A stretch of 64,000 nucleotides of DNA from Bacillota bacterium (GCA_963666425.2 OY762825.2:2838650-2902649), one strand, 5' to 3'; shown: positions 1 through 64,000, counted from the first letter of the stretch. Notes: a model not told the origin generated them from the letters alone. A program made the numbers and translations.

Positions 1-1523
1 AACACTCTCGTTATCGTTACTCACCGCTGTCTATTCCAGATATGTTTAGCATTCTTGGCGAACTCAAAGAAGTTCCTGATGTGGTTTGTAGAAGTGGCTG
101 GTGGCCGAGTGATGCGAATCAGTCTGAGCAGCGTCTTAATGCTGGATATCATGGTGTCAGTTACAGTGACATAATCGTTGGAGAACAACGGCTTTTAGGG
201 AAGACTCCTAGATACTTCTCATCTTCTCACGAACGTTCACATCTTCTCTGTGCATTTGGCATGTCGAATTTACCCAAAGGCACACCTTGTTATGCATTGC
301 TTTGGGAAGGGGTAATCGGATCTTTTTACAAAATAGACGCTACGTTAAATTTGATTAAGCTTGCCGATGTCATGCCCGAACCTGGTCATCGTTATGCCCT
401 TCTCTACGGTCTAGCAGATCCAACTTTTGACAAAAGAGTTGCTGAATTCTCAAGATTTTCTGATGCTGGAAAACTCATGGCTTTGGCTTCATTTTCTAAG
501 CGGTCCAAGCCGTCGGATGAAGAGGAGAAAATAATCGCGTTTCTAATGCAGGACTGCCTGCACCTTAAGCCCAAGGAGTGTGAAATCCTAAAACATAGCA
601 AACACTACAATGTAGGACTTGATGATCAAGAGTTTCGAAACTTCGCAGGTATCGTCAGTAATAGAATATTCGATCGCTTTTATCAATATGCAGAGTCAAA
701 TATGACGAGAGGTATGCCGTTGTTGATTTCAGGAGGATGTGGATTAAACTGTGACTGGAACACTATGTGGAGGGAAACTAATTTTTTTTCAGAGGTGTTT
801 GTACCACCAGTTGCCAATGATTCAGGATCGGCTATCGGAACAGCAATTGATGCCCAATTCTATTTTACAGGAAATCCAAAGATAGATTGGAGTGTCTATT
901 CTGGTCAAGAATTTATTACCAATGACGCGTTCGATATATCTTTGTTTGATACATACGAAACGAATTACGCGATGATTGCTGACATGTTGGCTAACAATTT
1001 AATCATCAGCTGGGTTAATGGAAAATATGAAATAGGACCTCGTGCTTTGGGGAATCGTTCGATTCTTGCTTCCCCATTTCATGAAAAAACGAGAGTGCGA
1101 CTAAATGAGATTAAACAGCGCGAACAGTTTCGACCAATAGCGCCTGTTTGCCTGGAGGAAGATGCCAAAAGATGGTTTGGCTGTAATCAGCCAAGTCCAT
1201 TTATGCTATACACTCAGCTCGTTTCTACGGATGCACTAGCTGCGGTAACCCATATCAATGGGACAGCACGCATTCAAACAGTGTCCTCGGCAAGTAACAA
1301 CCACCTGTATAAACTACTTGTAGCATTCAAAGCGCGTACCGGTTACGGCGTTTTGTGTAATACCTCCCTGAATTTTAAGGGACGAGGATTTATAAACAGT
1401 ATAGGGGATCTGTCTGCTTATACGATAGAGCGAAATTTAGATGGTTTTGTAATTGAAGGCAAAGCCTATTTGTTGAAATCATCTCCTAATTACCAAGCGT
1501 ACTTGAGCATACAAAGTCTATAG
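1..1523 (+). CDS. Carbamoyltransferase (NodU/CmcH family), 5' end probably beyond window
   Basis: C-terminal motifs EIGPRALGNRSILA, KQREQFRPIAP, H(I)NGTARIQTV, LCNTSLN; SGGCGLNCDWN and ANDSGSAIG; frame stays open to the window edge. Confidence 0.85.
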   Translation, partial: HSRYRYSPLSIPDMFSILGELKEVPDVVCRSGWWPSDANQSEQRLNAGYHGVSYSDIIVGEQRLLGKTPRYFSSSHERSHLLCAFGMSNLPKGTPCYALLWEGVIGSFYKIDATLNLIKLADVMPEPGHRYALLYGLADPTFDKRVAEFSRFSDAGKLMALASFSKRSKPSDEEEKIIAFLMQDCLHLKPKECEILKHSKHYNVGLDDQEFRNFAGIVSNRIFDRFYQYAESNMTRGMPLLISGGCGLNCDWNTMWRETNFFSEVFVPPVANDSGSAIGTAIDAQFYFTGNPKIDWSVYSGQEFITNDAFDISLFDTYETNYAMIADMLANNLIISWVNGKYEIGPRALGNRSILASPFHEKTRVRLNEIKQREQFRPIAPVCLEEDAKRWFGCNQPSPFMLYTQLVSTDALAAVTHINGTARIQTVSSASNNHLYKLLVAFKARTGYGVLCNTSLNFKGRGFINSIGDLSAYTIERNLDGFVIEGKAYLLKSSPNYQAYLSIQSL

Positions 1524-1582
1524 CTGGGTAGATACGAATAATGTTGATATCCATACTGAAGATATTTTGAATAAATCGATTT

Positions 1583-1604
1583 TCCGCCAAGGGGGGTAGC
1601 AGAG
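1583..1604 (+). repeat. Possible collapsed copy of the 29-bp site
   Basis: TCCGCCAAGGGGGGTAGCAGAG keeps GCCAAGGGG and a TAGCAGAG echo of TGGCACAG; lies just before the duplicated block. Confidence 0.3.
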
Positions 1605-1696
1605 TAACACGACCTCTTTTTTACTGCTACAAGCCGCATGGAGACTGCCGTGTTGATGTGTGCATAAGTGATTTTTTATGCAGTAAGGAGAAACAA

Positions 1697-2176
1697 ATGG
1701 AACAAATTTTTATGAGCTTTCTAAACACGGTTCCCGAACACTTAAGACCTTTCGTGAGCGAAATCGACGCTTATCTGCTAGACAAAAACTGCAAAAGAAG
1801 CATTAAGCCCGCGGCAAAAGGATACCTGGTTTCCTATGCGTTGCCGGTTTCAAAGAAAACGCTGCTCAATTTTGTATTTAGGAAAGGCTGTGTCAAGGCA
1901 AGAATTTATGCGACGCATGTAACAGAATATGAAGAACTGGTCAGTGGATTTCCCGAAGCAACAAAGAAAGAGATAGCGGCCGCCCTTGAATGCAAAAAGC
2001 TGACCGGACTGACCTGCAGCCCGACCTGCCCTGCCGGATATCAATTTGTGATGGACGGTGTGGAATACAAGAAATGCCGCAGTATGGCTTTTCTTCCCAT
2101 ACTGAATGAGGAAAATAACCCTTTCATAAGAAAAATGATCGAAGCAGAAGTTTGTTGTTCAATGACGGACAGATAA
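1697..2176 (+). CDS. Hypothetical protein with Cys motif (CKKL..CSPTC..CR), copy 1
   Basis: RBS AAGGAG before ATG 1697; conserved in the duplicate at 8185. Confidence 0.7.
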   Translation: MEQIFMSFLNTVPEHLRPFVSEIDAYLLDKNCKRSIKPAAKGYLVSYALPVSKKTLLNFVFRKGCVKARIYATHVTEYEELVSGFPEATKKEIAAALECKKLTGLTCSPTCPAGYQFVMDGVEYKKCRSMAFLPILNEENNPFIRKMIEAEVCCSMTDR

Positions 2177-2208
2177 ACCTTAATTTGGATTATGCCGAGG
2201 TGCAGAGA

Positions 2209-2757
2209 ATGGTTATTTACAGAGAGTTGACAGAGTGTGATATCCTTGATGCTGCCATGTTGAAAGCATCATGCTGGGATGAAGAAACTGCAGGCACATC
2301 AAGCGAAAAACCTGATATTGTTAAAGAGCATACTTCATTTGTTAAGTGGATGAAGACAGCGGATGAAAATGCTGATGTCCGTTTGTTATATGGTGCTTTT
2401 GATGACGAAAAGATGGTTGGCACAGTTTTTGCCAGCTTTGTCGAGTCTAAAGATGCTCCCGAACACGGATTTGAGTTGAATGGACTCTGGGTGGATCAGG
2501 GGTATCGCCGTCGGGGGATAGCATTGACTTTGCTGAAAAAAGTATGCGAAGAGTTTAGAAAACTAGGAGCAAAGAAAATGATTGTCTACAATTATCACAT
2601 TGCTCCGTCAAACAGTTTTTACCTTAAATTTGGGTGTAATGTCATCTCTACGGAATATCAAACAAAAGATAGGCTGCAAACCGATATCATCGAAGGAAAT
2701 ATTGAAGATCTGATCACGAGATTATCCGTGTCGCTTCAGAAAGTGGTCTCGAGATAA
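2209..2757 (+). CDS. GNAT N-acetyltransferase, copy 1
   Basis: Motif A LWVDQGYRRRGIALTLL, N..FYLKFG; RBS GAGGTG. Confidence 0.85.
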   Translation: MVIYRELTECDILDAAMLKASCWDEETAGTSSEKPDIVKEHTSFVKWMKTADENADVRLLYGAFDDEKMVGTVFASFVESKDAPEHGFELNGLWVDQGYRRRGIALTLLKKVCEEFRKLGAKKMIVYNYHIAPSNSFYLKFGCNVISTEYQTKDRLQTDIIEGNIEDLITRLSVSLQKVVSR

Positions 2758-2807
2758 TTGTTCCATCGAAAACAATGCGATAAGTCCAATTCGCCTGGCC
2801 ATCAGTA

Positions 2808-2835
2808 TGTTCCAAGGGGACGGGGTGCTGGCACA
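2808..2835 (+). repeat. 29-bp site copy (28-nt variant)
   Basis: TGTTCCAAGGGGACGGGGTGCTGGCACA. Confidence 0.9.
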
Positions 2836-3031
2836 GACTCACAAATTATCGATTTATTCTCCGGATAAGGTTTCGTCTTACTTGCAGTAAAACTTTGATC
2901 TGATAAGCAAAAACATAAATTTTTTGACAAACCCAAGAATGCAGATCATTGGTTTATTGCAGCATTGCACATTCTAAATATCATGGACAAATTAGATGTC
3001 ATCGAAAGCTTTTCACCTCCGGGTAGTCAAC

Positions 3032-3315
3032 TGTATTTTATCAAGAAGAAATCCCTGAAATTATCAAGATAAATTCCCGAAAAGAATCAAAGGTAATCCC
3101 GGGAAGAATCATAGAGGTTATTTTGTAGTTTGGCGCATCAAAGCATGAATTATTCGGTAGCTTTGGCCCTTAAAAATCAGATGATGACCATTGTGACCAA
3201 ACGGTCAGTCATGGCAGCGGCCATCCACTCATCAGTGAAAATACCACCCCATTTGGAAAATTCGATGACCGTTGTGAGAATCAAGCTCTTCTTCTCGTAG
3301 TTGTGCTTTTCCCAT
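3032..3315 (-). mobile_element. IS21-family relic: istB 3' fragment plus terminal repeats
   Basis: Minus strand reads YEKKSLILTTVIEFSKWGGIFTDEWMAAAMTDRLV (IstB C-terminus); TG-starting end at 3032 with reiterated ATCAAG..AAATCCC.GAAA subrepeats. Confidence 0.6.
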
Positions 3316-3710
3316 GAGTGCCAGTTCTTCCATCTCTCCATTTAGTTATACATCGATTGATTTGGATTAGCAAAAGCGCAAACTATTTTACAATACCTTC
3401 TTGCTTATGCAAAGAAGATTGTCAGTTCAAACCTGCTTACCTAAAAGCCTGTAATATTTGCTGTCAAATTACGGCCAAAAATTCCTGTCAGTTTGCGGCC
3501 AAAGCACTTGGCAGCAACGAAATGGTCTGGACGCATTCAAGATTGGAAGCATATTCTCTTACAATTATCGATTTATTTTCCGTATAAGATTTCATCCCAC
3601 TTGCAGTAATGCTTGTTCTGGTAAGCAAAAGCACAAAACTCTTGACAGACCCAATGCGGCAGCTTTCAGAACAAAAAAATAAACAAGTGGAAGTTTGATT
3701 TGGAGGATTT

Positions 3711-4598
3711 ATGGGAAAGAACATTTTCAAAAAAAGAATAATATTGTACTTAGCTCTTATTTATTCCTTTCTTTTTATCGGGTGGTTGTCAATATTGGCA
3801 TTTTCAAATGCGTATATAATAGTATGGGGACTTTTTAGTATATTTCCAATTATAGCAACTATTATTACCAAGAAGATTACCAAAGATCAATTCCCATGGC
3901 TTCTAAAACCAAATTTTAAGAAAAATCGGAAAATCTATTTGTTTTCAGCGTTTGCTCCGGGACTTGCCATATTCATTGGAGCAATGGCGTTTTATTTGTT
4001 ATTTCCAAATGATCTGGATTTCAGTGGCAGGTATATAGTTGAAAATTATTCACAGTATGGAGCTCCTGCTGCTCTGCATCTCACGATTGGGAATATAGTT
4101 ACTATTGGCATTGGCGCAATAATAATTTCACCTTTCATTCTGCCAGTACACATTTTTGCTTTAGGAGAAGAAATCGGTTGGAGGGGATATTTATTACCAC
4201 TTCTTCTGCAAATCACAAGTACAAAAAAAGCAGTTTTACTTCATGGATTCCTTTGGGGGATTGCTCATGCTGCATTGATATACTTTGGTTTTAATTATTC
4301 TATGGATTACTGGGGAGCTCCTTATTCTGGCATGATTATGATGATATTTGTATGCGTGGTGTTAGGTATTTGGCTTGCTTATGTTACCATAAAATCAGGA
4401 AGCATTATTCCAGCGACCATACTACATGGAGCATCAAATGTTATTGGTGAGTTACCTATAATGGTATCCTTATTAAGTGTGAGCCGATTACTAGGCCCTA
4501 ATCCAACAGGGATTATTGGTTTGAGTGGTTTGATATTGGGAGCAGTGCTTTTATTACAGAGAATGCCAAAAAATAATGATAAATTCGGAATGCCATAA
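3711..4598 (+). CDS. CPBP-family intramembrane metalloprotease (CAAX protease/Abi)
   Basis: GEEIGWRGYL, W..AH, H..SN motifs; multiple TM segments. Confidence 0.88.
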   Translation: MGKNIFKKRIILYLALIYSFLFIGWLSILAFSNAYIIVWGLFSIFPIIATIITKKITKDQFPWLLKPNFKKNRKIYLFSAFAPGLAIFIGAMAFYLLFPNDLDFSGRYIVENYSQYGAPAALHLTIGNIVTIGIGAIIISPFILPVHIFALGEEIGWRGYLLPLLLQITSTKKAVLLHGFLWGIAHAALIYFGFNYSMDYWGAPYSGMIMMIFVCVVLGIWLAYVTIKSGSIIPATILHGASNVIGELPIMVSLLSVSRLLGPNPTGIIGLSGLILGAVLLLQRMPKNNDKFGMP

Positions 4599-4838
4599 AT
4601 CAAGATAGCAACGTTGAGTGAAATTGATACTTACTCTCTAGAATGGGCATTCCGGTTTTCAGCGAAAATCCGATAAACCGCTCTGGTTTCAACCCTCGCT
4701 GATGCAAAACGAAGCCAAGCTGTGGTAAAAGTTCTTTCCTTACAATTTTTGTATGCATACGATGGACGAGTGCAACGAGATTCTTACAGTGAAAGGCTTT
4801 GACAAACTAGTCGGTAGAAACAAAGGGGGTTTGATATT

Positions 4839-7022
4839 ATGACGCAAGAGGAATTTTCTGAGAAATTCCTGTCACATCTGAATAAACAGCAAAAAGAAGC
4901 GATCCAGGCAGTCGATGGTGCAGTACTTCTGCTTGCTGTTCCCGGGAGCGGAAAAACGACAGTGCTGGTGACCCGGCTTGGTTATATGGTCTACTGCCGT
5001 GATATTGCCCCGCGTAGCATTTTGACAATGACATACACTGTAGCCGCCACCAAGGAAATGCAGCAGCGTTTTTCCTCTATGTTCGGCAGTGAATACGCCG
5101 AGATTTTAGAGTTTCGCACCATCAACGGCTTGTCCGCAAAAATCATAAATTACTACAGCCGGAACTACGGAAAAGGGAGCCCTTTTGAATTGCTCGATAA
5201 TGGTGGCGAATTGGCACGAATGGTAGGACGGATTTATCAAGAAATTAATGACGAGTACGCTACCGAGAGTACAATCAAAGATATCCGTTCTAGCATCACC
5301 TACATCAAAAATATGATGCTCACAAAAGAAGGAATAGATTCTCTCGATGTAGGCATTCTGCAGATGCCGCAGATATACAATCAATACTGTTCGGAACTTA
5401 AGCAGAGAAGACTCATGGATTACGATGACCAGATGTCGTATGCGCTTAACATTCTCAAATCAGTCCCTGCAGTCCTTGAGCACTTTCAAGAAAAGTATCG
5501 CTACATCTGCGTTGATGAAGCTCAGGACACATCAAAAATACAGCATACCATTATCCACCTGTTAGCACAAAAATACAGCAACATCTTTATGGTCGGTGAT
5601 GAGGATCAGAGTATTTACGGTTTCCGTGCTGCCTACCCTGATGCACTAATGAGCTTCAGCAAGAACTACCCCAAGGCAAAGGTGCTGCTGATAGAGTATA
5701 ACTATCGCTCTACAAAAGAAATCGTGACTGTGGCGAATGCGTTTGTGTTAAAAAATAAATTTCGCTATAAAAAAGTCATCAAACCAACCCGTGGCAACGG
5801 ACTCCCAATACAGGTAATCCAGGCCGCTGATCGTTCAACGCAGTATAAATATCTTTTTACTGTTGCACAGACCTGTGAAACCGAAACCGCTGTCTTGTTC
5901 CGCAATAATGACAGCGCCTTACCGCTCATTGATATGCTTGAGCGCAACAGCATTCCTTACAATTACAGACAACTTGATGGAGTCTTCTTCTCCAATCGTA
6001 TCGTTGTCGATATAACAGACATTATAAACTTTGCATATAACCCGCATGATGCAGATGCCTTCATGCGTGTATACTATAAATTCGGCAAGTATTTGAACAA
6101 AATAGCGGCTATCTATGCTTGTGAACAGAGCAAACGCTCTGGAAAGCCGATTCTTGACGAACTGATCAATTTTCCGGAACTGAGCAGCTTTGCCAAGGAA
6201 GGTGTAATCAGTCTTCTGGCACTTCTGCCGATGATAACAAAAAGCAACGGTATTAAAGCCGTCCAGCTGATATGGAATACGTCAGGTTATGGCCAGTATG
6301 TAACTGCCAATAAGCTAGATGCAGGAAAGTTTGCAACCCTATGTATGCTCGGTGAAAACGAGGCAAGCCCACGCGACCTACTTCGTAGACTAAAAGAGCT
6401 GCGAGACATCATCCAAAATCATAAAAACAGCAACTCCAATCAATTCATACTGTCCACGATTCACTCAAGCAAAGGGCTGGAGTATGATCGAGTGTTTCTG
6501 CTCGATATCTTTGACGGAATATTGCCGTCAAAGGCTGACCCGGACGTGGCATCCCAAGAGGAGATCAAACAATACGAGGAAGATCGCAGGCTCTATTATG
6601 TAGGTATGACCCGTGCCAGGAATGAGTTGTATCTCTTCAACTGCCGCAATACCAATTCTGCTTTTACGAGCGAAGTGCTGCGCTCTCTCCCAAGGGTAAT
6701 CAAAGCCGCAGGCAGCGCTAGTTCTATATCTAAACGAAGCTTTGGTGATAAAACCTATACACACAAAGATGAAGCCGCTCCCAAACGAAAGTCCACGAAC
6801 TTGCAGGGACACATAGAGGAAAAAGAGAAAGCGCGCCAAACTCAAGAACTAGAAAGTTTGCTGTTGAAGATGACCGCTGGCGGGGCTGTAACGCATAGAG
6901 TATTCGGCAAAGGTGTGATTACGGAAAATGACGGAACTTATGTTACCATCCGTTTTAGATCAGTTGGAGAAAAGAAATTCAACCTGATAATGGCAGTGCA
7001 GCATGGAGTAATTGAGATATAA
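4839..7022 (+). CDS. UvrD/PcrA/Rep-family SF1 helicase
   Basis: AVPGSGKTT, VDEAQDTS, VGDEDQSIYGFR, NYRST, STIHSSKGLEYD, RRLYYVGMTRA. Confidence 0.93.
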   Translation: MTQEEFSEKFLSHLNKQQKEAIQAVDGAVLLLAVPGSGKTTVLVTRLGYMVYCRDIAPRSILTMTYTVAATKEMQQRFSSMFGSEYAEILEFRTINGLSAKIINYYSRNYGKGSPFELLDNGGELARMVGRIYQEINDEYATESTIKDIRSSITYIKNMMLTKEGIDSLDVGILQMPQIYNQYCSELKQRRLMDYDDQMSYALNILKSVPAVLEHFQEKYRYICVDEAQDTSKIQHTIIHLLAQKYSNIFMVGDEDQSIYGFRAAYPDALMSFSKNYPKAKVLLIEYNYRSTKEIVTVANAFVLKNKFRYKKVIKPTRGNGLPIQVIQAADRSTQYKYLFTVAQTCETETAVLFRNNDSALPLIDMLERNSIPYNYRQLDGVFFSNRIVVDITDIINFAYNPHDADAFMRVYYKFGKYLNKIAAIYACEQSKRSGKPILDELINFPELSSFAKEGVISLLALLPMITKSNGIKAVQLIWNTSGYGQYVTANKLDAGKFATLCMLGENEASPRDLLRRLKELRDIIQNHKNSNSNQFILSTIHSSKGLEYDRVFLLDIFDGILPSKADPDVASQEEIKQYEEDRRLYYVGMTRARNELYLFNCRNTNSAFTSEVLRSLPRVIKAAGSASSISKRSFGDKTYTHKDEAAPKRKSTNLQGHIEEKEKARQTQELESLLLKMTAGGAVTHRVFGKGVITENDGTYVTIRFRSVGEKKFNLIMAVQHGVIEI

Positions 7023-7239
7023 ATTTACTGACCATGTTGCGGGCATACGCCAAGCGGCAGTAATGAAAACCGGATGTCAAGGTGACCGATATGCGGCACA
7101 GATAGGCCATCAGATTCTGTTCTCTGAGCGGAACGCTTCGCTGACCGAGAACAACATAGGGCATTGATTCGTGGAGCAGTACACAGCTTATATGGACGTT
7201 ACCCCAAAACACACGCGACAATCAAAATAAATAACATGC

Positions 7240-7287
7240 TTGATTTTCACCACTTAAAGCATTATAATTGCTTTAGGTGGTGAAAAT
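7240..7287 (+). promoter_or_regulatory. Sigma-A promoter overlapped by an 18-bp inverted-repeat operator
   Basis: TTGATT-17-TATAAT; arms ATTTTCACCACTTAAAGC / GCTTTAGGTGGTGAAAAT (1 mismatch), as expected for AbiEi autorepression. Confidence 0.75.
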
Positions 7288-7890
7288 ATGATAAAGACGA
7301 TAGCGATGTTAATGGCTGAACTGAAAGAGTATGTGAATCCAACAGCTAAGATCCGGCGGCTCGTGGATGAAGGGAAATTGATTCCCGTTGTCAGAGGTTT
7401 GTACGAAACAGATGGGAGCATACCAGGATACTATCTTGCTCCAATTATTTACGGACCTTCATATTTGTCTTTTGAATTTGCATTGGCATACTACTCGCTT
7501 ATTCCAGAAGCGGTATACAGTTTTACATCAGCAACTTTTGAAAAGAAAAAAGCAAAGCAATATACAACACCCTATGGTACATTTACTTATCGTGATGTTC
7601 CAAGCGAAGCATATCCTGCTGGTATTGTTCTGCATTCTGAGAACGGGTATGGGTTTCAAATTGCGACTCCTGAGAAAGCCATCTGCGATGAACTCTACAA
7701 AATTTCTCCTCTAAAGAACAGTGGCGATTTGGAACGCCTTTTATTCGAAGACCTAAGAATTGACAAGGAAGAATTCTATCATCTGAAACTATCGGATTTA
7801 CTTGAAATAGCGGCTCTTTATCACACGCAGAATCACAAGCTGCTGCAGGCTTATCTCAGAAGGGGAATAAAAAATGGATCAAATTATTGA
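7288..7890 (+). CDS. AbiEi-like type IV toxin-antitoxin antitoxin
   Basis: RGLYET..IYGPSYLSFEFALAYYSLIPE..ATPEKAICD pattern. Confidence 0.8.
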   Translation: MIKTIAMLMAELKEYVNPTAKIRRLVDEGKLIPVVRGLYETDGSIPGYYLAPIIYGPSYLSFEFALAYYSLIPEAVYSFTSATFEKKKAKQYTTPYGTFTYRDVPSEAYPAGIVLHSENGYGFQIATPEKAICDELYKISPLKNSGDLERLLFEDLRIDKEEFYHLKLSDLLEIAALYHTQNHKLLQAYLRRGIKNGSNY

Positions 7891-7909
7891 GCAAATGTTG
7901 ACGCAATAG
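7874..7909 (+). pseudogene. 5' stub of AbiEii-like toxin (MDQIIEQMLTQ*), cut at the 29-bp site
   Basis: Overlaps the abiEi 3' end with its own RBS; N-terminus resembles AbiEii starts; site begins 2 nt after the stop. Confidence 0.5.
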
Positions 7910-7910
7910 A

Positions 7911-7939
7911 TGTTCCAGGGGGACGGGGGTGTTGGCACG
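7911..7939 (+). repeat. 29-bp site copy
   Basis: TGTTCCAGGGGGACGGGGGTGTTGGCACG. Confidence 0.93.
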
Positions 7940-8184
7940 GAGTTGGATAATCCAGTTTTACTGAGATCCCAAAACGCTTTATGTATCATATGCGCAACTT
8001 GATCAGATAAGTTACTTTTCAGCTGTAATCCGAACACCCTGATGCGCGAGGCTGCCTTTCTGCGTGAGCTGGGCTCTGAAGTGGTCATTGGTCAGGCAGT
8101 GGATAGGTTCCCCATGACAATGCACATGGAGACTGCCGTGTTGATGTGTGCATAAGTGAATTTTTATGCATTAAGGAGAAACAA

Positions 8185-8664
8185 ATGGAACAGATTTTTA
8201 TGAGCTTTCTAGACACGGTTCCCGAACACTTAAGACCATTCGTGAGCGAAATCGACGCTTATCTGCTAGACAAAAACTGCAAAAGAAGCATTAAGCCCGC
8301 GGCAAAAGGATACCTGGTTTCCTATGCGTTGCCGGTTTCAAAGAAAACGCTGCTCAATTTCGTATTTAGGAAAGGCTGCGTGAAGGCAAGGATTTATGCG
8401 GCACATGTAACAGAATATGAGGACCTCGTCAGTGGATTTCCCGAAGCAACAAAGAAAGAGATAGCGGCCGCCCTTGAATGCAAAAAGTTGACCGGACTTA
8501 CCTGCAGCCCGACCTGCCCTGCTGGATATACATTTGTAATGGACGGTGTGGAATACAAGAAATGTCGCAGTATGGCTTTTCTTCCCATACTGAATGAGGA
8601 AAATAACCCTTTCATAAGAAAAATGATCGAAGCAGAAGTTTGTTGTTCAATGACGGATAGATAA
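8185..8664 (+). CDS. Hypothetical protein, copy 2
   Basis: Near-identical to 1697-2176. Confidence 0.7.
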   Translation: MEQIFMSFLDTVPEHLRPFVSEIDAYLLDKNCKRSIKPAAKGYLVSYALPVSKKTLLNFVFRKGCVKARIYAAHVTEYEDLVSGFPEATKKEIAAALECKKLTGLTCSPTCPAGYTFVMDGVEYKKCRSMAFLPILNEENNPFIRKMIEAEVCCSMTDR

Positions 8665-8696
8665 ACCTTAATTTGGATTATGCCGAGGTGCAGAGA

Positions 8697-9245
8697 ATGG
8701 TTATTTACAGAGAGTTGACAGAGTGTGATATCCTTGATGCTGCCAGGTTGAAAGCATCATGCTGGGATGAAGAAACTGCAGGCACATCAAGCGAAAAACC
8801 TGATATTGTTAAAGAGCATACTTCATTTGTTAAGTGGATGAAGACAGCGGATGAAAATGCTGATGTCCGTTTGTTATATGGTGCTTTTGATGACGAAAAG
8901 ATGGTTGGCACAGTTTTTGCCAGCTTTGTCGAGTCTAAAGATGCTCCCGAACACGGATTTGAGTTGAATGGACTCTGGGTGGATCAGGGGTATCGCCGTC
9001 GGGGGATAGCATTGACTTTGCTGAAAAAAGTATGCGAAGAGTTTAGAAAACTAGGAGCAAAGAAAATGATTGTCTACAATTATCACATTGCTCCGTCAAA
9101 CAGTTTTTACCTTAAATTTGGGTGTAATGTCATCTCTACGGAATATCAAACAAAAGATAGGCTGCAAACCGATATCATCGAAGGAAATATTGAAGATCTG
9201 ATCACGAGATTATCCGTGTCGCTTCAGAGAGTGGTCTTGAGATAA
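8697..9245 (+). CDS. GNAT N-acetyltransferase, copy 2
   Basis: Near-identical to 2209-2757. Confidence 0.85.
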   Translation: MVIYRELTECDILDAARLKASCWDEETAGTSSEKPDIVKEHTSFVKWMKTADENADVRLLYGAFDDEKMVGTVFASFVESKDAPEHGFELNGLWVDQGYRRRGIALTLLKKVCEEFRKLGAKKMIVYNYHIAPSNSFYLKFGCNVISTEYQTKDRLQTDIIEGNIEDLITRLSVSLQRVVLR

Positions 9246-9295
9246 TTGTTCCATCGAAAACAATGCGATAAGTCCAATTCGCCTGGCCATCAGTA

Positions 9296-9323
9296 TGTTC
9301 CAAGGGGACGGGGTGCTGGCACA
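9296..9323 (+). repeat. 29-bp site copy (28-nt variant)
   Basis: TGTTCCAAGGGGACGGGGTGCTGGCACA, same variant as 2808. Confidence 0.9.
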
Positions 9324-9510
9324 GACTTGCTGTCACCCACTCAACTCAATTATCTGTATAGAGTATCTCGTACAATTCCCATATTTCTCGTAATATTATC
9401 CTTCATGCGAATCTCTTCCACACGAGTGGCCTCAGCCAGACTCAAATCCAGAGCTTTTTGCCATGCGCACATCAATGAACGTGAGGCATTAACAATGGCT
9501 CCCATGCCAT
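9324..9510 (-). pseudogene. Diverged copy of the pyrF 3' end and downstream flank
   Basis: Aligns to about 15215-15401 (GACTTGCTGTCACCCACTCAACTCAATTATCTGTATAGAG...CCCAT). Confidence 0.85.
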
Positions 9511-9947
9511 CGGCTAGCGGACTTTGAACCTATTTGTAACGGTTTGGCAGTGAAACGCGGCAGGCCGTCGGATTCTATCCAGAGCAGATCTGGGGCTGCG
9601 CTGTCGTAAAGCAGCGTGACTTTACGGTGTTCTCATTAACGCTAGATACCAAAATTGGCTCCGGGTATCAATTTGATAGAATCGTGCCATCCAGTAAATA
9701 TTATCATATCCATATCGATCACTCGACCTATAGTAGTGGACATGTTTCCGCGAACGAACGAAAGTGAAAATACCATCATGACATCAAGTTGAGTCTCTCG
9801 TTCCAAGTGGAGTGTGGGGAGTATGTCTCGTTAAATTGCAAAAGGTTTATTACCTCGTGCATTAATCCATTTTTTCGAATTACGAATCGGGTTCAATTTA
9901 AGGTTATTGGTAGTATCCACTTAGTAAGTGTGGGGGAGGTTAATGTT

Positions 9948-10670
9948 GTGAAGCAAAACTATGAGTTACATGAAATAATTAAGCGGAATATTGATAATTC
10001 ATTTGGCATAAAGAATGAATTTGTCGAATTATATAACAGAGAAACTAAATCGGAATTAGAAGTAAGCAAATTAAGTAGTAACGACAAAGAGAAACTGTAT
10101 GATTTCTTCAATAGTATTTTTGCAGAAGATATAGAGGCTATGATGTTACAAACGTATAAAAAAGAGTTAAAGCAAACCTCAAATATATTTTTGGGCTTAG
10201 CTGAGAAATATAATTATTTATCACAATATCATTGCCCTTTATGTGGAAATTCTTTACCCGTTCATATATTGATACTTAGAATTAAAACTCAATCAAAGCA
10301 AGCATTAACGAAGGATAAACGCAAGAACTTTGAAGCAGCTATTAAAAAGTGGTGTGCTGGAAGATCTAATATCGAAAAGTTTAGAAGGCAAGAAGCGAAA
10401 ATTTGTATTTTTATATTGTTTGCTTTGAGTAAAACATCCCGCAACAAAGATTTGGATAATATGACAAAAGCATTGGTAGATGGACTAAAAGGTAATTTGT
10501 TCTATGATGATATAAATATCGACCATCTAAATATAATGAAAGTATTTCATTCTGATACAGAGGACTTTATATTTATAAATATACGAGAATCTAACCTGAA
10601 TTCACACGAAGATGTCGTTTTTGATATTTTGAAACATAAGTTTGCATGTGGAGAATTTATCGACATTTAG
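9948..10670 (+). CDS. RusA-like resolvase-domain protein with N-terminal extension and CPLCG motif
   Basis: KDLDNMTKALVDGLKG..FYDD matches the RusA DxDN..K...D catalytic pattern; RBS GGAGGT before GTG 9948. Confidence 0.65.
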   Translation: MKQNYELHEIIKRNIDNSFGIKNEFVELYNRETKSELEVSKLSSNDKEKLYDFFNSIFAEDIEAMMLQTYKKELKQTSNIFLGLAEKYNYLSQYHCPLCGNSLPVHILILRIKTQSKQALTKDKRKNFEAAIKKWCAGRSNIEKFRRQEAKICIFILFALSKTSRNKDLDNMTKALVDGLKGNLFYDDINIDHLNIMKVFHSDTEDFIFINIRESNLNSHEDVVFDILKHKFACGEFIDI

Positions 10671-10989
10671 CCCAAAAGTCTACTATCAAGAACAGATCAG
10701 TGGACAGCTTTTGAGAATTTTGCTCTAATCTACAAATACTATTCTTTCGCTATTGTCGGTGTGTAAATTCACTTCGCTCGGGCAAATTGATTAGACTGTC
10801 ACATATCTTAGCTGTCACCAGAAGACTAATGTTGAGAGTATAGACCTGATGACGAAATATAATCAGAAAATTAGAAAAAACAGACCGAAAAATAGGAGCG
10901 TAAAATAGTATGCACTTTTACTAATCCAAATCAATAGATGTATAATTGAATGGAGAAATAAAAGAAATTGCTCTTATAGGAAAATATAA

Positions 10990-11145
10990 CTACAAGAATT
11001 TATCAAAGAGAACAACTTGAGAACCACAGAAGATGTTCAGAATACTCTCAAAGGAATGTTCAAGAGCACACTGGAAGAAATGCTAGAAGCAGAACTCAGT
11101 GACAGCCTTGACTATGACAAAAATGACTGCAAAAAAGACCAACAA
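10990..11145 (+). pseudogene. IS256-family transposase N-terminal fragment
   Basis: LQEFIKENNLRTTEDVQNTLKGMFKSTLEEMLEAELSDSLDYDKND. Confidence 0.6.
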
Positions 11146-11785
11146 TCATCTAAATGCAAACTCTGGTTAAAATATGCAAGATCTTAGATTGTAATGTTGG
11201 AGATATTGTAGACTTTATCAAAGAAGAGGGGGGTATCCCATGAAAAAATCGATTGAAGAAGATATTAAACATCGATGTATCAAGTCAGCCATTGAGGAGG
11301 TTGTTTGGGTCAAGGTTCAAGACCTGAAGGAATATTTTTCACGGATGGGTAATTACTTGTTAGGGGCAATAGTGTTAGAAGAGGAAAACGCAAGAAAGCA
11401 GATTATCTTCTAACACATAAGAATGAACTGATACTAATACTCGCGCGGTTCAAGCCTATGCTGTTAAGCTGTTAGATTTCGCGGTAGTTGGTCATTTATT
11501 TGATCCCGGTTTATAGACTACACTGGGCTCCGATCTGACTGCACTAACTTTCCGATCCAGCTGCACAGTTTCAGCCGACGTAATCAACTACCAAGCTCCT
11601 GCAAAAGTTTATCAACCAGTTCTATTGAAAAAGAGCGCCTGATCCACCACCGACCTTGACGATGCTAGTATAAATGTTTCGGCTTTCTTGCGGGCGAGAC
11701 GGGGTTATGATTTACCAATATCTGGTCCATTAAGAAATATTTTTTGTGTATCTTGCAAACCGAGCTTTTATAGAAACTAGAGATA

Positions 11786-11950
11786 TTGAACTGGGTTCAG
11801 GGCAGCAAATTTACAAGTCATGATTACACCAGCTTTCTAAAAGCAAACCAGATTCAGATTAGCACAGATGGAAAAGGCCGCTGGGTGGACAATATTTTAA
11901 TAGAACGATGGTTTCGCACGCTGAAGTATGAAGAGGTTTATCTGAAGAAG
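11786..11950 (+). pseudogene. IS3-family transposase (integrase core) fragment
   Basis: QGSKFTS..QISTDGKGRWVDNILIERWFRTLKYEEVYLK. Confidence 0.8.
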
Positions 11951-12059
11951 AAAGAACGAAAAGAAGTAACGTCGTTACGGACAATGACGGTATTCATCGT
12001 AGCAGTAAGAAATATAGTTCGAAGACAGATAAGAAATCATTATTTGATGAGGTGAAGTC

Positions 12060-12614
12060 ATGATTGAAACAGAAAGATTGGTTCTGCGTCCTTTTCTTGA
12101 GAGCGATGCGGCAGATGTATTGGAATATTTGAGAGAACCAACGGTAAACTGCTTTGCCAGTATGAAACTGAACTCACTTGAGGAAGCCATAGCAAAAATG
12201 AAAAATCGAGTCAGTGAAACTGAATACTATTTCGCCATCGTTCTGAAAGAGACGAGAAAGGTCATCGGAGAGATAGATGCCTATCCCGAGCGTAGCGAAC
12301 CTCACGTTACAAGCTCGCGGTTGGATACCTTCAGCCCATGCTGGATGCTGAACGGAGATTATCAAGGCAAAGGCTATGCACATGAAGCAGCTCACGCTTT
12401 TTTTGATTATCTGTTCCGTGAGAAAGGTGCAAGGCGCATCTACGCCTTTACCGAGGATTATAATTTGTCGAGCCAGCACCTTTGTGAAAAACTCGGTATG
12501 CGCCGGGAAGGATTATTTATGGAATTCGTATCCTTCGTCAATAACCCAGACGGCTCACCTCACTATGAAAACACTATGCAGTATGCCATTCTGAAAAAAG
12601 AATGGTGTGGGTAA
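12060..12614 (+). CDS. GNAT acetyltransferase, RimJ/RimL type
   Basis: MIETERLVLRPF, YQGKGYA, N.SSQHLCEKLGMRREG. Confidence 0.9.
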   Translation: MIETERLVLRPFLESDAADVLEYLREPTVNCFASMKLNSLEEAIAKMKNRVSETEYYFAIVLKETRKVIGEIDAYPERSEPHVTSSRLDTFSPCWMLNGDYQGKGYAHEAAHAFFDYLFREKGARRIYAFTEDYNLSSQHLCEKLGMRREGLFMEFVSFVNNPDGSPHYENTMQYAILKKEWCG

Positions 12615-12699
12615 GTTTCCGTTTGCTAAGTATAAAAAGCAAATAACCTATTTACGTGAGACAATAGATTAGATGTCAAGAAATGGATTGTTCATTAAA

Positions 12700-12971
12700 A
12701 TACCTTTAAAATCAAGCTGGCGTTTAATCAGGATGAAATCAATCAACTATATATTCATAATGACTATCAAAGAAAAGGATTGGGCACAAAATTTCTTGAG
12801 ATTGCTAAAAGCAATTCTAATGGTAGGTCGTTCCTCTATACTTTCGAAATTAATCGTAAAGCACAACTGTTTTACGAAATGAATGAATTCAAAATCCTTA
12901 GCAGAGACAATGCTAAAGAAGAGAATCTGAATGATATCAAATACGAATGGGCTGAAAACGGTGAAAATTAG
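12700..12971 (+). pseudogene. GNAT fragment (5' end missing or frameshifted)
   Basis: INQLYIHNDYQRKGLGTKFLE..N.KAQLFYE in one frame without a good start. Confidence 0.55.
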
Positions 12972-12984
12972 GAAGTGGATATTT

Positions 12985-13293
12985 TCTCTATAGAATACAC
13001 ATGTTGAATCCATAAAGCAGCTTTCGGTGTCAGTTTCAACAATACATTGCACCTTACGGTGAAATGCATTATTATAATGGAAGAGGAGTTTGCGTTATCA
13101 CGAACTCATTTCAGAAAATTTAAACCAAAAAGGAAGTAATACAAAATGGCAAACAAGAATATTAGAAAAGAAACAAAAAAACCTAAGAAATCGGCAAAGG
13201 CACCGAGTGTATCATCAACACCACAACCAATTATGGTTCAACCTGAATTAATCAAAAAGGTAAAAAAGCCTCAATGATTTTCTCTGATTGCTA
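12985..13293 (+). repeat. ~310-bp diverged duplication, copy 1 (copy 2 at 16579-16884): promoter plus small ORF
   Basis: Shared TCTCTATAGAATACACATGTTGAA ... TTCTCTGATTGCTA. Confidence 0.88.
13146..13277 (+). CDS. 43-aa Lys/Pro-rich small protein, copy 1
   Basis: MANKNIRKETKKPKKSAKAPSVSSTPQPIMVQPELIKKVKKPQ; RBS AAGGAAG; differences to copy 2 mostly synonymous. Confidence 0.75.
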   Translation: MANKNIRKETKKPKKSAKAPSVSSTPQPIMVQPELIKKVKKPQ

Positions 13294-13360
13294 AAGAATT
13301 GGACATTTGGGAAAATGTCGCAATGGCAAATACTGCTTATTTTTTAAGGGAGATTTTATT

Positions 13361-14695
13361 ATGACAACAAAAATCGCAGAAAAAAAAGAAGCCTCCCTCG
13401 GCCTGAAAAAAAGCCTGGGTGTCTTCGAAGCTGTTGCTATGGTTATAGGAATGGTTATCGGTTCCGGTATATTCTTCAAACCCTCTATCGTTTATCAGAA
13501 TGCGGGTTCCTTTGGAATGGGAATACTCGCATGGATCGTCGGAGGCATTATCACCATGGCTGCTGGACTCACCGTGGCTGAAATTGCTTCCGCAATACCG
13601 AAAACTGGAGGTCTTTTTGCTTATCTTCGGGAGCTCTATGGGGAAAAGCTGGCTTTCCTTTTAGGATGGGTGCAGACGATTATTTATGTACCTGGGTCTA
13701 CTGCCGCTCTTGCTGTGGTTTTTGCTACCCAAGCAACTTATTTTATCCCTATGAGTCCCACTACACAAAAGGCATTAGCCATATTCATGATTTTCACGAT
13801 TGTGGTAATTAACTGCATCTCTGCAAAATTTGGTGGTATTGTTCAATCGGTTTCAACCATTGGGAAACTGATTCCTATTTCTATCATCATTGGGTTTGGA
13901 TTTATCTTTGGCAAAAACCCTGCTTTTGCGCCACCAACTGCCATTATTCATGGGGCCGGTTTTGGAGCCGCTATACTTGGAACTCTTTGGGCCTATGATG
14001 GATGGATTTCTGTGGGAAATATGGCCGGTGAACTTAAAAATCCTCAAAAAGATCTTCCACGATCAATAATCGTTGGACTTTCAGTGGTTATCGCCACCTA
14101 TGTATTAGTAAACATCGCAGTAATCAAGGTGCTTCCGATAGGGGCTATCATCTCCTCTCCTAAAGCGACTTCAGATGCAGCCGTCATCTTATTTGGTAAC
14201 TTTGGAGCTACATTGATTTCTGCTGGGATATTAATCTCTATTTACGGGGCATTAAATGGCTACCTCATGACTGGTGCCAGAATACCTTATGCTATGGGAA
14301 CGGATAAAATCTTACCCATGAGTGCTCAGTTTGCAAAGGTAAACAAAGCCCAAAGTCCATATTTCGCCTTGATTTTTGAATTTGCCCTTGCATGCATTTA
14401 TGCGCTGTCAGGTTCATTTAATACCCTTACCGATCTGGTGGTCTTTGTCCTTTGGATTTTCTTTGTATTAGCCGTGGCAGGAGTATTTATTCTGAGAAGA
14501 CGCAAAGATCTGGTTGCTACCTATAAAGTCCCACTGTACCCATTGGTGCCTATTATTGGTATCGTTGGTGGCTTATATATCATCATTAATACGATCATGA
14601 CCAGTACCATAAATTCTCTTGTGGGAATCGGAATTACGTTGGTGGGGCTTCCGGTTTATTACTTCATGGAAAAGAAAAAAACAAAAATCAACTAA
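13361..14695 (+). CDS. APC-family amino acid permease
   Basis: IGMVIGSGIF, PKTGG..Y, WAYDGW..GELKNP; multi-TM pattern. Confidence 0.92.
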   Translation: MTTKIAEKKEASLGLKKSLGVFEAVAMVIGMVIGSGIFFKPSIVYQNAGSFGMGILAWIVGGIITMAAGLTVAEIASAIPKTGGLFAYLRELYGEKLAFLLGWVQTIIYVPGSTAALAVVFATQATYFIPMSPTTQKALAIFMIFTIVVINCISAKFGGIVQSVSTIGKLIPISIIIGFGFIFGKNPAFAPPTAIIHGAGFGAAILGTLWAYDGWISVGNMAGELKNPQKDLPRSIIVGLSVVIATYVLVNIAVIKVLPIGAIISSPKATSDAAVILFGNFGATLISAGILISIYGALNGYLMTGARIPYAMGTDKILPMSAQFAKVNKAQSPYFALIFEFALACIYALSGSFNTLTDLVVFVLWIFFVLAVAGVFILRRRKDLVATYKVPLYPLVPIIGIVGGLYIIINTIMTSTINSLVGIGITLVGLPVYYFMEKKKTKIN

Positions 14696-14715
14696 GAACA
14701 AAGAGTGGGAATAGA

Positions 14716-15185
14716 GTAAAAGCAACCGTATACAAGTATAAGTGCATTGAAAACGAGCAGACATTCACAATTGAACCTGATGTCACGGTTTTGGTGGGTA
14801 TGAATGAGTCGGGGAAAACTAGCCTGCTTGAAGCATTAGCTACAGCTGAAAATCACAGGCGATAAGTATATCCCTGTATTCACAGGCGTAAATAATGCTG
14901 CAAGCTTTGATGCAGCAATTACTGACTTAAAAACTACTGGCGAGAGTGCGGAATGTCTCGAAACACTCAAGAAACTCAAACCATATTTCATAAATGAGAA
15001 TAACTGGGCTAGTCCAATTCAGGATTATGTCTGGCGGGTTCATATTAAACCTAATATTCCTAAATTCATGTATTATGATGATTATTATATGCTCCCATCC
15101 AGGATATCAATTGACAAGATTAACAAAAAGCAGCTTTTAGATAATTCAGAGAAAACTGCTCGAGCTTTATTGGAATTGGCAGACA
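14716..15185 (+). pseudogene. Fragmented ABC/AAA ATPase (OLD/AAA_15-like), cut at the 29-bp site
   Basis: VKATVYKYKCIENEQTFTIEPDVTVLVGMNESGKTSLLEALA (Walker A), stops, then PKFMYYDDYYMLPSRISI..ARALLELAD running into the site. Confidence 0.6.
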
Positions 15186-15214
15186 TGTTCCAGGGGGACG
15201 GGGGTGTTGGCACA
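15186..15214 (+). repeat. 29-bp site copy
   Basis: TGTTCCAGGGGGACGGGGGTGTTGGCACA. Confidence 0.95.
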
Positions 15215-15240
15215 GACTTGCTGTCACCCACTCAACTCAA

Positions 15241-16176
15241 TTATCTGTATAGAGCATCTCGTACAATTCCCATATTTCCCGTAATATCATCCTTCATGTG
15301 AATCGCTTCCACACGGGTAGCTTCAGCCAGACTCAAATCCGGAGCTTTTTGCCATGCGCACATCAATGAACGTGAGGCATTCACAATGGCTCCCATACCA
15401 TTTTTGTCGAATGCTCCGGCAATGCTCTTGCCACCTCCGCCTTGTGCGCCATAACCGGGAACCAGAAAGAACAATTTCGGGAATTTTTGACGTAATTCTA
15501 TCAACTGTTCGGGATAGGTAGCACCTACTACCACGCCAACACCATTATAACCATAATTGCCCGGCAAGGTTGCCCCCCATTGTTCACAAAGAGCAGCCAT
15601 AATATTATAGACAGTCTCCCCGTTAATTTTCAAATCCTGCAGTTCGCCTGAAGATGGATTTGATGTTTTTGCAAGTACAAAAATACCTTTGTCCTCTCTT
15701 TGACAGACCTTGATTAAAGGATTAATACCATCTGTGCCCAAATACCCGTTCACAGTCAGAGCATCAGCACCGAAAGGAGCAAAGGATGTGTCTTCTACCT
15801 CGGTAGACCCCAACCATCCTTCAGCATATGCTTCCATGGTAGATCCAATATCTCCACGTTTCGCATCAACGATTACAAACATTCCTTTGGATTGCGCATA
15901 AGTAATTGTCTCCGTCAACGCACGGACACCTGGCCAACCATACAATTCATAAAATGCGGCTTGCGGCTTTACGGCAGGTATTATGTCGTATACCGCATCA
16001 ATTAGTGCCTTATTAAAACGCAAAATCGCATCAGCAGCCCCCTCGAGTGTTTTACCATGCACACGATAGGCTTCCTCTTTTAAATTTGCAGGGATGTACT
16101 CAATTCTGGGGTCAAGACCGAGTACAGTGGGATTTTGAGTAGCCATTATTCTTGAAATTAAACGGTCAAACGACAT
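15241..16176 (-). CDS. pyrF: Orotidine-5'-phosphate decarboxylase (long subfamily)
   Basis: LGLDP, KPQAAFYE, DAKRGDIGST, KTSNPSS, VVGATYP, LVPGYGAQGG, NASRS. Confidence 0.95.
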   Translation of the reverse strand: MSFDRLISRIMATQNPTVLGLDPRIEYIPANLKEEAYRVHGKTLEGAADAILRFNKALIDAVYDIIPAVKPQAAFYELYGWPGVRALTETITYAQSKGMFVIVDAKRGDIGSTMEAYAEGWLGSTEVEDTSFAPFGADALTVNGYLGTDGINPLIKVCQREDKGIFVLAKTSNPSSGELQDLKINGETVYNIMAALCEQWGATLPGNYGYNGVGVVVGATYPEQLIELRQKFPKLFFLVPGYGAQGGGGKSIAGAFDKNGMGAIVNASRSLMCAWQKAPDLSLAEATRVEAIHMKDDITGNMGIVRDALYR

Positions 16177-16736
16177 ATAAATCTCTCCTTTTGGGTTCGT
16201 TTTGATTTTTATGAATGAATTCCAATCTGTGTGAATATGGGATCACTGATAAGTTGCACGCTGTTTTTAACAGATGTATAAGATATCAAGCGCCAATGTT
16301 TGTATTCTACTATCGATTCCCATAATATTCAATACTGATTTTCTGATTTTATAATAACCTAACACTTCAGACATCAGAATTAGCCTATCGTTTCATCGGG
16401 TGTTGATACAGAGTTGAAAAATCTAGTTATGCTGAAAACTAAAAACGCTCTCACAACCGTATGCACAACTCAATCCAATTAGCTTCTTTTCAGTTGCGAT
16501 CCAAATAGACAGTGCGTGTCATTGCGCTCCTGCGTGAATTGGACTATATAGTGGCCATTAGTTAGGTATTGGTCATGCTCTCTATAGAATACACATGTTG
16601 AACCCATAATGTCCTTAGGCGTCGGTTTCAACAATGCATTGCGCATTTCGGTAACATGCCTTATAATAGTAGAACACGCATTGTGTCATCACGAATCATT
16701 TCAAGAAATCTAAAATCGAAAAGGAAGTAATACAAA

Positions 16737-16868
16737 ATGGCAAACAAAAATATTAGAAAAGAAGCAAAAAAACCGAAGAAATCGGCAAAAGCGCCTAGTG
16801 TATCATCAGCACCGCAACCCATTATGGTTCAACCTGAGTTAATCAAAAAAGTAAAAAAACCTCAATAA
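16737..16868 (+). CDS. 43-aa Lys/Pro-rich small protein, copy 2
   Basis: MANKNIRKEAKKPKKSAKAPSVSSAPQPIMVQPELIKKVKKPQ; upstream TTGCGC-17-TATAAT at 16639-16667. Confidence 0.75.
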   Translation: MANKNIRKEAKKPKKSAKAPSVSSAPQPIMVQPELIKKVKKPQ

Positions 16869-16924
16869 TATTCTCTGATTGCTACAACGGCAGGGCAATT
16901 AGAATTTAAAGGGGAGTTAAGAAT

Positions 16925-17434
16925 ATGTCGATTAATCAACAGAGAACAGATTTAATCAAGTTAATTCTTGAAGATGAAACCATCGCAGCCGAAGAAGATG
17001 AAATTTTGCACATGCTGCTAATGGAGCAAGTTTCTAAAGATCCTGTAGCTGTTAATAAAGAGAATGTCACATTTGGTCAAAAAGCAGCAGACAATCTTGC
17101 TAAATTTGCAGGCAGCTGGGTTTTCATCATAATATTTTTTGCGATATTGGCTTCCTGGATTATATTGAACACAGTAATATTAACAAAAGCGTATGATATT
17201 TACCCGTTTATACTGCTTAATTTAATTTTATCATGTCTCGCTGCAATTCAGGCACCCATTATAATGATGAGCCAGAATCGTCAAGAAGAAAAAGACAGAT
17301 TAAGAGGCATAAATGATTATAAAGTAAACCTAAAAACGGAGATTATGATTGAGGATATTCACGAGAAATTAGATTCAATTATAGAAAACCAACAAGAACT
17401 TTTCGAAAGAATCAATTCTTTAGAGAATAAATAA
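16925..17434 (+). CDS. DUF1003-family membrane protein
   Basis: TFGQKAAD..FAGSW, YPFILLNLILSCLAAIQAPIIMMSQNRQ. Confidence 0.85.
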   Translation: MSINQQRTDLIKLILEDETIAAEEDEILHMLLMEQVSKDPVAVNKENVTFGQKAADNLAKFAGSWVFIIIFFAILASWIILNTVILTKAYDIYPFILLNLILSCLAAIQAPIIMMSQNRQEEKDRLRGINDYKVNLKTEIMIEDIHEKLDSIIENQQELFERINSLENK

Positions 17435-17490
17435 CATGCTTGATTTACACCACCTAGAGCATTATAATTGCTTTAGGTGGTGTAAATATA
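17428..17490 (+). promoter_or_regulatory. Second copy of the abiEi promoter/operator, with no gene, directly before a 29-bp site
   Basis: TTGATT-17-TATAAT; arms ATTTACACCACCTAGAGC / GCTTTAGGTGGTGTAAAT; homologous to 7228-7290. Confidence 0.8.
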
Positions 17491-17491
17491 A

Positions 17492-17520
17492 CGTTCCAGG
17501 GGGACGGGGGTGTTGGCACA
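17492..17520 (+). repeat. 29-bp site copy
   Basis: CGTTCCAGGGGGACGGGGGTGTTGGCACA. Confidence 0.95.
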
Positions 17521-17657
17521 GATTTGGGTAACCAAGTTATACTGTGATATAAAAACACCTTCAGAATCAGACCGGAAATTTGGCTTGAGTATGTCTAAGC
17601 AAGATAAAGATATGATTTGATAAATATTCTAGGGATGCTAAGAGTGGGAGTGACAAT

Positions 17658-18254
17658 ATGAAAATAGATGCAGGCAGAAAATTATATTCATTGAGAGAGA
17701 TATATATGATCGTATATAACGGGATACGTTCTGCCCCGTACATGTCAAAGGCAAAGCGAAATAACGAACTTAATTCTGAATTCATTGAAAGAATAATGCT
17801 TGCCGTTACCGAAGTAAACGGCTGTGAGTTATGTTCATACGCACATACAAAAATGGCTTTAGAGGCTGGAATGAGCAGCGAAGAGATTCAACATATGCTT
17901 TTAGGGGTTATGACAGAAGTTCCATCAAACGAGCTGCAGGCTATCATGTTTGCGCAGCATTATGCAGACAGCAGAGGAAAACCATCCAAGGAAACATGGG
18001 ATCGCATCATCGAAAGCTATGGCTTGACTAAATCGTATGGTATACTTGGCGCAATTCGGATCATTATGATTGGAAACGTTTATGGAATTCCATGGGGTTC
18101 ATTTTTTAATCGATTCAAAGGCAAACCGGATAAAAGAAGTTCAATGCTGTATGAAGCTTTAATAATAATTCCGGGAAGTATCCTCATCCCTTTCGCTATT
18201 TTGCACGCCATTATAGCTTCATTGCTGCGATTCAAGATAATTGATTTTTCATAA
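17658..18254 (+). CDS. Carboxymuconolactone decarboxylase/AhpD-like protein
   Basis: ERIMLAVTEVNGCELCSYAH. Confidence 0.8.
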   Translation: MKIDAGRKLYSLREIYMIVYNGIRSAPYMSKAKRNNELNSEFIERIMLAVTEVNGCELCSYAHTKMALEAGMSSEEIQHMLLGVMTEVPSNELQAIMFAQHYADSRGKPSKETWDRIIESYGLTKSYGILGAIRIIMIGNVYGIPWGSFFNRFKGKPDKRSSMLYEALIIIPGSILIPFAILHAIIASLLRFKIIDFS

Positions 18255-18341
18255 CGAGCATCTGAGAAGCTAATTTCTGAAGTAGGCCTATCACACGATT
18301 GTTTTTATATTTTAGTGGAAACAAAGGAAGGAGGAATTTAA

Positions 18342-19013
18342 ATGGCAAAATTAGTCTGTTCCGTTTGTGGCTACATTTATGATGAGTCAAAGGGTATTCC
18401 AGCAGCGGGCATAGCTCCCGGTACAACATGGGAAAATATCACTAACAACTGGGTTTGCCCACTTTGCGGTGCTCCTAAATCTGCATTTGAAAAACAGGAT
18501 GAATCTGCAGCATCTCCGGAAAAAATAACGATGTCTGTGACGGAGTCGCCTGCTGATCTGAAGGAGATGTCTGCATTGGAGATCAGTGCGCTATGCACGA
18601 ATCTGGCGCGCGGCTGTGAAAAACAATATCAGCTGGATGAAGCAGCTCTCTTTCGGGAATTAGCCGGATATTTCAGAACAGCATCAGCGCCTGCAAAGGA
18701 TCCAGATCATGGCAAGCTCATGGCTCTCATTGAAAAAGATCTTAAGGAAGGTTTCCCAAGCGCTCATACTGTGGCGTCGGAGGCAAATGATCGAGGTGCA
18801 CTCCGTGCTCTGGTCTGGAGCGAGAAGGTTACGCGCCTTTTGAAATCCCTTTTAACTCAATATCAGATAAAAGGCGAATCCATGTATGAAAATACGGACG
18901 TATATGTCTGTACGATCTGCGGATTTATCTTTGTAGGGAACAACCTGCCGGACATATGCCCTGTATGCAAAGTGCCTAATTGGAAGTTCGAAAAGATTGA
19001 AGGGAAGCAGTAA
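18342..19013 (+). CDS. Rubredoxin-domain protein (two rubredoxin domains around a ferritin-like core)
   Basis: [16 protein letters not shown]; YVCTICG..CPVCK. Confidence 0.85.
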
Positions 19014-19014
19014 A

Positions 19015-19491
19015 ATGGCTGATAAATATGCGGTAAGAAATATACGTTTGTGTACAAAAGACTGCTTATGCCTATATGTCTGCCCCACCGGTGCGACAGA
19101 TACAGAGAATAGTATCATTGATATTGCGAAGTGTATCGGGTGCGGCGACTGTGCAGACGCCTGCCCGGCCGGTGCGATTTCTATGGTGCCAAAGGTATAT
19201 CCAAAGCAACAGGACAAAACTGAGCCGGTTATGAATGCACTCAAAACATTGATGCACAGCAAATCGGAACAAGAGAGTATAGCTGCTGGATTGCCTGGGA
19301 AATTGGCTCTCGCAATTGAAAAATCCAATCACATCATGGCGGAGGACATTATCCGTGAAGCGGGATATATGCTGCCGCAAAGCGAAAATACTCAGAAATT
19401 TTTAGAAGCACTGCTTGATCAAGATCATCCACAAGAATTTCCTAAAGAGGCTGTGAAGAAATTATTAGAAGCTTTCAATAAAATAGAGTAG
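19015..19491 (+). CDS. 4Fe-4S ferredoxin-domain protein
   Basis: CTKDCLCLYVCP and CIGCGDCADACP. Confidence 0.88.
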   Translation: MADKYAVRNIRLCTKDCLCLYVCPTGATDTENSIIDIAKCIGCGDCADACPAGAISMVPKVYPKQQDKTEPVMNALKTLMHSKSEQESIAAGLPGKLALAIEKSNHIMAEDIIREAGYMLPQSENTQKFLEALLDQDHPQEFPKEAVKKLLEAFNKIE

Positions 19492-19493
19492 CA

Positions 19494-19520
19494 TGTTCCA
19501 AGGGGACTGGGGAGCCGGGT
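19494..19520 (+). repeat. Degenerate 29-bp site
   Basis: TGTTCCAAGGGGACTGGGGAGCCGGGT, 2 nt after a stop codon and followed by AAGTTGAAT like other copies. Confidence 0.7.
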
Positions 19521-19554
19521 AAGTTGAATTAGAATTTGCAGAGGTGTTTTGTAA

Positions 19555-20088
19555 TTGATTGAAATCAGAAGGATTGCTGAAACTACTAAAAATGATATTA
19601 ATATTCCGAATGAACCTTTTACCTTGTGGGGAAAAATGATACCAACCTACGATGGCAATAAATGGGCGTACACAACCGAGAAATTTGATGAGAATAAAAC
19701 CAGTGAGATGGTATTTCCCGATGAAAACTACGATTTTGATCTACTAAAAAAAGAGTGCTTCTTTGTTGGAGCCTATAATGAGTGCGGAAAGTGTGTAGGA
19801 CTTGCGATTTACAGGCGGGATTTGCTTAAATATTTATATCTTGATGATTTAAAAGTATGTAAGGAGTATCGAAGCCGCGGAATCGGTATGCGATTGCTGG
19901 ATGAGGGTAAGAAAATTGCTGCCGAAAATGGTTATCAAGGCATTTTTACAATCGGTCAAGACAACAATCTTTCAGCATGTCTATTCTATATAAAATCCGG
20001 ATTTGCAATAGGTGGATTTAATACACACCTCTATCGAGGAACCAAGCAAGCCAACAAGAGTAATGTTTATTTTTACATCGATGTCTAA
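19555..20088 (+). CDS. GNAT acetyltransferase, streptothricin-acetyltransferase-like
   Basis: YLYLDDLKV..YRSRGIG, GQDNNLSACLFYIKSGF.IGGFNT.LY. Confidence 0.75.
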   Translation: MIEIRRIAETTKNDINIPNEPFTLWGKMIPTYDGNKWAYTTEKFDENKTSEMVFPDENYDFDLLKKECFFVGAYNECGKCVGLAIYRRDLLKYLYLDDLKVCKEYRSRGIGMRLLDEGKKIAAENGYQGIFTIGQDNNLSACLFYIKSGFAIGGFNTHLYRGTKQANKSNVYFYIDV

Positions 20089-20218
20089 ATTTTACACTGC
20101 TTCAGTATAGCGATGAATTCCAGTTTGCTGTTGTGTTTTCATACTGGCACTGCCGGAGAAGGTAAAGTGAGTAATCTATTTAAGTAAGAAGCGTTTATAT
20201 TGTGTGAGGAGGATTTAT

Positions 20219-21136
20219 ATGAAAGCAATTGTGGAGATGCTAAATAAGAACTATCCCTTTGAGATAGACCGCATTGAATTACTGCGTGATATGGGGAGTA
20301 CGTCTTACACCGCATTTTCCGGCAGCAATAAATACTTCTTGCGCGCAATTAAGCCTGCGCTTCTTGACACAGCGGTTATCGGTACCAACATTCAAGTGTT
20401 TTTGCAAAAGCAAGGCTTTCCGGTGCCGCCGATTATCTTTACAAATGATGACTTACATTATGTAAAAGATGAAAACGGACTGTTCATTCTATATGAGTTT
20501 ATTGAGGGTAACGACTGCAATCCGGAGCAGGACGCGGAAGCCATCGGAGCGCTGGTGGGCAGGCTTCACAAAGAAATGAAAATCTATACCGGTGAGCTTG
20601 TTCAACGGGACAAGCATTTTTACATTGGAAGATATATTGAAATTCTGCGGAAAAAAGGATATCCCAGAATAGATGAATACTCAAAATATGGTGATGATCT
20701 TTGGGACGAAATCAAGGAATTGCCACGAGGATATTGCCATGGCGATCTGTATGAGGGTAATATACGAAAAGGATCTGACGGTAAGTTATATATACATGAT
20801 TTTGATACCTCCTGCGAAGGTTTTCCGATGTATGACCCAACTTTGATCTGTGATATGACCAAATATTTTGATTTTGATGAGAGCAATTTTGATCGGTCAA
20901 ACAAAGTGTTTTCCAGGTTTCTATCAGAATACAAAAAATACATTCCCCTTAGTCAAGCGGAAATAGATGCCTTTCATGCCTTGATTGCCATACAACATTT
21001 CTCTACCCAAGCTACGGTGATGGAGATATTTGGCATTGATTGTATTGTCGCTACAGATATGGACAATCAACTTGAGTGGCTGTACCGGTGGCGCCAACAA
21101 TGTGCCAGGGGAACGGGGGTATTGGCACAGAGTTGA
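20219..21136 (+). CDS. APH/homoserine kinase type II-like phosphotransferase; reads through the 29-bp site
   Basis: GYCHGDLYEGN, IHDFD. Confidence 0.85.
   Translation: MKAIVEMLNKNYPFEIDRIELLRDMGSTSYTAFSGSNKYFLRAIKPALLDTAVIGTNIQVFLQKQGFPVPPIIFTNDDLHYVKDENGLFILYEFIEGNDCNPEQDAEAIGALVGRLHKEMKIYTGELVQRDKHFYIGRYIEILRKKGYPRIDEYSKYGDDLWDEIKELPRGYCHGDLYEGNIRKGSDGKLYIHDFDTSCEGFPMYDPTLICDMTKYFDFDESNFDRSNKVFSRFLSEYKKYIPLSQAEIDAFHALIAIQHFSTQATVMEIFGIDCIVATDMDNQLEWLYRWRQQCARGTGVLAQS
21101..21129 (+). repeat. 29-bp site copy
   Basis: TGTGCCAGGGGAACGGGGGTATTGGCACA. Confidence 0.9.
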
Positions 21137-21648
21137 AAAGTCTCGGTTTATGCTGAGATTCGCAACATCATCAGTATCTGGATTGCATCCCGATCAAACA
21201 TGTTTCTTTTCAGCTGCAACCCGAATCCGCTGTCAATCGGCACCGTACTTCTGCGCGGATTGGGTTATCAAGTGTCACTGGCCAACCGATTGATCTGGTT
21301 CCATGATGACGCAGGTTGTAACAGTGAATAAGGAAATATGGATTAGAATCCTGAAAAACTATAATCTGGTGCATCCGGAGGATGTGAAACCGGCTTATCC
21401 GAAAAAAAGAAAAAGCGATGAAAGAGGCACCTGAGCATTTTAGAACGATTTATAAAAATATAATAATCAATATAGGATATGGCTTTATTGAATTTTCAAT
21501 AAGGTTTAATTCCGTAATAGAATATAATTAATCTAGTTTTGGTAAATAGCCTAATTTTCTGTGCTGATGCGAGAGAATATATGATATTTCTTTCTATGCA
21601 ACGTGCTGGATATAGCAGAGATTTTATATAGATCAGAAGGAGTCTTAA

Positions 21649-22341
21649 GTGATAGAACTACTCAAAACAAAAAAAGCTATTTTCTTTGATGTGGGATATA
21701 CGCTTGATTATCCCGCTTCGGGCGATTGGATGTTTACAAATAAATTCTACGAACTGGCGGGCGAGAAGTATTATAAGTACGGCGAAGCTGAAATACAAAA
21801 CGCGAGGAACAGAAGCTTTGAATATCTCGAAAAAAACCATCTTGTGAGGAGTCTTGAAGAGGAATATAATCAGTTTGCATATTTCTATGGCGAGATATCT
21901 CGAATTCTCGACCTTGGACTTACAGAAATTGAGATAAGAGAGATTGCTCACGATCGTACTTACAATATGAAAAATTACATATTCTATCCAAATGTTGCTG
22001 AAATATTGGAAACACTTAGTAAAACGCATAAGCTCGGTGTTATTTCAGATACTTGGCCGAGTATAGAGCAGCAGCTTCAATCGATTGGTATTCTTGACTA
22101 TTTTTCAGTAAGCACTTATAGCTGTTTCGTCGGAGCTTTCAAACCCGATAAACGCATGTACCTAGATGCCCTTGGGAAAATGGGATTTCCCGCTGAGGAT
22201 ACAGTATTTATTGACGACAGTCGACAAAATCTAGAGAGTGCCGCGGCGTTCGGTATAACGCCTATACTAATCGCTGCAAACCCTGCTTCAGACATTGATG
22301 TACCTTTTTTGAAAATTCATTCTCTTAAAGAGCTTTTGTAA
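21649..22341 (+). CDS. HAD-superfamily hydrolase
   Basis: IFFDVGYTL, ISD, KPD..Y, FIDD. Confidence 0.88.
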   Translation: MIELLKTKKAIFFDVGYTLDYPASGDWMFTNKFYELAGEKYYKYGEAEIQNARNRSFEYLEKNHLVRSLEEEYNQFAYFYGEISRILDLGLTEIEIREIAHDRTYNMKNYIFYPNVAEILETLSKTHKLGVISDTWPSIEQQLQSIGILDYFSVSTYSCFVGAFKPDKRMYLDALGKMGFPAEDTVFIDDSRQNLESAAAFGITPILIAANPASDIDVPFLKIHSLKELL

Positions 22342-22808
22342 TTAAAGAAATCCCTTCCGAATCGATCAAAGGTTCAGGAAAAGCAAGGCGAGAAAGCCAA
22401 AAAGAATTATGAGATCACTTATTTATCTTCATAACCAGTGTCATACGCGACGTGGATTTATGAGGGTGTTAGGTGTACTATGGAGTAAATGGGAGAAAAT
22501 GAAAATGAGAAATGTTGTATCTTTGGAGAATTTGACAAGGAGATTTGGTCAATCTGTAATATATATAACAATAAATAGAACTAATGATTTATAGATACGA
22601 ATATGTATATGTCATTTATTAATTCAAACATTTATCTCATGGGTTTTTAACCCAATTCCTGAATTCCTGCATTATCAAACTGTTATAGTTGATAATGGAT
22701 TTTTAAAAAAAGGTGAAACAAAAAGATGGAAAGCATAGAGTGGAAAAAACAGAAGCACCACATACTGAAAGGTGAGACAATTGAACTTGTTCCAGTGCAA
22801 AAGAAGAT

Positions 22809-23288
22809 ATGGGTTTTATCTGTATTGAAGAAACTGATACAAAATTATGGCAATATGAAGAATATATAGAAACCGACAAAAAATGCATTCTGAAAAAGTT
22901 TACTGATAGAATTGATCAAGATAATGTTTTTGATTTTATTGTTAAACTCAATGTAGATGGTCAAGCAATAGGAATAGTATATATATGGAAATATAGTTTG
23001 AACCGAAAGAGTTGGGAAATTGGATATGCTATATTACCTGAATATCAAGGTAATGGATATTGTTTAGAAAGTGTAAAGCGATTATTATCATTTGCTTTTG
23101 ATGAATTGGATGCCCATAAAGTGGTAGGTATGTGCCATAGTGATAATATTAAATCGGCTTCAGTAATGCAAAAAGCAGGAATGTCAAAACAAGGAATATT
23201 TAGAGAAGAATATTTATGTCAAGGCAAGTGGGTAGACCAATTCTATTTTAGTATTTTAGAACGAGAATATGATAATAATCGAATTTAG
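22809..23288 (+). CDS. GNAT acetyltransferase, RimJ/RimL type (start uncertain)
   Basis: WEIGYAILPEYQGNGY, NIKSASVMQKAGM. Confidence 0.82.
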   Translation: MGFICIEETDTKLWQYEEYIETDKKCILKKFTDRIDQDNVFDFIVKLNVDGQAIGIVYIWKYSLNRKSWEIGYAILPEYQGNGYCLESVKRLLSFAFDELDAHKVVGMCHSDNIKSASVMQKAGMSKQGIFREEYLCQGKWVDQFYFSILEREYDNNRI

Positions 23289-23568
23289 TTTTTAATCTAC
23301 AGGATCCGTCAAAAGTTTTGCGCTTTTTCTAGCTGTTATTACGAAACCGAGTCGTTTTCATACAAACAGTGCTGCGATCCTGTCATACTGCTTAATTCCG
23401 CATTTCAAATTACATTAACGCCTTTGCAACGGGATTTGCTGCTGGACGGAGAATGGAAGAAACCGATTATACAGGTTTGGAACAGGATACCGGGTTTTCC
23501 TTTGATGATTACGCGCCGCGTAGAGCGAAGTGGTTTCCGCAGCCGCTTTGCGTGAAAGAGAGGAAGTT

Positions 23569-24375
23569 ATGAAGAAACTCGTTTTTATCGAAGGGGTATC
23601 AGGTGTAGGCAAATCCACCACGGTAATGAAGCTTTGTGATGCTTTGAATGGCCACGGCTTTCGGTCTGTCTGTCATTTGGAAGGCGATACGGATAATCCT
23701 GTGGATTTCTTTCACTGTGCTTATTTGACAAAAATAGAGTTTTCTCAGTTGTTGCAGAATTATCCGAGCGATACATGCGTGCTGAAGAATAACAGCATTT
23801 CAGAAGCCGATTATGTGCTTGTCCGTTATGGTAACCGCAACACAACCTATTTCACCCCACCGCTTTTCGATGTATTAAAAATGTATGAGGGGTTTTATAA
23901 ACCCATAAAGCTGATTGCCATTGAACAATATACAAAAGTTTTTACTGACAGTTGGCGACGATTTTTACGGCAAGATCAAGGTAACACAGACTTTGTGATT
24001 GTTGACGGCAGCTTTCTCTATCATCGTGCCAATGATCTGATACAGAATTACAATGCTACTGATGAAATGATTGCTGCACACCTGAAAACATTGCTTTCGG
24101 CGATGTTGCCATACACTCCGCTTCTCTTCTACCTTTCTTCAAATGATGTCGGTGCGCAGCTGATTCGAGCGCGAGAAAGCCGCGGACAAGCTACGGCAAC
24201 CAAAGCTCAAATTGCTTTTGAGACAGTGAGAAAAAACCGGCAAACTCAAGTATTGAAATTGCTGCCTATACATGCACATATCATCGACATCTCAGACGGT
24301 TGGGAAAACGCGATTAATGATATGCTGGGTATTATCTTGTGCCAAGGGGACGGGGGTGTTGGCACAACTGGATAA
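23569..24375 (+). CDS. P-loop NTPase/kinase-like protein; reads through the 29-bp site
   Basis: FIEGVSGVGKST; RBS GAGGAAG. Confidence 0.7.
   Translation: MKKLVFIEGVSGVGKSTTVMKLCDALNGHGFRSVCHLEGDTDNPVDFFHCAYLTKIEFSQLLQNYPSDTCVLKNNSISEADYVLVRYGNRNTTYFTPPLFDVLKMYEGFYKPIKLIAIEQYTKVFTDSWRRFLRQDQGNTDFVIVDGSFLYHRANDLIQNYNATDEMIAAHLKTLLSAMLPYTPLLFYLSSNDVGAQLIRARESRGQATATKAQIAFETVRKNRQTQVLKLLPIHAHIIDISDGWENAINDMLGIILCQGDGGVGTTG
24338..24366 (+). repeat. 29-bp site copy (perfect arms)
   Basis: TGTGCCAAGGGGACGGGGGTGTTGGCACA. Confidence 0.95.
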
Positions 24376-24512
24376 GCTAGGCTTAAATTGAGATTCGTGT
24401 CATCTGCAGAATCCGGATTGCAACTCGTGACGCGAAGTGTCTAGGTATCCATCATAACCTTGTATAGGCCGGGTAATGATGATGATAAACTTGAATTTAT
24501 GGGAGATGTGTT

Positions 24513-24971
24513 ATGAGCAGTTATATTATGGACCTGAGAAAGAGGATAGGACATCAGACAATTATCATGTGTGGAGCAAGCATCATTATTGTTGATCAAA
24601 ATGGGCAAATGCTTCTGGGAAAAAGAACCGACAATCATCAATGGGGATACTTTGGCGGTTCCGTAGAAATTGATGAAAAGGTTGAAGAGTGTGCGAAGCG
24701 TGAACTTTATGAGGAAACAGGGTTAACAGCGGATTCGCTGGAGTATTTTATGGTTAACTCAGGCCCTGAAGCACATTATCGATATCCAAATGGTGATGAG
24801 GTTGCCAATGTTGAAATTGTGTATATATGTAGGAATTATCATGGTGAACTGAAGCAACAGGATGAAGAAATAGAGAAATTAAAGTTTTTTGCAATAACTG
24901 AAATAAAAATTGACGAAATATCTCCGCCAATTCGACCGGTTATAAGAAAGTATATTGAAACATACAAATAG
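24513..24971 (+). CDS. NUDIX hydrolase
   Basis: GGSVEIDEKVEECAKRELYEETG. Confidence 0.92.
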   Translation: MSSYIMDLRKRIGHQTIIMCGASIIIVDQNGQMLLGKRTDNHQWGYFGGSVEIDEKVEECAKRELYEETGLTADSLEYFMVNSGPEAHYRYPNGDEVANVEIVYICRNYHGELKQQDEEIEKLKFFAITEIKIDEISPPIRPVIRKYIETYK

Positions 24972-25144
24972 CAGTATCTTTTCAAAAGTAGGCGCGAAGC
25001 GGCTGATGGTTTTTCTTTGACGAGAACCTGATATACTTTCATAATATACAGTAAAATGTATTTGAAGTGGAATAGGGCACTACCTGCTATGGAGACGGTT
25101 TGCGTGACCGCCAAGCGATAGAATAGATAGTTGGAGGCTGAACA

Positions 25145-25702
25145 ATGCCAAGAGGAATCGTGATTTTTGGTTCTGCCGGTTCGGGAAAGACAACACTCGG
25201 CAAGATGGCAGCCCAAGCGCTGTCTTTTCCGTATTTCGATCTTGACGACTATATCTGGAGAAAAGATACTGCCGAGCCTTATACGGTTATGTATTCGCGT
25301 GAGGAGAAAGCCAGTCGGCTGATGGAAGCTATCTCAAGAGACGAACATTTTGTCATGGCTGGATCGATGGATAGTTTTCATGCTCCGTTCGACCCACTGT
25401 TTGAGCTTGCGGTTCACTTAACAGCCGATCAGGATATCCGCCTTGCTCGTGTCAATCAGCGGGCACAGGAACAATTCGGTGATAGGATTCTTGAAGGAGG
25501 AGATCTCTTTCAAAATCATCTGCGTTTTCTAGACAGTGTAGCCCGCTACGATACGGACGGTTCGCCGAATCTGAAAACCCATACCGAGTGGGCAAATACG
25601 CTTGTATGCGAGGTCCTTCGGCTGAACGGTGCAAGCCAGCTCACAAAAAACTGTGACATCATTGTCAAGGCGTATCATCGGATAGTGAATTCTAAGATAT
25701 AA
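25145..25702 (+). CDS. P-loop kinase (shikimate/adenylate kinase-like)
   Basis: IFGSAGSGKTT, FDLDDYIW. Confidence 0.8.
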   Translation: MPRGIVIFGSAGSGKTTLGKMAAQALSFPYFDLDDYIWRKDTAEPYTVMYSREEKASRLMEAISRDEHFVMAGSMDSFHAPFDPLFELAVHLTADQDIRLARVNQRAQEQFGDRILEGGDLFQNHLRFLDSVARYDTDGSPNLKTHTEWANTLVCEVLRLNGASQLTKNCDIIVKAYHRIVNSKI

Positions 25703-25737
25703 ACAAAGATAAATAATAACAGGCCAAAGGAGTATGA

Positions 25738-26184
25738 ATGATAGAGATTTTTGCAATAACGCAGGAGCATAGATTATGGAAAGATACGATTGAATTTGCG
25801 GATCATTGTTCTTGGAAGGCCGGAGCCTTTTTGGCAGCGAAGATGAGAGAAAATGCGTTTTGTGCCTGGGAAAGAGTCTTTATCTCTTGCGTCGATGGGA
25901 AAATAGTTGGTTTTTCTACATTGGCTGCAAAGGATGAGCTTCCGGAAGGCTTTGAATTTACCCCCTTTATTGGATTTATATTTGTTGATGAGAAGTATCG
26001 TGGCCACAGATTATCAAAATTAATGATTGATACCGCTGCTGAATATGCTGATGAATTAGGATATGAAAAAGTATATCTTATGAGCGGTGAAATTGGCTTG
26101 TACGAAAAATATGGCTTTGTAAAATTGGGAGATTATGAGACGATCTATGGTTCGGTTGACCAACTCTTTGTAAAATCAATCTGA
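25738..26184 (+). CDS. GNAT acetyltransferase; stop codon is the first 3 nt of the site
   Basis: FIFVDEKYRGHRLS, LYEKYGF. Confidence 0.88.
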   Translation: MIEIFAITQEHRLWKDTIEFADHCSWKAGAFLAAKMRENAFCAWERVFISCVDGKIVGFSTLAAKDELPEGFEFTPFIGFIFVDEKYRGHRLSKLMIDTAAEYADELGYEKVYLMSGEIGLYEKYGFVKLGDYETIYGSVDQLFVKSI

Positions 26185-26210
26185 GCCAAGGGGACGGGGG
26201 TATTGGCACA
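26182..26210 (+). repeat. 29-bp site copy
   Basis: TGAGCCAAGGGGACGGGGGTATTGGCACA. Confidence 0.92.
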
Positions 26211-26300
26211 GATTGTCTCATACTGAGATTCAAAGAATAGATTAGCTTTTCAGGTTAGAGATCAGATTGAATGTAACTGCAATATGCAAGAGGAGATAAG

Positions 26301-27020
26301 ATGAGCTATCAAATACTTCTTTTCGATTTAGATGATACATTATTGGATTTTGAGGCGAATGAAACGGATTCGTTAAATCAATTGTTTCTGCAAAACGGTT
26401 CTGTCTTTTCGGAAGAGCTGTTCCAACTCTATCATTCTGTTAACAAACAATTATGGGCTGCGTATGAAAACGGAACTATTGCCCTAGAAGACGTACTAAA
26501 CTCCAGGTTTTCTAAAACCATGTCACTATTAGGGAAAGATGTAAATGGCATAGAATGGGAAAGTCAATATCGGGAGCTGCTGGGAAATGGCTGTCAGCTG
26601 ATCGATGGAGCCTTTGAGATATGCCAGAGCTTATCCACAAGCCATAGATTGTTTATCGTCACGAACGGTGTAACCAAAACACAAATAAAACGATTGAAGC
26701 ACTCGGGTTTATATGGGTTTTTTGAGGATATTTTTACTTCACAGAACATTGGATTCCAAAAGCCTTCAAAAGAATATTTTGAATATGTTAAGAGTCATAT
26801 TCAGAATTTTTGTCTCGAAAAGGCACTCTTGATTGGAGATTCGCTGAATAGCGATATCAAAGGCGGGCTTCTGGCGGGAATGGACACCTGTTGGCTGAAC
26901 AGAAAGGCACAAAAATGCTCCGCGGATATTCACAGTACTTACACGATCACAAGCTTAGCGGAACTATATCCCATCTGTGCGTGTACCAGGGGGACGGGGT
27001 GTTGGCACAAAGTTGGATAA
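26301..27020 (+). CDS. YjjG-like HAD nucleotidase; reads through the site
   Basis: LLFDLDDTLLDF, VTNG, KPSKEYF, IGDSLNSDIKGG. Confidence 0.9.
   Translation: MSYQILLFDLDDTLLDFEANETDSLNQLFLQNGSVFSEELFQLYHSVNKQLWAAYENGTIALEDVLNSRFSKTMSLLGKDVNGIEWESQYRELLGNGCQLIDGAFEICQSLSTSHRLFIVTNGVTKTQIKRLKHSGLYGFFEDIFTSQNIGFQKPSKEYFEYVKSHIQNFCLEKALLIGDSLNSDIKGGLLAGMDTCWLNRKAQKCSADIHSTYTITSLAELYPICACTRGTGCWHKVG
26982..27009 (+). repeat. 29-bp site copy (28-nt variant)
   Basis: TGTACCAGGGGGACGGGGTGTTGGCACA. Confidence 0.9.
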
Positions 27021-27223
27021 TCTAGCTTTGTTTTGGGAACCAAAAAAACACCTTCAGTATCCAACCTGCAATTTGACCGAATATATCTCAGCAAAAGAAT
27101 CAGCAACATTTGACCGCGCTCGTTTTTCGTCACTGCTGCACTAATTTTCCAATCCAACTGCACGGTTTCAGCCGATGTAATCAAAACAGGAAGTTGTAGG
27201 GAGGATTATTTAGATTTGATGAG

Positions 27224-27532
27224 GTGAACAAAATGAAAACTATAACAATTTGTGGTAGTATGAAATTTGCAGAGAAAATGAAACAGATAGCTTGGAGACT
27301 GGAGGTTGAAAAGGGGTTCAATGTACTTCAATGTATCTATAATGAGCAGAATGAGCCTATAACTGACGAGGCACAGAAGCGTCTTGCTGCAGCACATTAT
27401 AGAAAAATCGATATTTGTGATGCCATCTATATTGTTGATATTGATGGTTATATTGGCACATCGGTTACTGATGAAATTTTATATGCAAAAGAGAACGGAA
27501 AAGAACTTATTTTTCACAGCAGACAGTCTTAA
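27224..27532 (+). CDS. Hypothetical protein, nucleoside 2-deoxyribosyltransferase-like fold
   Basis: ITICGSMKF..H.RKIDICDAIYIVD.DGYIG.S...EI.YA. Confidence 0.55.
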   Translation: MNKMKTITICGSMKFAEKMKQIAWRLEVEKGFNVLQCIYNEQNEPITDEAQKRLAAAHYRKIDICDAIYIVDIDGYIGTSVTDEILYAKENGKELIFHSRQS

Positions 27533-27689
27533 ATAACTTCATGTAATGGGCATAACACGAAGTTCACAAATGCCAAATTGAAGATGAGGGATAGTTTCGA
27601 TACAAAGGAAGGAAAAATTTTTTTGCTTCAACCTTTGCAGAAAATCCTGAATCAATAGCAGAATTGATCAATCTACGCTTTAAGACCTA

Positions 27690-27718
27690 TGTTCCAGGGG
27701 GACGGGGGTGTTGGCACA
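27690..27718 (+). repeat. 29-bp site copy
   Basis: TGTTCCAGGGGGACGGGGGTGTTGGCACA. Confidence 0.95.
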
Positions 27719-27991
27719 GAGTTAGATATAGTCTAGGTTATGCTGAGAGCCGAAAACACCTTCAGTATCCTATGCGAAACTCGATCAAAAAAGTTGCTTT
27801 TCAGCAGCAACCAAAATAGTAAGACGCGGCAAAGCGATTTAGGTGTGAGTGTTTCGTGAGTGGTCGGGTTCGCGAGTGGCCAATTTAGTTTTTTTACCGG
27901 GGTTGAGAGAACAGATTAGTTATTGTCGCGTATTTGTTTCTAACCAAGAAATCTTAAAGCACCATAAGTCGATGAAAGAGGGCAGGCGATC

Positions 27992-28951
27992 ATGGATTAT
28001 CAGAAGCTATTGGAATACAGCGATAATTGGTTGAAATATGCGATCCGGCTCAATTTACAATTTGAGCCTAAGGATAATCTGGTCGAACTCAGAGATGCAG
28101 CATTAGCGGATAGCCGCATCCAATACTATCTTAATAGTATTCAGGCCTTTCATACAACGCTGGTAACAAATCATAAAAATCCAGATCTACCAATTCAAAA
28201 ACTGCTGTTTTTACTTGACTTGGGATTCGGTGTTGACGTTCCGGAAATCAAAGCGGCTGTTGACGAAATTCTAAAACATCGGGATGAGCACGGTATTTAT
28301 CAATCCATGACCAATGTGCCAAAGCATTATGGCGGTAGAGGCGAAGATGTATTTAGTTGGTGCCTGTGTGATGCTCCTTTGCTATTGCTAGCTTTATTAA
28401 AGGCGGGCATGGATTATCAAGAATACATCAAACCCGGTGTTGATTACCTGGTATTAATAAATCGTGAGAACGGGTTTCCTTGTACAGTCTCCCCGGAACT
28501 AGGCAGATTTCGTGGTCCCGGGAAAAAAGACGACTGCTGTTCCTATGCAACACTGATAATGGCTGATTTATTATCAAATATACCGGAGTATCAGGACTCC
28601 CAAGTTGTGGCTTCCTCAGTAAATTCGCTGCTTGATTTATGGGAAAATAGTATGGGACAACATCCCTATATGTTCTATATGGGAACAGACTTCCGAAAGC
28701 TGAAGGCACCGTCCTGTTGGTATGATATTGTAAGCGTAGCTGGAGTTTTAAGTAAACACCAGTTTGCAAGACGCGACTCACGTTTTATGGAAATGATAGC
28801 AATCATAAAAGACAAACAAGATAAAAGCGGCTTTTTCACGCCGGAATCGGCCTACCTGAAAATGAAAGATTGGGATTTTGGACAAAAGAAAACGCCGTCC
28901 CCATATTTGACCTATTTATGTCTTCGCATTTTCAAACGTTTAGAGCATTAA
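27992..28951 (+). CDS. Hypothetical protein, possibly terpenoid cyclase/prenyltransferase alpha-barrel fold
   Basis: 319-aa ORF with RBS; KQDKSGFF-type repeat; stop abuts the site. Confidence 0.6.
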   Translation: MDYQKLLEYSDNWLKYAIRLNLQFEPKDNLVELRDAALADSRIQYYLNSIQAFHTTLVTNHKNPDLPIQKLLFLLDLGFGVDVPEIKAAVDEILKHRDEHGIYQSMTNVPKHYGGRGEDVFSWCLCDAPLLLLALLKAGMDYQEYIKPGVDYLVLINRENGFPCTVSPELGRFRGPGKKDDCCSYATLIMADLLSNIPEYQDSQVVASSVNSLLDLWENSMGQHPYMFYMGTDFRKLKAPSCWYDIVSVAGVLSKHQFARRDSRFMEMIAIIKDKQDKSGFFTPESAYLKMKDWDFGQKKTPSPYLTYLCLRIFKRLEH

Positions 28952-28980
28952 TGTTCCAGGGGGACGGGGGTGTTGGCACA
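28952..28980 (+). repeat. 29-bp site copy
   Basis: TGTTCCAGGGGGACGGGGGTGTTGGCACA directly after TAA. Confidence 0.95.
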
Positions 28981-28990
28981 GAGTTGAATA

Positions 28991-29230
28991 ATTTTTGGTT
29001 CTGCCGGTTCGGGGAAGACTACACTTGGCAAGATGGTAGCCACAGCGATGTCTTTTCCGTATTTCGATCTTGACGACTATATCTGGAGAAAAGATACTGC
29101 CGAACCCTATACTGTGATGTTTTCACGTGAAGAGAAAGCCAATCGGTTAATGGAAGCGATCTCAGGAGAGGAGCATTTTGTTATGGCTGGATCGATGGAT
29201 AGCTTCCATTCTCCGTTTGATCCGCTGTTT
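28991..29230 (+). pseudogene. Partial diverged copy of the 25145 kinase gene
   Basis: ATTTTTGGTTCTGCCGGTTCGGG...FDPLF aligns to about 25163-25402; no start codon, frameshifted. Confidence 0.85.
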
Positions 29231-29380
29231 TGGCTTTCTTGCAGGCGAGACAAGGTTATGTATATGCTAATCTAAATGTTGACCAGTTTAGCACCGAATG
29301 CTAAACGAAAAGTTGACCACCTTGAGCCCCTTTCCTGTTATGATGTATTTGCGAGAAACATCAAGCAGGAGGAAAGGAAA

Positions 29381-30850
29381 ATGTACAAGATGGTCGATAA
29401 AGAGTATATCAGAAAACTGTATTACATGGAAGACTGGCCCATCAGGAAAATCAGTCGTCAGCTTCAGATATCACGTCAAGCCATCCGAAAAATGATAGAG
29501 GATACGGAAAAGCCAAAGTATGAAATTAAGAAAGAGCGGCCGGCACCGGTCATGGATCAGTATTTGGAAATATTGCGGAAATGGATTGAAGAAGACGAGA
29601 AAGCTCCGAAAAAACAAAGGCATACTGCGATACGAATGTATGAACGCTTAAGGGATGAACATAATTTTACCGGTGGCAGTTCAACCGTGAGACAGAGCGT
29701 TGCCAAATTGAAAAACAAAGTACCGGAAGTATTTATACCTTTGACGGCAGCACCGGGTGAACAGGTTCAGGTAGACTTCGGGCATGCACAAGTGGTGCTG
29801 GCCGGTCATGAACAGAAAGTAAATATCTTTTGCATGCGTTTGAAGCACAGTTCGGTACCCTTTGTTGTAGCTTTTCCAACAGAACGGCTGGAAGCCTTTT
29901 TGGAAGGACACGTTCAAGGTTTTGCTTACTTCGGTGGTGTGCCAAGAGAAGGTCTCTACGATAATGCGAAGACGCAGGTCGTGAAGATCTTAGAGGGGCC
30001 TTACCGCCAAGAACACGAGGATTTCTCAAGTTTACGCTCTCACTATTTGTTTAACAGTCTTTTTTGCCGACCGAGAAAAGGTAATGAGAAAGGAGCGGTA
30101 GAGGGTCTGGTGAAGCAAGTACGCAGCCAAGCAATGGTTCCCGTGCCGGAATGCGAAAATTTGGAAGAACTTAACGCTTTATTACTGAATTGGTGTAAGA
30201 AAGAAAAATCAAGAAACCAAGAAAAGTGGTTAGCTGAACAGGCGCAATTACGTCCTTTGCCAGTAGAACCATACTCGGCAGCAAAAATAGTGGCTGCGAA
30301 GGTGAGTTCTTACTCACTGGTGACCATTGACCGAAACCGTTACTCCGTTCCCACAGAGTTTGTAGGAGAAAACTTATTTGTTAAAGCTTATGTGAATCGC
30401 ATAGAAGTTCTGCACCGTAACCATGTTATTGCGACTCACGATCGCTGCTACGGTAGGAACCATACTTCTTTACAATTAGAGCATTATCTCAATGCCTTAG
30501 AGAAAAAACCACACGCGGTAACACATGCTACGGTGGTTCGCCAATTGCCTTTACCTTTTCAGCAGGTCAAAGAGAACATGGAGCAAGCGCACGGAACCGG
30601 CTACAAAGATTTTTTACGAGTTCTTTTGTTAACACACGAGTATCCGTTGAATGAAATAGGTGCTGCGATTACCGACCTTGGGGCTTCTCGAGCCTGCGAA
30701 GAGACCCTGAGACACTATTTACAAAGTAAACGAAACCCATTAGAAGAACAGCGAGACCCACAAAGACAACTCCTCACCAATGGGATTCCCCTGATCACCA
30801 TACAAGATACTCAACGCTATGATTTGTTGTTGCAGGGGGTGAGAGCATGA
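29381..30850 (+). CDS. istA: IS21 transposase IstA
   Basis: N-terminal HTH; QVDFG, YDNAK, EKGAVE DDE motifs; NRYSVP. Confidence 0.93.
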   Translation: MYKMVDKEYIRKLYYMEDWPIRKISRQLQISRQAIRKMIEDTEKPKYEIKKERPAPVMDQYLEILRKWIEEDEKAPKKQRHTAIRMYERLRDEHNFTGGSSTVRQSVAKLKNKVPEVFIPLTAAPGEQVQVDFGHAQVVLAGHEQKVNIFCMRLKHSSVPFVVAFPTERLEAFLEGHVQGFAYFGGVPREGLYDNAKTQVVKILEGPYRQEHEDFSSLRSHYLFNSLFCRPRKGNEKGAVEGLVKQVRSQAMVPVPECENLEELNALLLNWCKKEKSRNQEKWLAEQAQLRPLPVEPYSAAKIVAAKVSSYSLVTIDRNRYSVPTEFVGENLFVKAYVNRIEVLHRNHVIATHDRCYGRNHTSLQLEHYLNALEKKPHAVTHATVVRQLPLPFQQVKENMEQAHGTGYKDFLRVLLLTHEYPLNEIGAAITDLGASRACEETLRHYLQSKRNPLEEQRDPQRQLLTNGIPLITIQDTQRYDLLLQGVRA

Positions 30851-31611
30851 GTCTTGATATAACCGAGGCTCAAATTGAGCTCTCTTGTAAACTTCTTCGC
30901 TTACCAGGCTTGAAACAACAGTTTCGCGCTCTGGTTCGCGAAGCAAACGAAAGGAACCTGAATTGTAGTCAATTCTTGAAACTGTGCTTAGAACAAGAAA
31001 TTCACGATCGCCAGGTAAAGAAACAGCAAATTCTGCTTCGTCAGGCTAAATTCCCGGCAAAGAAGACCTTGGCGGATTTCGATTTTACGAAAATCCCGCA
31101 ACTGCCAAAGAACAAAATATTAAAGCTTGCCGATTCCGAATATGTTAAGCGTAAAGAAAATATTATTTGTATTGGCAGAGCTGGAACGGGAAAAAGTCAT
31201 ATTAGCATTGCCTTGGGAATGGAAGCTTTACAAAAGGGTTTTCGAGTTCGGTTCATTTCAGTGATGCAGCTTTTGCAGGAAATTCAATTGGCTGAAGCGG
31301 AATTCCGCTTACCCCGCTACTTAAAAGCATGGAACCGAGTCGATCTTGTTATTCTTGATGAACTTGGTTATCTCCCACTTGGGGAACAGGGTAAACTACT
31401 ATTTCATTTTATCTCTCAACGTTACGAAACAGGAAGCTTGATAATAACCTCTAACTTAGAGTTTTCCCGCTGGGTTGAAGTCTTGCATGACCCAGCATTA
31501 ACTTCTGCCTTGCTAGACAGACTGACTCACCATTCTAATATTATCCTTTTCGATGGAGAATCGTATCGCTTTCGCGAAAGCCTGGCTCGCCAGGCGGTGG
31601 ATTTGAATTAG
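30847..31611 (+). CDS. istB: IS21 helper ATPase IstB
   Basis: GRAGTGKSH, LDELGYLP, LLDRLTHH, GESYR. Confidence 0.95.
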   Translation: MSLDITEAQIELSCKLLRLPGLKQQFRALVREANERNLNCSQFLKLCLEQEIHDRQVKKQQILLRQAKFPAKKTLADFDFTKIPQLPKNKILKLADSEYVKRKENIICIGRAGTGKSHISIALGMEALQKGFRVRFISVMQLLQEIQLAEAEFRLPRYLKAWNRVDLVILDELGYLPLGEQGKLLFHFISQRYETGSLIITSNLEFSRWVEVLHDPALTSALLDRLTHHSNIILFDGESYRFRESLARQAVDLN

Positions 31612-31899
31612 TTTTCACTAAGTTTTTATCTTATTTTTTTACGCCAAGGTGGTCAACTTTTCGAATAGCAAGGTGGTCAACTTTTCGATTGACAAATACA
31701 AGGTTAGGATTAACCAATATCTGGTTCATTAAAAAATACTATTTGTGTCATGCAAACCGAGCCAATATACAGTAACATTAGCAATTATCTCGAGATGAAG
31801 GCTGAATCGACATTGACAATTCCGATTTTTTAAAGTAAATTATGCTGGAAGACAAATTTTACTTTCTGTATTAGAAAAAGAAAAACGGAGGGAATCATC

Positions 31900-32277
31900 A
31901 TGATCAAACTACCAGAGACTGTTCTTAAAGCTTGGGAAAATCGAGAGAATGCTATTGTTTTAACTACCGTAGATGAGCAAGGACTACCGAATGCCATCTA
32001 TGCAACCTGTGTCTCACTGTTTAATGACAGCACATTTGTCATTGCAGACAATTTCTTTGACAAAACTCGTAAGAATATTTTGGCAAAGAGTGCGGGATCG
32101 CTTCTTTTTATTACAAAAGATGGTAAATCGTACCAGGTAAAAGGCACACTCACCTATCATAAGGAAGGTGAAATCTTCGATAATATGAAGCAATGGAATC
32201 CTACAAGATTACCGGGTCACGCAGCTGCGGCATTAAATATTACAGAAGTTTATTCAGGCTCTACTAAGCTTGCCTAA
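31900..32277 (+). CDS. Pyridoxamine 5'-phosphate oxidase-like FMN-binding protein
   Basis: VLTTVD.QGLPN, IADNFFDKTRKNI, SYQVKG. Confidence 0.82.
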   Translation: MIKLPETVLKAWENRENAIVLTTVDEQGLPNAIYATCVSLFNDSTFVIADNFFDKTRKNILAKSAGSLLFITKDGKSYQVKGTLTYHKEGEIFDNMKQWNPTRLPGHAAAALNITEVYSGSTKLA

Positions 32278-32348
32278 CTAAATGGATTAAACTTCATAGA
32301 GATAGGCTTACGAAGTTTGCAAATGACCTCGGAAGCCTATTATTATAT

Positions 32349-32377
32349 TGTTCCAAGGGGACGGGGGTGTTGGCACA
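32349..32377 (+). repeat. 29-bp site copy
   Basis: TGTTCCAAGGGGACGGGGGTGTTGGCACA. Confidence 0.95.
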
Positions 32378-32466
32378 GCAGCAGACCCGCAATTCAATCA
32401 AATATGTCTCAGCAAGAAGCTTAGCAACATTAGGTAGCAATGAGATTAGAATTAGGAGTTGATGAA

Positions 32467-34167
32467 ATGAATAAAAGATTTGTTGGCATGTGCATGCTGT
32501 TTTTTGCATTTAGTATAGCATTTATGAACCCGGTTTTTGCTGCAAATGGATCAATCGACGTCATAACAACACTCCCAACTTTTAATGTTACTCTGAATGG
32601 TGTAGAAATTAACAACCATGCTAACCTGTATCCTTTACTGGTATATAAGGACATTACTTATTTCCCATTGACATATAGTGACAGTAGATTTTTGGGCTTG
32701 GAATCCAACTGGAAGGGAATCCAAGAAGGTCTATCGATTGATTCGACAGATATTACTGCTGCGTATGATCTTCATCAAACAGAGGATAACTATGACAGTG
32801 GCTATCTGGCAACAATGCCATCCTTCCCAGTTATGATAAACGGGAAGTTAATTGATAACAGTAGGGAAGAATATCCGATATTGTTATTTCGGAATATAAC
32901 ATATTTTCCAATCACCTGGCGGTTCGCGGTTGATGAATTTGATTGGGATTATAGTTTTGATTTGAATAACGGTCTGTCGATCGAATCGAATAACATTCAT
33001 TTGCTCCAAAGCTCAGTTCCCAATGACAGAGCGGAAGACTCAGAAGTAATGGCAATAGCAGGTGGGTATCTCTATTATGTCGGCGCAAATGGATGGATCA
33101 TGCAATCCAAGATTCTTCCTGTCAGTACTATTGAACTTTTCCATGGTATGAACGAAGCAACAATAGGCAAAGCAGTCTATCAACTCCCTTTTAACAGTCT
33201 AGGTGATGGTAAATCATATGTTTTACCCCGGTTATATTCAGAAAATGGAGAGGCTTATCTATCGTTTTATAATGGCGGAGCGACCATGGGAACGGATTAT
33301 CTCTTTCACCTGAACGGTGATGGAGCCACACTGATCAATCATTCCAGAAACGTTAATAAATCTTTTGGAGATAAAGAATTCCTTTGGTGGGTAGGATCTG
33401 CACCGGCTGCAGGAAATTTGTACATGAAAACCTCAAGTACGGTTAATACTGCGGACCCAACTTATCCCGGCTGGGAAAAAATAGGATCCCCAGATTACCT
33501 GTATGGCTGGAACTGGAGTATTGACGATTCGGTTGGCATTCCGGGCGTGAGTGAGGGTGGGTCCGGATCGAGCGACTGCTATCTGATTGGCGATAATTTA
33601 TATATTCTTGCATTTGATACGCGGGCAGCTGCTGAATATATCAAAAACGGCGGTAGCAAACCGACAACCGGACTGTATCAGGTGAATATTAAGACGAATG
33701 AAACGAAAAGAATTAGCGAACAGGAAGTGACAGGATTTACTGTTGATGGTGATTCTATTTACTATCATAATCGATATGTCGAGCTCTTCCGGTATCAAAT
33801 ATCGGAAAAGAAGGAATATCCATTACCGACAAAACTTGAGAGAGGTAACAATTTCATTGAGCGCTTTGAAGTTCTGGGAGGTCAGATCTATTTTGAAAGC
33901 GGAGTGGATCACGGACTCTATCATCCTGCTTATGAGACGATCGGATGGAGTGTGCGCGAATTGAAACTGACCGGTTCCAATCAGGACTATGTAGCTTGTA
34001 CGCTCTCGGGGAGTCCAGAGTTTCCCGACAGGATTGTTTTGTTTGATCGCACAGGAAAAAAGGTCTTCAGATCATCGGATGAATCGCGCGCACTAACAGT
34101 TGAAGGTGACTATATTTACTATTTCAATCAAAGCACCAACACAATCTGCATAGGAGACTTAAAGTGA
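32467..34167 (+). CDS. Secreted protein with duplicated N-terminal YP(L/I)L..ITYFP domain and a probable beta-propeller (DUF5050-like)
   Basis: Signal peptide ending PVFA; YPLLVYKDITYFPLT / YPILLFRNITYFPIT; GDSIYY and GDYIYY repeats; TGA stop begins a degenerate site. Confidence 0.7.
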   Translation: MNKRFVGMCMLFFAFSIAFMNPVFAANGSIDVITTLPTFNVTLNGVEINNHANLYPLLVYKDITYFPLTYSDSRFLGLESNWKGIQEGLSIDSTDITAAYDLHQTEDNYDSGYLATMPSFPVMINGKLIDNSREEYPILLFRNITYFPITWRFAVDEFDWDYSFDLNNGLSIESNNIHLLQSSVPNDRAEDSEVMAIAGGYLYYVGANGWIMQSKILPVSTIELFHGMNEATIGKAVYQLPFNSLGDGKSYVLPRLYSENGEAYLSFYNGGATMGTDYLFHLNGDGATLINHSRNVNKSFGDKEFLWWVGSAPAAGNLYMKTSSTVNTADPTYPGWEKIGSPDYLYGWNWSIDDSVGIPGVSEGGSGSSDCYLIGDNLYILAFDTRAAAEYIKNGGSKPTTGLYQVNIKTNETKRISEQEVTGFTVDGDSIYYHNRYVELFRYQISEKKEYPLPTKLERGNNFIERFEVLGGQIYFESGVDHGLYHPAYETIGWSVRELKLTGSNQDYVACTLSGSPEFPDRIVLFDRTGKKVFRSSDESRALTVEGDYIYYFNQSTNTICIGDLK

Positions 34168-34190
34168 GCCAGGGGGGCGGGGATGGCAAA
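34165..34190 (+). repeat. Degenerate 29-bp site
   Basis: TGAGCCAGGGGGGCGGGGATGGCAAA. Confidence 0.7.
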
Positions 34191-34355
34191 GCAATTTCTG
34201 GTTAGCTTTAGTGAAGTAGGTTTTCACTTGATGCAGCAGACGTGAAGACGATGTATTCTAAACATGCGGGTGGAATGAGTGAGCTGAACTCTGCGTGGCT
34301 ATGCCATAGTGTTGATTTTAGATAGAGATTGATTAGAATTTAATGAGGTAAGAAA

Positions 34356-34895
34356 ATGAATGCATTAATTATCAATTGCAGCCCCGTACGAACGGGGGCC
34401 ACTGCTGAAATTGTCAGGATTGCTGCTGAAATCTTGAATGAGAAATATTGTACAAAAGCGGTTTGTATAGATGATTACGATATTCGTTTTTGCACAGGAT
34501 GTAGAAGTTGTCATACAACGGCTGAGTGTATCCAGCATGATGATGTAGCGCAAGTGATGGAGGAATTTGAATGGGCTGACGTTATTGTATCAGTAGCTCC
34601 TTCGTATTGGGCAGACATACCGGGGCAATTTAAAGCATTCATTGACAGATGCACTCCGTGGTGCGACACGCACCAACCTCATGCATCGATCAGTAGTGGA
34701 AAAAAAGGCTATACAATTGCATTGAGAACCGGTCCAAGTATGAGAGAATGCAATCGAGTAATAGAAAGCATTGAGCACTTCTACGGCCATTTGGCAATTG
34801 CGTGCTGCAATAAGCTTGGTTTATGTTCTATCGAGTGTAAAGACATGGTAGAACCAAGAAGGAATGAAATTATTGAATTTTGCAGAGGAATCTAA
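34356..34895 (+). CDS. Flavodoxin-like NAD(P)H-dependent FMN reductase / iron-sulfur flavoprotein
   Basis: INCSP, CTGCRSC..C, PSYW, FKAFIDR. Confidence 0.85.
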   Translation: MNALIINCSPVRTGATAEIVRIAAEILNEKYCTKAVCIDDYDIRFCTGCRSCHTTAECIQHDDVAQVMEEFEWADVIVSVAPSYWADIPGQFKAFIDRCTPWCDTHQPHASISSGKKGYTIALRTGPSMRECNRVIESIEHFYGHLAIACCNKLGLCSIECKDMVEPRRNEIIEFCRGI

Positions 34896-35046
34896 CTCGG
34901 CAAAGTATGATGACTTATTTTCAAAAGGCAGCAAAATAAAGAAAGTGCTTATCTTGCGCCTCCTGAAACTGCGCTCACCGATGGCACCGATTTTCAGGCT
35001 GAAATTGTCCGCCATGTTGTCTCAACTCTTCAAAAAGCATGAAAAA

Positions 35047-36867
35047 GGGGCTGTAGCAAAACAGCCTAAAAAAACAGAGCCAAGTGGCTGCGAAAAGCAG
35101 ACACAAGGCTCTGTTTTTTTGGTATAATTGAATCGTGAAAAAACCACTACACCGTGTCCATTATGGCACGAAAAAAAGAAATGTGCAACTAAAACTTGAC
35201 GAATTTTTTGCTGAGAAAATAATTCCTGCAGATGACAGTGTGCGGCTCTTAGACGAAATAATGGAGGAGATGGATGAGACCCCGCTTTGGAGAGCATATC
35301 AACGCACAGGCCGTCGCCCGGCAACAAATCCCGTTACCATGCTGAAGCTAATGGTATATGCCAGTATGCAAGGCATTTTTTCCAGCCGCGCCATCGCCAT
35401 GGCATGTAAGCGAGATATCAATTTCATCTGGCTGCTCAATGGAAAAAAAGCACCTAACCACAGCGAAATCGCGCGTTTTCGAAGTAAACGGCTGACAAAA
35501 TGCGGTGAGGAGCTTTTCTACCAATTGGTGAAAAAGCTGGCAAACTTGAGTGAAATCAAGTTTGAGCATCTGTTTGTAGACGGGACAAAACTCGAAGCGA
35601 ATGCGAACAAGTATAGCTTTGTCTGGAAAAAAAGCACGACGAAATATGAAAGCAGGCTACTTGACAAACTGTCGAAGTGGCTGCCTGAGCTGTCTGCAAA
35701 ATACGGTATTCTGGCAGAAACGTCGGAAGATTTGCTGCAGATCCTCGAGCGCCGGATAACCGCACCGTTTGTCTACGGCAAGGGCAAGCGAAAAAGCGAG
35801 TTGCAAAGGGATATCGAGCAGCTTCGGGAACTGCTCGGCCGGAAAGAAAAGTATGCCGGATATCAAACGACCTTCCAAGGGCGGAATAGCTTCTCTAAAA
35901 TTGATCCGGATGCGACTTTCATGCATATGAAAGACGATCATATGCGTAACGCGCAATTGAAACCGGGTTATAACATCCAACTTGGAGTGGAAGGTGAATA
36001 TATTACAGGTGTCCAGGTTTCCAGTGAGCGCAGCGATCAGCTTACACTCATACCCTTGCTGGAAAATATGGAATCACATCTGGGGACAAGTTACGAAGAT
36101 GTCACAGCGGATGCGGGTTATGAGAGCGAGGAAAATTACACCTTTTTTGAAAATAAAACCACACAGTGTTACATTAAGCCTCAAAATTATGAGCGGTCTA
36201 AAACGAAGAAATACAAGAGCAACATGGCGCTGAGGGAAAACATGGCCTATGACAAGACACTGGATGAATACACCTGTCAGGCTGAAAAGAAGCTCAGAGC
36301 AGTTTATACAGGCAAACGTAAGAGCAAGTCTGGTTTTGAAAGTGAGATCACCTACTACGCATGTGAGGATTGCGGAACGTGTCCCTATAAAAAGAAATGC
36401 ACCCGATCGAAGGGAAACAGGAAACTGCAGGTCTCCAAGAAATTCATTGAGCAGCGTCAACAGTCACTGGAGCGGATCACCAGTGCCAAGGGGATCTTGC
36501 TGCGGATGAATCGTTCCATTCAGTCAGAAGGAGCCTTCGGCGTGATCAAGCAGGATTACGGCTTCCGTCAGTTCCTGCTCCGCGGCAATAAAAAGGTTTT
36601 GGCAGAGATTCTTTTGGTGGCAATGGGCTACAACATCAACAAATTACACAACAAGATTCAACAAAATCGCACCGGCAGACAATTGTTTAAAAAACTTACG
36701 GCTTAACAATAGTAAAAATCAGAATATTTCCTGTATTTGGGTGAGATTTTATCTGACCTTTATATTTCTGTCTGCTGTTTTTCGTATTAGCTTGTTTTTC
36801 GTTTGTGAAAAATGATACTGGAGCATCAAAAAGAGACTGTAGCAATTTTTCATTTTGCTACAGCCCC
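35047..36867 (+). mobile_element. IS1182-family element
   Basis: Terminal IRs GGGGCTGTAGCAAAA / TTTTGCTACAGCCCC; no clear target duplication seen. Confidence 0.85.
35135..36706 (+). CDS. IS1182-family DDE transposase
   Basis: FVDGTKLEANAN, DPDATFMHMK, ADAGYESEENY, RSIQSEGAFG.IK. Confidence 0.92.
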   Translation: MKKPLHRVHYGTKKRNVQLKLDEFFAEKIIPADDSVRLLDEIMEEMDETPLWRAYQRTGRRPATNPVTMLKLMVYASMQGIFSSRAIAMACKRDINFIWLLNGKKAPNHSEIARFRSKRLTKCGEELFYQLVKKLANLSEIKFEHLFVDGTKLEANANKYSFVWKKSTTKYESRLLDKLSKWLPELSAKYGILAETSEDLLQILERRITAPFVYGKGKRKSELQRDIEQLRELLGRKEKYAGYQTTFQGRNSFSKIDPDATFMHMKDDHMRNAQLKPGYNIQLGVEGEYITGVQVSSERSDQLTLIPLLENMESHLGTSYEDVTADAGYESEENYTFFENKTTQCYIKPQNYERSKTKKYKSNMALRENMAYDKTLDEYTCQAEKKLRAVYTGKRKSKSGFESEITYYACEDCGTCPYKKKCTRSKGNRKLQVSKKFIEQRQQSLERITSAKGILLRMNRSIQSEGAFGVIKQDYGFRQFLLRGNKKVLAEILLVAMGYNINKLHNKIQQNRTGRQLFKKLTA

Positions 36868-36899
36868 TTAAAAGACGTTTATGGTCATCCTAATGATAA

Positions 36900-37343
36900 C
36901 TATTCGCTGGTTTCGCATTCGCTTTGCATTTTCTTTAACGCATTATTGAATTCACTGGCAATTCTATTTTCGTTGATCCACATCACAAGATTTACGGTTA
37001 AATCTATTATGAAGATAGCAACACCAAGCGCTATCGTCATAGAGATATCGTTAAGCAGTCCAATGAAATAGAGAACTGACAGAATGATAGCTTCAAGCAA
37101 GATGAAGTGAAGAAGGTTTCTTATCGCTGCCTGCTTCAAAGACATCTCTCGTTTTGAGTATTTCACTAGTGTGGGAAGTGAAGCAGTCGCACCGAAGATT
37201 AATGGTGAAAAAAACGCTTCATAACCAAACCGAGTGTTGGGTTCGTAGAGCAAGCCAATCAGAGCCATAGCCAGGCAAATGCATGTAACCGATATAAAAA
37301 AGCTTATCATAACCTTTTTTATAAAAAAAGTTTTAAAGTCCAT
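36900..37343 (-). CDS. DUF3021-like membrane protein
   Basis: Four TM segments, HFILL, IASEFNNALK; coupled to a LytTR gene. Confidence 0.7.
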   Translation of the reverse strand: MDFKTFFIKKVMISFFISVTCICLAMALIGLLYEPNTRFGYEAFFSPLIFGATASLPTLVKYSKREMSLKQAAIRNLLHFILLEAIILSVLYFIGLLNDISMTIALGVAIFIIDLTVNLVMWINENRIASEFNNALKKMQSECETSE

Positions 37344-37344
37344 T

Positions 37345-37788
37345 TTATTTACCTCCCATGACTGCGCGTTTTATTTCCGGCACATACTGCCTTGATATGA
37401 TGATCTCTTCACCGTTTTTCATGTGAGCCGTAAATCGCCCGTTTAAAGCCGGGCTGATGCCCTCAAGCTTCATCAGGTTGAGAACAAAGGATTTAGAGCA
37501 GCGGACAAAATGTTTATCCGCATAAGCATTCTCAAGCTCATACAGACGGATTTTGAGTTCATACGACCTGCTCTTTGTATAGGCAAACACCCGCTCGTCC
37601 ACCGCCTCAAAATAGAAAACCTCGGAGAGATTAAACTGATAGATACGCTCGTCAACGTTTCCCGTTAATATTGTCCCCTTGGTGAGAGCATACGAGCGTA
37701 TACTCTCGATATCGGGTGTTACCTCAACGCATTCTATAATCAGACACTCATCGGCTTTTTCGCTGATTTGCTTGATACGTACTTTCAT
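37345..37788 (-). CDS. Stand-alone LytTR DNA-binding protein
   Basis: YFEAVD, RLYELE, FVRCSKS..LN, NGEEIIISRQYV. Confidence 0.9.
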   Translation of the reverse strand: MKVRIKQISEKADECLIIECVEVTPDIESIRSYALTKGTILTGNVDERIYQFNLSEVFYFEAVDERVFAYTKSRSYELKIRLYELENAYADKHFVRCSKSFVLNLMKLEGISPALNGRFTAHMKNGEEIIISRQYVPEIKRAVMGGK

Positions 37789-37790
37789 GA

Positions 37791-39092
37791 TTAATATTCC
37801 TTTGCGATTTTTACTTCTCCCGCGTTTTTTAAATAGCAGTTGAAAAATTCCAGCACAACTTTGTTCATTGTTTCAATACAATACCTTGCGTCAATCGTAC
37901 CCACACCAAGCATTTTGGACAGTGTTGGAGAGAACAAGGGCAAATCGGTAAAGTTCAGATGCCCCGCATCTTGAAACACTGTCTCATAGGCACAGAGAGC
38001 ATTCTGAGTCGCATGAAAGTTCTCATAGGCATCTCCAACAGATTCCTTTGCATTTGTGTAATGATCCTCTGCATAGATGTTAAGCAGTGGCACCTGATAG
38101 GGCGTATCATTCAAAACAGCAGAGTTGTTTTCATATGCAATCTCTTCGCCCAGCATCGTTCCGTCCAGGACGATTACCGCATCTATATCATCCCGTGTTC
38201 TGCCAATTTGCGCAGACGAAGCACCACCAAGAGAATGTCCCATCAATCCGATTTCTTCTGTGTTTATGATAGAAAATAACTCATCGGTATTACCTTTTCC
38301 GCAATCAGCTAGAATTGTATTAATAACGAAATTTTCATCATCTGTACGAATCTTCATCCATTCACTGGTGGTAATATAAATTTCTTCTTCGTGACTTGTA
38401 TCACGATCATTACTGATTTCAATTGCTGTATTGAGAAAATCAGTGTTTACTATTGAAAGTTTACCGCTTGTGTCCATTGTATAGAACGCCTGATAGGTAT
38501 GACCGATGCTTGCGACAACATATCCGTTTGAGGCAAGTTCCTCAAATGTAGAGTAATTACTGCCGCTGAAGCCAAACGCACCATGGGAAAAAACAACAAG
38601 CGGATAGGTCTGATCAGCGTTTTTGGGATACCAGAATTCAACCGTTAAAGCTCTGTTTTCACCAGATTTCGAGAATTCATCCATCCGGTTGGTATCAATC
38701 CAGGTATATTTTGCCATCGCTACTTCATATTCACCTGTAGTTTTCGGCTGCTGATATTGCGGGCATAGAATAGCAAGGAACAGAGCAAAGCTAAAGATGA
38801 AACAGTTCCTTACGAAACGAAAAATGTTTTTCCTCAGCCCATATTCCATTGCTCTTTTTCTGACGAGTATCACCGTGCCAACAAGCGCCTGTATCACCAG
38901 TACGAGTAATAACATCGTGTAGCGGAAGCTCCAATCATAAATGCCTGTGATCAGCAACAAACAGAACAGCACCAGTAGGCCGATACTGATAATTGCTTTC
39001 TCTTCTCTGTGATTGTTTCTTGTGACGATTGACCATGCTAAAAAAAATGTCTCCAACGCGAGTAATAACACCAGTGTAAGAATTCCCATCAT
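37791..39092 (-). CDS. Membrane-anchored alpha/beta hydrolase (PAF-acetylhydrolase-like)
   Basis: VVFSHG, GHSLGG, LDG, HLNFTD; RBS GGAGGG before 39092. Confidence 0.85.
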   Translation of the reverse strand: MMGILTLVLLLALETFFLAWSIVTRNNHREEKAIISIGLLVLFCLLLITGIYDWSFRYTMLLLVLVIQALVGTVILVRKRAMEYGLRKNIFRFVRNCFIFSFALFLAILCPQYQQPKTTGEYEVAMAKYTWIDTNRMDEFSKSGENRALTVEFWYPKNADQTYPLVVFSHGAFGFSGSNYSTFEELASNGYVVASIGHTYQAFYTMDTSGKLSIVNTDFLNTAIEISNDRDTSHEEEIYITTSEWMKIRTDDENFVINTILADCGKGNTDELFSIINTEEIGLMGHSLGGASSAQIGRTRDDIDAVIVLDGTMLGEEIAYENNSAVLNDTPYQVPLLNIYAEDHYTNAKESVGDAYENFHATQNALCAYETVFQDAGHLNFTDLPLFSPTLSKMLGVGTIDARYCIETMNKVVLEFFNCYLKNAGEVKIAKEY

Positions 39093-39408
39093 TTCACCCT
39101 CCAATTGATTTCTAACGCAACCATAACTGAAATCCACTTTGATATCAATCAATTTTGGATGAAATGCGTTCTGGAAGGATGAGTTACGTTGAAGTGCTGG
39201 AGCTAAGTCAAAGAGGCCGCAAATGCTAAGATTGCCTGACCGAGCATTGTTTGGTATCATAGTTTAAAAGAGAAAAGGAAAGACACCCCTCAACAAGGAA
39301 CTCAATCTGTAACCAGCAGCAGAGCCCAAGCGGTGTCCTACCAAAGCATGCTGATTGTATCAGACTTTACCTTTGAGCGCAAGAAGGGGCACAGAAAAAT
39401 CTCACTAA

Positions 39409-39437
39409 TGTTCCAGGGGGACGGGGGTGTTGGCACA
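39409..39437 (+). repeat. 29-bp site copy
   Basis: TGTTCCAGGGGGACGGGGGTGTTGGCACA. Confidence 0.95.
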
Positions 39438-39656
39438 TTTTGACTGCACAGATTTTGTTCTGGTCCGGCAGCCCTTTGAGACGGCCACGATTAGATCTAA
39501 AATTGAAGCAGATCAAAAGCGTTCCCCTAGATTGTTCATTAAGCTATTGTAATCTCTGCTTTTGTGTGTAATGTCTTTGCGCATGGATAGATCAAGAAAA
39601 TTTCATCATTCCCCTGGGTAACTTCATCCGGAATATACAATAATTAATACATAAAA

Positions 39657-40460
39657 TTGAAAGTAAGTGGTTTCTTAGTGGACGTAAATTTGGAAAATTC
39701 TATTTTTGTTGAGGGCTTGCAGGGGAGCGGAAAAAGTACTCTTATCAACCGATTGGCTGAAAAGTACCCCAGCAGCAAGGTGTACCATGAAGGTGATTAC
39801 GCACTGACGGAACTGGCGTGGTGTGCTTATGTCGATGAAAATACTTATCGGCAAATTCTCAGGAAGTACCCAACGCTGCAGGAGAAAATTGAAGAGAATA
39901 CAACGCGGGAAGAAGATTTCTGCGTTGTTACTTATACAAAAATCAGGACAGACATCGTGGGGTTTCATCAAGATCTGGAGCAGTACGAAATTTATAATGG
40001 CAATCTATCCGAAGAAGCCTTTCAGAAAGTGGTTTTGTCCCGCTACGAACAATGGAATGGAGAAGGGGAAATTTTCGAATGCGCTCTATTCCAAAACATC
40101 ATAGAAAATATGATCTTGTATCTTCAGATGGAGGATGAGAAAATTCTGGAGTTTTATCGAAGACTATATCAAGTTATTGGTAAGAAAAAACTGACGATAC
40201 TGTATCTTGACGCAGAGGATATTCGCACAAGTATTGAAGTGATAAAGAAAGAACGCTGCGACGAGAATGGAGTAGAATTGTGGTTCCAAATGATGGTTGA
40301 ATATATAGAAGCCTCACCATATGGGAAGAAATGTGGGCTTGGTGGAATGGAAGGACTGCTAGCCCATCTGGAAAAAAGAAAAGCATTGGAACATCGAATT
40401 ATATCGGAAGTATTTAACAAGGAAACGCAAATAGTAAAATCAAAGAAGTATGAAATCTGA
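39657..40460 (+). CDS. P-loop NTPase/kinase-like protein, distant relative of 23569 (start uncertain)
   Basis: FVEGLQGSGKST, YHEGD..W.AY. Confidence 0.7.
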   Translation: MKVSGFLVDVNLENSIFVEGLQGSGKSTLINRLAEKYPSSKVYHEGDYALTELAWCAYVDENTYRQILRKYPTLQEKIEENTTREEDFCVVTYTKIRTDIVGFHQDLEQYEIYNGNLSEEAFQKVVLSRYEQWNGEGEIFECALFQNIIENMILYLQMEDEKILEFYRRLYQVIGKKKLTILYLDAEDIRTSIEVIKKERCDENGVELWFQMMVEYIEASPYGKKCGLGGMEGLLAHLEKRKALEHRIISEVFNKETQIVKSKKYEI

Positions 40461-40505
40461 ATTTATCGATGTGTTCCCGGCAATTATTCGCCTTCTCAAA
40501 GCATA

Positions 40506-40709
40506 TTGAAGGAAGTAGGAGCAACTAAACCAGAATTTGAAAAAATCAGCAGTTTTGGTAGAGTGATATTCTGGTCTGCTCCATTAAAAACATTCTCAAG
40601 GACACGCTGGTCTAAAATTGTTGGTGAATCTGTTTACAGTGAAATTACTATCAGAAACGCAAATACCGTGAAAAACTTGGTGAAGTTGTGTCAGCAGCAG
40701 ATGATTTGA
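40506..40709 (+). pseudogene. DUF1697-family C-terminal fragment
   Basis: FWSAPLKTFSRTRWSKI...TIRNANTVK. Confidence 0.55.
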
Positions 40710-40760
40710 TGTTTGAAGCAGAAGTGATTCATGCAATTCTGATCATTGGAGGAAAAATAT

Positions 40761-40931
40761 ATGGAAAGAAAAATTAATCAACAGGTCAAAGGTTATCTAA
40801 CAAAGGACGGAGCCGGCGTGAGTTTGGTCAGGGTATTGGGAAACGCTACGGTTCATGAATACGATCCGATTTTAATGCTTGATTCCTTTGACAGCACAAA
40901 TCCGGCTGATTACACAGCGGGATTTCCTATG
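40761..40931 (+). pseudogene. Pirin N-terminal fragment
   Basis: DGAGVSLVRVLG..DPILMLDSF..YTAGFPM; breaks off where HPHRG is expected. Confidence 0.75.
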
Positions 40932-40993
40932 ACAGAAAAGAATTGTCCTGTCAGCAAGGATAAGGGGCTTTTTATCGTAGGGGGGAACTGAGC

Positions 40994-41455
40994 ATGATTG
41001 AAACAGTAAGGTGCCAGGTCAGGAAATTCACCGAAAATGATGTGGACGCCCTAGCCAGAATATTAGCAAATTCAAATGTTATGAAGTACATTGAGCCTTC
41101 TTATTCCTTAGAGCAGACACGCCAATTTTTGTGCACTGCGGGCTTGTCAGCCACCCCTCTTGTTTATGCGCTTGACCTCAAGGAAACCGGGCAACTGATC
41201 GGGCAGGTAATCTTTCATCCGTACCGCGAGGACTCCTATGAGATTGGTTGGATTCTGGACGAATGCTGTTGGGGACAAGGATTGGCAGATGAGATTACTA
41301 AGGCGTTGATTGCATATGCCAAAGACGAAGGTATTGCACAACTAATGATGGAATGCGCCCCGAATCAGAGTATTTCAATGCACATAGCTATAAAGAATGG
41401 GTTTTGTCTCGTTTCACAAGATGGTCTGAATGTTTATAAGCTTGAGTTAAGGTAA
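40994..41455 (+). CDS. GNAT acetyltransferase, RimJ/RimL type
   Basis: EIGWIL...WGQGLA, N..S..IA.KNGF. Confidence 0.85.
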   Translation: MIETVRCQVRKFTENDVDALARILANSNVMKYIEPSYSLEQTRQFLCTAGLSATPLVYALDLKETGQLIGQVIFHPYREDSYEIGWILDECCWGQGLADEITKALIAYAKDEGIAQLMMECAPNQSISMHIAIKNGFCLVSQDGLNVYKLELR

Positions 41456-41509
41456 GAGTCCGGAGCCGAAATATGCTGCGAATTTTGTCAAGATTTAACG
41501 AGCTGAGGT

Positions 41510-42235
41510 GTGAAAGCAATGAGAAAGTATACAAAAACCGATAAATACGATGCTAATTGGATCAGAGAAAACTGGATGGGACCGAATCCGCTCTGGCTTT
41601 TGGAAGAACTGTGTGAACACTTGGAATTGAAGCCCGGGATGAAAGTCCTTGATATGGGTTGTGGCAAGGGTTTGACTTCCGTATTTCTGGCCAAAGAATT
41701 TGGTGTAACCGTCTTTGCCAACGATTTATGGATTGCTGCAACAGACAATCTCAAGCGCTTTCAGGCAGCCGGTGTAGACGAAAGGGTGTTTCCCATCCAT
41801 GCAGAAGCGCATGCTCTGCCTTATGCCGAGGGATTTTTTGATGCGGCAATCTCAATCGACAGCTACCAATACTATGGAGCGGACGAAATGTATTTTCCCT
41901 GTACTTACTCAAAATTAGTCAAGTCGGGTGGCCAATTTGGCATTGTGGTACCGGGCCTGACGAGAGAATTTGAGCAAGGATATCCCAATACACTGAAAGA
42001 GCATTGGGAAGGGGATATGTTCAGTTTCCACAGCAAAAATTGGTGGCAGCAGCTTTGGGTAAAGACCGGTGTGGTTGATATCAACGCTTGCTATGATCTG
42101 GAAGCAGCAAAAGAGATTTGGCGGCCATGGGCTGAATGGGCCAAGCTAAACCTGGGCTTTAAAGATGTGGAGTTCTTGAATGCCGATCTCAATAGTGATT
42201 TGGCATTCATTGTGATGAGTGCAGTGAAAAAATAG
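41510..42235 (+). CDS. SAM-dependent methyltransferase
   Basis: VLDMGCGKGLTS, LPYAEGFFDAAIS. Confidence 0.9.
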   Translation: MKAMRKYTKTDKYDANWIRENWMGPNPLWLLEELCEHLELKPGMKVLDMGCGKGLTSVFLAKEFGVTVFANDLWIAATDNLKRFQAAGVDERVFPIHAEAHALPYAEGFFDAAISIDSYQYYGADEMYFPCTYSKLVKSGGQFGIVVPGLTREFEQGYPNTLKEHWEGDMFSFHSKNWWQQLWVKTGVVDINACYDLEAAKEIWRPWAEWAKLNLGFKDVEFLNADLNSDLAFIVMSAVKK

Positions 42236-42404
42236 AGTGTCTTCAAAAAATCAAAATCACCCTCCTAATTCATATCGGCTGCAACACAAATACAATGACA
42301 CCTGCGTTGCGTTCCTGCATGCGCTTGGCAGTGGCTTAATTACAGTAGTGGATTGGATTTTGTCAGCCGATGGATCGGATGAAAGCGAGAAAGGGAAGCT
42401 GCAG

Positions 42405-43154
42405 ATGGAAAGTGAGTTTATTAATCTAGCATCGGAGAATATTGCTGACGAGCATTTGTGCTGCATTATCCGTAGTAAAAAGCCTCATCCCGGTATAGAA
42501 GCAAAAAGAGTTTGGCTTTCTGAAAGAATCAAAGAAGGTCATGTCTTTCGTAAGTTGAAGGCCAAAGCTACGGTATTTATTGAATATGCACCATTAGAAA
42601 CGGCCTGGGTTCCGATCGTCGGGGATAATTACTGCTACATTTATTGCCTGTGGGTTTGCGCTGAATATAAAGGCAAAGGCTACGGAACGGCATTAATGGA
42701 TTACTGTATCCGGGATGCGAAAGAAAACGGCAAATCCGGAATTTGTATGCTGGCAGCAAAGAAACAAAAAAACTGGCTTTCCGATCAGGGCTTTGCTAAA
42801 AAATACGGATTCCAGGTTGTTGATTCTACGGCAGACGGTTATGAGCTGTTGGCTCTCTCTTTTGCTGGGACAACGCCGCAATTTACGGAAAAAGTAAGAA
42901 AACAGCAAATTGTGGATCAACAGCTGACGATTTATTACAGCATGCAATGTCCGTTTATCCTGCAGAGGATTGCCGGAATAAAACAATACAGCAAAACCAA
43001 CAATCTCCCGGTTACCCTAATTCAGGTCAATTCGCTTCAGCAAGCAAAAGCACTTCCTTGTGTTTTCAATAATTGGGCAGCATTTTATAAAGGACAATTT
43101 GTCACTGTGAATCTGCTGGATGCTGGTTCAATAGAGAAAATCCTGAAAAAGTGA
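42405..43154 (+). CDS. GNAT acetyltransferase with YoaP-like domain
   Basis: YCLWV..YKGKGYG, YYSMQCPF, PCVFNNWA.FY.GQF. Confidence 0.85.
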   Translation: MESEFINLASENIADEHLCCIIRSKKPHPGIEAKRVWLSERIKEGHVFRKLKAKATVFIEYAPLETAWVPIVGDNYCYIYCLWVCAEYKGKGYGTALMDYCIRDAKENGKSGICMLAAKKQKNWLSDQGFAKKYGFQVVDSTADGYELLALSFAGTTPQFTEKVRKQQIVDQQLTIYYSMQCPFILQRIAGIKQYSKTNNLPVTLIQVNSLQQAKALPCVFNNWAAFYKGQFVTVNLLDAGSIEKILKK

Positions 43155-43163
43155 GAAGCTATG

Positions 43164-43190
43164 TGTGCCAAGGGACGGGGTATTGGCACA
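43164..43190 (+). repeat. 29-bp site copy (27-nt variant)
   Basis: TGTGCCAAGGGACGGGGTATTGGCACA. Confidence 0.88.
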
Positions 43191-43357
43191 TTTATCGGGA
43201 TGCTAATAGAATGAACCAAATTGCAGGGTAAATCCGATGAAGTCATATCAACAGCTCCGATGAATCCACAATACTCTTGTCTGATTCGCTAAGAGAGAGC
43301 ATACACACTTAGGTGTGTATTTTGGCTTCGGCTGTTTGAACTATGGGAGGAGAAAGT

Positions 43358-43807
43358 ATGAAGTGGAATGAGTTATTTACAATAAACCAGACTCCATCAA
43401 TTGAAGAGATTAGAGCTTATCTTGGCGAAGCGAAGCAGAATTGGGATGAATTGGCTCTATATATTGAGGAAACATATCATGCGAAATATCAATTGGACTT
43501 CAGCAAAGACACTTTACAACCGGGATGGAATCTGAAATACAAGAAAAGTGGGAAAGCTCTTTGCACTCTTTATCCGATGGAAGGTTATTTTATTGCGCTG
43601 GTTGTTGTCGGACCAAAACAAGAAGAAGAAGTAAGAATAGGAATGGAAACAGGATTATTTACAGCCTATCTAGAAGGGCTCTATGCCAAATCAGCCTATT
43701 CCACCTTGGGGAGATGGTTGATGATTGAGGTGAAAGACAATACTGTTCTGAATGATATACGTCACTTATTGAGCATCAGGATCAAGCCGAGACGGCAAGA
43801 AAAATAG
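43358..43807 (+). CDS. DUF3788-family protein
   Basis: GWNLKYKKSGKALCTLYP, GRWLMIEV. Confidence 0.8.
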   Translation: MKWNELFTINQTPSIEEIRAYLGEAKQNWDELALYIEETYHAKYQLDFSKDTLQPGWNLKYKKSGKALCTLYPMEGYFIALVVVGPKQEEEVRIGMETGLFTAYLEGLYAKSAYSTLGRWLMIEVKDNTVLNDIRHLLSIRIKPRRQEK

Positions 43808-44042
43808 AAAGTGCTGTGAAATAGAGCGTTTTATAGGAACGATCCGCAGTTTTTTTGCTGAGCAGGTACCGTTTGACGAAGAAGAGAAATTGAAAGATTA
43901 GCCGAAACTGATATTAAGAAAGTTAGAGGGTTAAAATATCGGCAGCCTTCAATAGTTTTCTTTTTTGGCAAGCCAATAAAAAAGATTTATTATTGAACGG
44001 AGAGATGATAGTACGGAGCATATAAATTACAGTGTGCGGATC

Positions 44043-44186
44043 ATGGTGCTAAAAAATACAATAGCAGCGGGACGCCGTCATACCGTTGGTATTAAATCCG
44101 ATGGTACAGTGGTTGCTGTCGGCAACAATGACTATGGCCAATGCAATGTAAGCGGCTGGTATGGTATCCAACTGCCCGGCGAATAA
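44043..44186 (+). pseudogene. Single RCC1-type repeat ORF (47 aa)
   Basis: IAAGRRHTVGIKSDGTVVAVGNNDYGQCNVSGW. Confidence 0.65.
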
Positions 44187-44299
44187 AATGCTAAATTTAA
44201 TTTAAGAAATCTGAAATCTGCTTGAGTAAAAAAGAAAAATGCTTGCACTGATAATTGAAATAGAAATCTGCAAATGAGACGGCCGTGAGGTGAAATGGC

Positions 44300-44665
44300 A
44301 TGGGGAACGATTCGGGAGATGAATTGTCAGACGCGTTGCAAGTTGTATTGTCTACCATTCAGAAATGTGAAAAGATACAGCCAAAATTCGCGGAGGGGAC
44401 TTCCCAACATACGCTGCTTAAGAACAGAATCAAGGCGATGTATATCTCAAAGGCGCTCATCCTGGGGGAAATTGAGATTGAGCGATATTCGAAAGAAGAG
44501 TTGCTCAATGCTCTGAAGCTGGTAGCATCTGTGATCAGCAAGTGTGAAACAGGTCAGAAAAAGCATGCGAAAGAAGCACCTCAATATAAACGCTTTCAGA
44601 AGATCATTGACGCGATGAACATTTCCAAAACGTTGATTACAGCTGAAATTAGTAAAAGAGGTTAA
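44300..44665 (+). CDS. Hypothetical helical protein with internal repeat
   Basis: Two S.I.KCE..Q.K.A...Q halves. Confidence 0.65.
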   Translation: MGNDSGDELSDALQVVLSTIQKCEKIQPKFAEGTSQHTLLKNRIKAMYISKALILGEIEIERYSKEELLNALKLVASVISKCETGQKKHAKEAPQYKRFQKIIDAMNISKTLITAEISKRG

Positions 44666-44668
44666 TCT

Positions 44669-44697
44669 TGAGCCAAGGGGACGGGGGTGTTGGCACA
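44669..44697 (+). repeat. 29-bp site copy
   Basis: TGAGCCAAGGGGACGGGGGTGTTGGCACA. Confidence 0.95.
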
Positions 44698-44713
44698 TCT
44701 TTTCTTCTGCAAC

Positions 44714-44758
44714 AAAAAAAGATAGCAGGCATAGTCTTTTATGTCTGCTATCTTTATG
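44714..44758. terminator. Intrinsic terminator between convergent genes
   Basis: AAAGATAGCAGGCATA-loop-TATGTCTGCTATCTTT flanked by A/T tracts. Confidence 0.7.
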
Positions 44759-44814
44759 TTATGATGGATGAAAGCACAATCAGTTTCAGCGCCTTTTTTG
44801 TCAATACTCTGTGG

Positions 44815-46116
44815 CTATTTTGAGATTTCCTCCCAAGCTTTCATGTATTCCTCTTTGTTTTTATAAACAGGGACAAAGTCCTTTATGATTGCTTCCGCCA
44901 AGGCCGCACCGTCGTATAGCAGGTCTATGATTGTCATAGCCATGATTTTGGTGGGCGCTATGTAAAACATTTCCGGGTCCTCAACCTGATAATCGCTGGA
45001 ATGCCCTACACCCTTTGCACCGCCGATATAGGGATGGATGGCAGGCATCAGGTGCATGATATCCCCGAAATCGCTGCTTCCAGTAGTGTGTCCGTTGTTG
45101 ATGATCTTGTTTTCACCTACAACCTCCACAGCATTGGCATAGAATAATTCGTTCATTTCTTTATTATTCATGCGCGGCATATAGCCTGGGATCTCTTTGA
45201 TTTCTATTTCGGCGCCTATGGCATCAGCGCCGGCTCTGAAAGCCCGGTTTACTTTTTTTGATGCATCGATAACGCCTTCCATGGTTCTGCCCCTGACATA
45301 TGTTTCGATGCGAACATCAGCAGGAACTACGTTCACAAGGTCACCACCTTTCGTAATAATGGGATGCACTCGTATCGTATCCTTCTCCTGAAAAGTTTCT
45401 CTCTGCATCGCAACAGCCTGGAGGCCAAGCGTTGCGGCATTCAGCGCATTGATACCAAGATGAGGCGCCGCTCCCGCATGCGCTTCTTTTCCGATATATT
45501 TTACATATTTGACGATAAAACCAGTGCTCGTTTCAGCTATTTCTATTTTTTTACTGGTATTGCCGTGGCACATCATGGCCATATCGATGTCATCAAAGCA
45601 GCCCAGCCGGATCATTTCTTGTTTTCCACCAATAAATCGGATGACTCCTTTTTCTATCAAACCGTTGCGATATTCTATTTCAACAGCTTCTTCAGCAGGA
45701 GTGGCCATCAATACAATCTCTCCGTCAAGCTGATCAATCACTCCACTGTATTTCAAGGCCATACCTGTGCCAAGCATGGCAGCGATTTGCATGAAATGAC
45801 CGCAGGAATGTGACGCGCCGGTGATTGGATCCGCTTGTGGATGATTCGGACAAACGACTGCATCGAGCTCACCCATGACTGCAATTTTAATTTTCGAGTT
45901 TCTCCCTTTGAGCCTTGCTATGGAACCGGTCAGCGCTACCTTGTTTTGATACTCGAGACCCATTTGCTCAAATATGCTTTCAACAAAAGCGGATGTTTTG
46001 TACTCTTTATAGCCCAGTTCTGGAGCGATTCGGATGGTTTCCCCGATCTTGATGATTTCCTCACGACGCTGGTCGATGACCTTACACACAGCATCTTTCA
46101 TAGCCTTCTTATCCAT
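44815..46116 (-). CDS. M20-family amidohydrolase
   Basis: PELGYKE, GELDA, HSCGH, PAEE, GKEAHAG, GSSDFGD. Confidence 0.9.
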   Translation of the reverse strand: MDKKAMKDAVCKVIDQRREEIIKIGETIRIAPELGYKEYKTSAFVESIFEQMGLEYQNKVALTGSIARLKGRNSKIKIAVMGELDAVVCPNHPQADPITGASHSCGHFMQIAAMLGTGMALKYSGVIDQLDGEIVLMATPAEEAVEIEYRNGLIEKGVIRFIGGKQEMIRLGCFDDIDMAMMCHGNTSKKIEIAETSTGFIVKYVKYIGKEAHAGAAPHLGINALNAATLGLQAVAMQRETFQEKDTIRVHPIITKGGDLVNVVPADVRIETYVRGRTMEGVIDASKKVNRAFRAGADAIGAEIEIKEIPGYMPRMNNKEMNELFYANAVEVVGENKIINNGHTTGSSDFGDIMHLMPAIHPYIGGAKGVGHSSDYQVEDPEMFYIAPTKIMAMTIIDLLYDGAALAEAIIKDFVPVYKNKEEYMKAWEEISK

Positions 46117-46432
46117 AATTCTCCTCCTTATTAATTGTGGGATGAGTCTAGTCAAGAAAATTATAGCACACCGCTCACCTGGAATACAAGTTGATTGCGT
46201 AGTTGAATCGGTGCCGTTTGCTATAAACTATGCTGGATTTTGCAAATGGATGATCATCGTGTAGTCCAAAAACGAGCATTTGAAAAAGTTAATAAAGGAT
46301 TTTTAGAATTCGAGTTGAAATTTATGATTTTGGCAGGGGATTGTTTACAAATTGCATTGGGTAAGTAATGTCTGACCTGCTCTTACCAAAACAAGAAAGC
46401 CATACAGTTTACTGTAGGAAACACGGAGAAGA

Positions 46433-47779
46433 GTGATGAATTTGAAAACACAACAGAAGGACACGGTTAAGGGAACAAGTATGCTAAAAGGACTTCTTTT
46501 GTTCTTTGTTCCTTTGGGTTTATATTCTACTATTATGATGAGTTCACACAGTGTGATGAATTTTGGGGTCTCACAAGCAGCAAATGCCGAAATAGGCTTA
46601 GCTACTTTTGCCGTGACGATGAATATCATGAATATGTTTGCCTCTCCCTGCTTCACATCAAGGCAGCTGCTGGTTGCTTTGGCACACGATAAAAAATCGT
46701 TACTGTTGACGAAAAACATGATGCTGCAAATAGCTGCCTTTTCGTTAGTGATGTTGGCTGCCTTAGCCTTGACCCCGATCGGTGATTTTGTTTTTGTCCG
46801 ATTATTCAACACTCCTGTAAATTTGATGAGTGATGTGAAGACTGCCGCAGTTTTTGCGCTTGCTTTACCCTTTATCTATACTTTACGTTCATACGCTCAG
46901 GGAATCCTGATTGTGGATAAGAAAACACAATACTTGACTTATACCGTAATCATTCGAATTGCTTTTATGATTTTTCTTGCCTTCGTATTGCCTAATATCA
47001 ATTCTTTGAGCGGAGCAACAATTGGTATGATGATATGGACCGCAGGAATGGCTCTGGAATCGGTTATTAACTTTTTGTTTGCCATCAAAAGTTATCGCAA
47101 TTTACCCGATGATTCTAATTTGGATCTGGGTAAGCAGGACCTTTCTTATAAACAGGCTTTTAGCTTTATTTGGCCGCTGCTCGTCACATCGTTTATCTGG
47201 ACTTTAGGAACTCCCATGATTAACTCTGGGCTAGGTCATACGAGTAATCCGGAACTGTCTTTAGCAACATATCAAGTGTCTCGAAATTATGTTTGGATTA
47301 TTATGGGTTTTCTGGAAAGCAATCTGCGTCAGGTCCCTTTGATTTTTGGCACGAGCGAAGAGAAAATTGCTTATCTCAGGAAGTTTACTTTTTGGTTTGG
47401 TGTCATTCTAACAATTGCTGTTGCTGTTTTGGCGCTAACCCCCATAGGCAATTGGGGCTTGCTTCATATCATAGGAGTCAGCGAGAATATTGCCAATGCC
47501 AGCAGACCTGTTTTGATCGTTTTGATTGCGCTGCCTTTTACCATGGCTTGGGCAGAATACTATTCGGGATTATTGATGAGACAAAATAACACAAAATCAT
47601 TAAGTGTTGGCAAATTCATCAATCTTGGACTTACGATTTCTTCAGTAATAGGCTTTTCCATTCTCATGCCGCAATTGGGTGCTACGGTAGCAGCGCTTGG
47701 TTTAATTATTGGCAACACTGCTGAAATGTTCTATTTCAGATATGTTTATCAGAGATCATTGCATCGCATGGTGCGTTGA
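46433..47779 (+). CDS. MATE-like multi-TM transporter
   Basis: Two homologous hydrophobic halves; no decisive motif. Confidence 0.55.
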   Translation: MMNLKTQQKDTVKGTSMLKGLLLFFVPLGLYSTIMMSSHSVMNFGVSQAANAEIGLATFAVTMNIMNMFASPCFTSRQLLVALAHDKKSLLLTKNMMLQIAAFSLVMLAALALTPIGDFVFVRLFNTPVNLMSDVKTAAVFALALPFIYTLRSYAQGILIVDKKTQYLTYTVIIRIAFMIFLAFVLPNINSLSGATIGMMIWTAGMALESVINFLFAIKSYRNLPDDSNLDLGKQDLSYKQAFSFIWPLLVTSFIWTLGTPMINSGLGHTSNPELSLATYQVSRNYVWIIMGFLESNLRQVPLIFGTSEEKIAYLRKFTFWFGVILTIAVAVLALTPIGNWGLLHIIGVSENIANASRPVLIVLIALPFTMAWAEYYSGLLMRQNNTKSLSVGKFINLGLTISSVIGFSILMPQLGATVAALGLIIGNTAEMFYFRYVYQRSLHRMVR

Positions 47780-47990
47780 CCGCAGCGTCGATACCTAGGC
47801 AATCACACAGAAGACAATAGGTACATCGAAAATTGAAGGCATTCGGCAAAGAAAAGACAGATGTGCTGTTGAACTAAATCTTGTTACTAAGAGCTGCTGC
47901 AGCCAAAGTATAGGGCGAGAGCTGGTTGCTCTTAAGCTATACTGAGTAGAGCAATAATTGGCATATCAATTCAAATTATGAGGATAAAAC

Positions 47991-48656
47991 ATGAATATTG
48001 AGGTTGAAAAAATGAACAAAACGATTCTGATCCGCAATGAAAAAGAAGCAGATTATCAGAGAGTAGAAGAAATTACAAGGACTGCTTTTTGGAATTTATA
48101 TGTTCCGGGGTGCTATGAACACTATTTAGTTCATGTTATGCGATCCCATCAGGACTTTCTGCCGCAACTAGACCTGGTGATTGAAGCGGATAATCAAATC
48201 ATCGGAAATATTATGTACACAAAAGCTAAACTGGTAGATCAATCCGGAGAAGAAAAAGAAATTCTGACATTCGGTCCGGTTTGTATTTTGCCGGAATATC
48301 AAAGATTAGGTTATGGGAAAGTGCTGATGGAGTATTCTTTTCAACAAGCGGCTGCACTTGGCTATGATGTGATCGTGATATTCGGAAACCCTTATAATTA
48401 TGTAAGCCGCGGCTTTGTGAGCTGTAAGAAGTACAATATCTACCATGAGAATGGCACATGCCCTATGGCCATGATGGTAAAAGAACTGAAGCCAGAAGCT
48501 TTAGACGGAAGAAAATGGATTTACTATGAAAGTCCTGTGATGAATATAGACGAACAGGAAGCCGAGCGCTTTGATGAGAGTCTGCCAAAAATGGAGAAGA
48601 AATACCAGCCAAGCCAGGAAGAATATTATATTTACAGTCATTCTATTGTACGCTAA
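47991..48656 (+). CDS. GNAT acetyltransferase (YhbS-like); TAA stop begins a degenerate site
   Basis: FGPVCILPEYQRLGYG, FGNP..Y..RGF. Confidence 0.88.
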   Translation: MNIEVEKMNKTILIRNEKEADYQRVEEITRTAFWNLYVPGCYEHYLVHVMRSHQDFLPQLDLVIEADNQIIGNIMYTKAKLVDQSGEEKEILTFGPVCILPEYQRLGYGKVLMEYSFQQAAALGYDVIVIFGNPYNYVSRGFVSCKKYNIYHENGTCPMAMMVKELKPEALDGRKWIYYESPVMNIDEQEAERFDESLPKMEKKYQPSQEEYYIYSHSIVR

Positions 48657-48682
48657 ACCAGGGAGACTGGGGTGTTGGTCTC
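48654..48682 (+). repeat. Degenerate 29-bp site
   Basis: TAAACCAGGGAGACTGGGGTGTTGGTCTC. Confidence 0.7.
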
Positions 48683-48818
48683 TTGAAATGTTCAGATTCA
48701 TCTTATGACCAAAATAGAAGTTTCGGGATATTTCATAATTTTTGCGAAAACAAGAGCAAGATAGCGTCAACATCGTGCGGCTAAAATAATATGAGATGCG
48801 AAAGGAGAGTGTCACTGC

Positions 48819-49169
48819 ATGACAAACGAGCGCGTTTTTAAGATGGCGTTTTCCAGCGTTTACCCATTGCTCTTGCAAAAGGTGGAGCGCAAAGGGCGCA
48901 GTAAAGCGGACCTTGATGCTGTGATCTTTTGGCTGACTGGGTATGATGAAGCCGGCTTGCAAGCGCAAATTGAGAAGAATACTGATTATACAGCCTTCTT
49001 TGGCGAAGCTCCGCAAATCAACCCTAACGTTCATAAAATCACGGGAGTCGTCTGTGGTATTCGTGTAGAGGAAATCGAAGACCCGTTAATGCAGAAAGTC
49101 CGTTGGCTTGACAAACTGGTTGACGAGTTGGCAAAAGGAAAGCTCTTAGCGAAGATTTTGAGAAACTGA
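48819..49169 (+). CDS. DUF2200-family protein
   Basis: FSSVYPL..KVERKGR, WLTGY, ITGVVCGIRVEEIEDPLM..LDKLVDELAKG. Confidence 0.88.
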   Translation: MTNERVFKMAFSSVYPLLLQKVERKGRSKADLDAVIFWLTGYDEAGLQAQIEKNTDYTAFFGEAPQINPNVHKITGVVCGIRVEEIEDPLMQKVRWLDKLVDELAKGKLLAKILRN

Positions 49170-49303
49170 GGTGGAAGGGCAGCGATATCAGAAAGAAGAT
49201 AAAATTGGAATTTTCACAATATATTGTATTGCTGCTTGATGAAGGTGAGACGGGTATTAATCTGTCACAGCTGATGTTTTTAGTAAAGAAGAGGTAAAAG
49301 ACG

Positions 49304-50053
49304 ATGAGTACTCAGTTCGATCCCCAAAACAAGCTGATTCAACAATGTCTTCAGGGAATAAACAGGGAAGAGAACGGCAAACCAGACGAGGCTAGCCTCT
49401 TGTTTCTGCAGGCTTGGCATGCAGCAGCAGACGATTTTGAAAAATTCATCGCTGCCTATTTTGTTGCACGACACCAAAAAAGTAATTCAGATAAATTGAA
49501 ATGGCTGGAAACATCTTTGCAGTTTGCACTAAAAACAAAGGATGACACAGTGAAGAGCGCTTTGCCAACGTTATATTTGAACATTGCCCAATGCTATAAT
49601 GCGTTAGGCGATTCCAACAAGGCAAAAACGAATGATGCTCTGGCAAATTCGTATCAAGGTATTCCTTTCGACAAAGGTCCTTTTTATCATGGCACAAAAG
49701 CGGATTTGCAGGTTGGCGATCTATTAACAGCAAAGCGGACTTCGAACTATCAACCCGAGCTCAAAATGAATCACGTTTATTTTACTGCCCTTCTGAATGG
49801 TGCTGGATTAGCAGCATCCTTAGCAAAAGGGGAGGGAATTGAACGTGTTTATCTGGTAGAACCCACCGGAAGTTATGAAAATGACCCCAATGTAACAGAT
49901 AAGAAATTTCCGGGTAATCTGACGCGCTCTTATCGCTCACAGGAACCGTTGAAAATTGTGGGTGAAGTAACCGCCTTTCGGCAGCTGACGCCCGAGGAAC
50001 TTCGCTTATGGCGTGAAAAATTGGCCAATACCAAAGGCAAAATTATCAATTGA
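49304..50053 (+). CDS. arr: NAD+:rifampin ADP-ribosyltransferase with N-terminal TPR-like helical domain
   Basis: FYHGTKADL..GDLL, SNY, HVYFT, VYLVEPTG..ENDPNVTDKKFPGNLTRSYRS. Confidence 0.88.
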   Translation: MSTQFDPQNKLIQQCLQGINREENGKPDEASLLFLQAWHAAADDFEKFIAAYFVARHQKSNSDKLKWLETSLQFALKTKDDTVKSALPTLYLNIAQCYNALGDSNKAKTNDALANSYQGIPFDKGPFYHGTKADLQVGDLLTAKRTSNYQPELKMNHVYFTALLNGAGLAASLAKGEGIERVYLVEPTGSYENDPNVTDKKFPGNLTRSYRSQEPLKIVGEVTAFRQLTPEELRLWREKLANTKGKIIN

Positions 50054-50079
50054 GCCAAGGGGACGGGGGTGTTGGCACA
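50051..50079 (+). repeat. 29-bp site copy; first 3 nt are the arr stop
   Basis: TGAGCCAAGGGGACGGGGGTGTTGGCACA. Confidence 0.95.
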
Positions 50080-50273
50080 TTTTAATTTGATGATTTATTG
50101 AAACTGAAACTGAAACTGCAAAATTGCTTTACCTTATCCTAAGCGGCCGCCAAGAAAATACCAGAAAGGTGCGGCTTATTTATTGTATCCGCAAGACTGC
50201 AGTATCTATTTCTATTTTTCTATGTTGCAATCGTTTCGTATTACAATACTCTGTCAGAAAAATGCCGTTATAA

Positions 50274-51224
50274 TTGAAAGGAGGAGTTGCTATCACGAAA
50301 ACAATTCATGAACCCTGGTTCAAGCTGAAAAGCAGACTGAATTATGAAGATTATGATGCAATTCATACACTTCAGCTGCAATGCTGCCAGGAAGATCAAA
50401 TTACGTTAAAGCTGGAGCTCGATTATAAACTCAGCGATGCTCTCAATAGCACTGATCCAGCCAGCATACGCGACATCGATGAATTTATGTACTTTGATGG
50501 TAAACAATTGATCGGTTATCTTGGTATCTGCGGCTTCGGAGATCTGTCGGGACCTCTCGAAATCACCGGCATGGTAGATCCGCAATATAGGCGTCTGCGC
50601 GTTTTTACAAGATTGCATGAATTGGTCCTTGCGGAATGCAAGCGGCGGAATGCGCGCAGCTTGCTTGCATTATGCGATAAAAACTCTCTTGCAGGGCAGG
50701 AGTTTCTGAAAAAAAAGGGAGCGAAATATAAATATTCAGAATTTGAAATGTATTTGAGCGATGAATCCTTTCAGAGAATTGATCAGCAGCGGCTGGCTGT
50801 CAACCTAAGAAAAGCAAGTAATGCCGATGCTTGTGAGATTGCTCGGCAAAACAGAATTTACTTTGCTGACCGACCCGAAAAAGGAAATGAGGATGTTGCC
50901 AACACGAGAATTCTTTTTCCGGAAGAGGAGGAACGGCGGGGCATGACTATTTATCTGGCGGAAAAGGATGATCAGATGATTGGGAAAGTCCACTTGCAGC
51001 TCATAAACGGGGCTGGAGGGATTTACGGATTGGGCGTATTACCAGAGTGCCGCGGCCGGGGATTTGGGCGGGCAATTCTACTCAATGCCATAGAGAAATT
51101 GAAAAACGCAAAAGCGACGACGATTATGCTGCAGGTTGCAGCCGAGAATGCAACAGCCCTCAATTTGTATAAATCCTGCGGTTTCCAGGAAAAATCGGTC
51201 ATGGACTATTACGAATTGTCATGA
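50274..51224 (+). CDS. Tandem-GNAT acetyltransferase (start uncertain)
   Basis: MVDPQYRRLRVF and GVLPECRGRGFG..NATALNLYKSCGF. Confidence 0.85.
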   Translation: MKGGVAITKTIHEPWFKLKSRLNYEDYDAIHTLQLQCCQEDQITLKLELDYKLSDALNSTDPASIRDIDEFMYFDGKQLIGYLGICGFGDLSGPLEITGMVDPQYRRLRVFTRLHELVLAECKRRNARSLLALCDKNSLAGQEFLKKKGAKYKYSEFEMYLSDESFQRIDQQRLAVNLRKASNADACEIARQNRIYFADRPEKGNEDVANTRILFPEEEERRGMTIYLAEKDDQMIGKVHLQLINGAGGIYGLGVLPECRGRGFGRAILLNAIEKLKNAKATTIMLQVAAENATALNLYKSCGFQEKSVMDYYELS

Positions 51225-51459
51225 ATCCCATAGAGTCGGTCTGCGGCATCAAAGTTGCTCATGCGGTTTACATTCACAGCCAGGAATTTACACACTGATT
51301 CGGATTTGACTGAGGAGATAAAATTGAAGTTTACAATGGTTAACCCGTTTAGGGATATTTTTATGGATTGCAAAACGGAGCTATTGTATAACAAAACGTT
51401 GGGAATCAGCTATCAAGTGCTAGTGCCCAACGTTCTTAAAAAGAAACCAAATCTATTAT

Positions 51460-52149
51460 TTATTTGAGCTTATCGACCTGTTTTTGAAAAGACAACAAAT
51501 GACTATCGGAACCGTTCTTTAAGGCCGTAAAGACTTTCAAGACGTTATCAGGCAAGTCATATGTCAAGAAATACTCATACATTGCAATGTTGCTTATTTC
51601 AGCCTGGACACCGGTTTCAGCGGCTTTGAGCAAACTGCTCGGGACAATAATATGATCAGCAGAAGTATCGGCAGGAAAATCAAGCCCGGAGGCCAGAAAA
51701 ACTGCTTTTAAAGACGCAAGATGGGATTCCTCGGCACTGATGATATTAGTATAAGGACTCTGGCTGCCAAACTTGCTTACGATAGCCAAATACTCAGCAT
51801 GTGCTACGTATTCATCTTGAACGGCATACATCAGCATCTCGTTGACGGTCAAATTCTCATTACTGAGTGCGCCTTGAGAACCATATCCTTCTAGGGTTAG
51901 TGCTTGATCCGAAACAGGTAGAGCAGCTGAACCGATTTTGACATTTGAATCTACAGGTTGGGTAATTGCCGGAGATTGAGTAGTGGTAATTTGAACAGGT
52001 AGGATGGTTGCTTTTGTTGGTTCACTAACTGCATTGCAGGCAGATAGCAAAAACATGCTGCTGATGATGAGAATGAGAGTCAGTGTTGCCAAAGTCATGT
52101 GCCGATGTTTCCCTTTTCGTAAATTGTTAATTGTTTGCATAATTTTCAC
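51460..52149 (-). CDS. Lipoprotein with ferritin-like (DUF2202-like) domain
   Basis: Lipobox LLSAC; DEY.A..EY, AEESHL, AEISNIAMY, SDSHL. Confidence 0.7.
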   Translation of the reverse strand: MKIMQTINNLRKGKHRHMTLATLTLILIISSMFLLSACNAVSEPTKATILPVQITTTQSPAITQPVDSNVKIGSAALPVSDQALTLEGYGSQGALSNENLTVNEMLMYAVQDEYVAHAEYLAIVSKFGSQSPYTNIISAEESHLASLKAVFLASGLDFPADTSADHIIVPSSLLKAAETGVQAEISNIAMYEYFLTYDLPDNVLKVFTALKNGSDSHLLSFQKQVDKLK

Positions 52150-52231
52150 TCCTTTTATCTTTAGGCTTAATATAGCTTGAAAACATGACGGAAATATGTT
52201 TTTAGCAAGCTAAAATTGTAACGAAATGCCG

Positions 52232-52260
52232 TGTCCCAAGGGGACGGGGGTGTTGGCACA
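52232..52260 (+). repeat. 29-bp site copy
   Basis: TGTCCCAAGGGGACGGGGGTGTTGGCACA. Confidence 0.93.
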
Positions 52261-52309
52261 CTCCATAGACTATGCCGGCAAGAATAAAATGAAAGAGGGA
52301 GAAATTTCC

Positions 52310-52795
52310 ATGGTTATCGTATACGAATCAAAAACAGGTTTTACGAAAAAGTATGCCGAGATGCTCTCTGCCAAAACTGGATTTCAGCTACAGCGAGTAA
52401 ATGAGCTTTCCAAGGTGAATCAAGAGGAAGAAATCATTTTTCTTGGTTGGATGAAAGTCGGAAAAATACAGGGGCTTGATGCATTACGAAAATATAACGT
52501 CAAAGCCGTTTGCGGATCGGGAACCGGCCGAACCGCAGAACCCGATGCTGAAACAGTGATCGCAAGAAACAAGTTGGAGGGCATACCTTTTTTCTATCTG
52601 CGCGGCGGATGTTTGCCCCTGAAAGAGATGAAGGGCATGGATAAAATTATGTTGTCCATGTTTGTTAAGATGATGAAAGGCCAAAAAGAGAAAGATGAGA
52701 AACAAGAAGAGGCCATTTCTATAATCGAAAATGGTTTTAACGGCGTAAAAGAAGAAAACCTTCAGCCTGTTCTGGAATGGCTGCATACAAAATAA
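52310..52795 (+). CDS. Flavodoxin-domain protein
   Basis: IVYESKTGFTKKYA, FFYLRGG. Confidence 0.82.
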   Translation: MVIVYESKTGFTKKYAEMLSAKTGFQLQRVNELSKVNQEEEIIFLGWMKVGKIQGLDALRKYNVKAVCGSGTGRTAEPDAETVIARNKLEGIPFFYLRGGCLPLKEMKGMDKIMLSMFVKMMKGQKEKDEKQEEAISIIENGFNGVKEENLQPVLEWLHTK

Positions 52796-52807
52796 CGGAG
52801 GGCTATT

Positions 52808-53596
52808 ATGAAAAATATCGTGATTACCGGCAGTACACGCGGCATTGGCTTTTCGATGGCGATTGAGTTTTTGAAAGTCGGTTGTCATGTTACGCTGTCC
52901 GGCCGAGGTGAAGCGCTCACAGAAGCTGCTACTACTAAATTATCACCCTTTGAGGGGAAATACATCTATGTCCCATGCAACGTCCAGGAAAGAGCGAGTC
53001 AGCTAAAACTCTGGGAGGCTTCTTTTGAAAAATGGGGCGGGATCGATATCTGGATCAATAATGCGGGGCAAAACACTCCGCATGTGTTTGCTTGGGAAAC
53101 AGGTGAAACCTACACCGAAAACATTATTAAAACCAATCTGATCGGCATGATCTACGGTTCACAGGTTGCGGCAGCGGGAATGCTCAAGCAGGGGCATGGC
53201 GCAATTTACAGTATGGAAGGACTTGGCTCCAACAATATGATTCAGGTAAAAACAATATTGTATGGTACTACCAAACATGCACTTACCTACTTCATGAAAG
53301 GGCTTGCCAAAGAATTACAGGGCAGCAATGTCATAGCGGGCCGGTTATCACCCGGCATGATGCTGACTGATTTCATCACCAAAACCCCGGACGGTGAAGA
53401 ATCGGAGGTTATCTCGGATCAGACTTTTAGAAACCTATTCAACATATTGGCAGATAAGCCGGAAACAGTCGCTGCATTTTTCATCCCAAGAATGCTCAGC
53501 AACACTAAAAACGATACCAATATCGTTTGGCTAACCAATAGAAAAGCGGCATGGCGTTTTATGACGGCGAGTTTCCGTAAAGACAGATTGATTTAG
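52808..53596 (+). CDS. Short-chain dehydrogenase/reductase
   Basis: TGSTRGIG, NNAG, YGTTK; stop overlaps the site. Confidence 0.92.
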   Translation: MKNIVITGSTRGIGFSMAIEFLKVGCHVTLSGRGEALTEAATTKLSPFEGKYIYVPCNVQERASQLKLWEASFEKWGGIDIWINNAGQNTPHVFAWETGETYTENIIKTNLIGMIYGSQVAAAGMLKQGHGAIYSMEGLGSNNMIQVKTILYGTTKHALTYFMKGLAKELQGSNVIAGRLSPGMMLTDFITKTPDGEESEVISDQTFRNLFNILADKPETVAAFFIPRMLSNTKNDTNIVWLTNRKAAWRFMTASFRKDRLI

Positions 53597-53623
53597 TGCC
53601 AAGGGGACGGGGGTGTTGGCACA
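53595..53623 (+). repeat. 29-bp site copy
   Basis: AGTGCCAAGGGGACGGGGGTGTTGGCACA. Confidence 0.95.
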
Positions 53624-53712
53624 TAAATATAGAGTGACAGCACCGCCAGTTACAATTGCAACTGCGTTTATCGAAAAATCAATTACGGTAGGTTAGATCG
53701 ACAAAAAACTGC

Positions 53713-53764
53713 TTGACACGATTTGCGTTTTGAAGTATGATGAGTATAACAAAACATACTTCAA
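53713..53764 (+). promoter_or_regulatory. Sigma-A promoter with inverted-repeat operator
   Basis: TTGACA-17-TATGAT; TTGAAGTATG...CATACTTCAA. Confidence 0.7.
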
Positions 53765-53780
53765 TCGAGGAGGCTGCGAG

Positions 53781-53993
53781 ATGAACGAGCCAAAAGGAAA
53801 ACATGCATGGACGGTCACGGTCGGAACGAAAGGGCAGTTTGTCATACCTAAGGAAGCACGCGAGCTTTTTGGCATTGAGCCTGGTGATACGCTGATTTTA
53901 CTGGCTGATGAAGAACGAGGAATTGCTATCCCTCCCAAGGAATCGTTCAATGAATATTATGGAAGGATCTTTGGTGTTGAAAAAAATGAGTAA
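53781..53993 (+). CDS. AbrB/MazE/SpoVT-family DNA-binding protein
   Basis: VGTKGQFVIPKEARELFGIEPGD. Confidence 0.88.
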   Translation: MNEPKGKHAWTVTVGTKGQFVIPKEARELFGIEPGDTLILLADEERGIAIPPKESFNEYYGRIFGVEKNE

Positions 53994-55155
53994 AATTGTA
54001 TTTTTCTGTATTCCAGCTCATGGTCATACAAACCCGACGCTTGGTGTTGTCCGTGAACTTATCTCCCGCAACAATGAAGTTTTCTATTATTCCTATGAGA
54101 GCATGCGAAGTAAAATTGAAGCGACAGGCGCACATTTTATTCCCTGCGACGCCTATGATCCGCAGATCCATTTAAAGCAGGAAGATGCTGTCCGCCTGGG
54201 CCATGACCTTGCTTTTTCAACAAATCTCATAGTGGATATCACGCTTGCTTTGGACGATGCAATCATTGAGGATATGAGAAGCCTCCAGCCGGATCTTATT
54301 ATTGCAGATTCTATGGCTTTTTGGGGAAAGCTGATCGCAAAGAAATTAAATATTCCCTTTGTATCTTCCACAACAACCTTTGCTTTTAATCGCTATTCTG
54401 CCAAAGTCATGAAGCAAGGCGGTATGAACATCCTTTCCATGCTATTGGCTTTACCAAAAGTGAATCGTAGTTTGAACAAACTGCGCGCCAAAGGCTATCT
54501 CATCAAGAATGTGCTTGACATTGTCGCCAATGATAACGCCACCAATACCATCGTTTATACTACGCGGGAATTTCAGCCCTGCGCGGAGACGTTTTCTGGT
54601 AGTTATCATTTTGTCGGACCAATTTTGCGTGAACCAAAAATACAGCTGGAAAAAATCGCGAAACCGACGGTCTACATTTCTCTTGGCACGGTAGAGAATA
54701 ATAAGCAAAGCTTTTATCGTGATTGTCTGAAGGCTCTGGCTGGTGAAGAGTACCGCGTTATTATCTCAGCCGGTGAAAACACCGATCTTGCCGCCTTGGG
54801 GCAGATCCCGAAAAATTGCATTGTTCAGCCCTCGGTAGATCAATCTGCTGTTTTGGCTGTTACCGATGTTTTCTTGACGCATTGCGGTATGAATAGTGTC
54901 AGCGAAGCGCTTTACTACGGTATTCCTTTGGTTCTTTATCCTTCCACACCGGAGCAGCAAGGAGTCGCGAATCGGGTGCAGGAGCTCGGAGCCGGTTGCT
55001 TCCTGAAAGGCACCTCAACCAAAGAGATTCAGGAGATCATTAAAAATGTGCTAAACAACGCAGCCATGCGAGGCCGGGCCAAAGCTATTGCAGATGGTTT
55101 TCACCGCTGCGGTGGTGCAAAAGCAGCGGTTGATTTTCTTGAAACATTGCTCTAG
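53986..55155 (+). CDS. GT1 glycosyltransferase, MGT/macrolide-glycosyltransferase family
   Basis: PAHGHTNPTL, VYISLGT, FLTHCGMNSVSEAL..GIP, EQ. Confidence 0.88.
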   Translation: MSKIVFFCIPAHGHTNPTLGVVRELISRNNEVFYYSYESMRSKIEATGAHFIPCDAYDPQIHLKQEDAVRLGHDLAFSTNLIVDITLALDDAIIEDMRSLQPDLIIADSMAFWGKLIAKKLNIPFVSSTTTFAFNRYSAKVMKQGGMNILSMLLALPKVNRSLNKLRAKGYLIKNVLDIVANDNATNTIVYTTREFQPCAETFSGSYHFVGPILREPKIQLEKIAKPTVYISLGTVENNKQSFYRDCLKALAGEEYRVIISAGENTDLAALGQIPKNCIVQPSVDQSAVLAVTDVFLTHCGMNSVSEALYYGIPLVLYPSTPEQQGVANRVQELGAGCFLKGTSTKEIQEIIKNVLNNAAMRGRAKAIADGFHRCGGAKAAVDFLETLL

Positions 55156-55156
55156 T

Positions 55157-55185
55157 TGTGCCAAGGGGACGGGGGTGTTGGCACA
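55157..55185 (+). repeat. 29-bp site copy (perfect arms, extended by CTA.T/A.TAG)
   Basis: TGTGCCAAGGGGACGGGGGTGTTGGCACA, 1 nt after a TAG stop. Confidence 0.95.
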
Positions 55186-55372
55186 ATTAGACAAGACCGC
55201 TCGTTTGGGCGGCCTTTTAATGTACAAGGATAAATCTTAAGACAGTGATGATTTAATAGCATATATAGGAAGAATGAGTTATAATAAAGAAAAAGATGAT
55301 GGGAAATAGAAAGCAACAAAACCTCTACGATAAAGCGAATCTATAATCGCGCAATGCGATTCGGGGAGATTT

Positions 55373-56202
55373 ATGAAAAAACGGATGCTTGCAGCAGCGG
55401 TAGCTATCCTACTCGTTTTATGGATAGTGTTTCTGATCTATTCAAAAAGTGACCCAGCAGAGCTGCTGAATCCTGACGGAAAGACAATCGCTGAAAGGTT
55501 TGATACTCCAAGCGATTATGAAAGAACAACGGAGACCGCAGAATCATATCAACAGTATCTCCGAACTCTGCCGGTAAAGACGCAGGGCACGCAAGTGAAG
55601 TATTACAACGGGGAGACAAAACGAAAAGAGGTCTATGAAGCAGTGCTCGATGTTGATGTGGCAAGCGGGATCTTCAACAATGTGCCGATGCAGCCATCCG
55701 ATTAAGAGCCGAATATTTGTATGGTTTACAGCAGTATACAAGAATTCACTTCAATTTCACCAACGGTTTCGAGGCGGATTATGCTAAATGGATGGAAGGC
55801 TACAGAATCTCAGTCACAGACGACGAGGCGGTATGGTACAAAGATACTGGTTATTCTGCCGAATATGCTGTATTCAGGGAATACCTGGACATGGTCTTCG
55901 CATATGCCGGTACGCTTTCTCTGCTTCAGGAAATGCAGCAGATACCGCTTTCGGATATGAGGATTGGTGATGTCTTTCTGGACAAGGGTCATGCAATTAT
56001 CATTGTCGATATGGCGGTCAATCAGGTATCGGGAAGTAAATTATTCATGCTGGCACAAAGTTATATGCCTGCTCAGGATATCCAGATACTTAAAAACCCT
56101 CAAAATAAGGATTTAAGTCCATGGTATCCCTTAGATTTTAATAATACACTGGTAACGCCAGAATGGACTTTCACGGCAAACGATCTGAGAAGATTCGAAT
56201 AG
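55373..56202 (+). pseudogene. DUF4846-family exported protein, frameshifted near 55660
   Basis: YEAVLDVDV continues in another frame as GKRDLQQCADAAIRLRAEYLY; later GHAIIIVD, LAQSYMPAQ; could be a sequencing error. Confidence 0.75.
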
Positions 56203-56244
56203 GTAAAGCTCCTATATATAGGCACTTGAATGACTGTTATGCGA

Positions 56245-56284
56245 AAATCCTCTATCCCCCTTTCAGGAGAATAGAGGATTCTTT
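56245..56284 (+). terminator. Intrinsic terminator
   Basis: AATCCTCTAT...ATAGAGGATT followed by CTTT. Confidence 0.6.
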
Positions 56285-56332
56285 GTGCTGTGGAGCATGA
56301 CTAAATCATAATCAAAAATTCAAAAACATATG

Positions 56333-56378
56333 TTGACGATGTAAAGATTGCATTGTATAATGTAGACAGTGTAAAGAT
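56333..56378 (+). promoter_or_regulatory. Sigma-A promoter with paired TGTAAAGAT boxes
   Basis: TTGACG-17-TATAAT upstream of a TetR gene. Confidence 0.6.
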
Positions 56379-56398
56379 CACCCGACAGGAGGAAAATA

Positions 56399-56983
56399 AT
56401 GACCGAAAAATCATATCACCACAAAAATTTGAGAAACGAACTAATAGAAAGAGGCATCGAACTTGTAAGTCAAGAGGGTGAAAAATACCTTTCACTTCGC
56501 AAGGTTGCATTGGCTTGCGGAGTCAGTCATGCTGCACCCTACAGCCATTTTGCAAATAAAGAAGGGCTTTTACTTGCAATGCAAGATTATATCATGGAAC
56601 AATTTTCGGATTTATTAGAAAACACAATAAAGTCCTACCCGGACAATCCAAATTTGCTGACACATTTGGGGAAAGCCTATGTGATGTTTTTCTACAGGAA
56701 TCCACATTACTATCCGTTTTTATTTTCACGTCAAAATATCAAGATTGATTTCTCATTGGATGCTGATAAGACAAGTAATAATCGCCCCTTCGAACTTTTC
56801 AAGGCTACTGCAGCCGGAATATTGCACAGCAGCGGTCTTCCTAAACAAAAGACGCAGGATCGCATCATAGCCATGTTGGCTTTGGTGCATGGTCTTGCAG
56901 CGTTTACCACGATGCAAACAGTTCATTATGACGAAGATTGGGAAATTAAGATTGAAGACATTCTAAATGCATTTTCAAATTAG
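56399..56983 (+). CDS. TetR/AcrR regulator (WHG type)
   Basis: YHH.NLR, LSLRKVA..CGVSHAAPYSHF, LVHGLA. Confidence 0.9.
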   Translation: MTEKSYHHKNLRNELIERGIELVSQEGEKYLSLRKVALACGVSHAAPYSHFANKEGLLLAMQDYIMEQFSDLLENTIKSYPDNPNLLTHLGKAYVMFFYRNPHYYPFLFSRQNIKIDFSLDADKTSNNRPFELFKATAAGILHSSGLPKQKTQDRIIAMLALVHGLAAFTTMQTVHYDEDWEIKIEDILNAFSN

Positions 56984-56997
56984 TAGGAGGGAACAAG

Positions 56998-57870
56998 ATG
57001 AAGTCCGGGGAAGCCAAGGGATTAAAAATAGCTGAGGGATCTAAAAATTACATCATACAATATGTAATCTATACCTATGGATTATTTATTTTATTAATGC
57101 TTACATTAGGTGGTGCTGCTTCCGTATTTTTGCATGGAACACCATTGGTTATGAGGTGGCTGACTGCGATCGTCGCATGGACTCCCACTTATATATTCCT
57201 GCTCATGTTTCGGAAGCTTTATCCAAATAGCAGCGTAAAAGATTTCTATAAAAAGGCTTTTAGCAAGAAAATAGATATACCCTTATTAGTGACAACGTCT
57301 CTGCTTCAGTTGCTCATTTATACTGCAACTATTTCTATGGTGTCCATGCAAAAAGGTACTGCCATAATCAGTTTGCTGGATTTTTCATTTTCAACTTTGT
57401 TATCTGGACTTTTCTTTACGCTGATACAAGGCCCGGGAGGCGAAGAGACGGGTTGGAGAGGATATCTACAACCTGCTGTTGAAGAAAAAGTAGGCGTAGT
57501 GAAAGGCTCCTTCATCGTCGGCCTGATCTGGTCATTTTGGCATGCTCCAATATGGTTGTTAGGTACTGGTTACAGCGGAGCAGTGCTTATAAAATACATC
57601 ATCGTTTTCGTTATTTGCATGACCTCTGTCGGGTTTATCATGGGAATTTGCTATCATCATTGCAGAAACTTATTTGTCCCGTTTTGGATTCATTTCCTGC
57701 TTAACTTCCTTGGAGAAACATTCACAGGTTCTCGGATTGATTTAGTCACCTGGTATGCTGTATTCTATTTTGTTTCAGCCTTGGGATTCTTTTTGTGGCA
57801 CCAAAGAACACTGAAAATTGAAAAAATAGACATGCGACAAGTAAGTTGGAGAGACGGGTGTAGTTCATGA
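56998..57870 (+). CDS. CPBP-family intramembrane metalloprotease
   Basis: GEETGWRGYL, WSFWHAP, HFLLN. Confidence 0.88.
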   Translation: MKSGEAKGLKIAEGSKNYIIQYVIYTYGLFILLMLTLGGAASVFLHGTPLVMRWLTAIVAWTPTYIFLLMFRKLYPNSSVKDFYKKAFSKKIDIPLLVTTSLLQLLIYTATISMVSMQKGTAIISLLDFSFSTLLSGLFFTLIQGPGGEETGWRGYLQPAVEEKVGVVKGSFIVGLIWSFWHAPIWLLGTGYSGAVLIKYIIVFVICMTSVGFIMGICYHHCRNLFVPFWIHFLLNFLGETFTGSRIDLVTWYAVFYFVSALGFFLWHQRTLKIEKIDMRQVSWRDGCSS

Positions 57871-58017
57871 GATTAGCGCTGCTTTGAGTGCTTCTACTCT
57901 TGACACGCCTGCAACCCCAGAGTATCAAGCATTATTTCAGAATATCGCCTTTCCGATTCTTTGGAGTGGAACTTTCTGGCGATCCTTCTCGCCTATAGGA
58001 TTAAGGAGATGATGATA

Positions 58018-60279
58018 ATGAGAAGAAGCAGTTTTAAAGCAAGAGTACGCAGATCGGGTTATCTAATTCTATTCATCTTGCTTGCGATGGTCCTGACCGG
58101 AACCTCGCTTGCCAGCGACGCTGAGGTGGATGCAGCCCGTTCCACTCATACGTTTTTCCATACGGGAAGCCCTCTTCTTTTAGATGGGGATCATGTTTTG
58201 TCCTTAGACTCCTCCAACCCTGACGTAGCGGCAACCGTCATCAACAGCAGAACAATGCTTCCCTTAAGAGCATTTGCCGAGCATTTTGGTGCTGTGGTGT
58301 CTTATGATGCAGCCTCGCATGTTGCGATCATTGAGCATGCCGGTTCCCGTTACTTATTTCCAATCGGCGAACAAAGTTATAGCATTGAGACCGGAGATCA
58401 AGTAAAGCAAAGGTCGATGGACACTGGTTCCATGATCCTGAACGATCGCACCATGATCCCTCTGCGTGTTTTATGTGAAGAAGTGTTCCAACAGAAGGTT
58501 TCTTATTTTAACAGAGTGATTGCTGTTGGAGACACCGAAATTGATCTTACCTCGCAGGATGCATTGGTCCAAGCAGTACAAAGCAAAATTGGTGTCGCCT
58601 TGAAAGCCCAAAATTTGGAGGAAGTAAAGGCATCTATTTCCGGCCAGAGCTTCTACCGATTTACACAAGACGCCATGCTGGCAGAGGGTACTACGGTTGC
58701 TCCTGCTGCGGAAGTAAAATCCGAAGCAGCCACCGCTGATTTCTCCAGCACGAATACACAGGTTGAAGGCATTGATGAGGCGGATCTTGTCAAGACCGAT
58801 GGGGTTAATCTTTATATTGTGGCGCAATCTGCCATTCGCATTGTCTCGGCGAAGCAAGGACAATTAAGCGAATTAAGCGTGCTGCGCATCGACGAGAAGA
58901 AAACCGTGCAGGAAATCTTTGTTGACGGCAACCGTTTGGTTGTGATTGGCACTCGAAGCGAGTATGAGACTGCTGATCCCATTCCAGAGGGAATGGACGT
59001 CAAAATGATGATGCCACGTTACCTGCCAAGAAAAACGTTTACCTTTGCCGACATTTATGATATTTCCAATCCACAAACTCCGGTTTTGCTGAAAAGTCAT
59101 GAAGTAGAAGGCAGTTATCAGACCAGCAGAAAGAACGGGGAGTACGTTTACCTGGTTTCCAACACCTATCTTTATGGAGAAGTCTATCTGCCAACGGTGA
59201 AGGATACCGCAACCGGATCCATTGCCAAAGCAATTGCTCTGGATGATGTGATGATCCTACCGCGTTATCCGGCGCAAGGTTTCGTGACAATTTCCTCTAT
59301 CGATATCAGAACGGATACCAAAGCAGAAATTGAAGTCATTGCCGCCTCAGGGACAATTACCTATATGAATGACCATGCTCTCTACCTTGCAGCTTCGGAT
59401 TATAATGGTAAAACATCCATTACCAAATTCTCCATCAATGGGCTCAAGGTTGGTTATGCCGGTTCCGGAGAAGTGCCGGGCTATTTGATCAACCAATTTG
59501 CCATGGATGAATACCAAGATCACCTCAGAGTTGCCGTCACGGCTTGGGGTGTGGACAATAGTCTGTATATTCTGGATGCTTCCATGAACATTAGCGGCTC
59601 GGTGACCGGGCTTGCCAAAGGCGAAACCATCTATTCGGTGCGTTTTCTTGGGAGTAAAGGTTATATCGTTACCTTCCGCACCATGGATCCTCTTTTCGTC
59701 TTTGATCTTTCCGATCCCAGCAATCCCAGCGTAACCGGCGAGCTCAAAATTCCTGGTTTCAGCAACTATCTCCATCCGATTGATGAAAACCATCTCTTGG
59801 GAATCGGCATGGAGGTCAAGGAGATTTATCAAAAAGATCAATACGGAAACGAAATTGTCATCGGTACGAAACAAGGAGGAATCAAAATTTCCTTGTTCGA
59901 TGTATCCGACATGGGAAGACCGGTTGAAGTATCACAGTACGTGCTCGGTGATGCTGGTAGTTATGCGGATGCTTTGAATAACCACAAAGCCATTCTCTTT
60001 GATCCACGCAGCAGTTTGGTAGGCTTTGATGCGACCGTGACGTCTGCTGCCAACCTCTATCAGCAAGATCAAGGCGCAGCCATCCTCAGTTATGCCGACA
60101 ATCGGATCGCGCTGAAGGGATTTTTACCATCTCAACAATCAGTGAACTATGGCAGTGACATTCCCGATGCCAGACGTATCGTTTACATTGGCGACGAACT
60201 TTATTACATCCAGGGTAGTAAAATCACCTCTTTTGATGTTACTACTCTCAGCGAAATCGACATGCTGATCCTCTACTAA
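58018..60279 (+). CDS. Secreted beta-propeller protein with copper-amine-oxidase-like N-terminal domain
   Basis: RTMLPLRAFAE; STNTQVEGIDEADLVKTDG; NQFAMDE; VTFRTMDPLF; ELKIPGFSNYLHP. Confidence 0.85.
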   Translation: MRRSSFKARVRRSGYLILFILLAMVLTGTSLASDAEVDAARSTHTFFHTGSPLLLDGDHVLSLDSSNPDVAATVINSRTMLPLRAFAEHFGAVVSYDAASHVAIIEHAGSRYLFPIGEQSYSIETGDQVKQRSMDTGSMILNDRTMIPLRVLCEEVFQQKVSYFNRVIAVGDTEIDLTSQDALVQAVQSKIGVALKAQNLEEVKASISGQSFYRFTQDAMLAEGTTVAPAAEVKSEAATADFSSTNTQVEGIDEADLVKTDGVNLYIVAQSAIRIVSAKQGQLSELSVLRIDEKKTVQEIFVDGNRLVVIGTRSEYETADPIPEGMDVKMMMPRYLPRKTFTFADIYDISNPQTPVLLKSHEVEGSYQTSRKNGEYVYLVSNTYLYGEVYLPTVKDTATGSIAKAIALDDVMILPRYPAQGFVTISSIDIRTDTKAEIEVIAASGTITYMNDHALYLAASDYNGKTSITKFSINGLKVGYAGSGEVPGYLINQFAMDEYQDHLRVAVTAWGVDNSLYILDASMNISGSVTGLAKGETIYSVRFLGSKGYIVTFRTMDPLFVFDLSDPSNPSVTGELKIPGFSNYLHPIDENHLLGIGMEVKEIYQKDQYGNEIVIGTKQGGIKISLFDVSDMGRPVEVSQYVLGDAGSYADALNNHKAILFDPRSSLVGFDATVTSAANLYQQDQGAAILSYADNRIALKGFLPSQQSVNYGSDIPDARRIVYIGDELYYIQGSKITSFDVTTLSEIDMLILY

Positions 60280-60385
60280 AAGAATCACCGCAAGGAAAAC
60301 AGCGTGAAAGCAGTGTCAAGCACAAGCCGCAGCGAAATAGTATACTACGGCTAGTGCTCAGACAAACCGCTCTATAGAAATGGTC

Positions 60386-60422
60386 AGCCCTGTTACTGCA
60401 GACACGACGCAATAACAGGGCT
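60386..60422. terminator. Hairpin/terminator related to 61885-61927
   Basis: AGCCCTGTTACTGC...GCAATAACAGGGCT. Confidence 0.55.
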
Positions 60423-60428
60423 CTCTAA

Positions 60429-60457
60429 TGTACCAGGGGGACGGGGGTGTTGGCACA
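60429..60457 (+). repeat. 29-bp site copy
   Basis: TGTACCAGGGGGACGGGGGTGTTGGCACA. Confidence 0.95.
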
Positions 60458-60679
60458 GCTGACTGGTCTCGTATAGTAATAAGACATTGGTACTGGTAGT
60501 CTGGATGCTGAGTAAACTATGCTTTACATCGGATAAAAACTGGACTTCCTGATGGAGTTGTACGATAATTCAATTTTTAATTTAAGCACTAATCTCGAAA
60601 AATGAGAAACTTGGCTTACGGTTCCAAATGATACAAGCGAAAGACGTCAACCCTCCAACGTGCTTGTCTTTAATCATGC

Positions 60680-60728
60680 TTGACTTTTCTAATCTAGTTT
60701 GCTATACTTTGTATAACGATCGTTATAC
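60680..60728 (+). promoter_or_regulatory. Sigma-A promoter and perfect 18-bp palindromic TetR-type operator
   Basis: TTGACT-17-TATACT; GTATAACGATCGTTATAC. Confidence 0.78.
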
Positions 60729-60740
60729 GAGGAGCATCTG

Positions 60741-61295
60741 ATGAATGAAGTCAAACAAAAAATCATCCACGAAGCAGTAATACTATTCAATAAGAATGGC
60801 TATCATGGTACGTCTATGCGTGATATCATGCAATCGGTTGGGTGTACGCAACCAACACTGTATTACTATTTCAATAACAAGCGTGCTTTGCTGAAAGAAT
60901 CCGTGTTAGGTGAATTTCAAAGAATGATGAACCAGGTTATCGGGGATGTTGATATTTCTCTGCCTATAAAGGACATTTATGTCAGGGCAGTTATCAAACG
61001 TAAACATTTTTCGGATTATGAAAAACAGCTTTACAGTATTGCTGTAAAAGGTTGGTATCATTTGCTTGGCGATGAAGAGATCGAAGCTCCGCTATGTGCT
61101 TGGGTTCGTGAAAATATTGAAAAACGTAAAGATTTTCTGGCAAATTATATCGATGATCCAGTTAGGTTGGAATCCTTTACCGCTTTATTGATGCATGTTT
61201 TTCTAAATCTAACGGAACAGATTATCCTGAGAGACATCGATATTTCGGACGATGAAATTAACAGGCGTTTTACGATGCTCTTTGAGCTGATTTAA
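60741..61295 (+). CDS. TetR/AcrR regulator
   Basis: LFNKNGYHGTSMRDI...TLYYYFNNK. Confidence 0.92.
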   Translation: MNEVKQKIIHEAVILFNKNGYHGTSMRDIMQSVGCTQPTLYYYFNNKRALLKESVLGEFQRMMNQVIGDVDISLPIKDIYVRAVIKRKHFSDYEKQLYSIAVKGWYHLLGDEEIEAPLCAWVRENIEKRKDFLANYIDDPVRLESFTALLMHVFLNLTEQIILRDIDISDDEINRRFTMLFELI

Positions 61296-61341
61296 TTTCG
61301 CGGTGAGTCGCTTAATTAGAACTATTTAAGGAGGAAATATT

Positions 61342-61761
61342 ATGGCAAATTTAATTGTTGAAGTCAAAAAAACAGATAATAAGGTTCATTTTGAAGTTGT
61401 TTCCAAGATCAATTCGAGCAGGGCAATTCCCTTCGACTATGCACCTCCGCTTGGAAATGGGCAAGGTTTTTCTGGCCTGGAGATTTTGCTCATGAGCTTT
61501 GCGGGATGTGTCAGTACTACCGTCGTTTTCCTCTTAGGAAGATCCGGCAAGCATATCACATCCTATACAGCATCTGTAGAAGGAATTCGTAATGAGCACC
61601 CACTATCGCTGAAAGAGATCCAATTCCATATTTGCATTGAATCGGAAGACATTAAGAGAACAGACATGGAAAATGCAATCAAACAGGCAGAGACCATTTC
61701 TCCAGTATGGTTGGCTGTAAAGAATAACATAACGGTTGTTATAACTTCTGAGCTATTGTAA
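61342..61761 (+). CDS. OsmC-family protein
   Basis: G.SGLEILLMSFAGC...SPV. Confidence 0.8.
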   Translation: MANLIVEVKKTDNKVHFEVVSKINSSRAIPFDYAPPLGNGQGFSGLEILLMSFAGCVSTTVVFLLGRSGKHITSYTASVEGIRNEHPLSLKEIQFHICIESEDIKRTDMENAIKQAETISPVWLAVKNNITVVITSELL

Positions 61762-61884
61762 CTTCAATTTATCACAAAATCAATTTAATATCGGGATGCT
61801 TTTGAACCGGTCAGCTTCAGATACTGCCAGGAAGAGCAGACTAAAACTGATTGGGAAGGAAGCAAGTTGTTTATATAAAATTAC

Positions 61885-61927
61885 AAGCCCTGTTACTGCA
61901 GATCGATAGGATGCAGTAGCAGGGCTT
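61885..61927. terminator. Hairpin between convergent osmC-like and ABC-F genes
   Basis: AAGCCCTGTTACTGCA...TGCAGTAGCAGGGCTT. Confidence 0.65.
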
Positions 61928-61930
61928 AGA

Positions 61931-63535
61931 TTATGCATGAAGATTCAATTCCAGATACTCGTCATACGACATTTTTCTGTCGATGATGCCATCTGGCGTG
62001 ATTTCAATGATGCGGTTGGCGATGGTTTGCACAAATTCATGATCGTGGGAGGCAAAGAGGAGGGTACCGGAAAAGTTAATCAAGCCATCGTTGAGTGAGG
62101 TGATCGATTCCAGATCCAGGTGATTGGTCGGCTCATCCAAGATGAGAACATTGGCATTGCTGAGCATCATCTTACATAACATACAACGGACTTTTTCACC
62201 GCCGGAGAGAACACATGCTTCTTTTTGAGATTCTTCGCCGGAAAATAACATTCTGCCCAAATAACCTCTGATGAAGCTTTCTGCCTGTTCCACGGAAAAC
62301 TGACGCATCCAATCCACAAGATTGAGCGAAACATTTTGAAAGAACTCGGTATTGTCCTTTGGGAAGTAAGCTTGAGAAGTCGTAACCCCCCATTTGAATT
62401 CGCCGCTGTCTGCTGTCAGCTCATTCATTAGGATTTTAAACAGTGTCGTCTTTGCCTGTTCATTTGTCCCTACCAAGGCGACCTTATCGCCTTTATCCAG
62501 CTTAAAGCTGATCTGATTCAAAAACGTTTGTCCGTCTAGCGTTTTCGTCAGATTTTCTACGGTTAAAAGTTCGTTGCCGGCTTCTCTTTCGGGTTTGAAA
62601 CCTACATAAGGATATTTTCTGGAGGAAGGCTTGATATCTTCAATCGTTAGTTTCTCCAGTTGCTTTTTTCGGGAGGTAGCTTGTTTTGATTTGGAGGCAT
62701 TGGCGCTGAAACGGTCAATAAAGTCCTGCAAATCTTTGCGCTTTTCTTCCACTTTTTTGTTTTGATCACGCTGCATTTGCAGCGCTAACTGGCTGGAGTG
62801 ATACCAAAAATCATAATTGCCATTGTAAATTTGGATTTTGCCATAGTCAACATCCGCAATGTGTGTACATACTCTATTGAGAAAATGTCGATCATGTGAA
62901 ACCACAATGACAGTGCTTTCAAAATTGGAGAGGAAATTTTCTAACCAGGTGATCGCTTTCAGGTCCAGATGGTTTGTTGGTTCATCCAGCAGCAAGATGT
63001 CTGGCTGACCAAATAAAGCCTGAGCCAATAAAACCTTAACTTTTTCATCGCCATTCAATTCTTTCATCAGCTTGTGATGCAAAACTTCCACTAAACCCAG
63101 TCCTGTTAGAAGTGAGGCAGCTTCCGCTTCTGCTTCCCAGCCGTGCAGCTCATCGAACTCAAATTCCAATTCCGCAGCTTTGATGCCATCTTCATCGGTA
63201 AATTCTGCTTTCCCGTAGAGCACATCTTTTTCTTGCATCAGCTGAAAAAGTCTTACATGTCCCATGATGACCGTTTGCATGACTTCGAACTCATCAAATT
63301 CAAAATGATCCTGTTTCAGAACAGCTAAGCGCTCGCCGGGGGTTATGAGGATTTCGCCCTGGTTTGGCTCAATTTCTCCTGTCAATATTTTGAGAAATGT
63401 AGATTTTCCGGCTCCGTTGGCGCCAATTAAGCCGTAGCAGTTGCCGGGTGTAAATTTAATACTCACATTATCGAACAATTTGCGGCCGCCATATCTTAAA
63501 CTCACATTGCTTGTACTAATCACTGATCCATCCAC
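61931..63535 (-). CDS. ABC-F ATPase (YbiT/YkpA type)
   Basis: GANGAGKST, two LDEPTNHLD, FSANASKSKQATSRKK linker, LSGGEKVRCML. Confidence 0.92.
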   Translation of the reverse strand: MDGSVISTSNVSLRYGGRKLFDNVSIKFTPGNCYGLIGANGAGKSTFLKILTGEIEPNQGEILITPGERLAVLKQDHFEFDEFEVMQTVIMGHVRLFQLMQEKDVLYGKAEFTDEDGIKAAELEFEFDELHGWEAEAEAASLLTGLGLVEVLHHKLMKELNGDEKVKVLLAQALFGQPDILLLDEPTNHLDLKAITWLENFLSNFESTVIVVSHDRHFLNRVCTHIADVDYGKIQIYNGNYDFWYHSSQLALQMQRDQNKKVEEKRKDLQDFIDRFSANASKSKQATSRKKQLEKLTIEDIKPSSRKYPYVGFKPEREAGNELLTVENLTKTLDGQTFLNQISFKLDKGDKVALVGTNEQAKTTLFKILMNELTADSGEFKWGVTTSQAYFPKDNTEFFQNVSLNLVDWMRQFSVEQAESFIRGYLGRMLFSGEESQKEACVLSGGEKVRCMLCKMMLSNANVLILDEPTNHLDLESITSLNDGLINFSGTLLFASHDHEFVQTIANRIIEITPDGIIDRKMSYDEYLELNLHA

Positions 63536-63605
63536 CTTATAGTTAATAGTTTCAATTTTTAACTGAACTTTTATATTATATCACATCTTCAGCAATAAAT
63601 CTAGC

Positions 63606-63634
63606 TGTGCCAACACCCCCGTCCCCTTGGCACA
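63606..63634 (-). repeat. Inverted 29-bp site copy (perfect consensus on minus strand)
   Basis: TGTGCCAACACCCCCGTCCCCTTGGCACA. Confidence 0.95.
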
Positions 63635-63683
63635 CAGCAGAGCAAACTCTTAAAACAATGCGAGTTTCGGTTCAATTCTGTTC

Positions 63684-63733
63684 TTGACCTATTAGGTAAA
63701 TATTGATATAATCTTCTTGACCTAATAGGTCAA
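63684..63733 (+). promoter_or_regulatory. Sigma-A promoter with two TTGACCTA.TAGGT(C/A)AA palindromic operators
   Basis: TTGACC-17-TATAAT; operators at 63684-63700 and 63717-63733. Confidence 0.78.
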
Positions 63734-63762
63734 AAAGAAGCAGCGTGTAGAAAGGAGCGGCA

Positions 63763-64000
63763 ATGATGCCGACGAAATTATTGGATTTAGAGCCTCAAAG
63801 GCGGGATGCAATCCTGAACGCGGCCTTAAAGGAGTTTGTCACGAACGGATTCGATCATGCGTCAACAAATATCATAGCAAAAGCAACCGGCATGTCAAAA
63901 GCATTGATGTTCCATTATGTCAATAATAAAAAAGATCTTTTTCTCTTCACCTACGACTATTTTACTGAGCTCATGGACAGAGAATATTTCGACTTAATAG
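63763..64000 (+). CDS. TetR/AcrR regulator, runs off the window
   Basis: RDAILNAALKEF..NGFDHASTNIIAK..GMSKALMFHY..NKKDLF; RBS AAAGGAG. Confidence 0.88.
   Translation, partial: MMPTKLLDLEPQRRDAILNAALKEFVTNGFDHASTNIIAKATGMSKALMFHYVNNKKDLFLFTYDYFTELMDREYFDLI

Follow-up and report, generated by a model that had tools for sequence, protein, structure and literature searches.

REPs at gene ends in a low-GC accessory region

The window, a stretch of 64,000 nucleotides from a Bacillota genome whose genus probably belongs to Negativicutes, is accessory DNA of low GC content that the sister species does not have. It forms part of a terminus-side accessory region, likewise low in GC, whose starting point is the 3' end of an intact rumA-type gene. 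Pfam matches bear out the cargo types named in a first-pass annotation: many GNATs, two HAD proteins, NUDIX, Arr-ms, APH and a UDPGT-type glycosyltransferase, the TA part being a truncated AbiEii gene. That annotation had listed 24 copies of a G-rich 29-mer, hereafter REP, and the motif is present at all 24 places. TGTKCCARGGGGACGGGGGTGTTGGCACA occurs within three mismatches or fewer at 17 of them (16 on the plus strand and one on the minus strand), as against no match in 100 dinucleotide shuffles of the window (0 expected). Small deletions of 1-2 bases mark four copies (2808, 9296, 26982 and 43164), three others are partial or half-degenerate (19494, 34165 and 48654), and two relics lie beyond the original list (~16382-16410 and ~1555-1585). 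Their coordinates give a spacing of 0.7-5.9 kb, in agreement with the 0.7-6 kb blocks described earlier, and 23 of the 24 copies lie on the same strand, including 60429..60457 (+); the sole minus-strand copy is 63606..63634.

The edges of the unit are sharp. Among 42 single copies on contig C1, conservation runs from base 1 to base 29 and the flanks outside are unconserved. Read directly, the consensus starts with TGTK, ends with CACA and encloses a 13-nt G-rich loop; CGTC occurs solely within this loop, on the C-rich strand, and the consensus carries neither GTAG nor CGTC as a head at the REP end. GTAG is found in a second REP family of this genome. The proposed hairpin with 8-bp arms holds for the TGTGCCAA variant, to which good folding is confined (DNA dG -7.8, z -3.5), but not for TGTTCCAG, the most frequent variant in the window, which does not fold (z +0.44). 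Of the 18 window copies that reach a score of 20/29 or more, only three have a perfect left arm, and the palindrome is imperfect in most window copies, with 1-2 mismatches within the arms and no significant fold. Direct reading also upholds the statement that the site is without attC boxes, as GTTGGCA and TGCCAAC each miss the respective box (GTTRRRY and RYYYAAC) by one base.

The stop-codon-at-site layout proposed from the first inspection is well supported: the stop of the upstream ORF starts at -6 to +2 relative to REP base 1 in 9 of the 23 plus-strand copies, whereas 500 sets of random positions averaged 0.33 and never exceeded 3 (ORFs of at least 80 codons). In several cases the REP itself supplies the stop codon. 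Bases 1-3 (TGA) of the copy at 26182..26210 end the GNAT ORF 25738-26184, and TGA likewise ends ORF 32440-34167 at the degenerate copy 34165..34193 and the Arr ORF 49304-50053 (rifampin ADP-ribosyltransferase family) at 50051..50079, while the degenerate copy 48654..48682 provides the TAA of the GNAT ORF 47991-48656. The REP at 53595..53623 overlaps the stop of the SDR ORF 52808-53596, that at 28952..28980 lies right behind the stop of ORF 27992-28951, the perfect hairpin at 55157..55185 begins 1 nt past the stop of the glycosyltransferase ORF 53908-55155, and 44669..44697, with a T-run behind it, lies 3 nt past the stop of ORF 44300-44665. At the half-degenerate 19494..19522, represented by its left part alone, the upstream stop begins 5 nt earlier, and the copy with deletions at 43164..43192 lies 12 nt past the stop-codon start of ORF 42237-43154. 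Three more ORFs read through a REP: the APH-family ORF 20204-21136 through 21101..21129, ORF 23530-24375 through the perfect hairpin at 24338..24366, and the HAD ORF 26301-27020 through 26982..27010, which has a 1-base deletion. Neighboring genes may also lie on the opposite strand. The copy at 15186..15214 adjoins the 3' end of a minus-strand OMP-decarboxylase-family gene, 52232..52260 lies between a minus-strand and a plus-strand gene, and at 39409..39437 the upstream gene is on the minus strand and the REP is nevertheless on the plus strand.

Such a layout could reflect a transcription terminator or mRNA 3'-end stabilizer selected behind genes and without any role in DNA rearrangement. The site follows stop codons directly and reads G-rich in the sense direction, RNA of the perfect variant forms a fold (dG -11.0), and an mRNA-stabilizing role has been reported for enterobacterial REPs. 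We regard this reading as very unlikely, given that a T-run (TTTT within 10 nt downstream) accompanies only three of 18 window copies, that the commonest variant forms no hairpin, and that the REPs at 39409 and 52232 stay in the plus orientation behind minus-strand genes. Moreover, REP junctions cut genes such as AbiEii, and a link to a RAYT gene (below) would be unexpected for a terminator.

A genus-specific REP family with a RAYT-like gene

The 29-mer is a genus-specific REP family and is not confined to the window locus. The genome contains approximately 113 sites, present as singles, as head-to-head doublets and as tandems; the 106 good copies comprise 57 singles, 34 members of doublets and 15 tandem copies. 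The 17 REPIN-like doublets have gaps of 1-7 nt and partners with matching left-arm variants, giving hairpins with a 29-bp stem, one of which folds at dG -40.4 (z -13). Many doublets lie in core regions of the genome; none was found among the window copies, all of which are single. The 21-mer core occurs 102 times in this genome and 27 times in the sister species, and had no copy in the 39 other relatives searched. These observations overturn the idea of a separate system restricted to one locus. Scatter along the chromosome, in both orientations and after core genes, had been named in the first-pass annotation as the mark of an ordinary REP or terminator, and it is seen in part: the copies span about 60% of the chromosome in both orientations, with about a third of the good ones in doublets. 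The window REPs run with their G-rich strand on the leading strand, and 38 of 46 non-doublet events on C1 do the same, a bias inseparable from that of gene strands (~70% of crude ORF calls are on the leading strand) and drawn from clustered copies that are not independent.

Of the catalysts suggested for the site, a tyrosine recombinase or an HUH Y1 (RAYT-like) transposase, only the second has a candidate gene associated with the 29-mer. A Y1/HUH transposase gene of 245 aa lies elsewhere in the genome than the window (C1:435359-436096, i.e., C1:435.4-436.1 kb) and has one REP upstream and two inverted REPs downstream; these flanking copies are at 435300 and 435333 (both plus) and 436260 (minus). 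The sister species shows the same layout. The product of the gene matches PF01797 with 45.5 bits (cut-off 23) and the NCBIfam model NF047646 (REP_Tyr_transpos) with 78.1 bits, slightly under the cut-off of 80. In the PDB, the sole match is 4ER8, E. coli TnpAREP (E 3.2e-5), in which the HUH and Y-x-x-x-NP motifs align, and a C-terminal extension of ~100 aa has no Pfam match. The homologues at E<=1e-10 number 5723; many come from Bacillota and are ~250 aa long, and JGI applies the name RayT to some. In another Bacillota MAG, a homologue with 48% identity is bordered by its own inverted repeats (one upstream, two downstream), whose G-rich loop is similar. The gene is single-copy and is not itself repeated together with its ends; one other, distant Y1 gene occurs in the genome. 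A tyrosine recombinase as catalyst is not supported: the two PF00589 matches in the genome, one of them intact, are both far from the REP clusters, and the genome search for an integron integrase gave a best TIGR02249 score of 86.7 bits (at 2.137 Mb) against a cut-off of 265. Serine recombinases had no match genome-wide.

Taken on sequence evidence, the 29-mer is very probably (roughly 85%) a REP family that has a RAYT of its own, a single-strand DNA transposase of the Y1 HUH type. The RAYT would nick and rejoin single-stranded REP DNA, so that copies spread and are homogenized. REP copies share 93.7% pairwise identity, as compared with 53% in the next 95 nt of co-duplicated DNA, a difference that would follow from such spread and homogenization.

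Breakpoints and displaced rumA 3' ends

Several truncations and duplications have their junctions exactly at REP edges, so that the coincidence of sites and breakpoints noted in the first inspection is real for these. The REP at 7911..7939 cuts the AbiEii toxin gene after 11 codons (remnant at 7874..7909, +); the gene is full length in the strain-variant contig C4 (292 aa, PF08843 108.7 bits). Directly behind this REP lies the best-kept pseudo-3' end of a rumA/rlmCD-type methyltransferase gene, extending through its stop codon (7940..8152, +; tblastn 67% identity over 45 aa, E 1e-12). A block with a 172-aa ORF of unknown kind and a GNAT gene (1637..2839, +) is duplicated at 8125-9327 with 97.9% identity and is also found in C4. 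All three copies have a REP or a relic of one in front and stop 3 nt beyond a REP, and the left edge of the block lies inside a rumA-derived module. The REPs ending the two window copies, 2808..2836 and 9296..9324, each have a 1-base deletion; the latter shares its upstream flank with 2808 and its downstream flank with 15186. Eleven nucleotides behind the REP at 28952 begins a 5'-truncated kinase gene fragment, interrupted by an IS21-family element (IstA/IstB; 29258..31700, +) with three further copies in the genome. An IS1182/IS5-like element (DDE_Tnp_1_6 and DUF772; 35042..36869, +) is multi-copy, and relatives of this type lie in or beside REPs elsewhere. One metagenome contig has an IS inside the REP loop. 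Synteny with the sister species breaks exactly at REP doublets behind a tmRNA-like gene and behind a tRNA, and eight partial REP duplications end in the loop.

Comparison among strains supports the role of the sites only in part. Some junctions are exact, but of the 45 internal endpoints in alignments of strain-variant contigs to C1 only 5 fall at REPs (few close strains were available), implying that most local variation arises otherwise. No cassette-precise gain or loss was seen; no single REP yielded a pair of filled and empty sites, and no unit with REP boundaries as its exact edges on both sides was seen twice.

Remnants of rumA recur in the region. The first REP downstream of the intact rumA-type gene, a copy at 2817941, has a displaced pseudo rumA 3' end directly behind it, as do at least nine later REPs. 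In the window, decayed modules, whose ends are approximate, lie behind the degenerate plus-strand relic at 16382..16410, behind 17492..17520 and 27690..27718, and behind the REPs at 21101, 24338, 26182 and 26982; the REP at 32349..32377 is fused to a 5'-truncated module. The pseudo rumA ends are 70-76% identical to rumA for the 5 of 11 that could be aligned, among which no decay gradient with distance from rumA was seen. Relative to the sister species, the 3' end of the functional rumA does not stand out sharply as foreign, and the intact gene contains no copy of the 29-mer. In four of eight modules, the best local alignment, with weak scores, sets the REP right arm on the near-identical rumA sequence ATTGGCGCAG. 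Simple REP spread does not explain these repeated rumA fragments behind REPs.

We considered whether the 29-mer repeats are attachment-site scars, left by ICEs, IMEs or prophages serially inserted into rumA by a site-specific recombinase, with the REP likeness being secondary. The recurrence of pseudo rumA 3' ends behind the site fits this reading, and rumA is described as an ICE/prophage integration hot spot in Streptococcus suis in PMC7168690. Nevertheless, integrase, relaxase and phage genes are absent from the units by Pfam, the genome has no serine recombinase match and its two tyrosine recombinase matches are elsewhere, and intact rumA is without the 29-mer. Since the same 29-mer flanks the RAYT gene and occurs in ~100 copies genome-wide, with doublets and tandems unrelated to rumA, its distribution largely refutes such scars, which we consider scarcely credible.

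Dedicated integron-like capture or shuffling by the REPs is possible but unproven. Under such a scheme, the RAYT would excise units of a rumA 3' end, one or a few genes and a REP as single-stranded circles, and serial insertion at the REP-like rumA site or at existing REPs would build a polar cassette array. It would accommodate the start of the accessory region at the rumA 3' end, the pseudo rumA ends trailing so many REPs, the shared orientation of the window copies, stop codons at the REP edge as with attC cassettes, the ATTGGCGCAG alignments despite their weak scores, and the scarcity of other site-specific recombinases (no serine and one intact tyrosine recombinase). Yet no repeated unit with exact REP edges on both sides was seen, the duplicated block begins on its left within a rumA-derived module, and few strain-variant endpoints coincide with REPs. 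The pseudo rumA ends lack a decay gradient, the functional rumA end is not sharply foreign, and the same REP occurs as ordinary doublets across core regions. On balance we judge capture of this kind unlikely. A more specific proposal appears similarly doubtful: that a domesticated RAYT and its REP mediate recombinase-free, integron-like gene accretion in a Negativicutes lineage, the RAYT nicking the REP 5' edge and the G-rich loop and joining REP-ended units serially at the REP-like rumA sequence, so that the old rumA 3' end is displaced each time and a polar leading-strand array of accessory and resistance-type genes results.

The window is, in our interpretation, a rearrangement hot spot in which members of a genome-wide REP family often mark breakpoints; the separate site-specific capture and shuffling system put forward in the first-pass annotation would be the less likely reading. 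Breaks and joins would concentrate at the REP edges and at the loop point after GGGGACG/GG, yielding one-sided deletions up to a REP, new joins at the 3' edge and partial REP duplications. The joins might be the work of the RAYT, of recombination between copies through short homologies, or of replication errors that hairpins induce. The array-like appearance may stem from such events being tolerated and accumulating in accessory DNA.

REP/RAYT, integron and IS200/IS605 systems compared

The host function of RAYTs and REPs is an open question, and nearly all work on them has been done in Proteobacteria. Here, a clear REP/RAYT pair occurs in a Bacillota genome, with single REPs at the ends of accessory genes, including families of drug-modifying enzymes. 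That REPs mark exact breakpoints of truncation, duplication and inter-species synteny leads to testable predictions on REP-driven genome plasticity, and the recurrent partial duplications ending at one loop point designate a candidate nick site, a testable prediction of RAYT cleavage. REP families can also produce arrays that look like integrons, which calls for caution.

The closest parallels are the REP/RAYT-REPIN systems of Proteobacteria (E. coli TnpAREP with REP/BIME; Pseudomonas), which, according to Nunvar 2010 (PMC2817692) and Bertels 2017 (PMC5581495), share a Y1/HUH gene flanked by inverted short imperfect palindromes, ~100 mostly extragenic copies, head-to-head doublets, a genus-specific sequence, one RAYT gene per REP family and IS insertions in the repeat. 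Bertels 2017 (PMC5581495) also places Group 1 RAYTs in Clostridia and associates abundant repeats with Groups 2 and 3 alone. Unlike those systems, the present one has a Bacillota host (probably Negativicutes), a RAYT protein of ~250 aa with a C-terminal extension outside Pfam, and many single copies with a strand bias that lie against stop codons within accessory DNA. The 29-mer further differs from most described REPs, for which a GTAG or CGTC tetranucleotide head is a mark according to Di Nocera 2013 (PMC3733652), in being without such a head and in its 13-nt G-rich loop.

Integron attC arrays, sedentary chromosomal integrons and CALINs, as generally described, resemble the window in having short, co-oriented sites behind accessory genes that are small and unrelated, stop codons in the site or at it and a fixed polarity relative to replication. 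In contrast to integrons, IntI is absent here, the 29-bp site is without R''/R' boxes, the REP is also scattered genome-wide in both orientations, blocks are often multi-gene with some genes on the opposite strand, and most strain differences lie away from the sites. Finally, IS200/IS605 elements and PATEs, in their general description, share a Y1 HUH transposase whose substrate is hairpin DNA in single-stranded form and an orientation bias relative to the fork; in the present system, unlike these, the RAYT gene is single-copy and the repeats far outnumber it.

Form and distribution of the repeat

The 29-base repeat (hereafter REP), TGTKCCARGGGGACGGGGGTGTTGGCACA, was found at all 24 positions assigned to it in the window by the first-pass annotation, with 17 of the 24 copies within three mismatches of this motif and no match arising in 100 shuffles. 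Deletions of one or two bases mark four copies (REPs 2808, 9296, 26982 and 43164, named by start position), three are partial only (19494, 34165 and 48654), and additional relics occur at ~16382 and ~1560. Across 42 single copies on the main contig, C1, conservation spans base 1 to base 29. The form TGTGCCAA folds as DNA (dG -7.8, z -3.5), and the hairpin originally claimed for the site holds for the consensus but not for TGTTCCAG, the commonest form in the window, which has no significant fold (z +0.44).

The window forms the end 64 kb of the 2.90-Mb C1, in an assembly of 3.2 Mb. A core-seeded scan of the whole genome recovered 113 REP sites, 91 of them on C1. Clusters are found at 2.82-2.90 Mb, 0-62 kb, 435-484 kb, 747-826 kb and 2.34-2.43 Mb, as well as on small contigs. 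Single copies make up 57 of the 106 good ones; another 34 pair up as 17 head-to-head doublets with gaps of 1-7 nt, and 15 stand in tandems. This distribution does not fit a single-locus system. A doublet can form a 29-bp stem (dG -40.4). The 21-nt core of the repeat has 102 occurrences here and 27 in the genus's one other species (the sister species below), and is absent from all 39 further relatives searched. A metagenome scan yielded 11 short contigs, mostly colinear with this genome.

GC content of the window is ~41%, versus 47%. Since the sister species has almost none of the window, the exceptions being 36437-39183 (78% identity) and an IS, a cassette-level comparison with it was ruled out. 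Pfam searches bore out the accessory cargo described earlier, with many GNATs, HAD, NUDIX, APH, Arr and one glycosyltransferase, and also revealed an IS21 element and an IS1182-like element. We noticed several drug-modifying families in the accessory region, namely APH (20204-21136), Arr (49304-50053), a macrolide-type glycosyltransferase fold (53908-55155) and, at locus L012, a streptomycin adenylyltransferase family gene (4367-5158), each of which ends at a REP. The DUF4846 gene at 55373-56202 is split into adjacent ORFs of 110 and 161 aa and is probably frameshifted.

The layout of stop codons at the site was likewise upheld: for 9 of 23 plus-strand REPs, the stop of an ORF of at least 80 codons starts at -6 to +2 of REP base 1, whereas random positions, drawn in 500 sets, averaged 0.33 and never exceeded 3. 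In three further cases the ORF continues through the REP, and four ORFs terminate at the REP's own TGA or TAA; that the REP serves as a terminator is a weak explanation. GC skew points to an origin at about 1.66 Mb and a terminus at about 0.2 Mb, and every REP lies within ~1.06 Mb of the terminus. The G-rich strand is the leading strand in 38 of 46 non-doublet events (22 of 29 outside the window), clustered copies not being independent, and this bias cannot be separated from gene-strand bias because crude ORF calls are too noisy. REPs 39409 and 52232 keep the plus orientation even behind minus-strand genes.

Other repeats occur nearby. A sequence of about 180 nt at 39201-39384 has at least five other C1 copies, of 79-85% identity; 25 nt separate its end from REP 39409. 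Two copies of a 64-nt repeat with a terminator-like hairpin (7226-7289 and 17426-17489; 94% identity) sit just upstream of two different blocks, the latter stopping 3 nt short of REP 17492.

A RAYT-like gene flanked by REPs

A Pfam Y1_Tnp search of the genome identified a 245-aa ORF at C1:435359-436096. One REP lies ~165 nt ahead of it, then comes a promoter-like site (TTGACA-17-TATACT), and two inverted REPs stand at its stop codon; the sister species shares this arrangement. The PF01797 score of the protein is 45.5 bits, and it reaches 78.1 bits with the NCBIfam RAYT model (cut-off 80). E. coli TnpAREP (4ER8, E 3.2e-5) is its sole relative with a solved structure, and the HUH and Tyr motifs of the two align. 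Database homologues number 5723 at E<=1e-10, many of ~250 aa and from Bacillota, some named RayT, the nearest named one (86% identity) coming from a MAG labelled Negativicutes; a literature search for REP/RAYT in Negativicutes found no paper. Searching the genome contigs with the protein returned one relative only. In another Bacillota MAG, a homologue with 48% identity is accompanied by inverted repeats of its own, one upstream and two downstream, with a similar loop, AAGGGGACNGG.

Of the two catalysts suggested initially, the RAYT-like Y1 transposase is thus represented by a gene flanked by REPs in both species, whereas for the tyrosine recombinase PF00589 gave only two matches, both elsewhere. 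No serine recombinase was found in this genome, scored 98.5% complete, and the best genome score with the integron integrase model was far under the cut-off. The absence of serine recombinases and the location of the PF00589 matches also weigh against the REP being an att scar, which we regard as a weak explanation. Given the RAYT gene with its flanking REPs, its scores and the recombinase negatives, we conclude that the site belongs to a REP family with its own RAYT, a new member of the REP/RAYT kind (probability roughly 0.85). A dedicated integron-like capture system, as first proposed from the accessory cargo and the stop-codon layout, is possible but improbable.

The only intact tyrosine recombinase lies at C1:2137373-2138290; with no serine recombinase besides, this is a low number for a genome of 3.2 Mb whose accessory regions are large. 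Another Y1_Tnp gene (28.6 bits; C1:531530-534901, locus L003) lies beside long microsatellite arrays of 7-8-nt units. The palindrome flanking it, GTAGGGAAYGGTCTTGACCRTTCC, is a different one headed by GTAG; its ~200 genomic matches all fall outside the window. The genome therefore holds two REP/RAYT pairs.

Rearrangements at REP edges and in the loop

Four small contigs (C4, C8, C16 and C17) represent regions of C1 in variant form, at the 95-98% level, and strains are therefore mixed in one assembly. Contigs C3, C7, C10 and C12 (59-63% GC versus 47%) are probably contamination, which is reported at 6.85% for the assembly.

The proposed coincidence of breakpoints with the site was partly substantiated. 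An AbiEii toxin gene that is whole in C4 (292 aa, PF08843) is cut in the window after 11 codons, 2 nt before REP 7911. Block 1637-2839 has further copies at 8125-9327 and in C4, and all three are preceded by a REP or REP relic and end 3 nt beyond a REP. Synteny between the two species stops 2-3 nt before a REP doublet behind a tmRNA-like 3' end, and a 9.3-kb block after a tRNA gene, present in this genome only, has doublets at its bounds. On the other side, when variant contigs are aligned to C1, just 5 of the 45 internal endpoints fall at a REP, a raw count without a formal null, and no filled and empty versions of a single REP site appeared in the pairs examined. The downstream flanks of REPs 9296 and 15186 are the same. 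In C4, the homologue of window position 12004 is abutted by a REP; the window instead carries a fragment there that is IS3-like by our own reading.

In eight cases the first 11-17 nt of a REP are duplicated directly ahead of a full copy, ending in GGGGACG, ACGG or ACGGG. Five of these cases are from this genome, including one confined to a variant contig; the sister species adds two and a metagenome contig the last. In metagenome contig L017, a REP loop is interrupted after GACGG by an IS1182-like element with a short target duplication, and a relic of an in-loop IS junction remains at C1:599785. The partial duplications and the in-loop IS may be marks of cutting in the REP loop. Overall, these observations support REP edges and loop as rearrangement hot spots. 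IS1182/IS5-like elements (DDE_Tnp_1_6 plus DUF772) in the loop or at the edge of REPs, seen at L017, C1:599785 and C8:10924-10954, suggest that IS insertion is targeted to REPs.

rumA 3' ends behind REPs and known systems

By tblastn and alignment, the conserved 100-200 nt behind many REPs are decayed remnants of a methyltransferase gene of rumA/rlmCD type and correspond to its last ~75 codons; over 45 aa, the best module (8012-8146) is 67% identical (E 1e-12). Rfam searches of the window and three related loci gave nothing relevant, and a reading of these stretches as promoter, leader peptide or riboswitch was rejected. An intact rumA-type gene (C1:2813062-2814519) lies 3.4 kb ahead of the region's first REP, and its homology to the sister species ends 30 nt before the stop codon. 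A foreign 3' end in this functional gene was considered and rejected, since identity to the sister species drops only slightly over the final 300 nt and does so without an abrupt step. REPs beside the modules are 93.7% alike and the next 95 nt only 53% alike, indicating that the REP is kept up as the DNA around it decays. For 4 of 8 modules, the top local alignment, which is weak, places the REP right arm on near-identical rumA sequence (rumA site: ATTGGCGCAG...CCACCCCGTC).

Serial insertion at rumA is one option for the origin of the modules, and in Streptococcus suis rumA is known as a hot spot for integration (PMC7168690). The decay gradient away from rumA that serial insertion predicts was not seen: 5 of 11 modules still align to the intact gene, at 70-76% identity and without gradient. 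Duplication by REP-REP recombination is another option.

A second conserved module of ~110 nt follows TGTTCCAG-type REPs at C1:468-484 kb (L009), on contig C17 and at sister-species locus L006. Shared by the two species and without an Rfam match, it includes a long hairpin, GCACTGTAT...ATACAGTGC, and surrounds AAA_14/DUF4143 genes and the gene for a 3383-aa SLH/cadherin/Big_9 surface protein, whose stop codon is abutted by four tandem REPs.

We use REP family and RAYT as defined by Nunvar et al. 2010 (PMC2817692). According to Bertels et al. 2017 (PMC5581495), Group 1 RAYTs also occur in Clostridia, whereas abundant repeats are tied to Groups 2 and 3 only.
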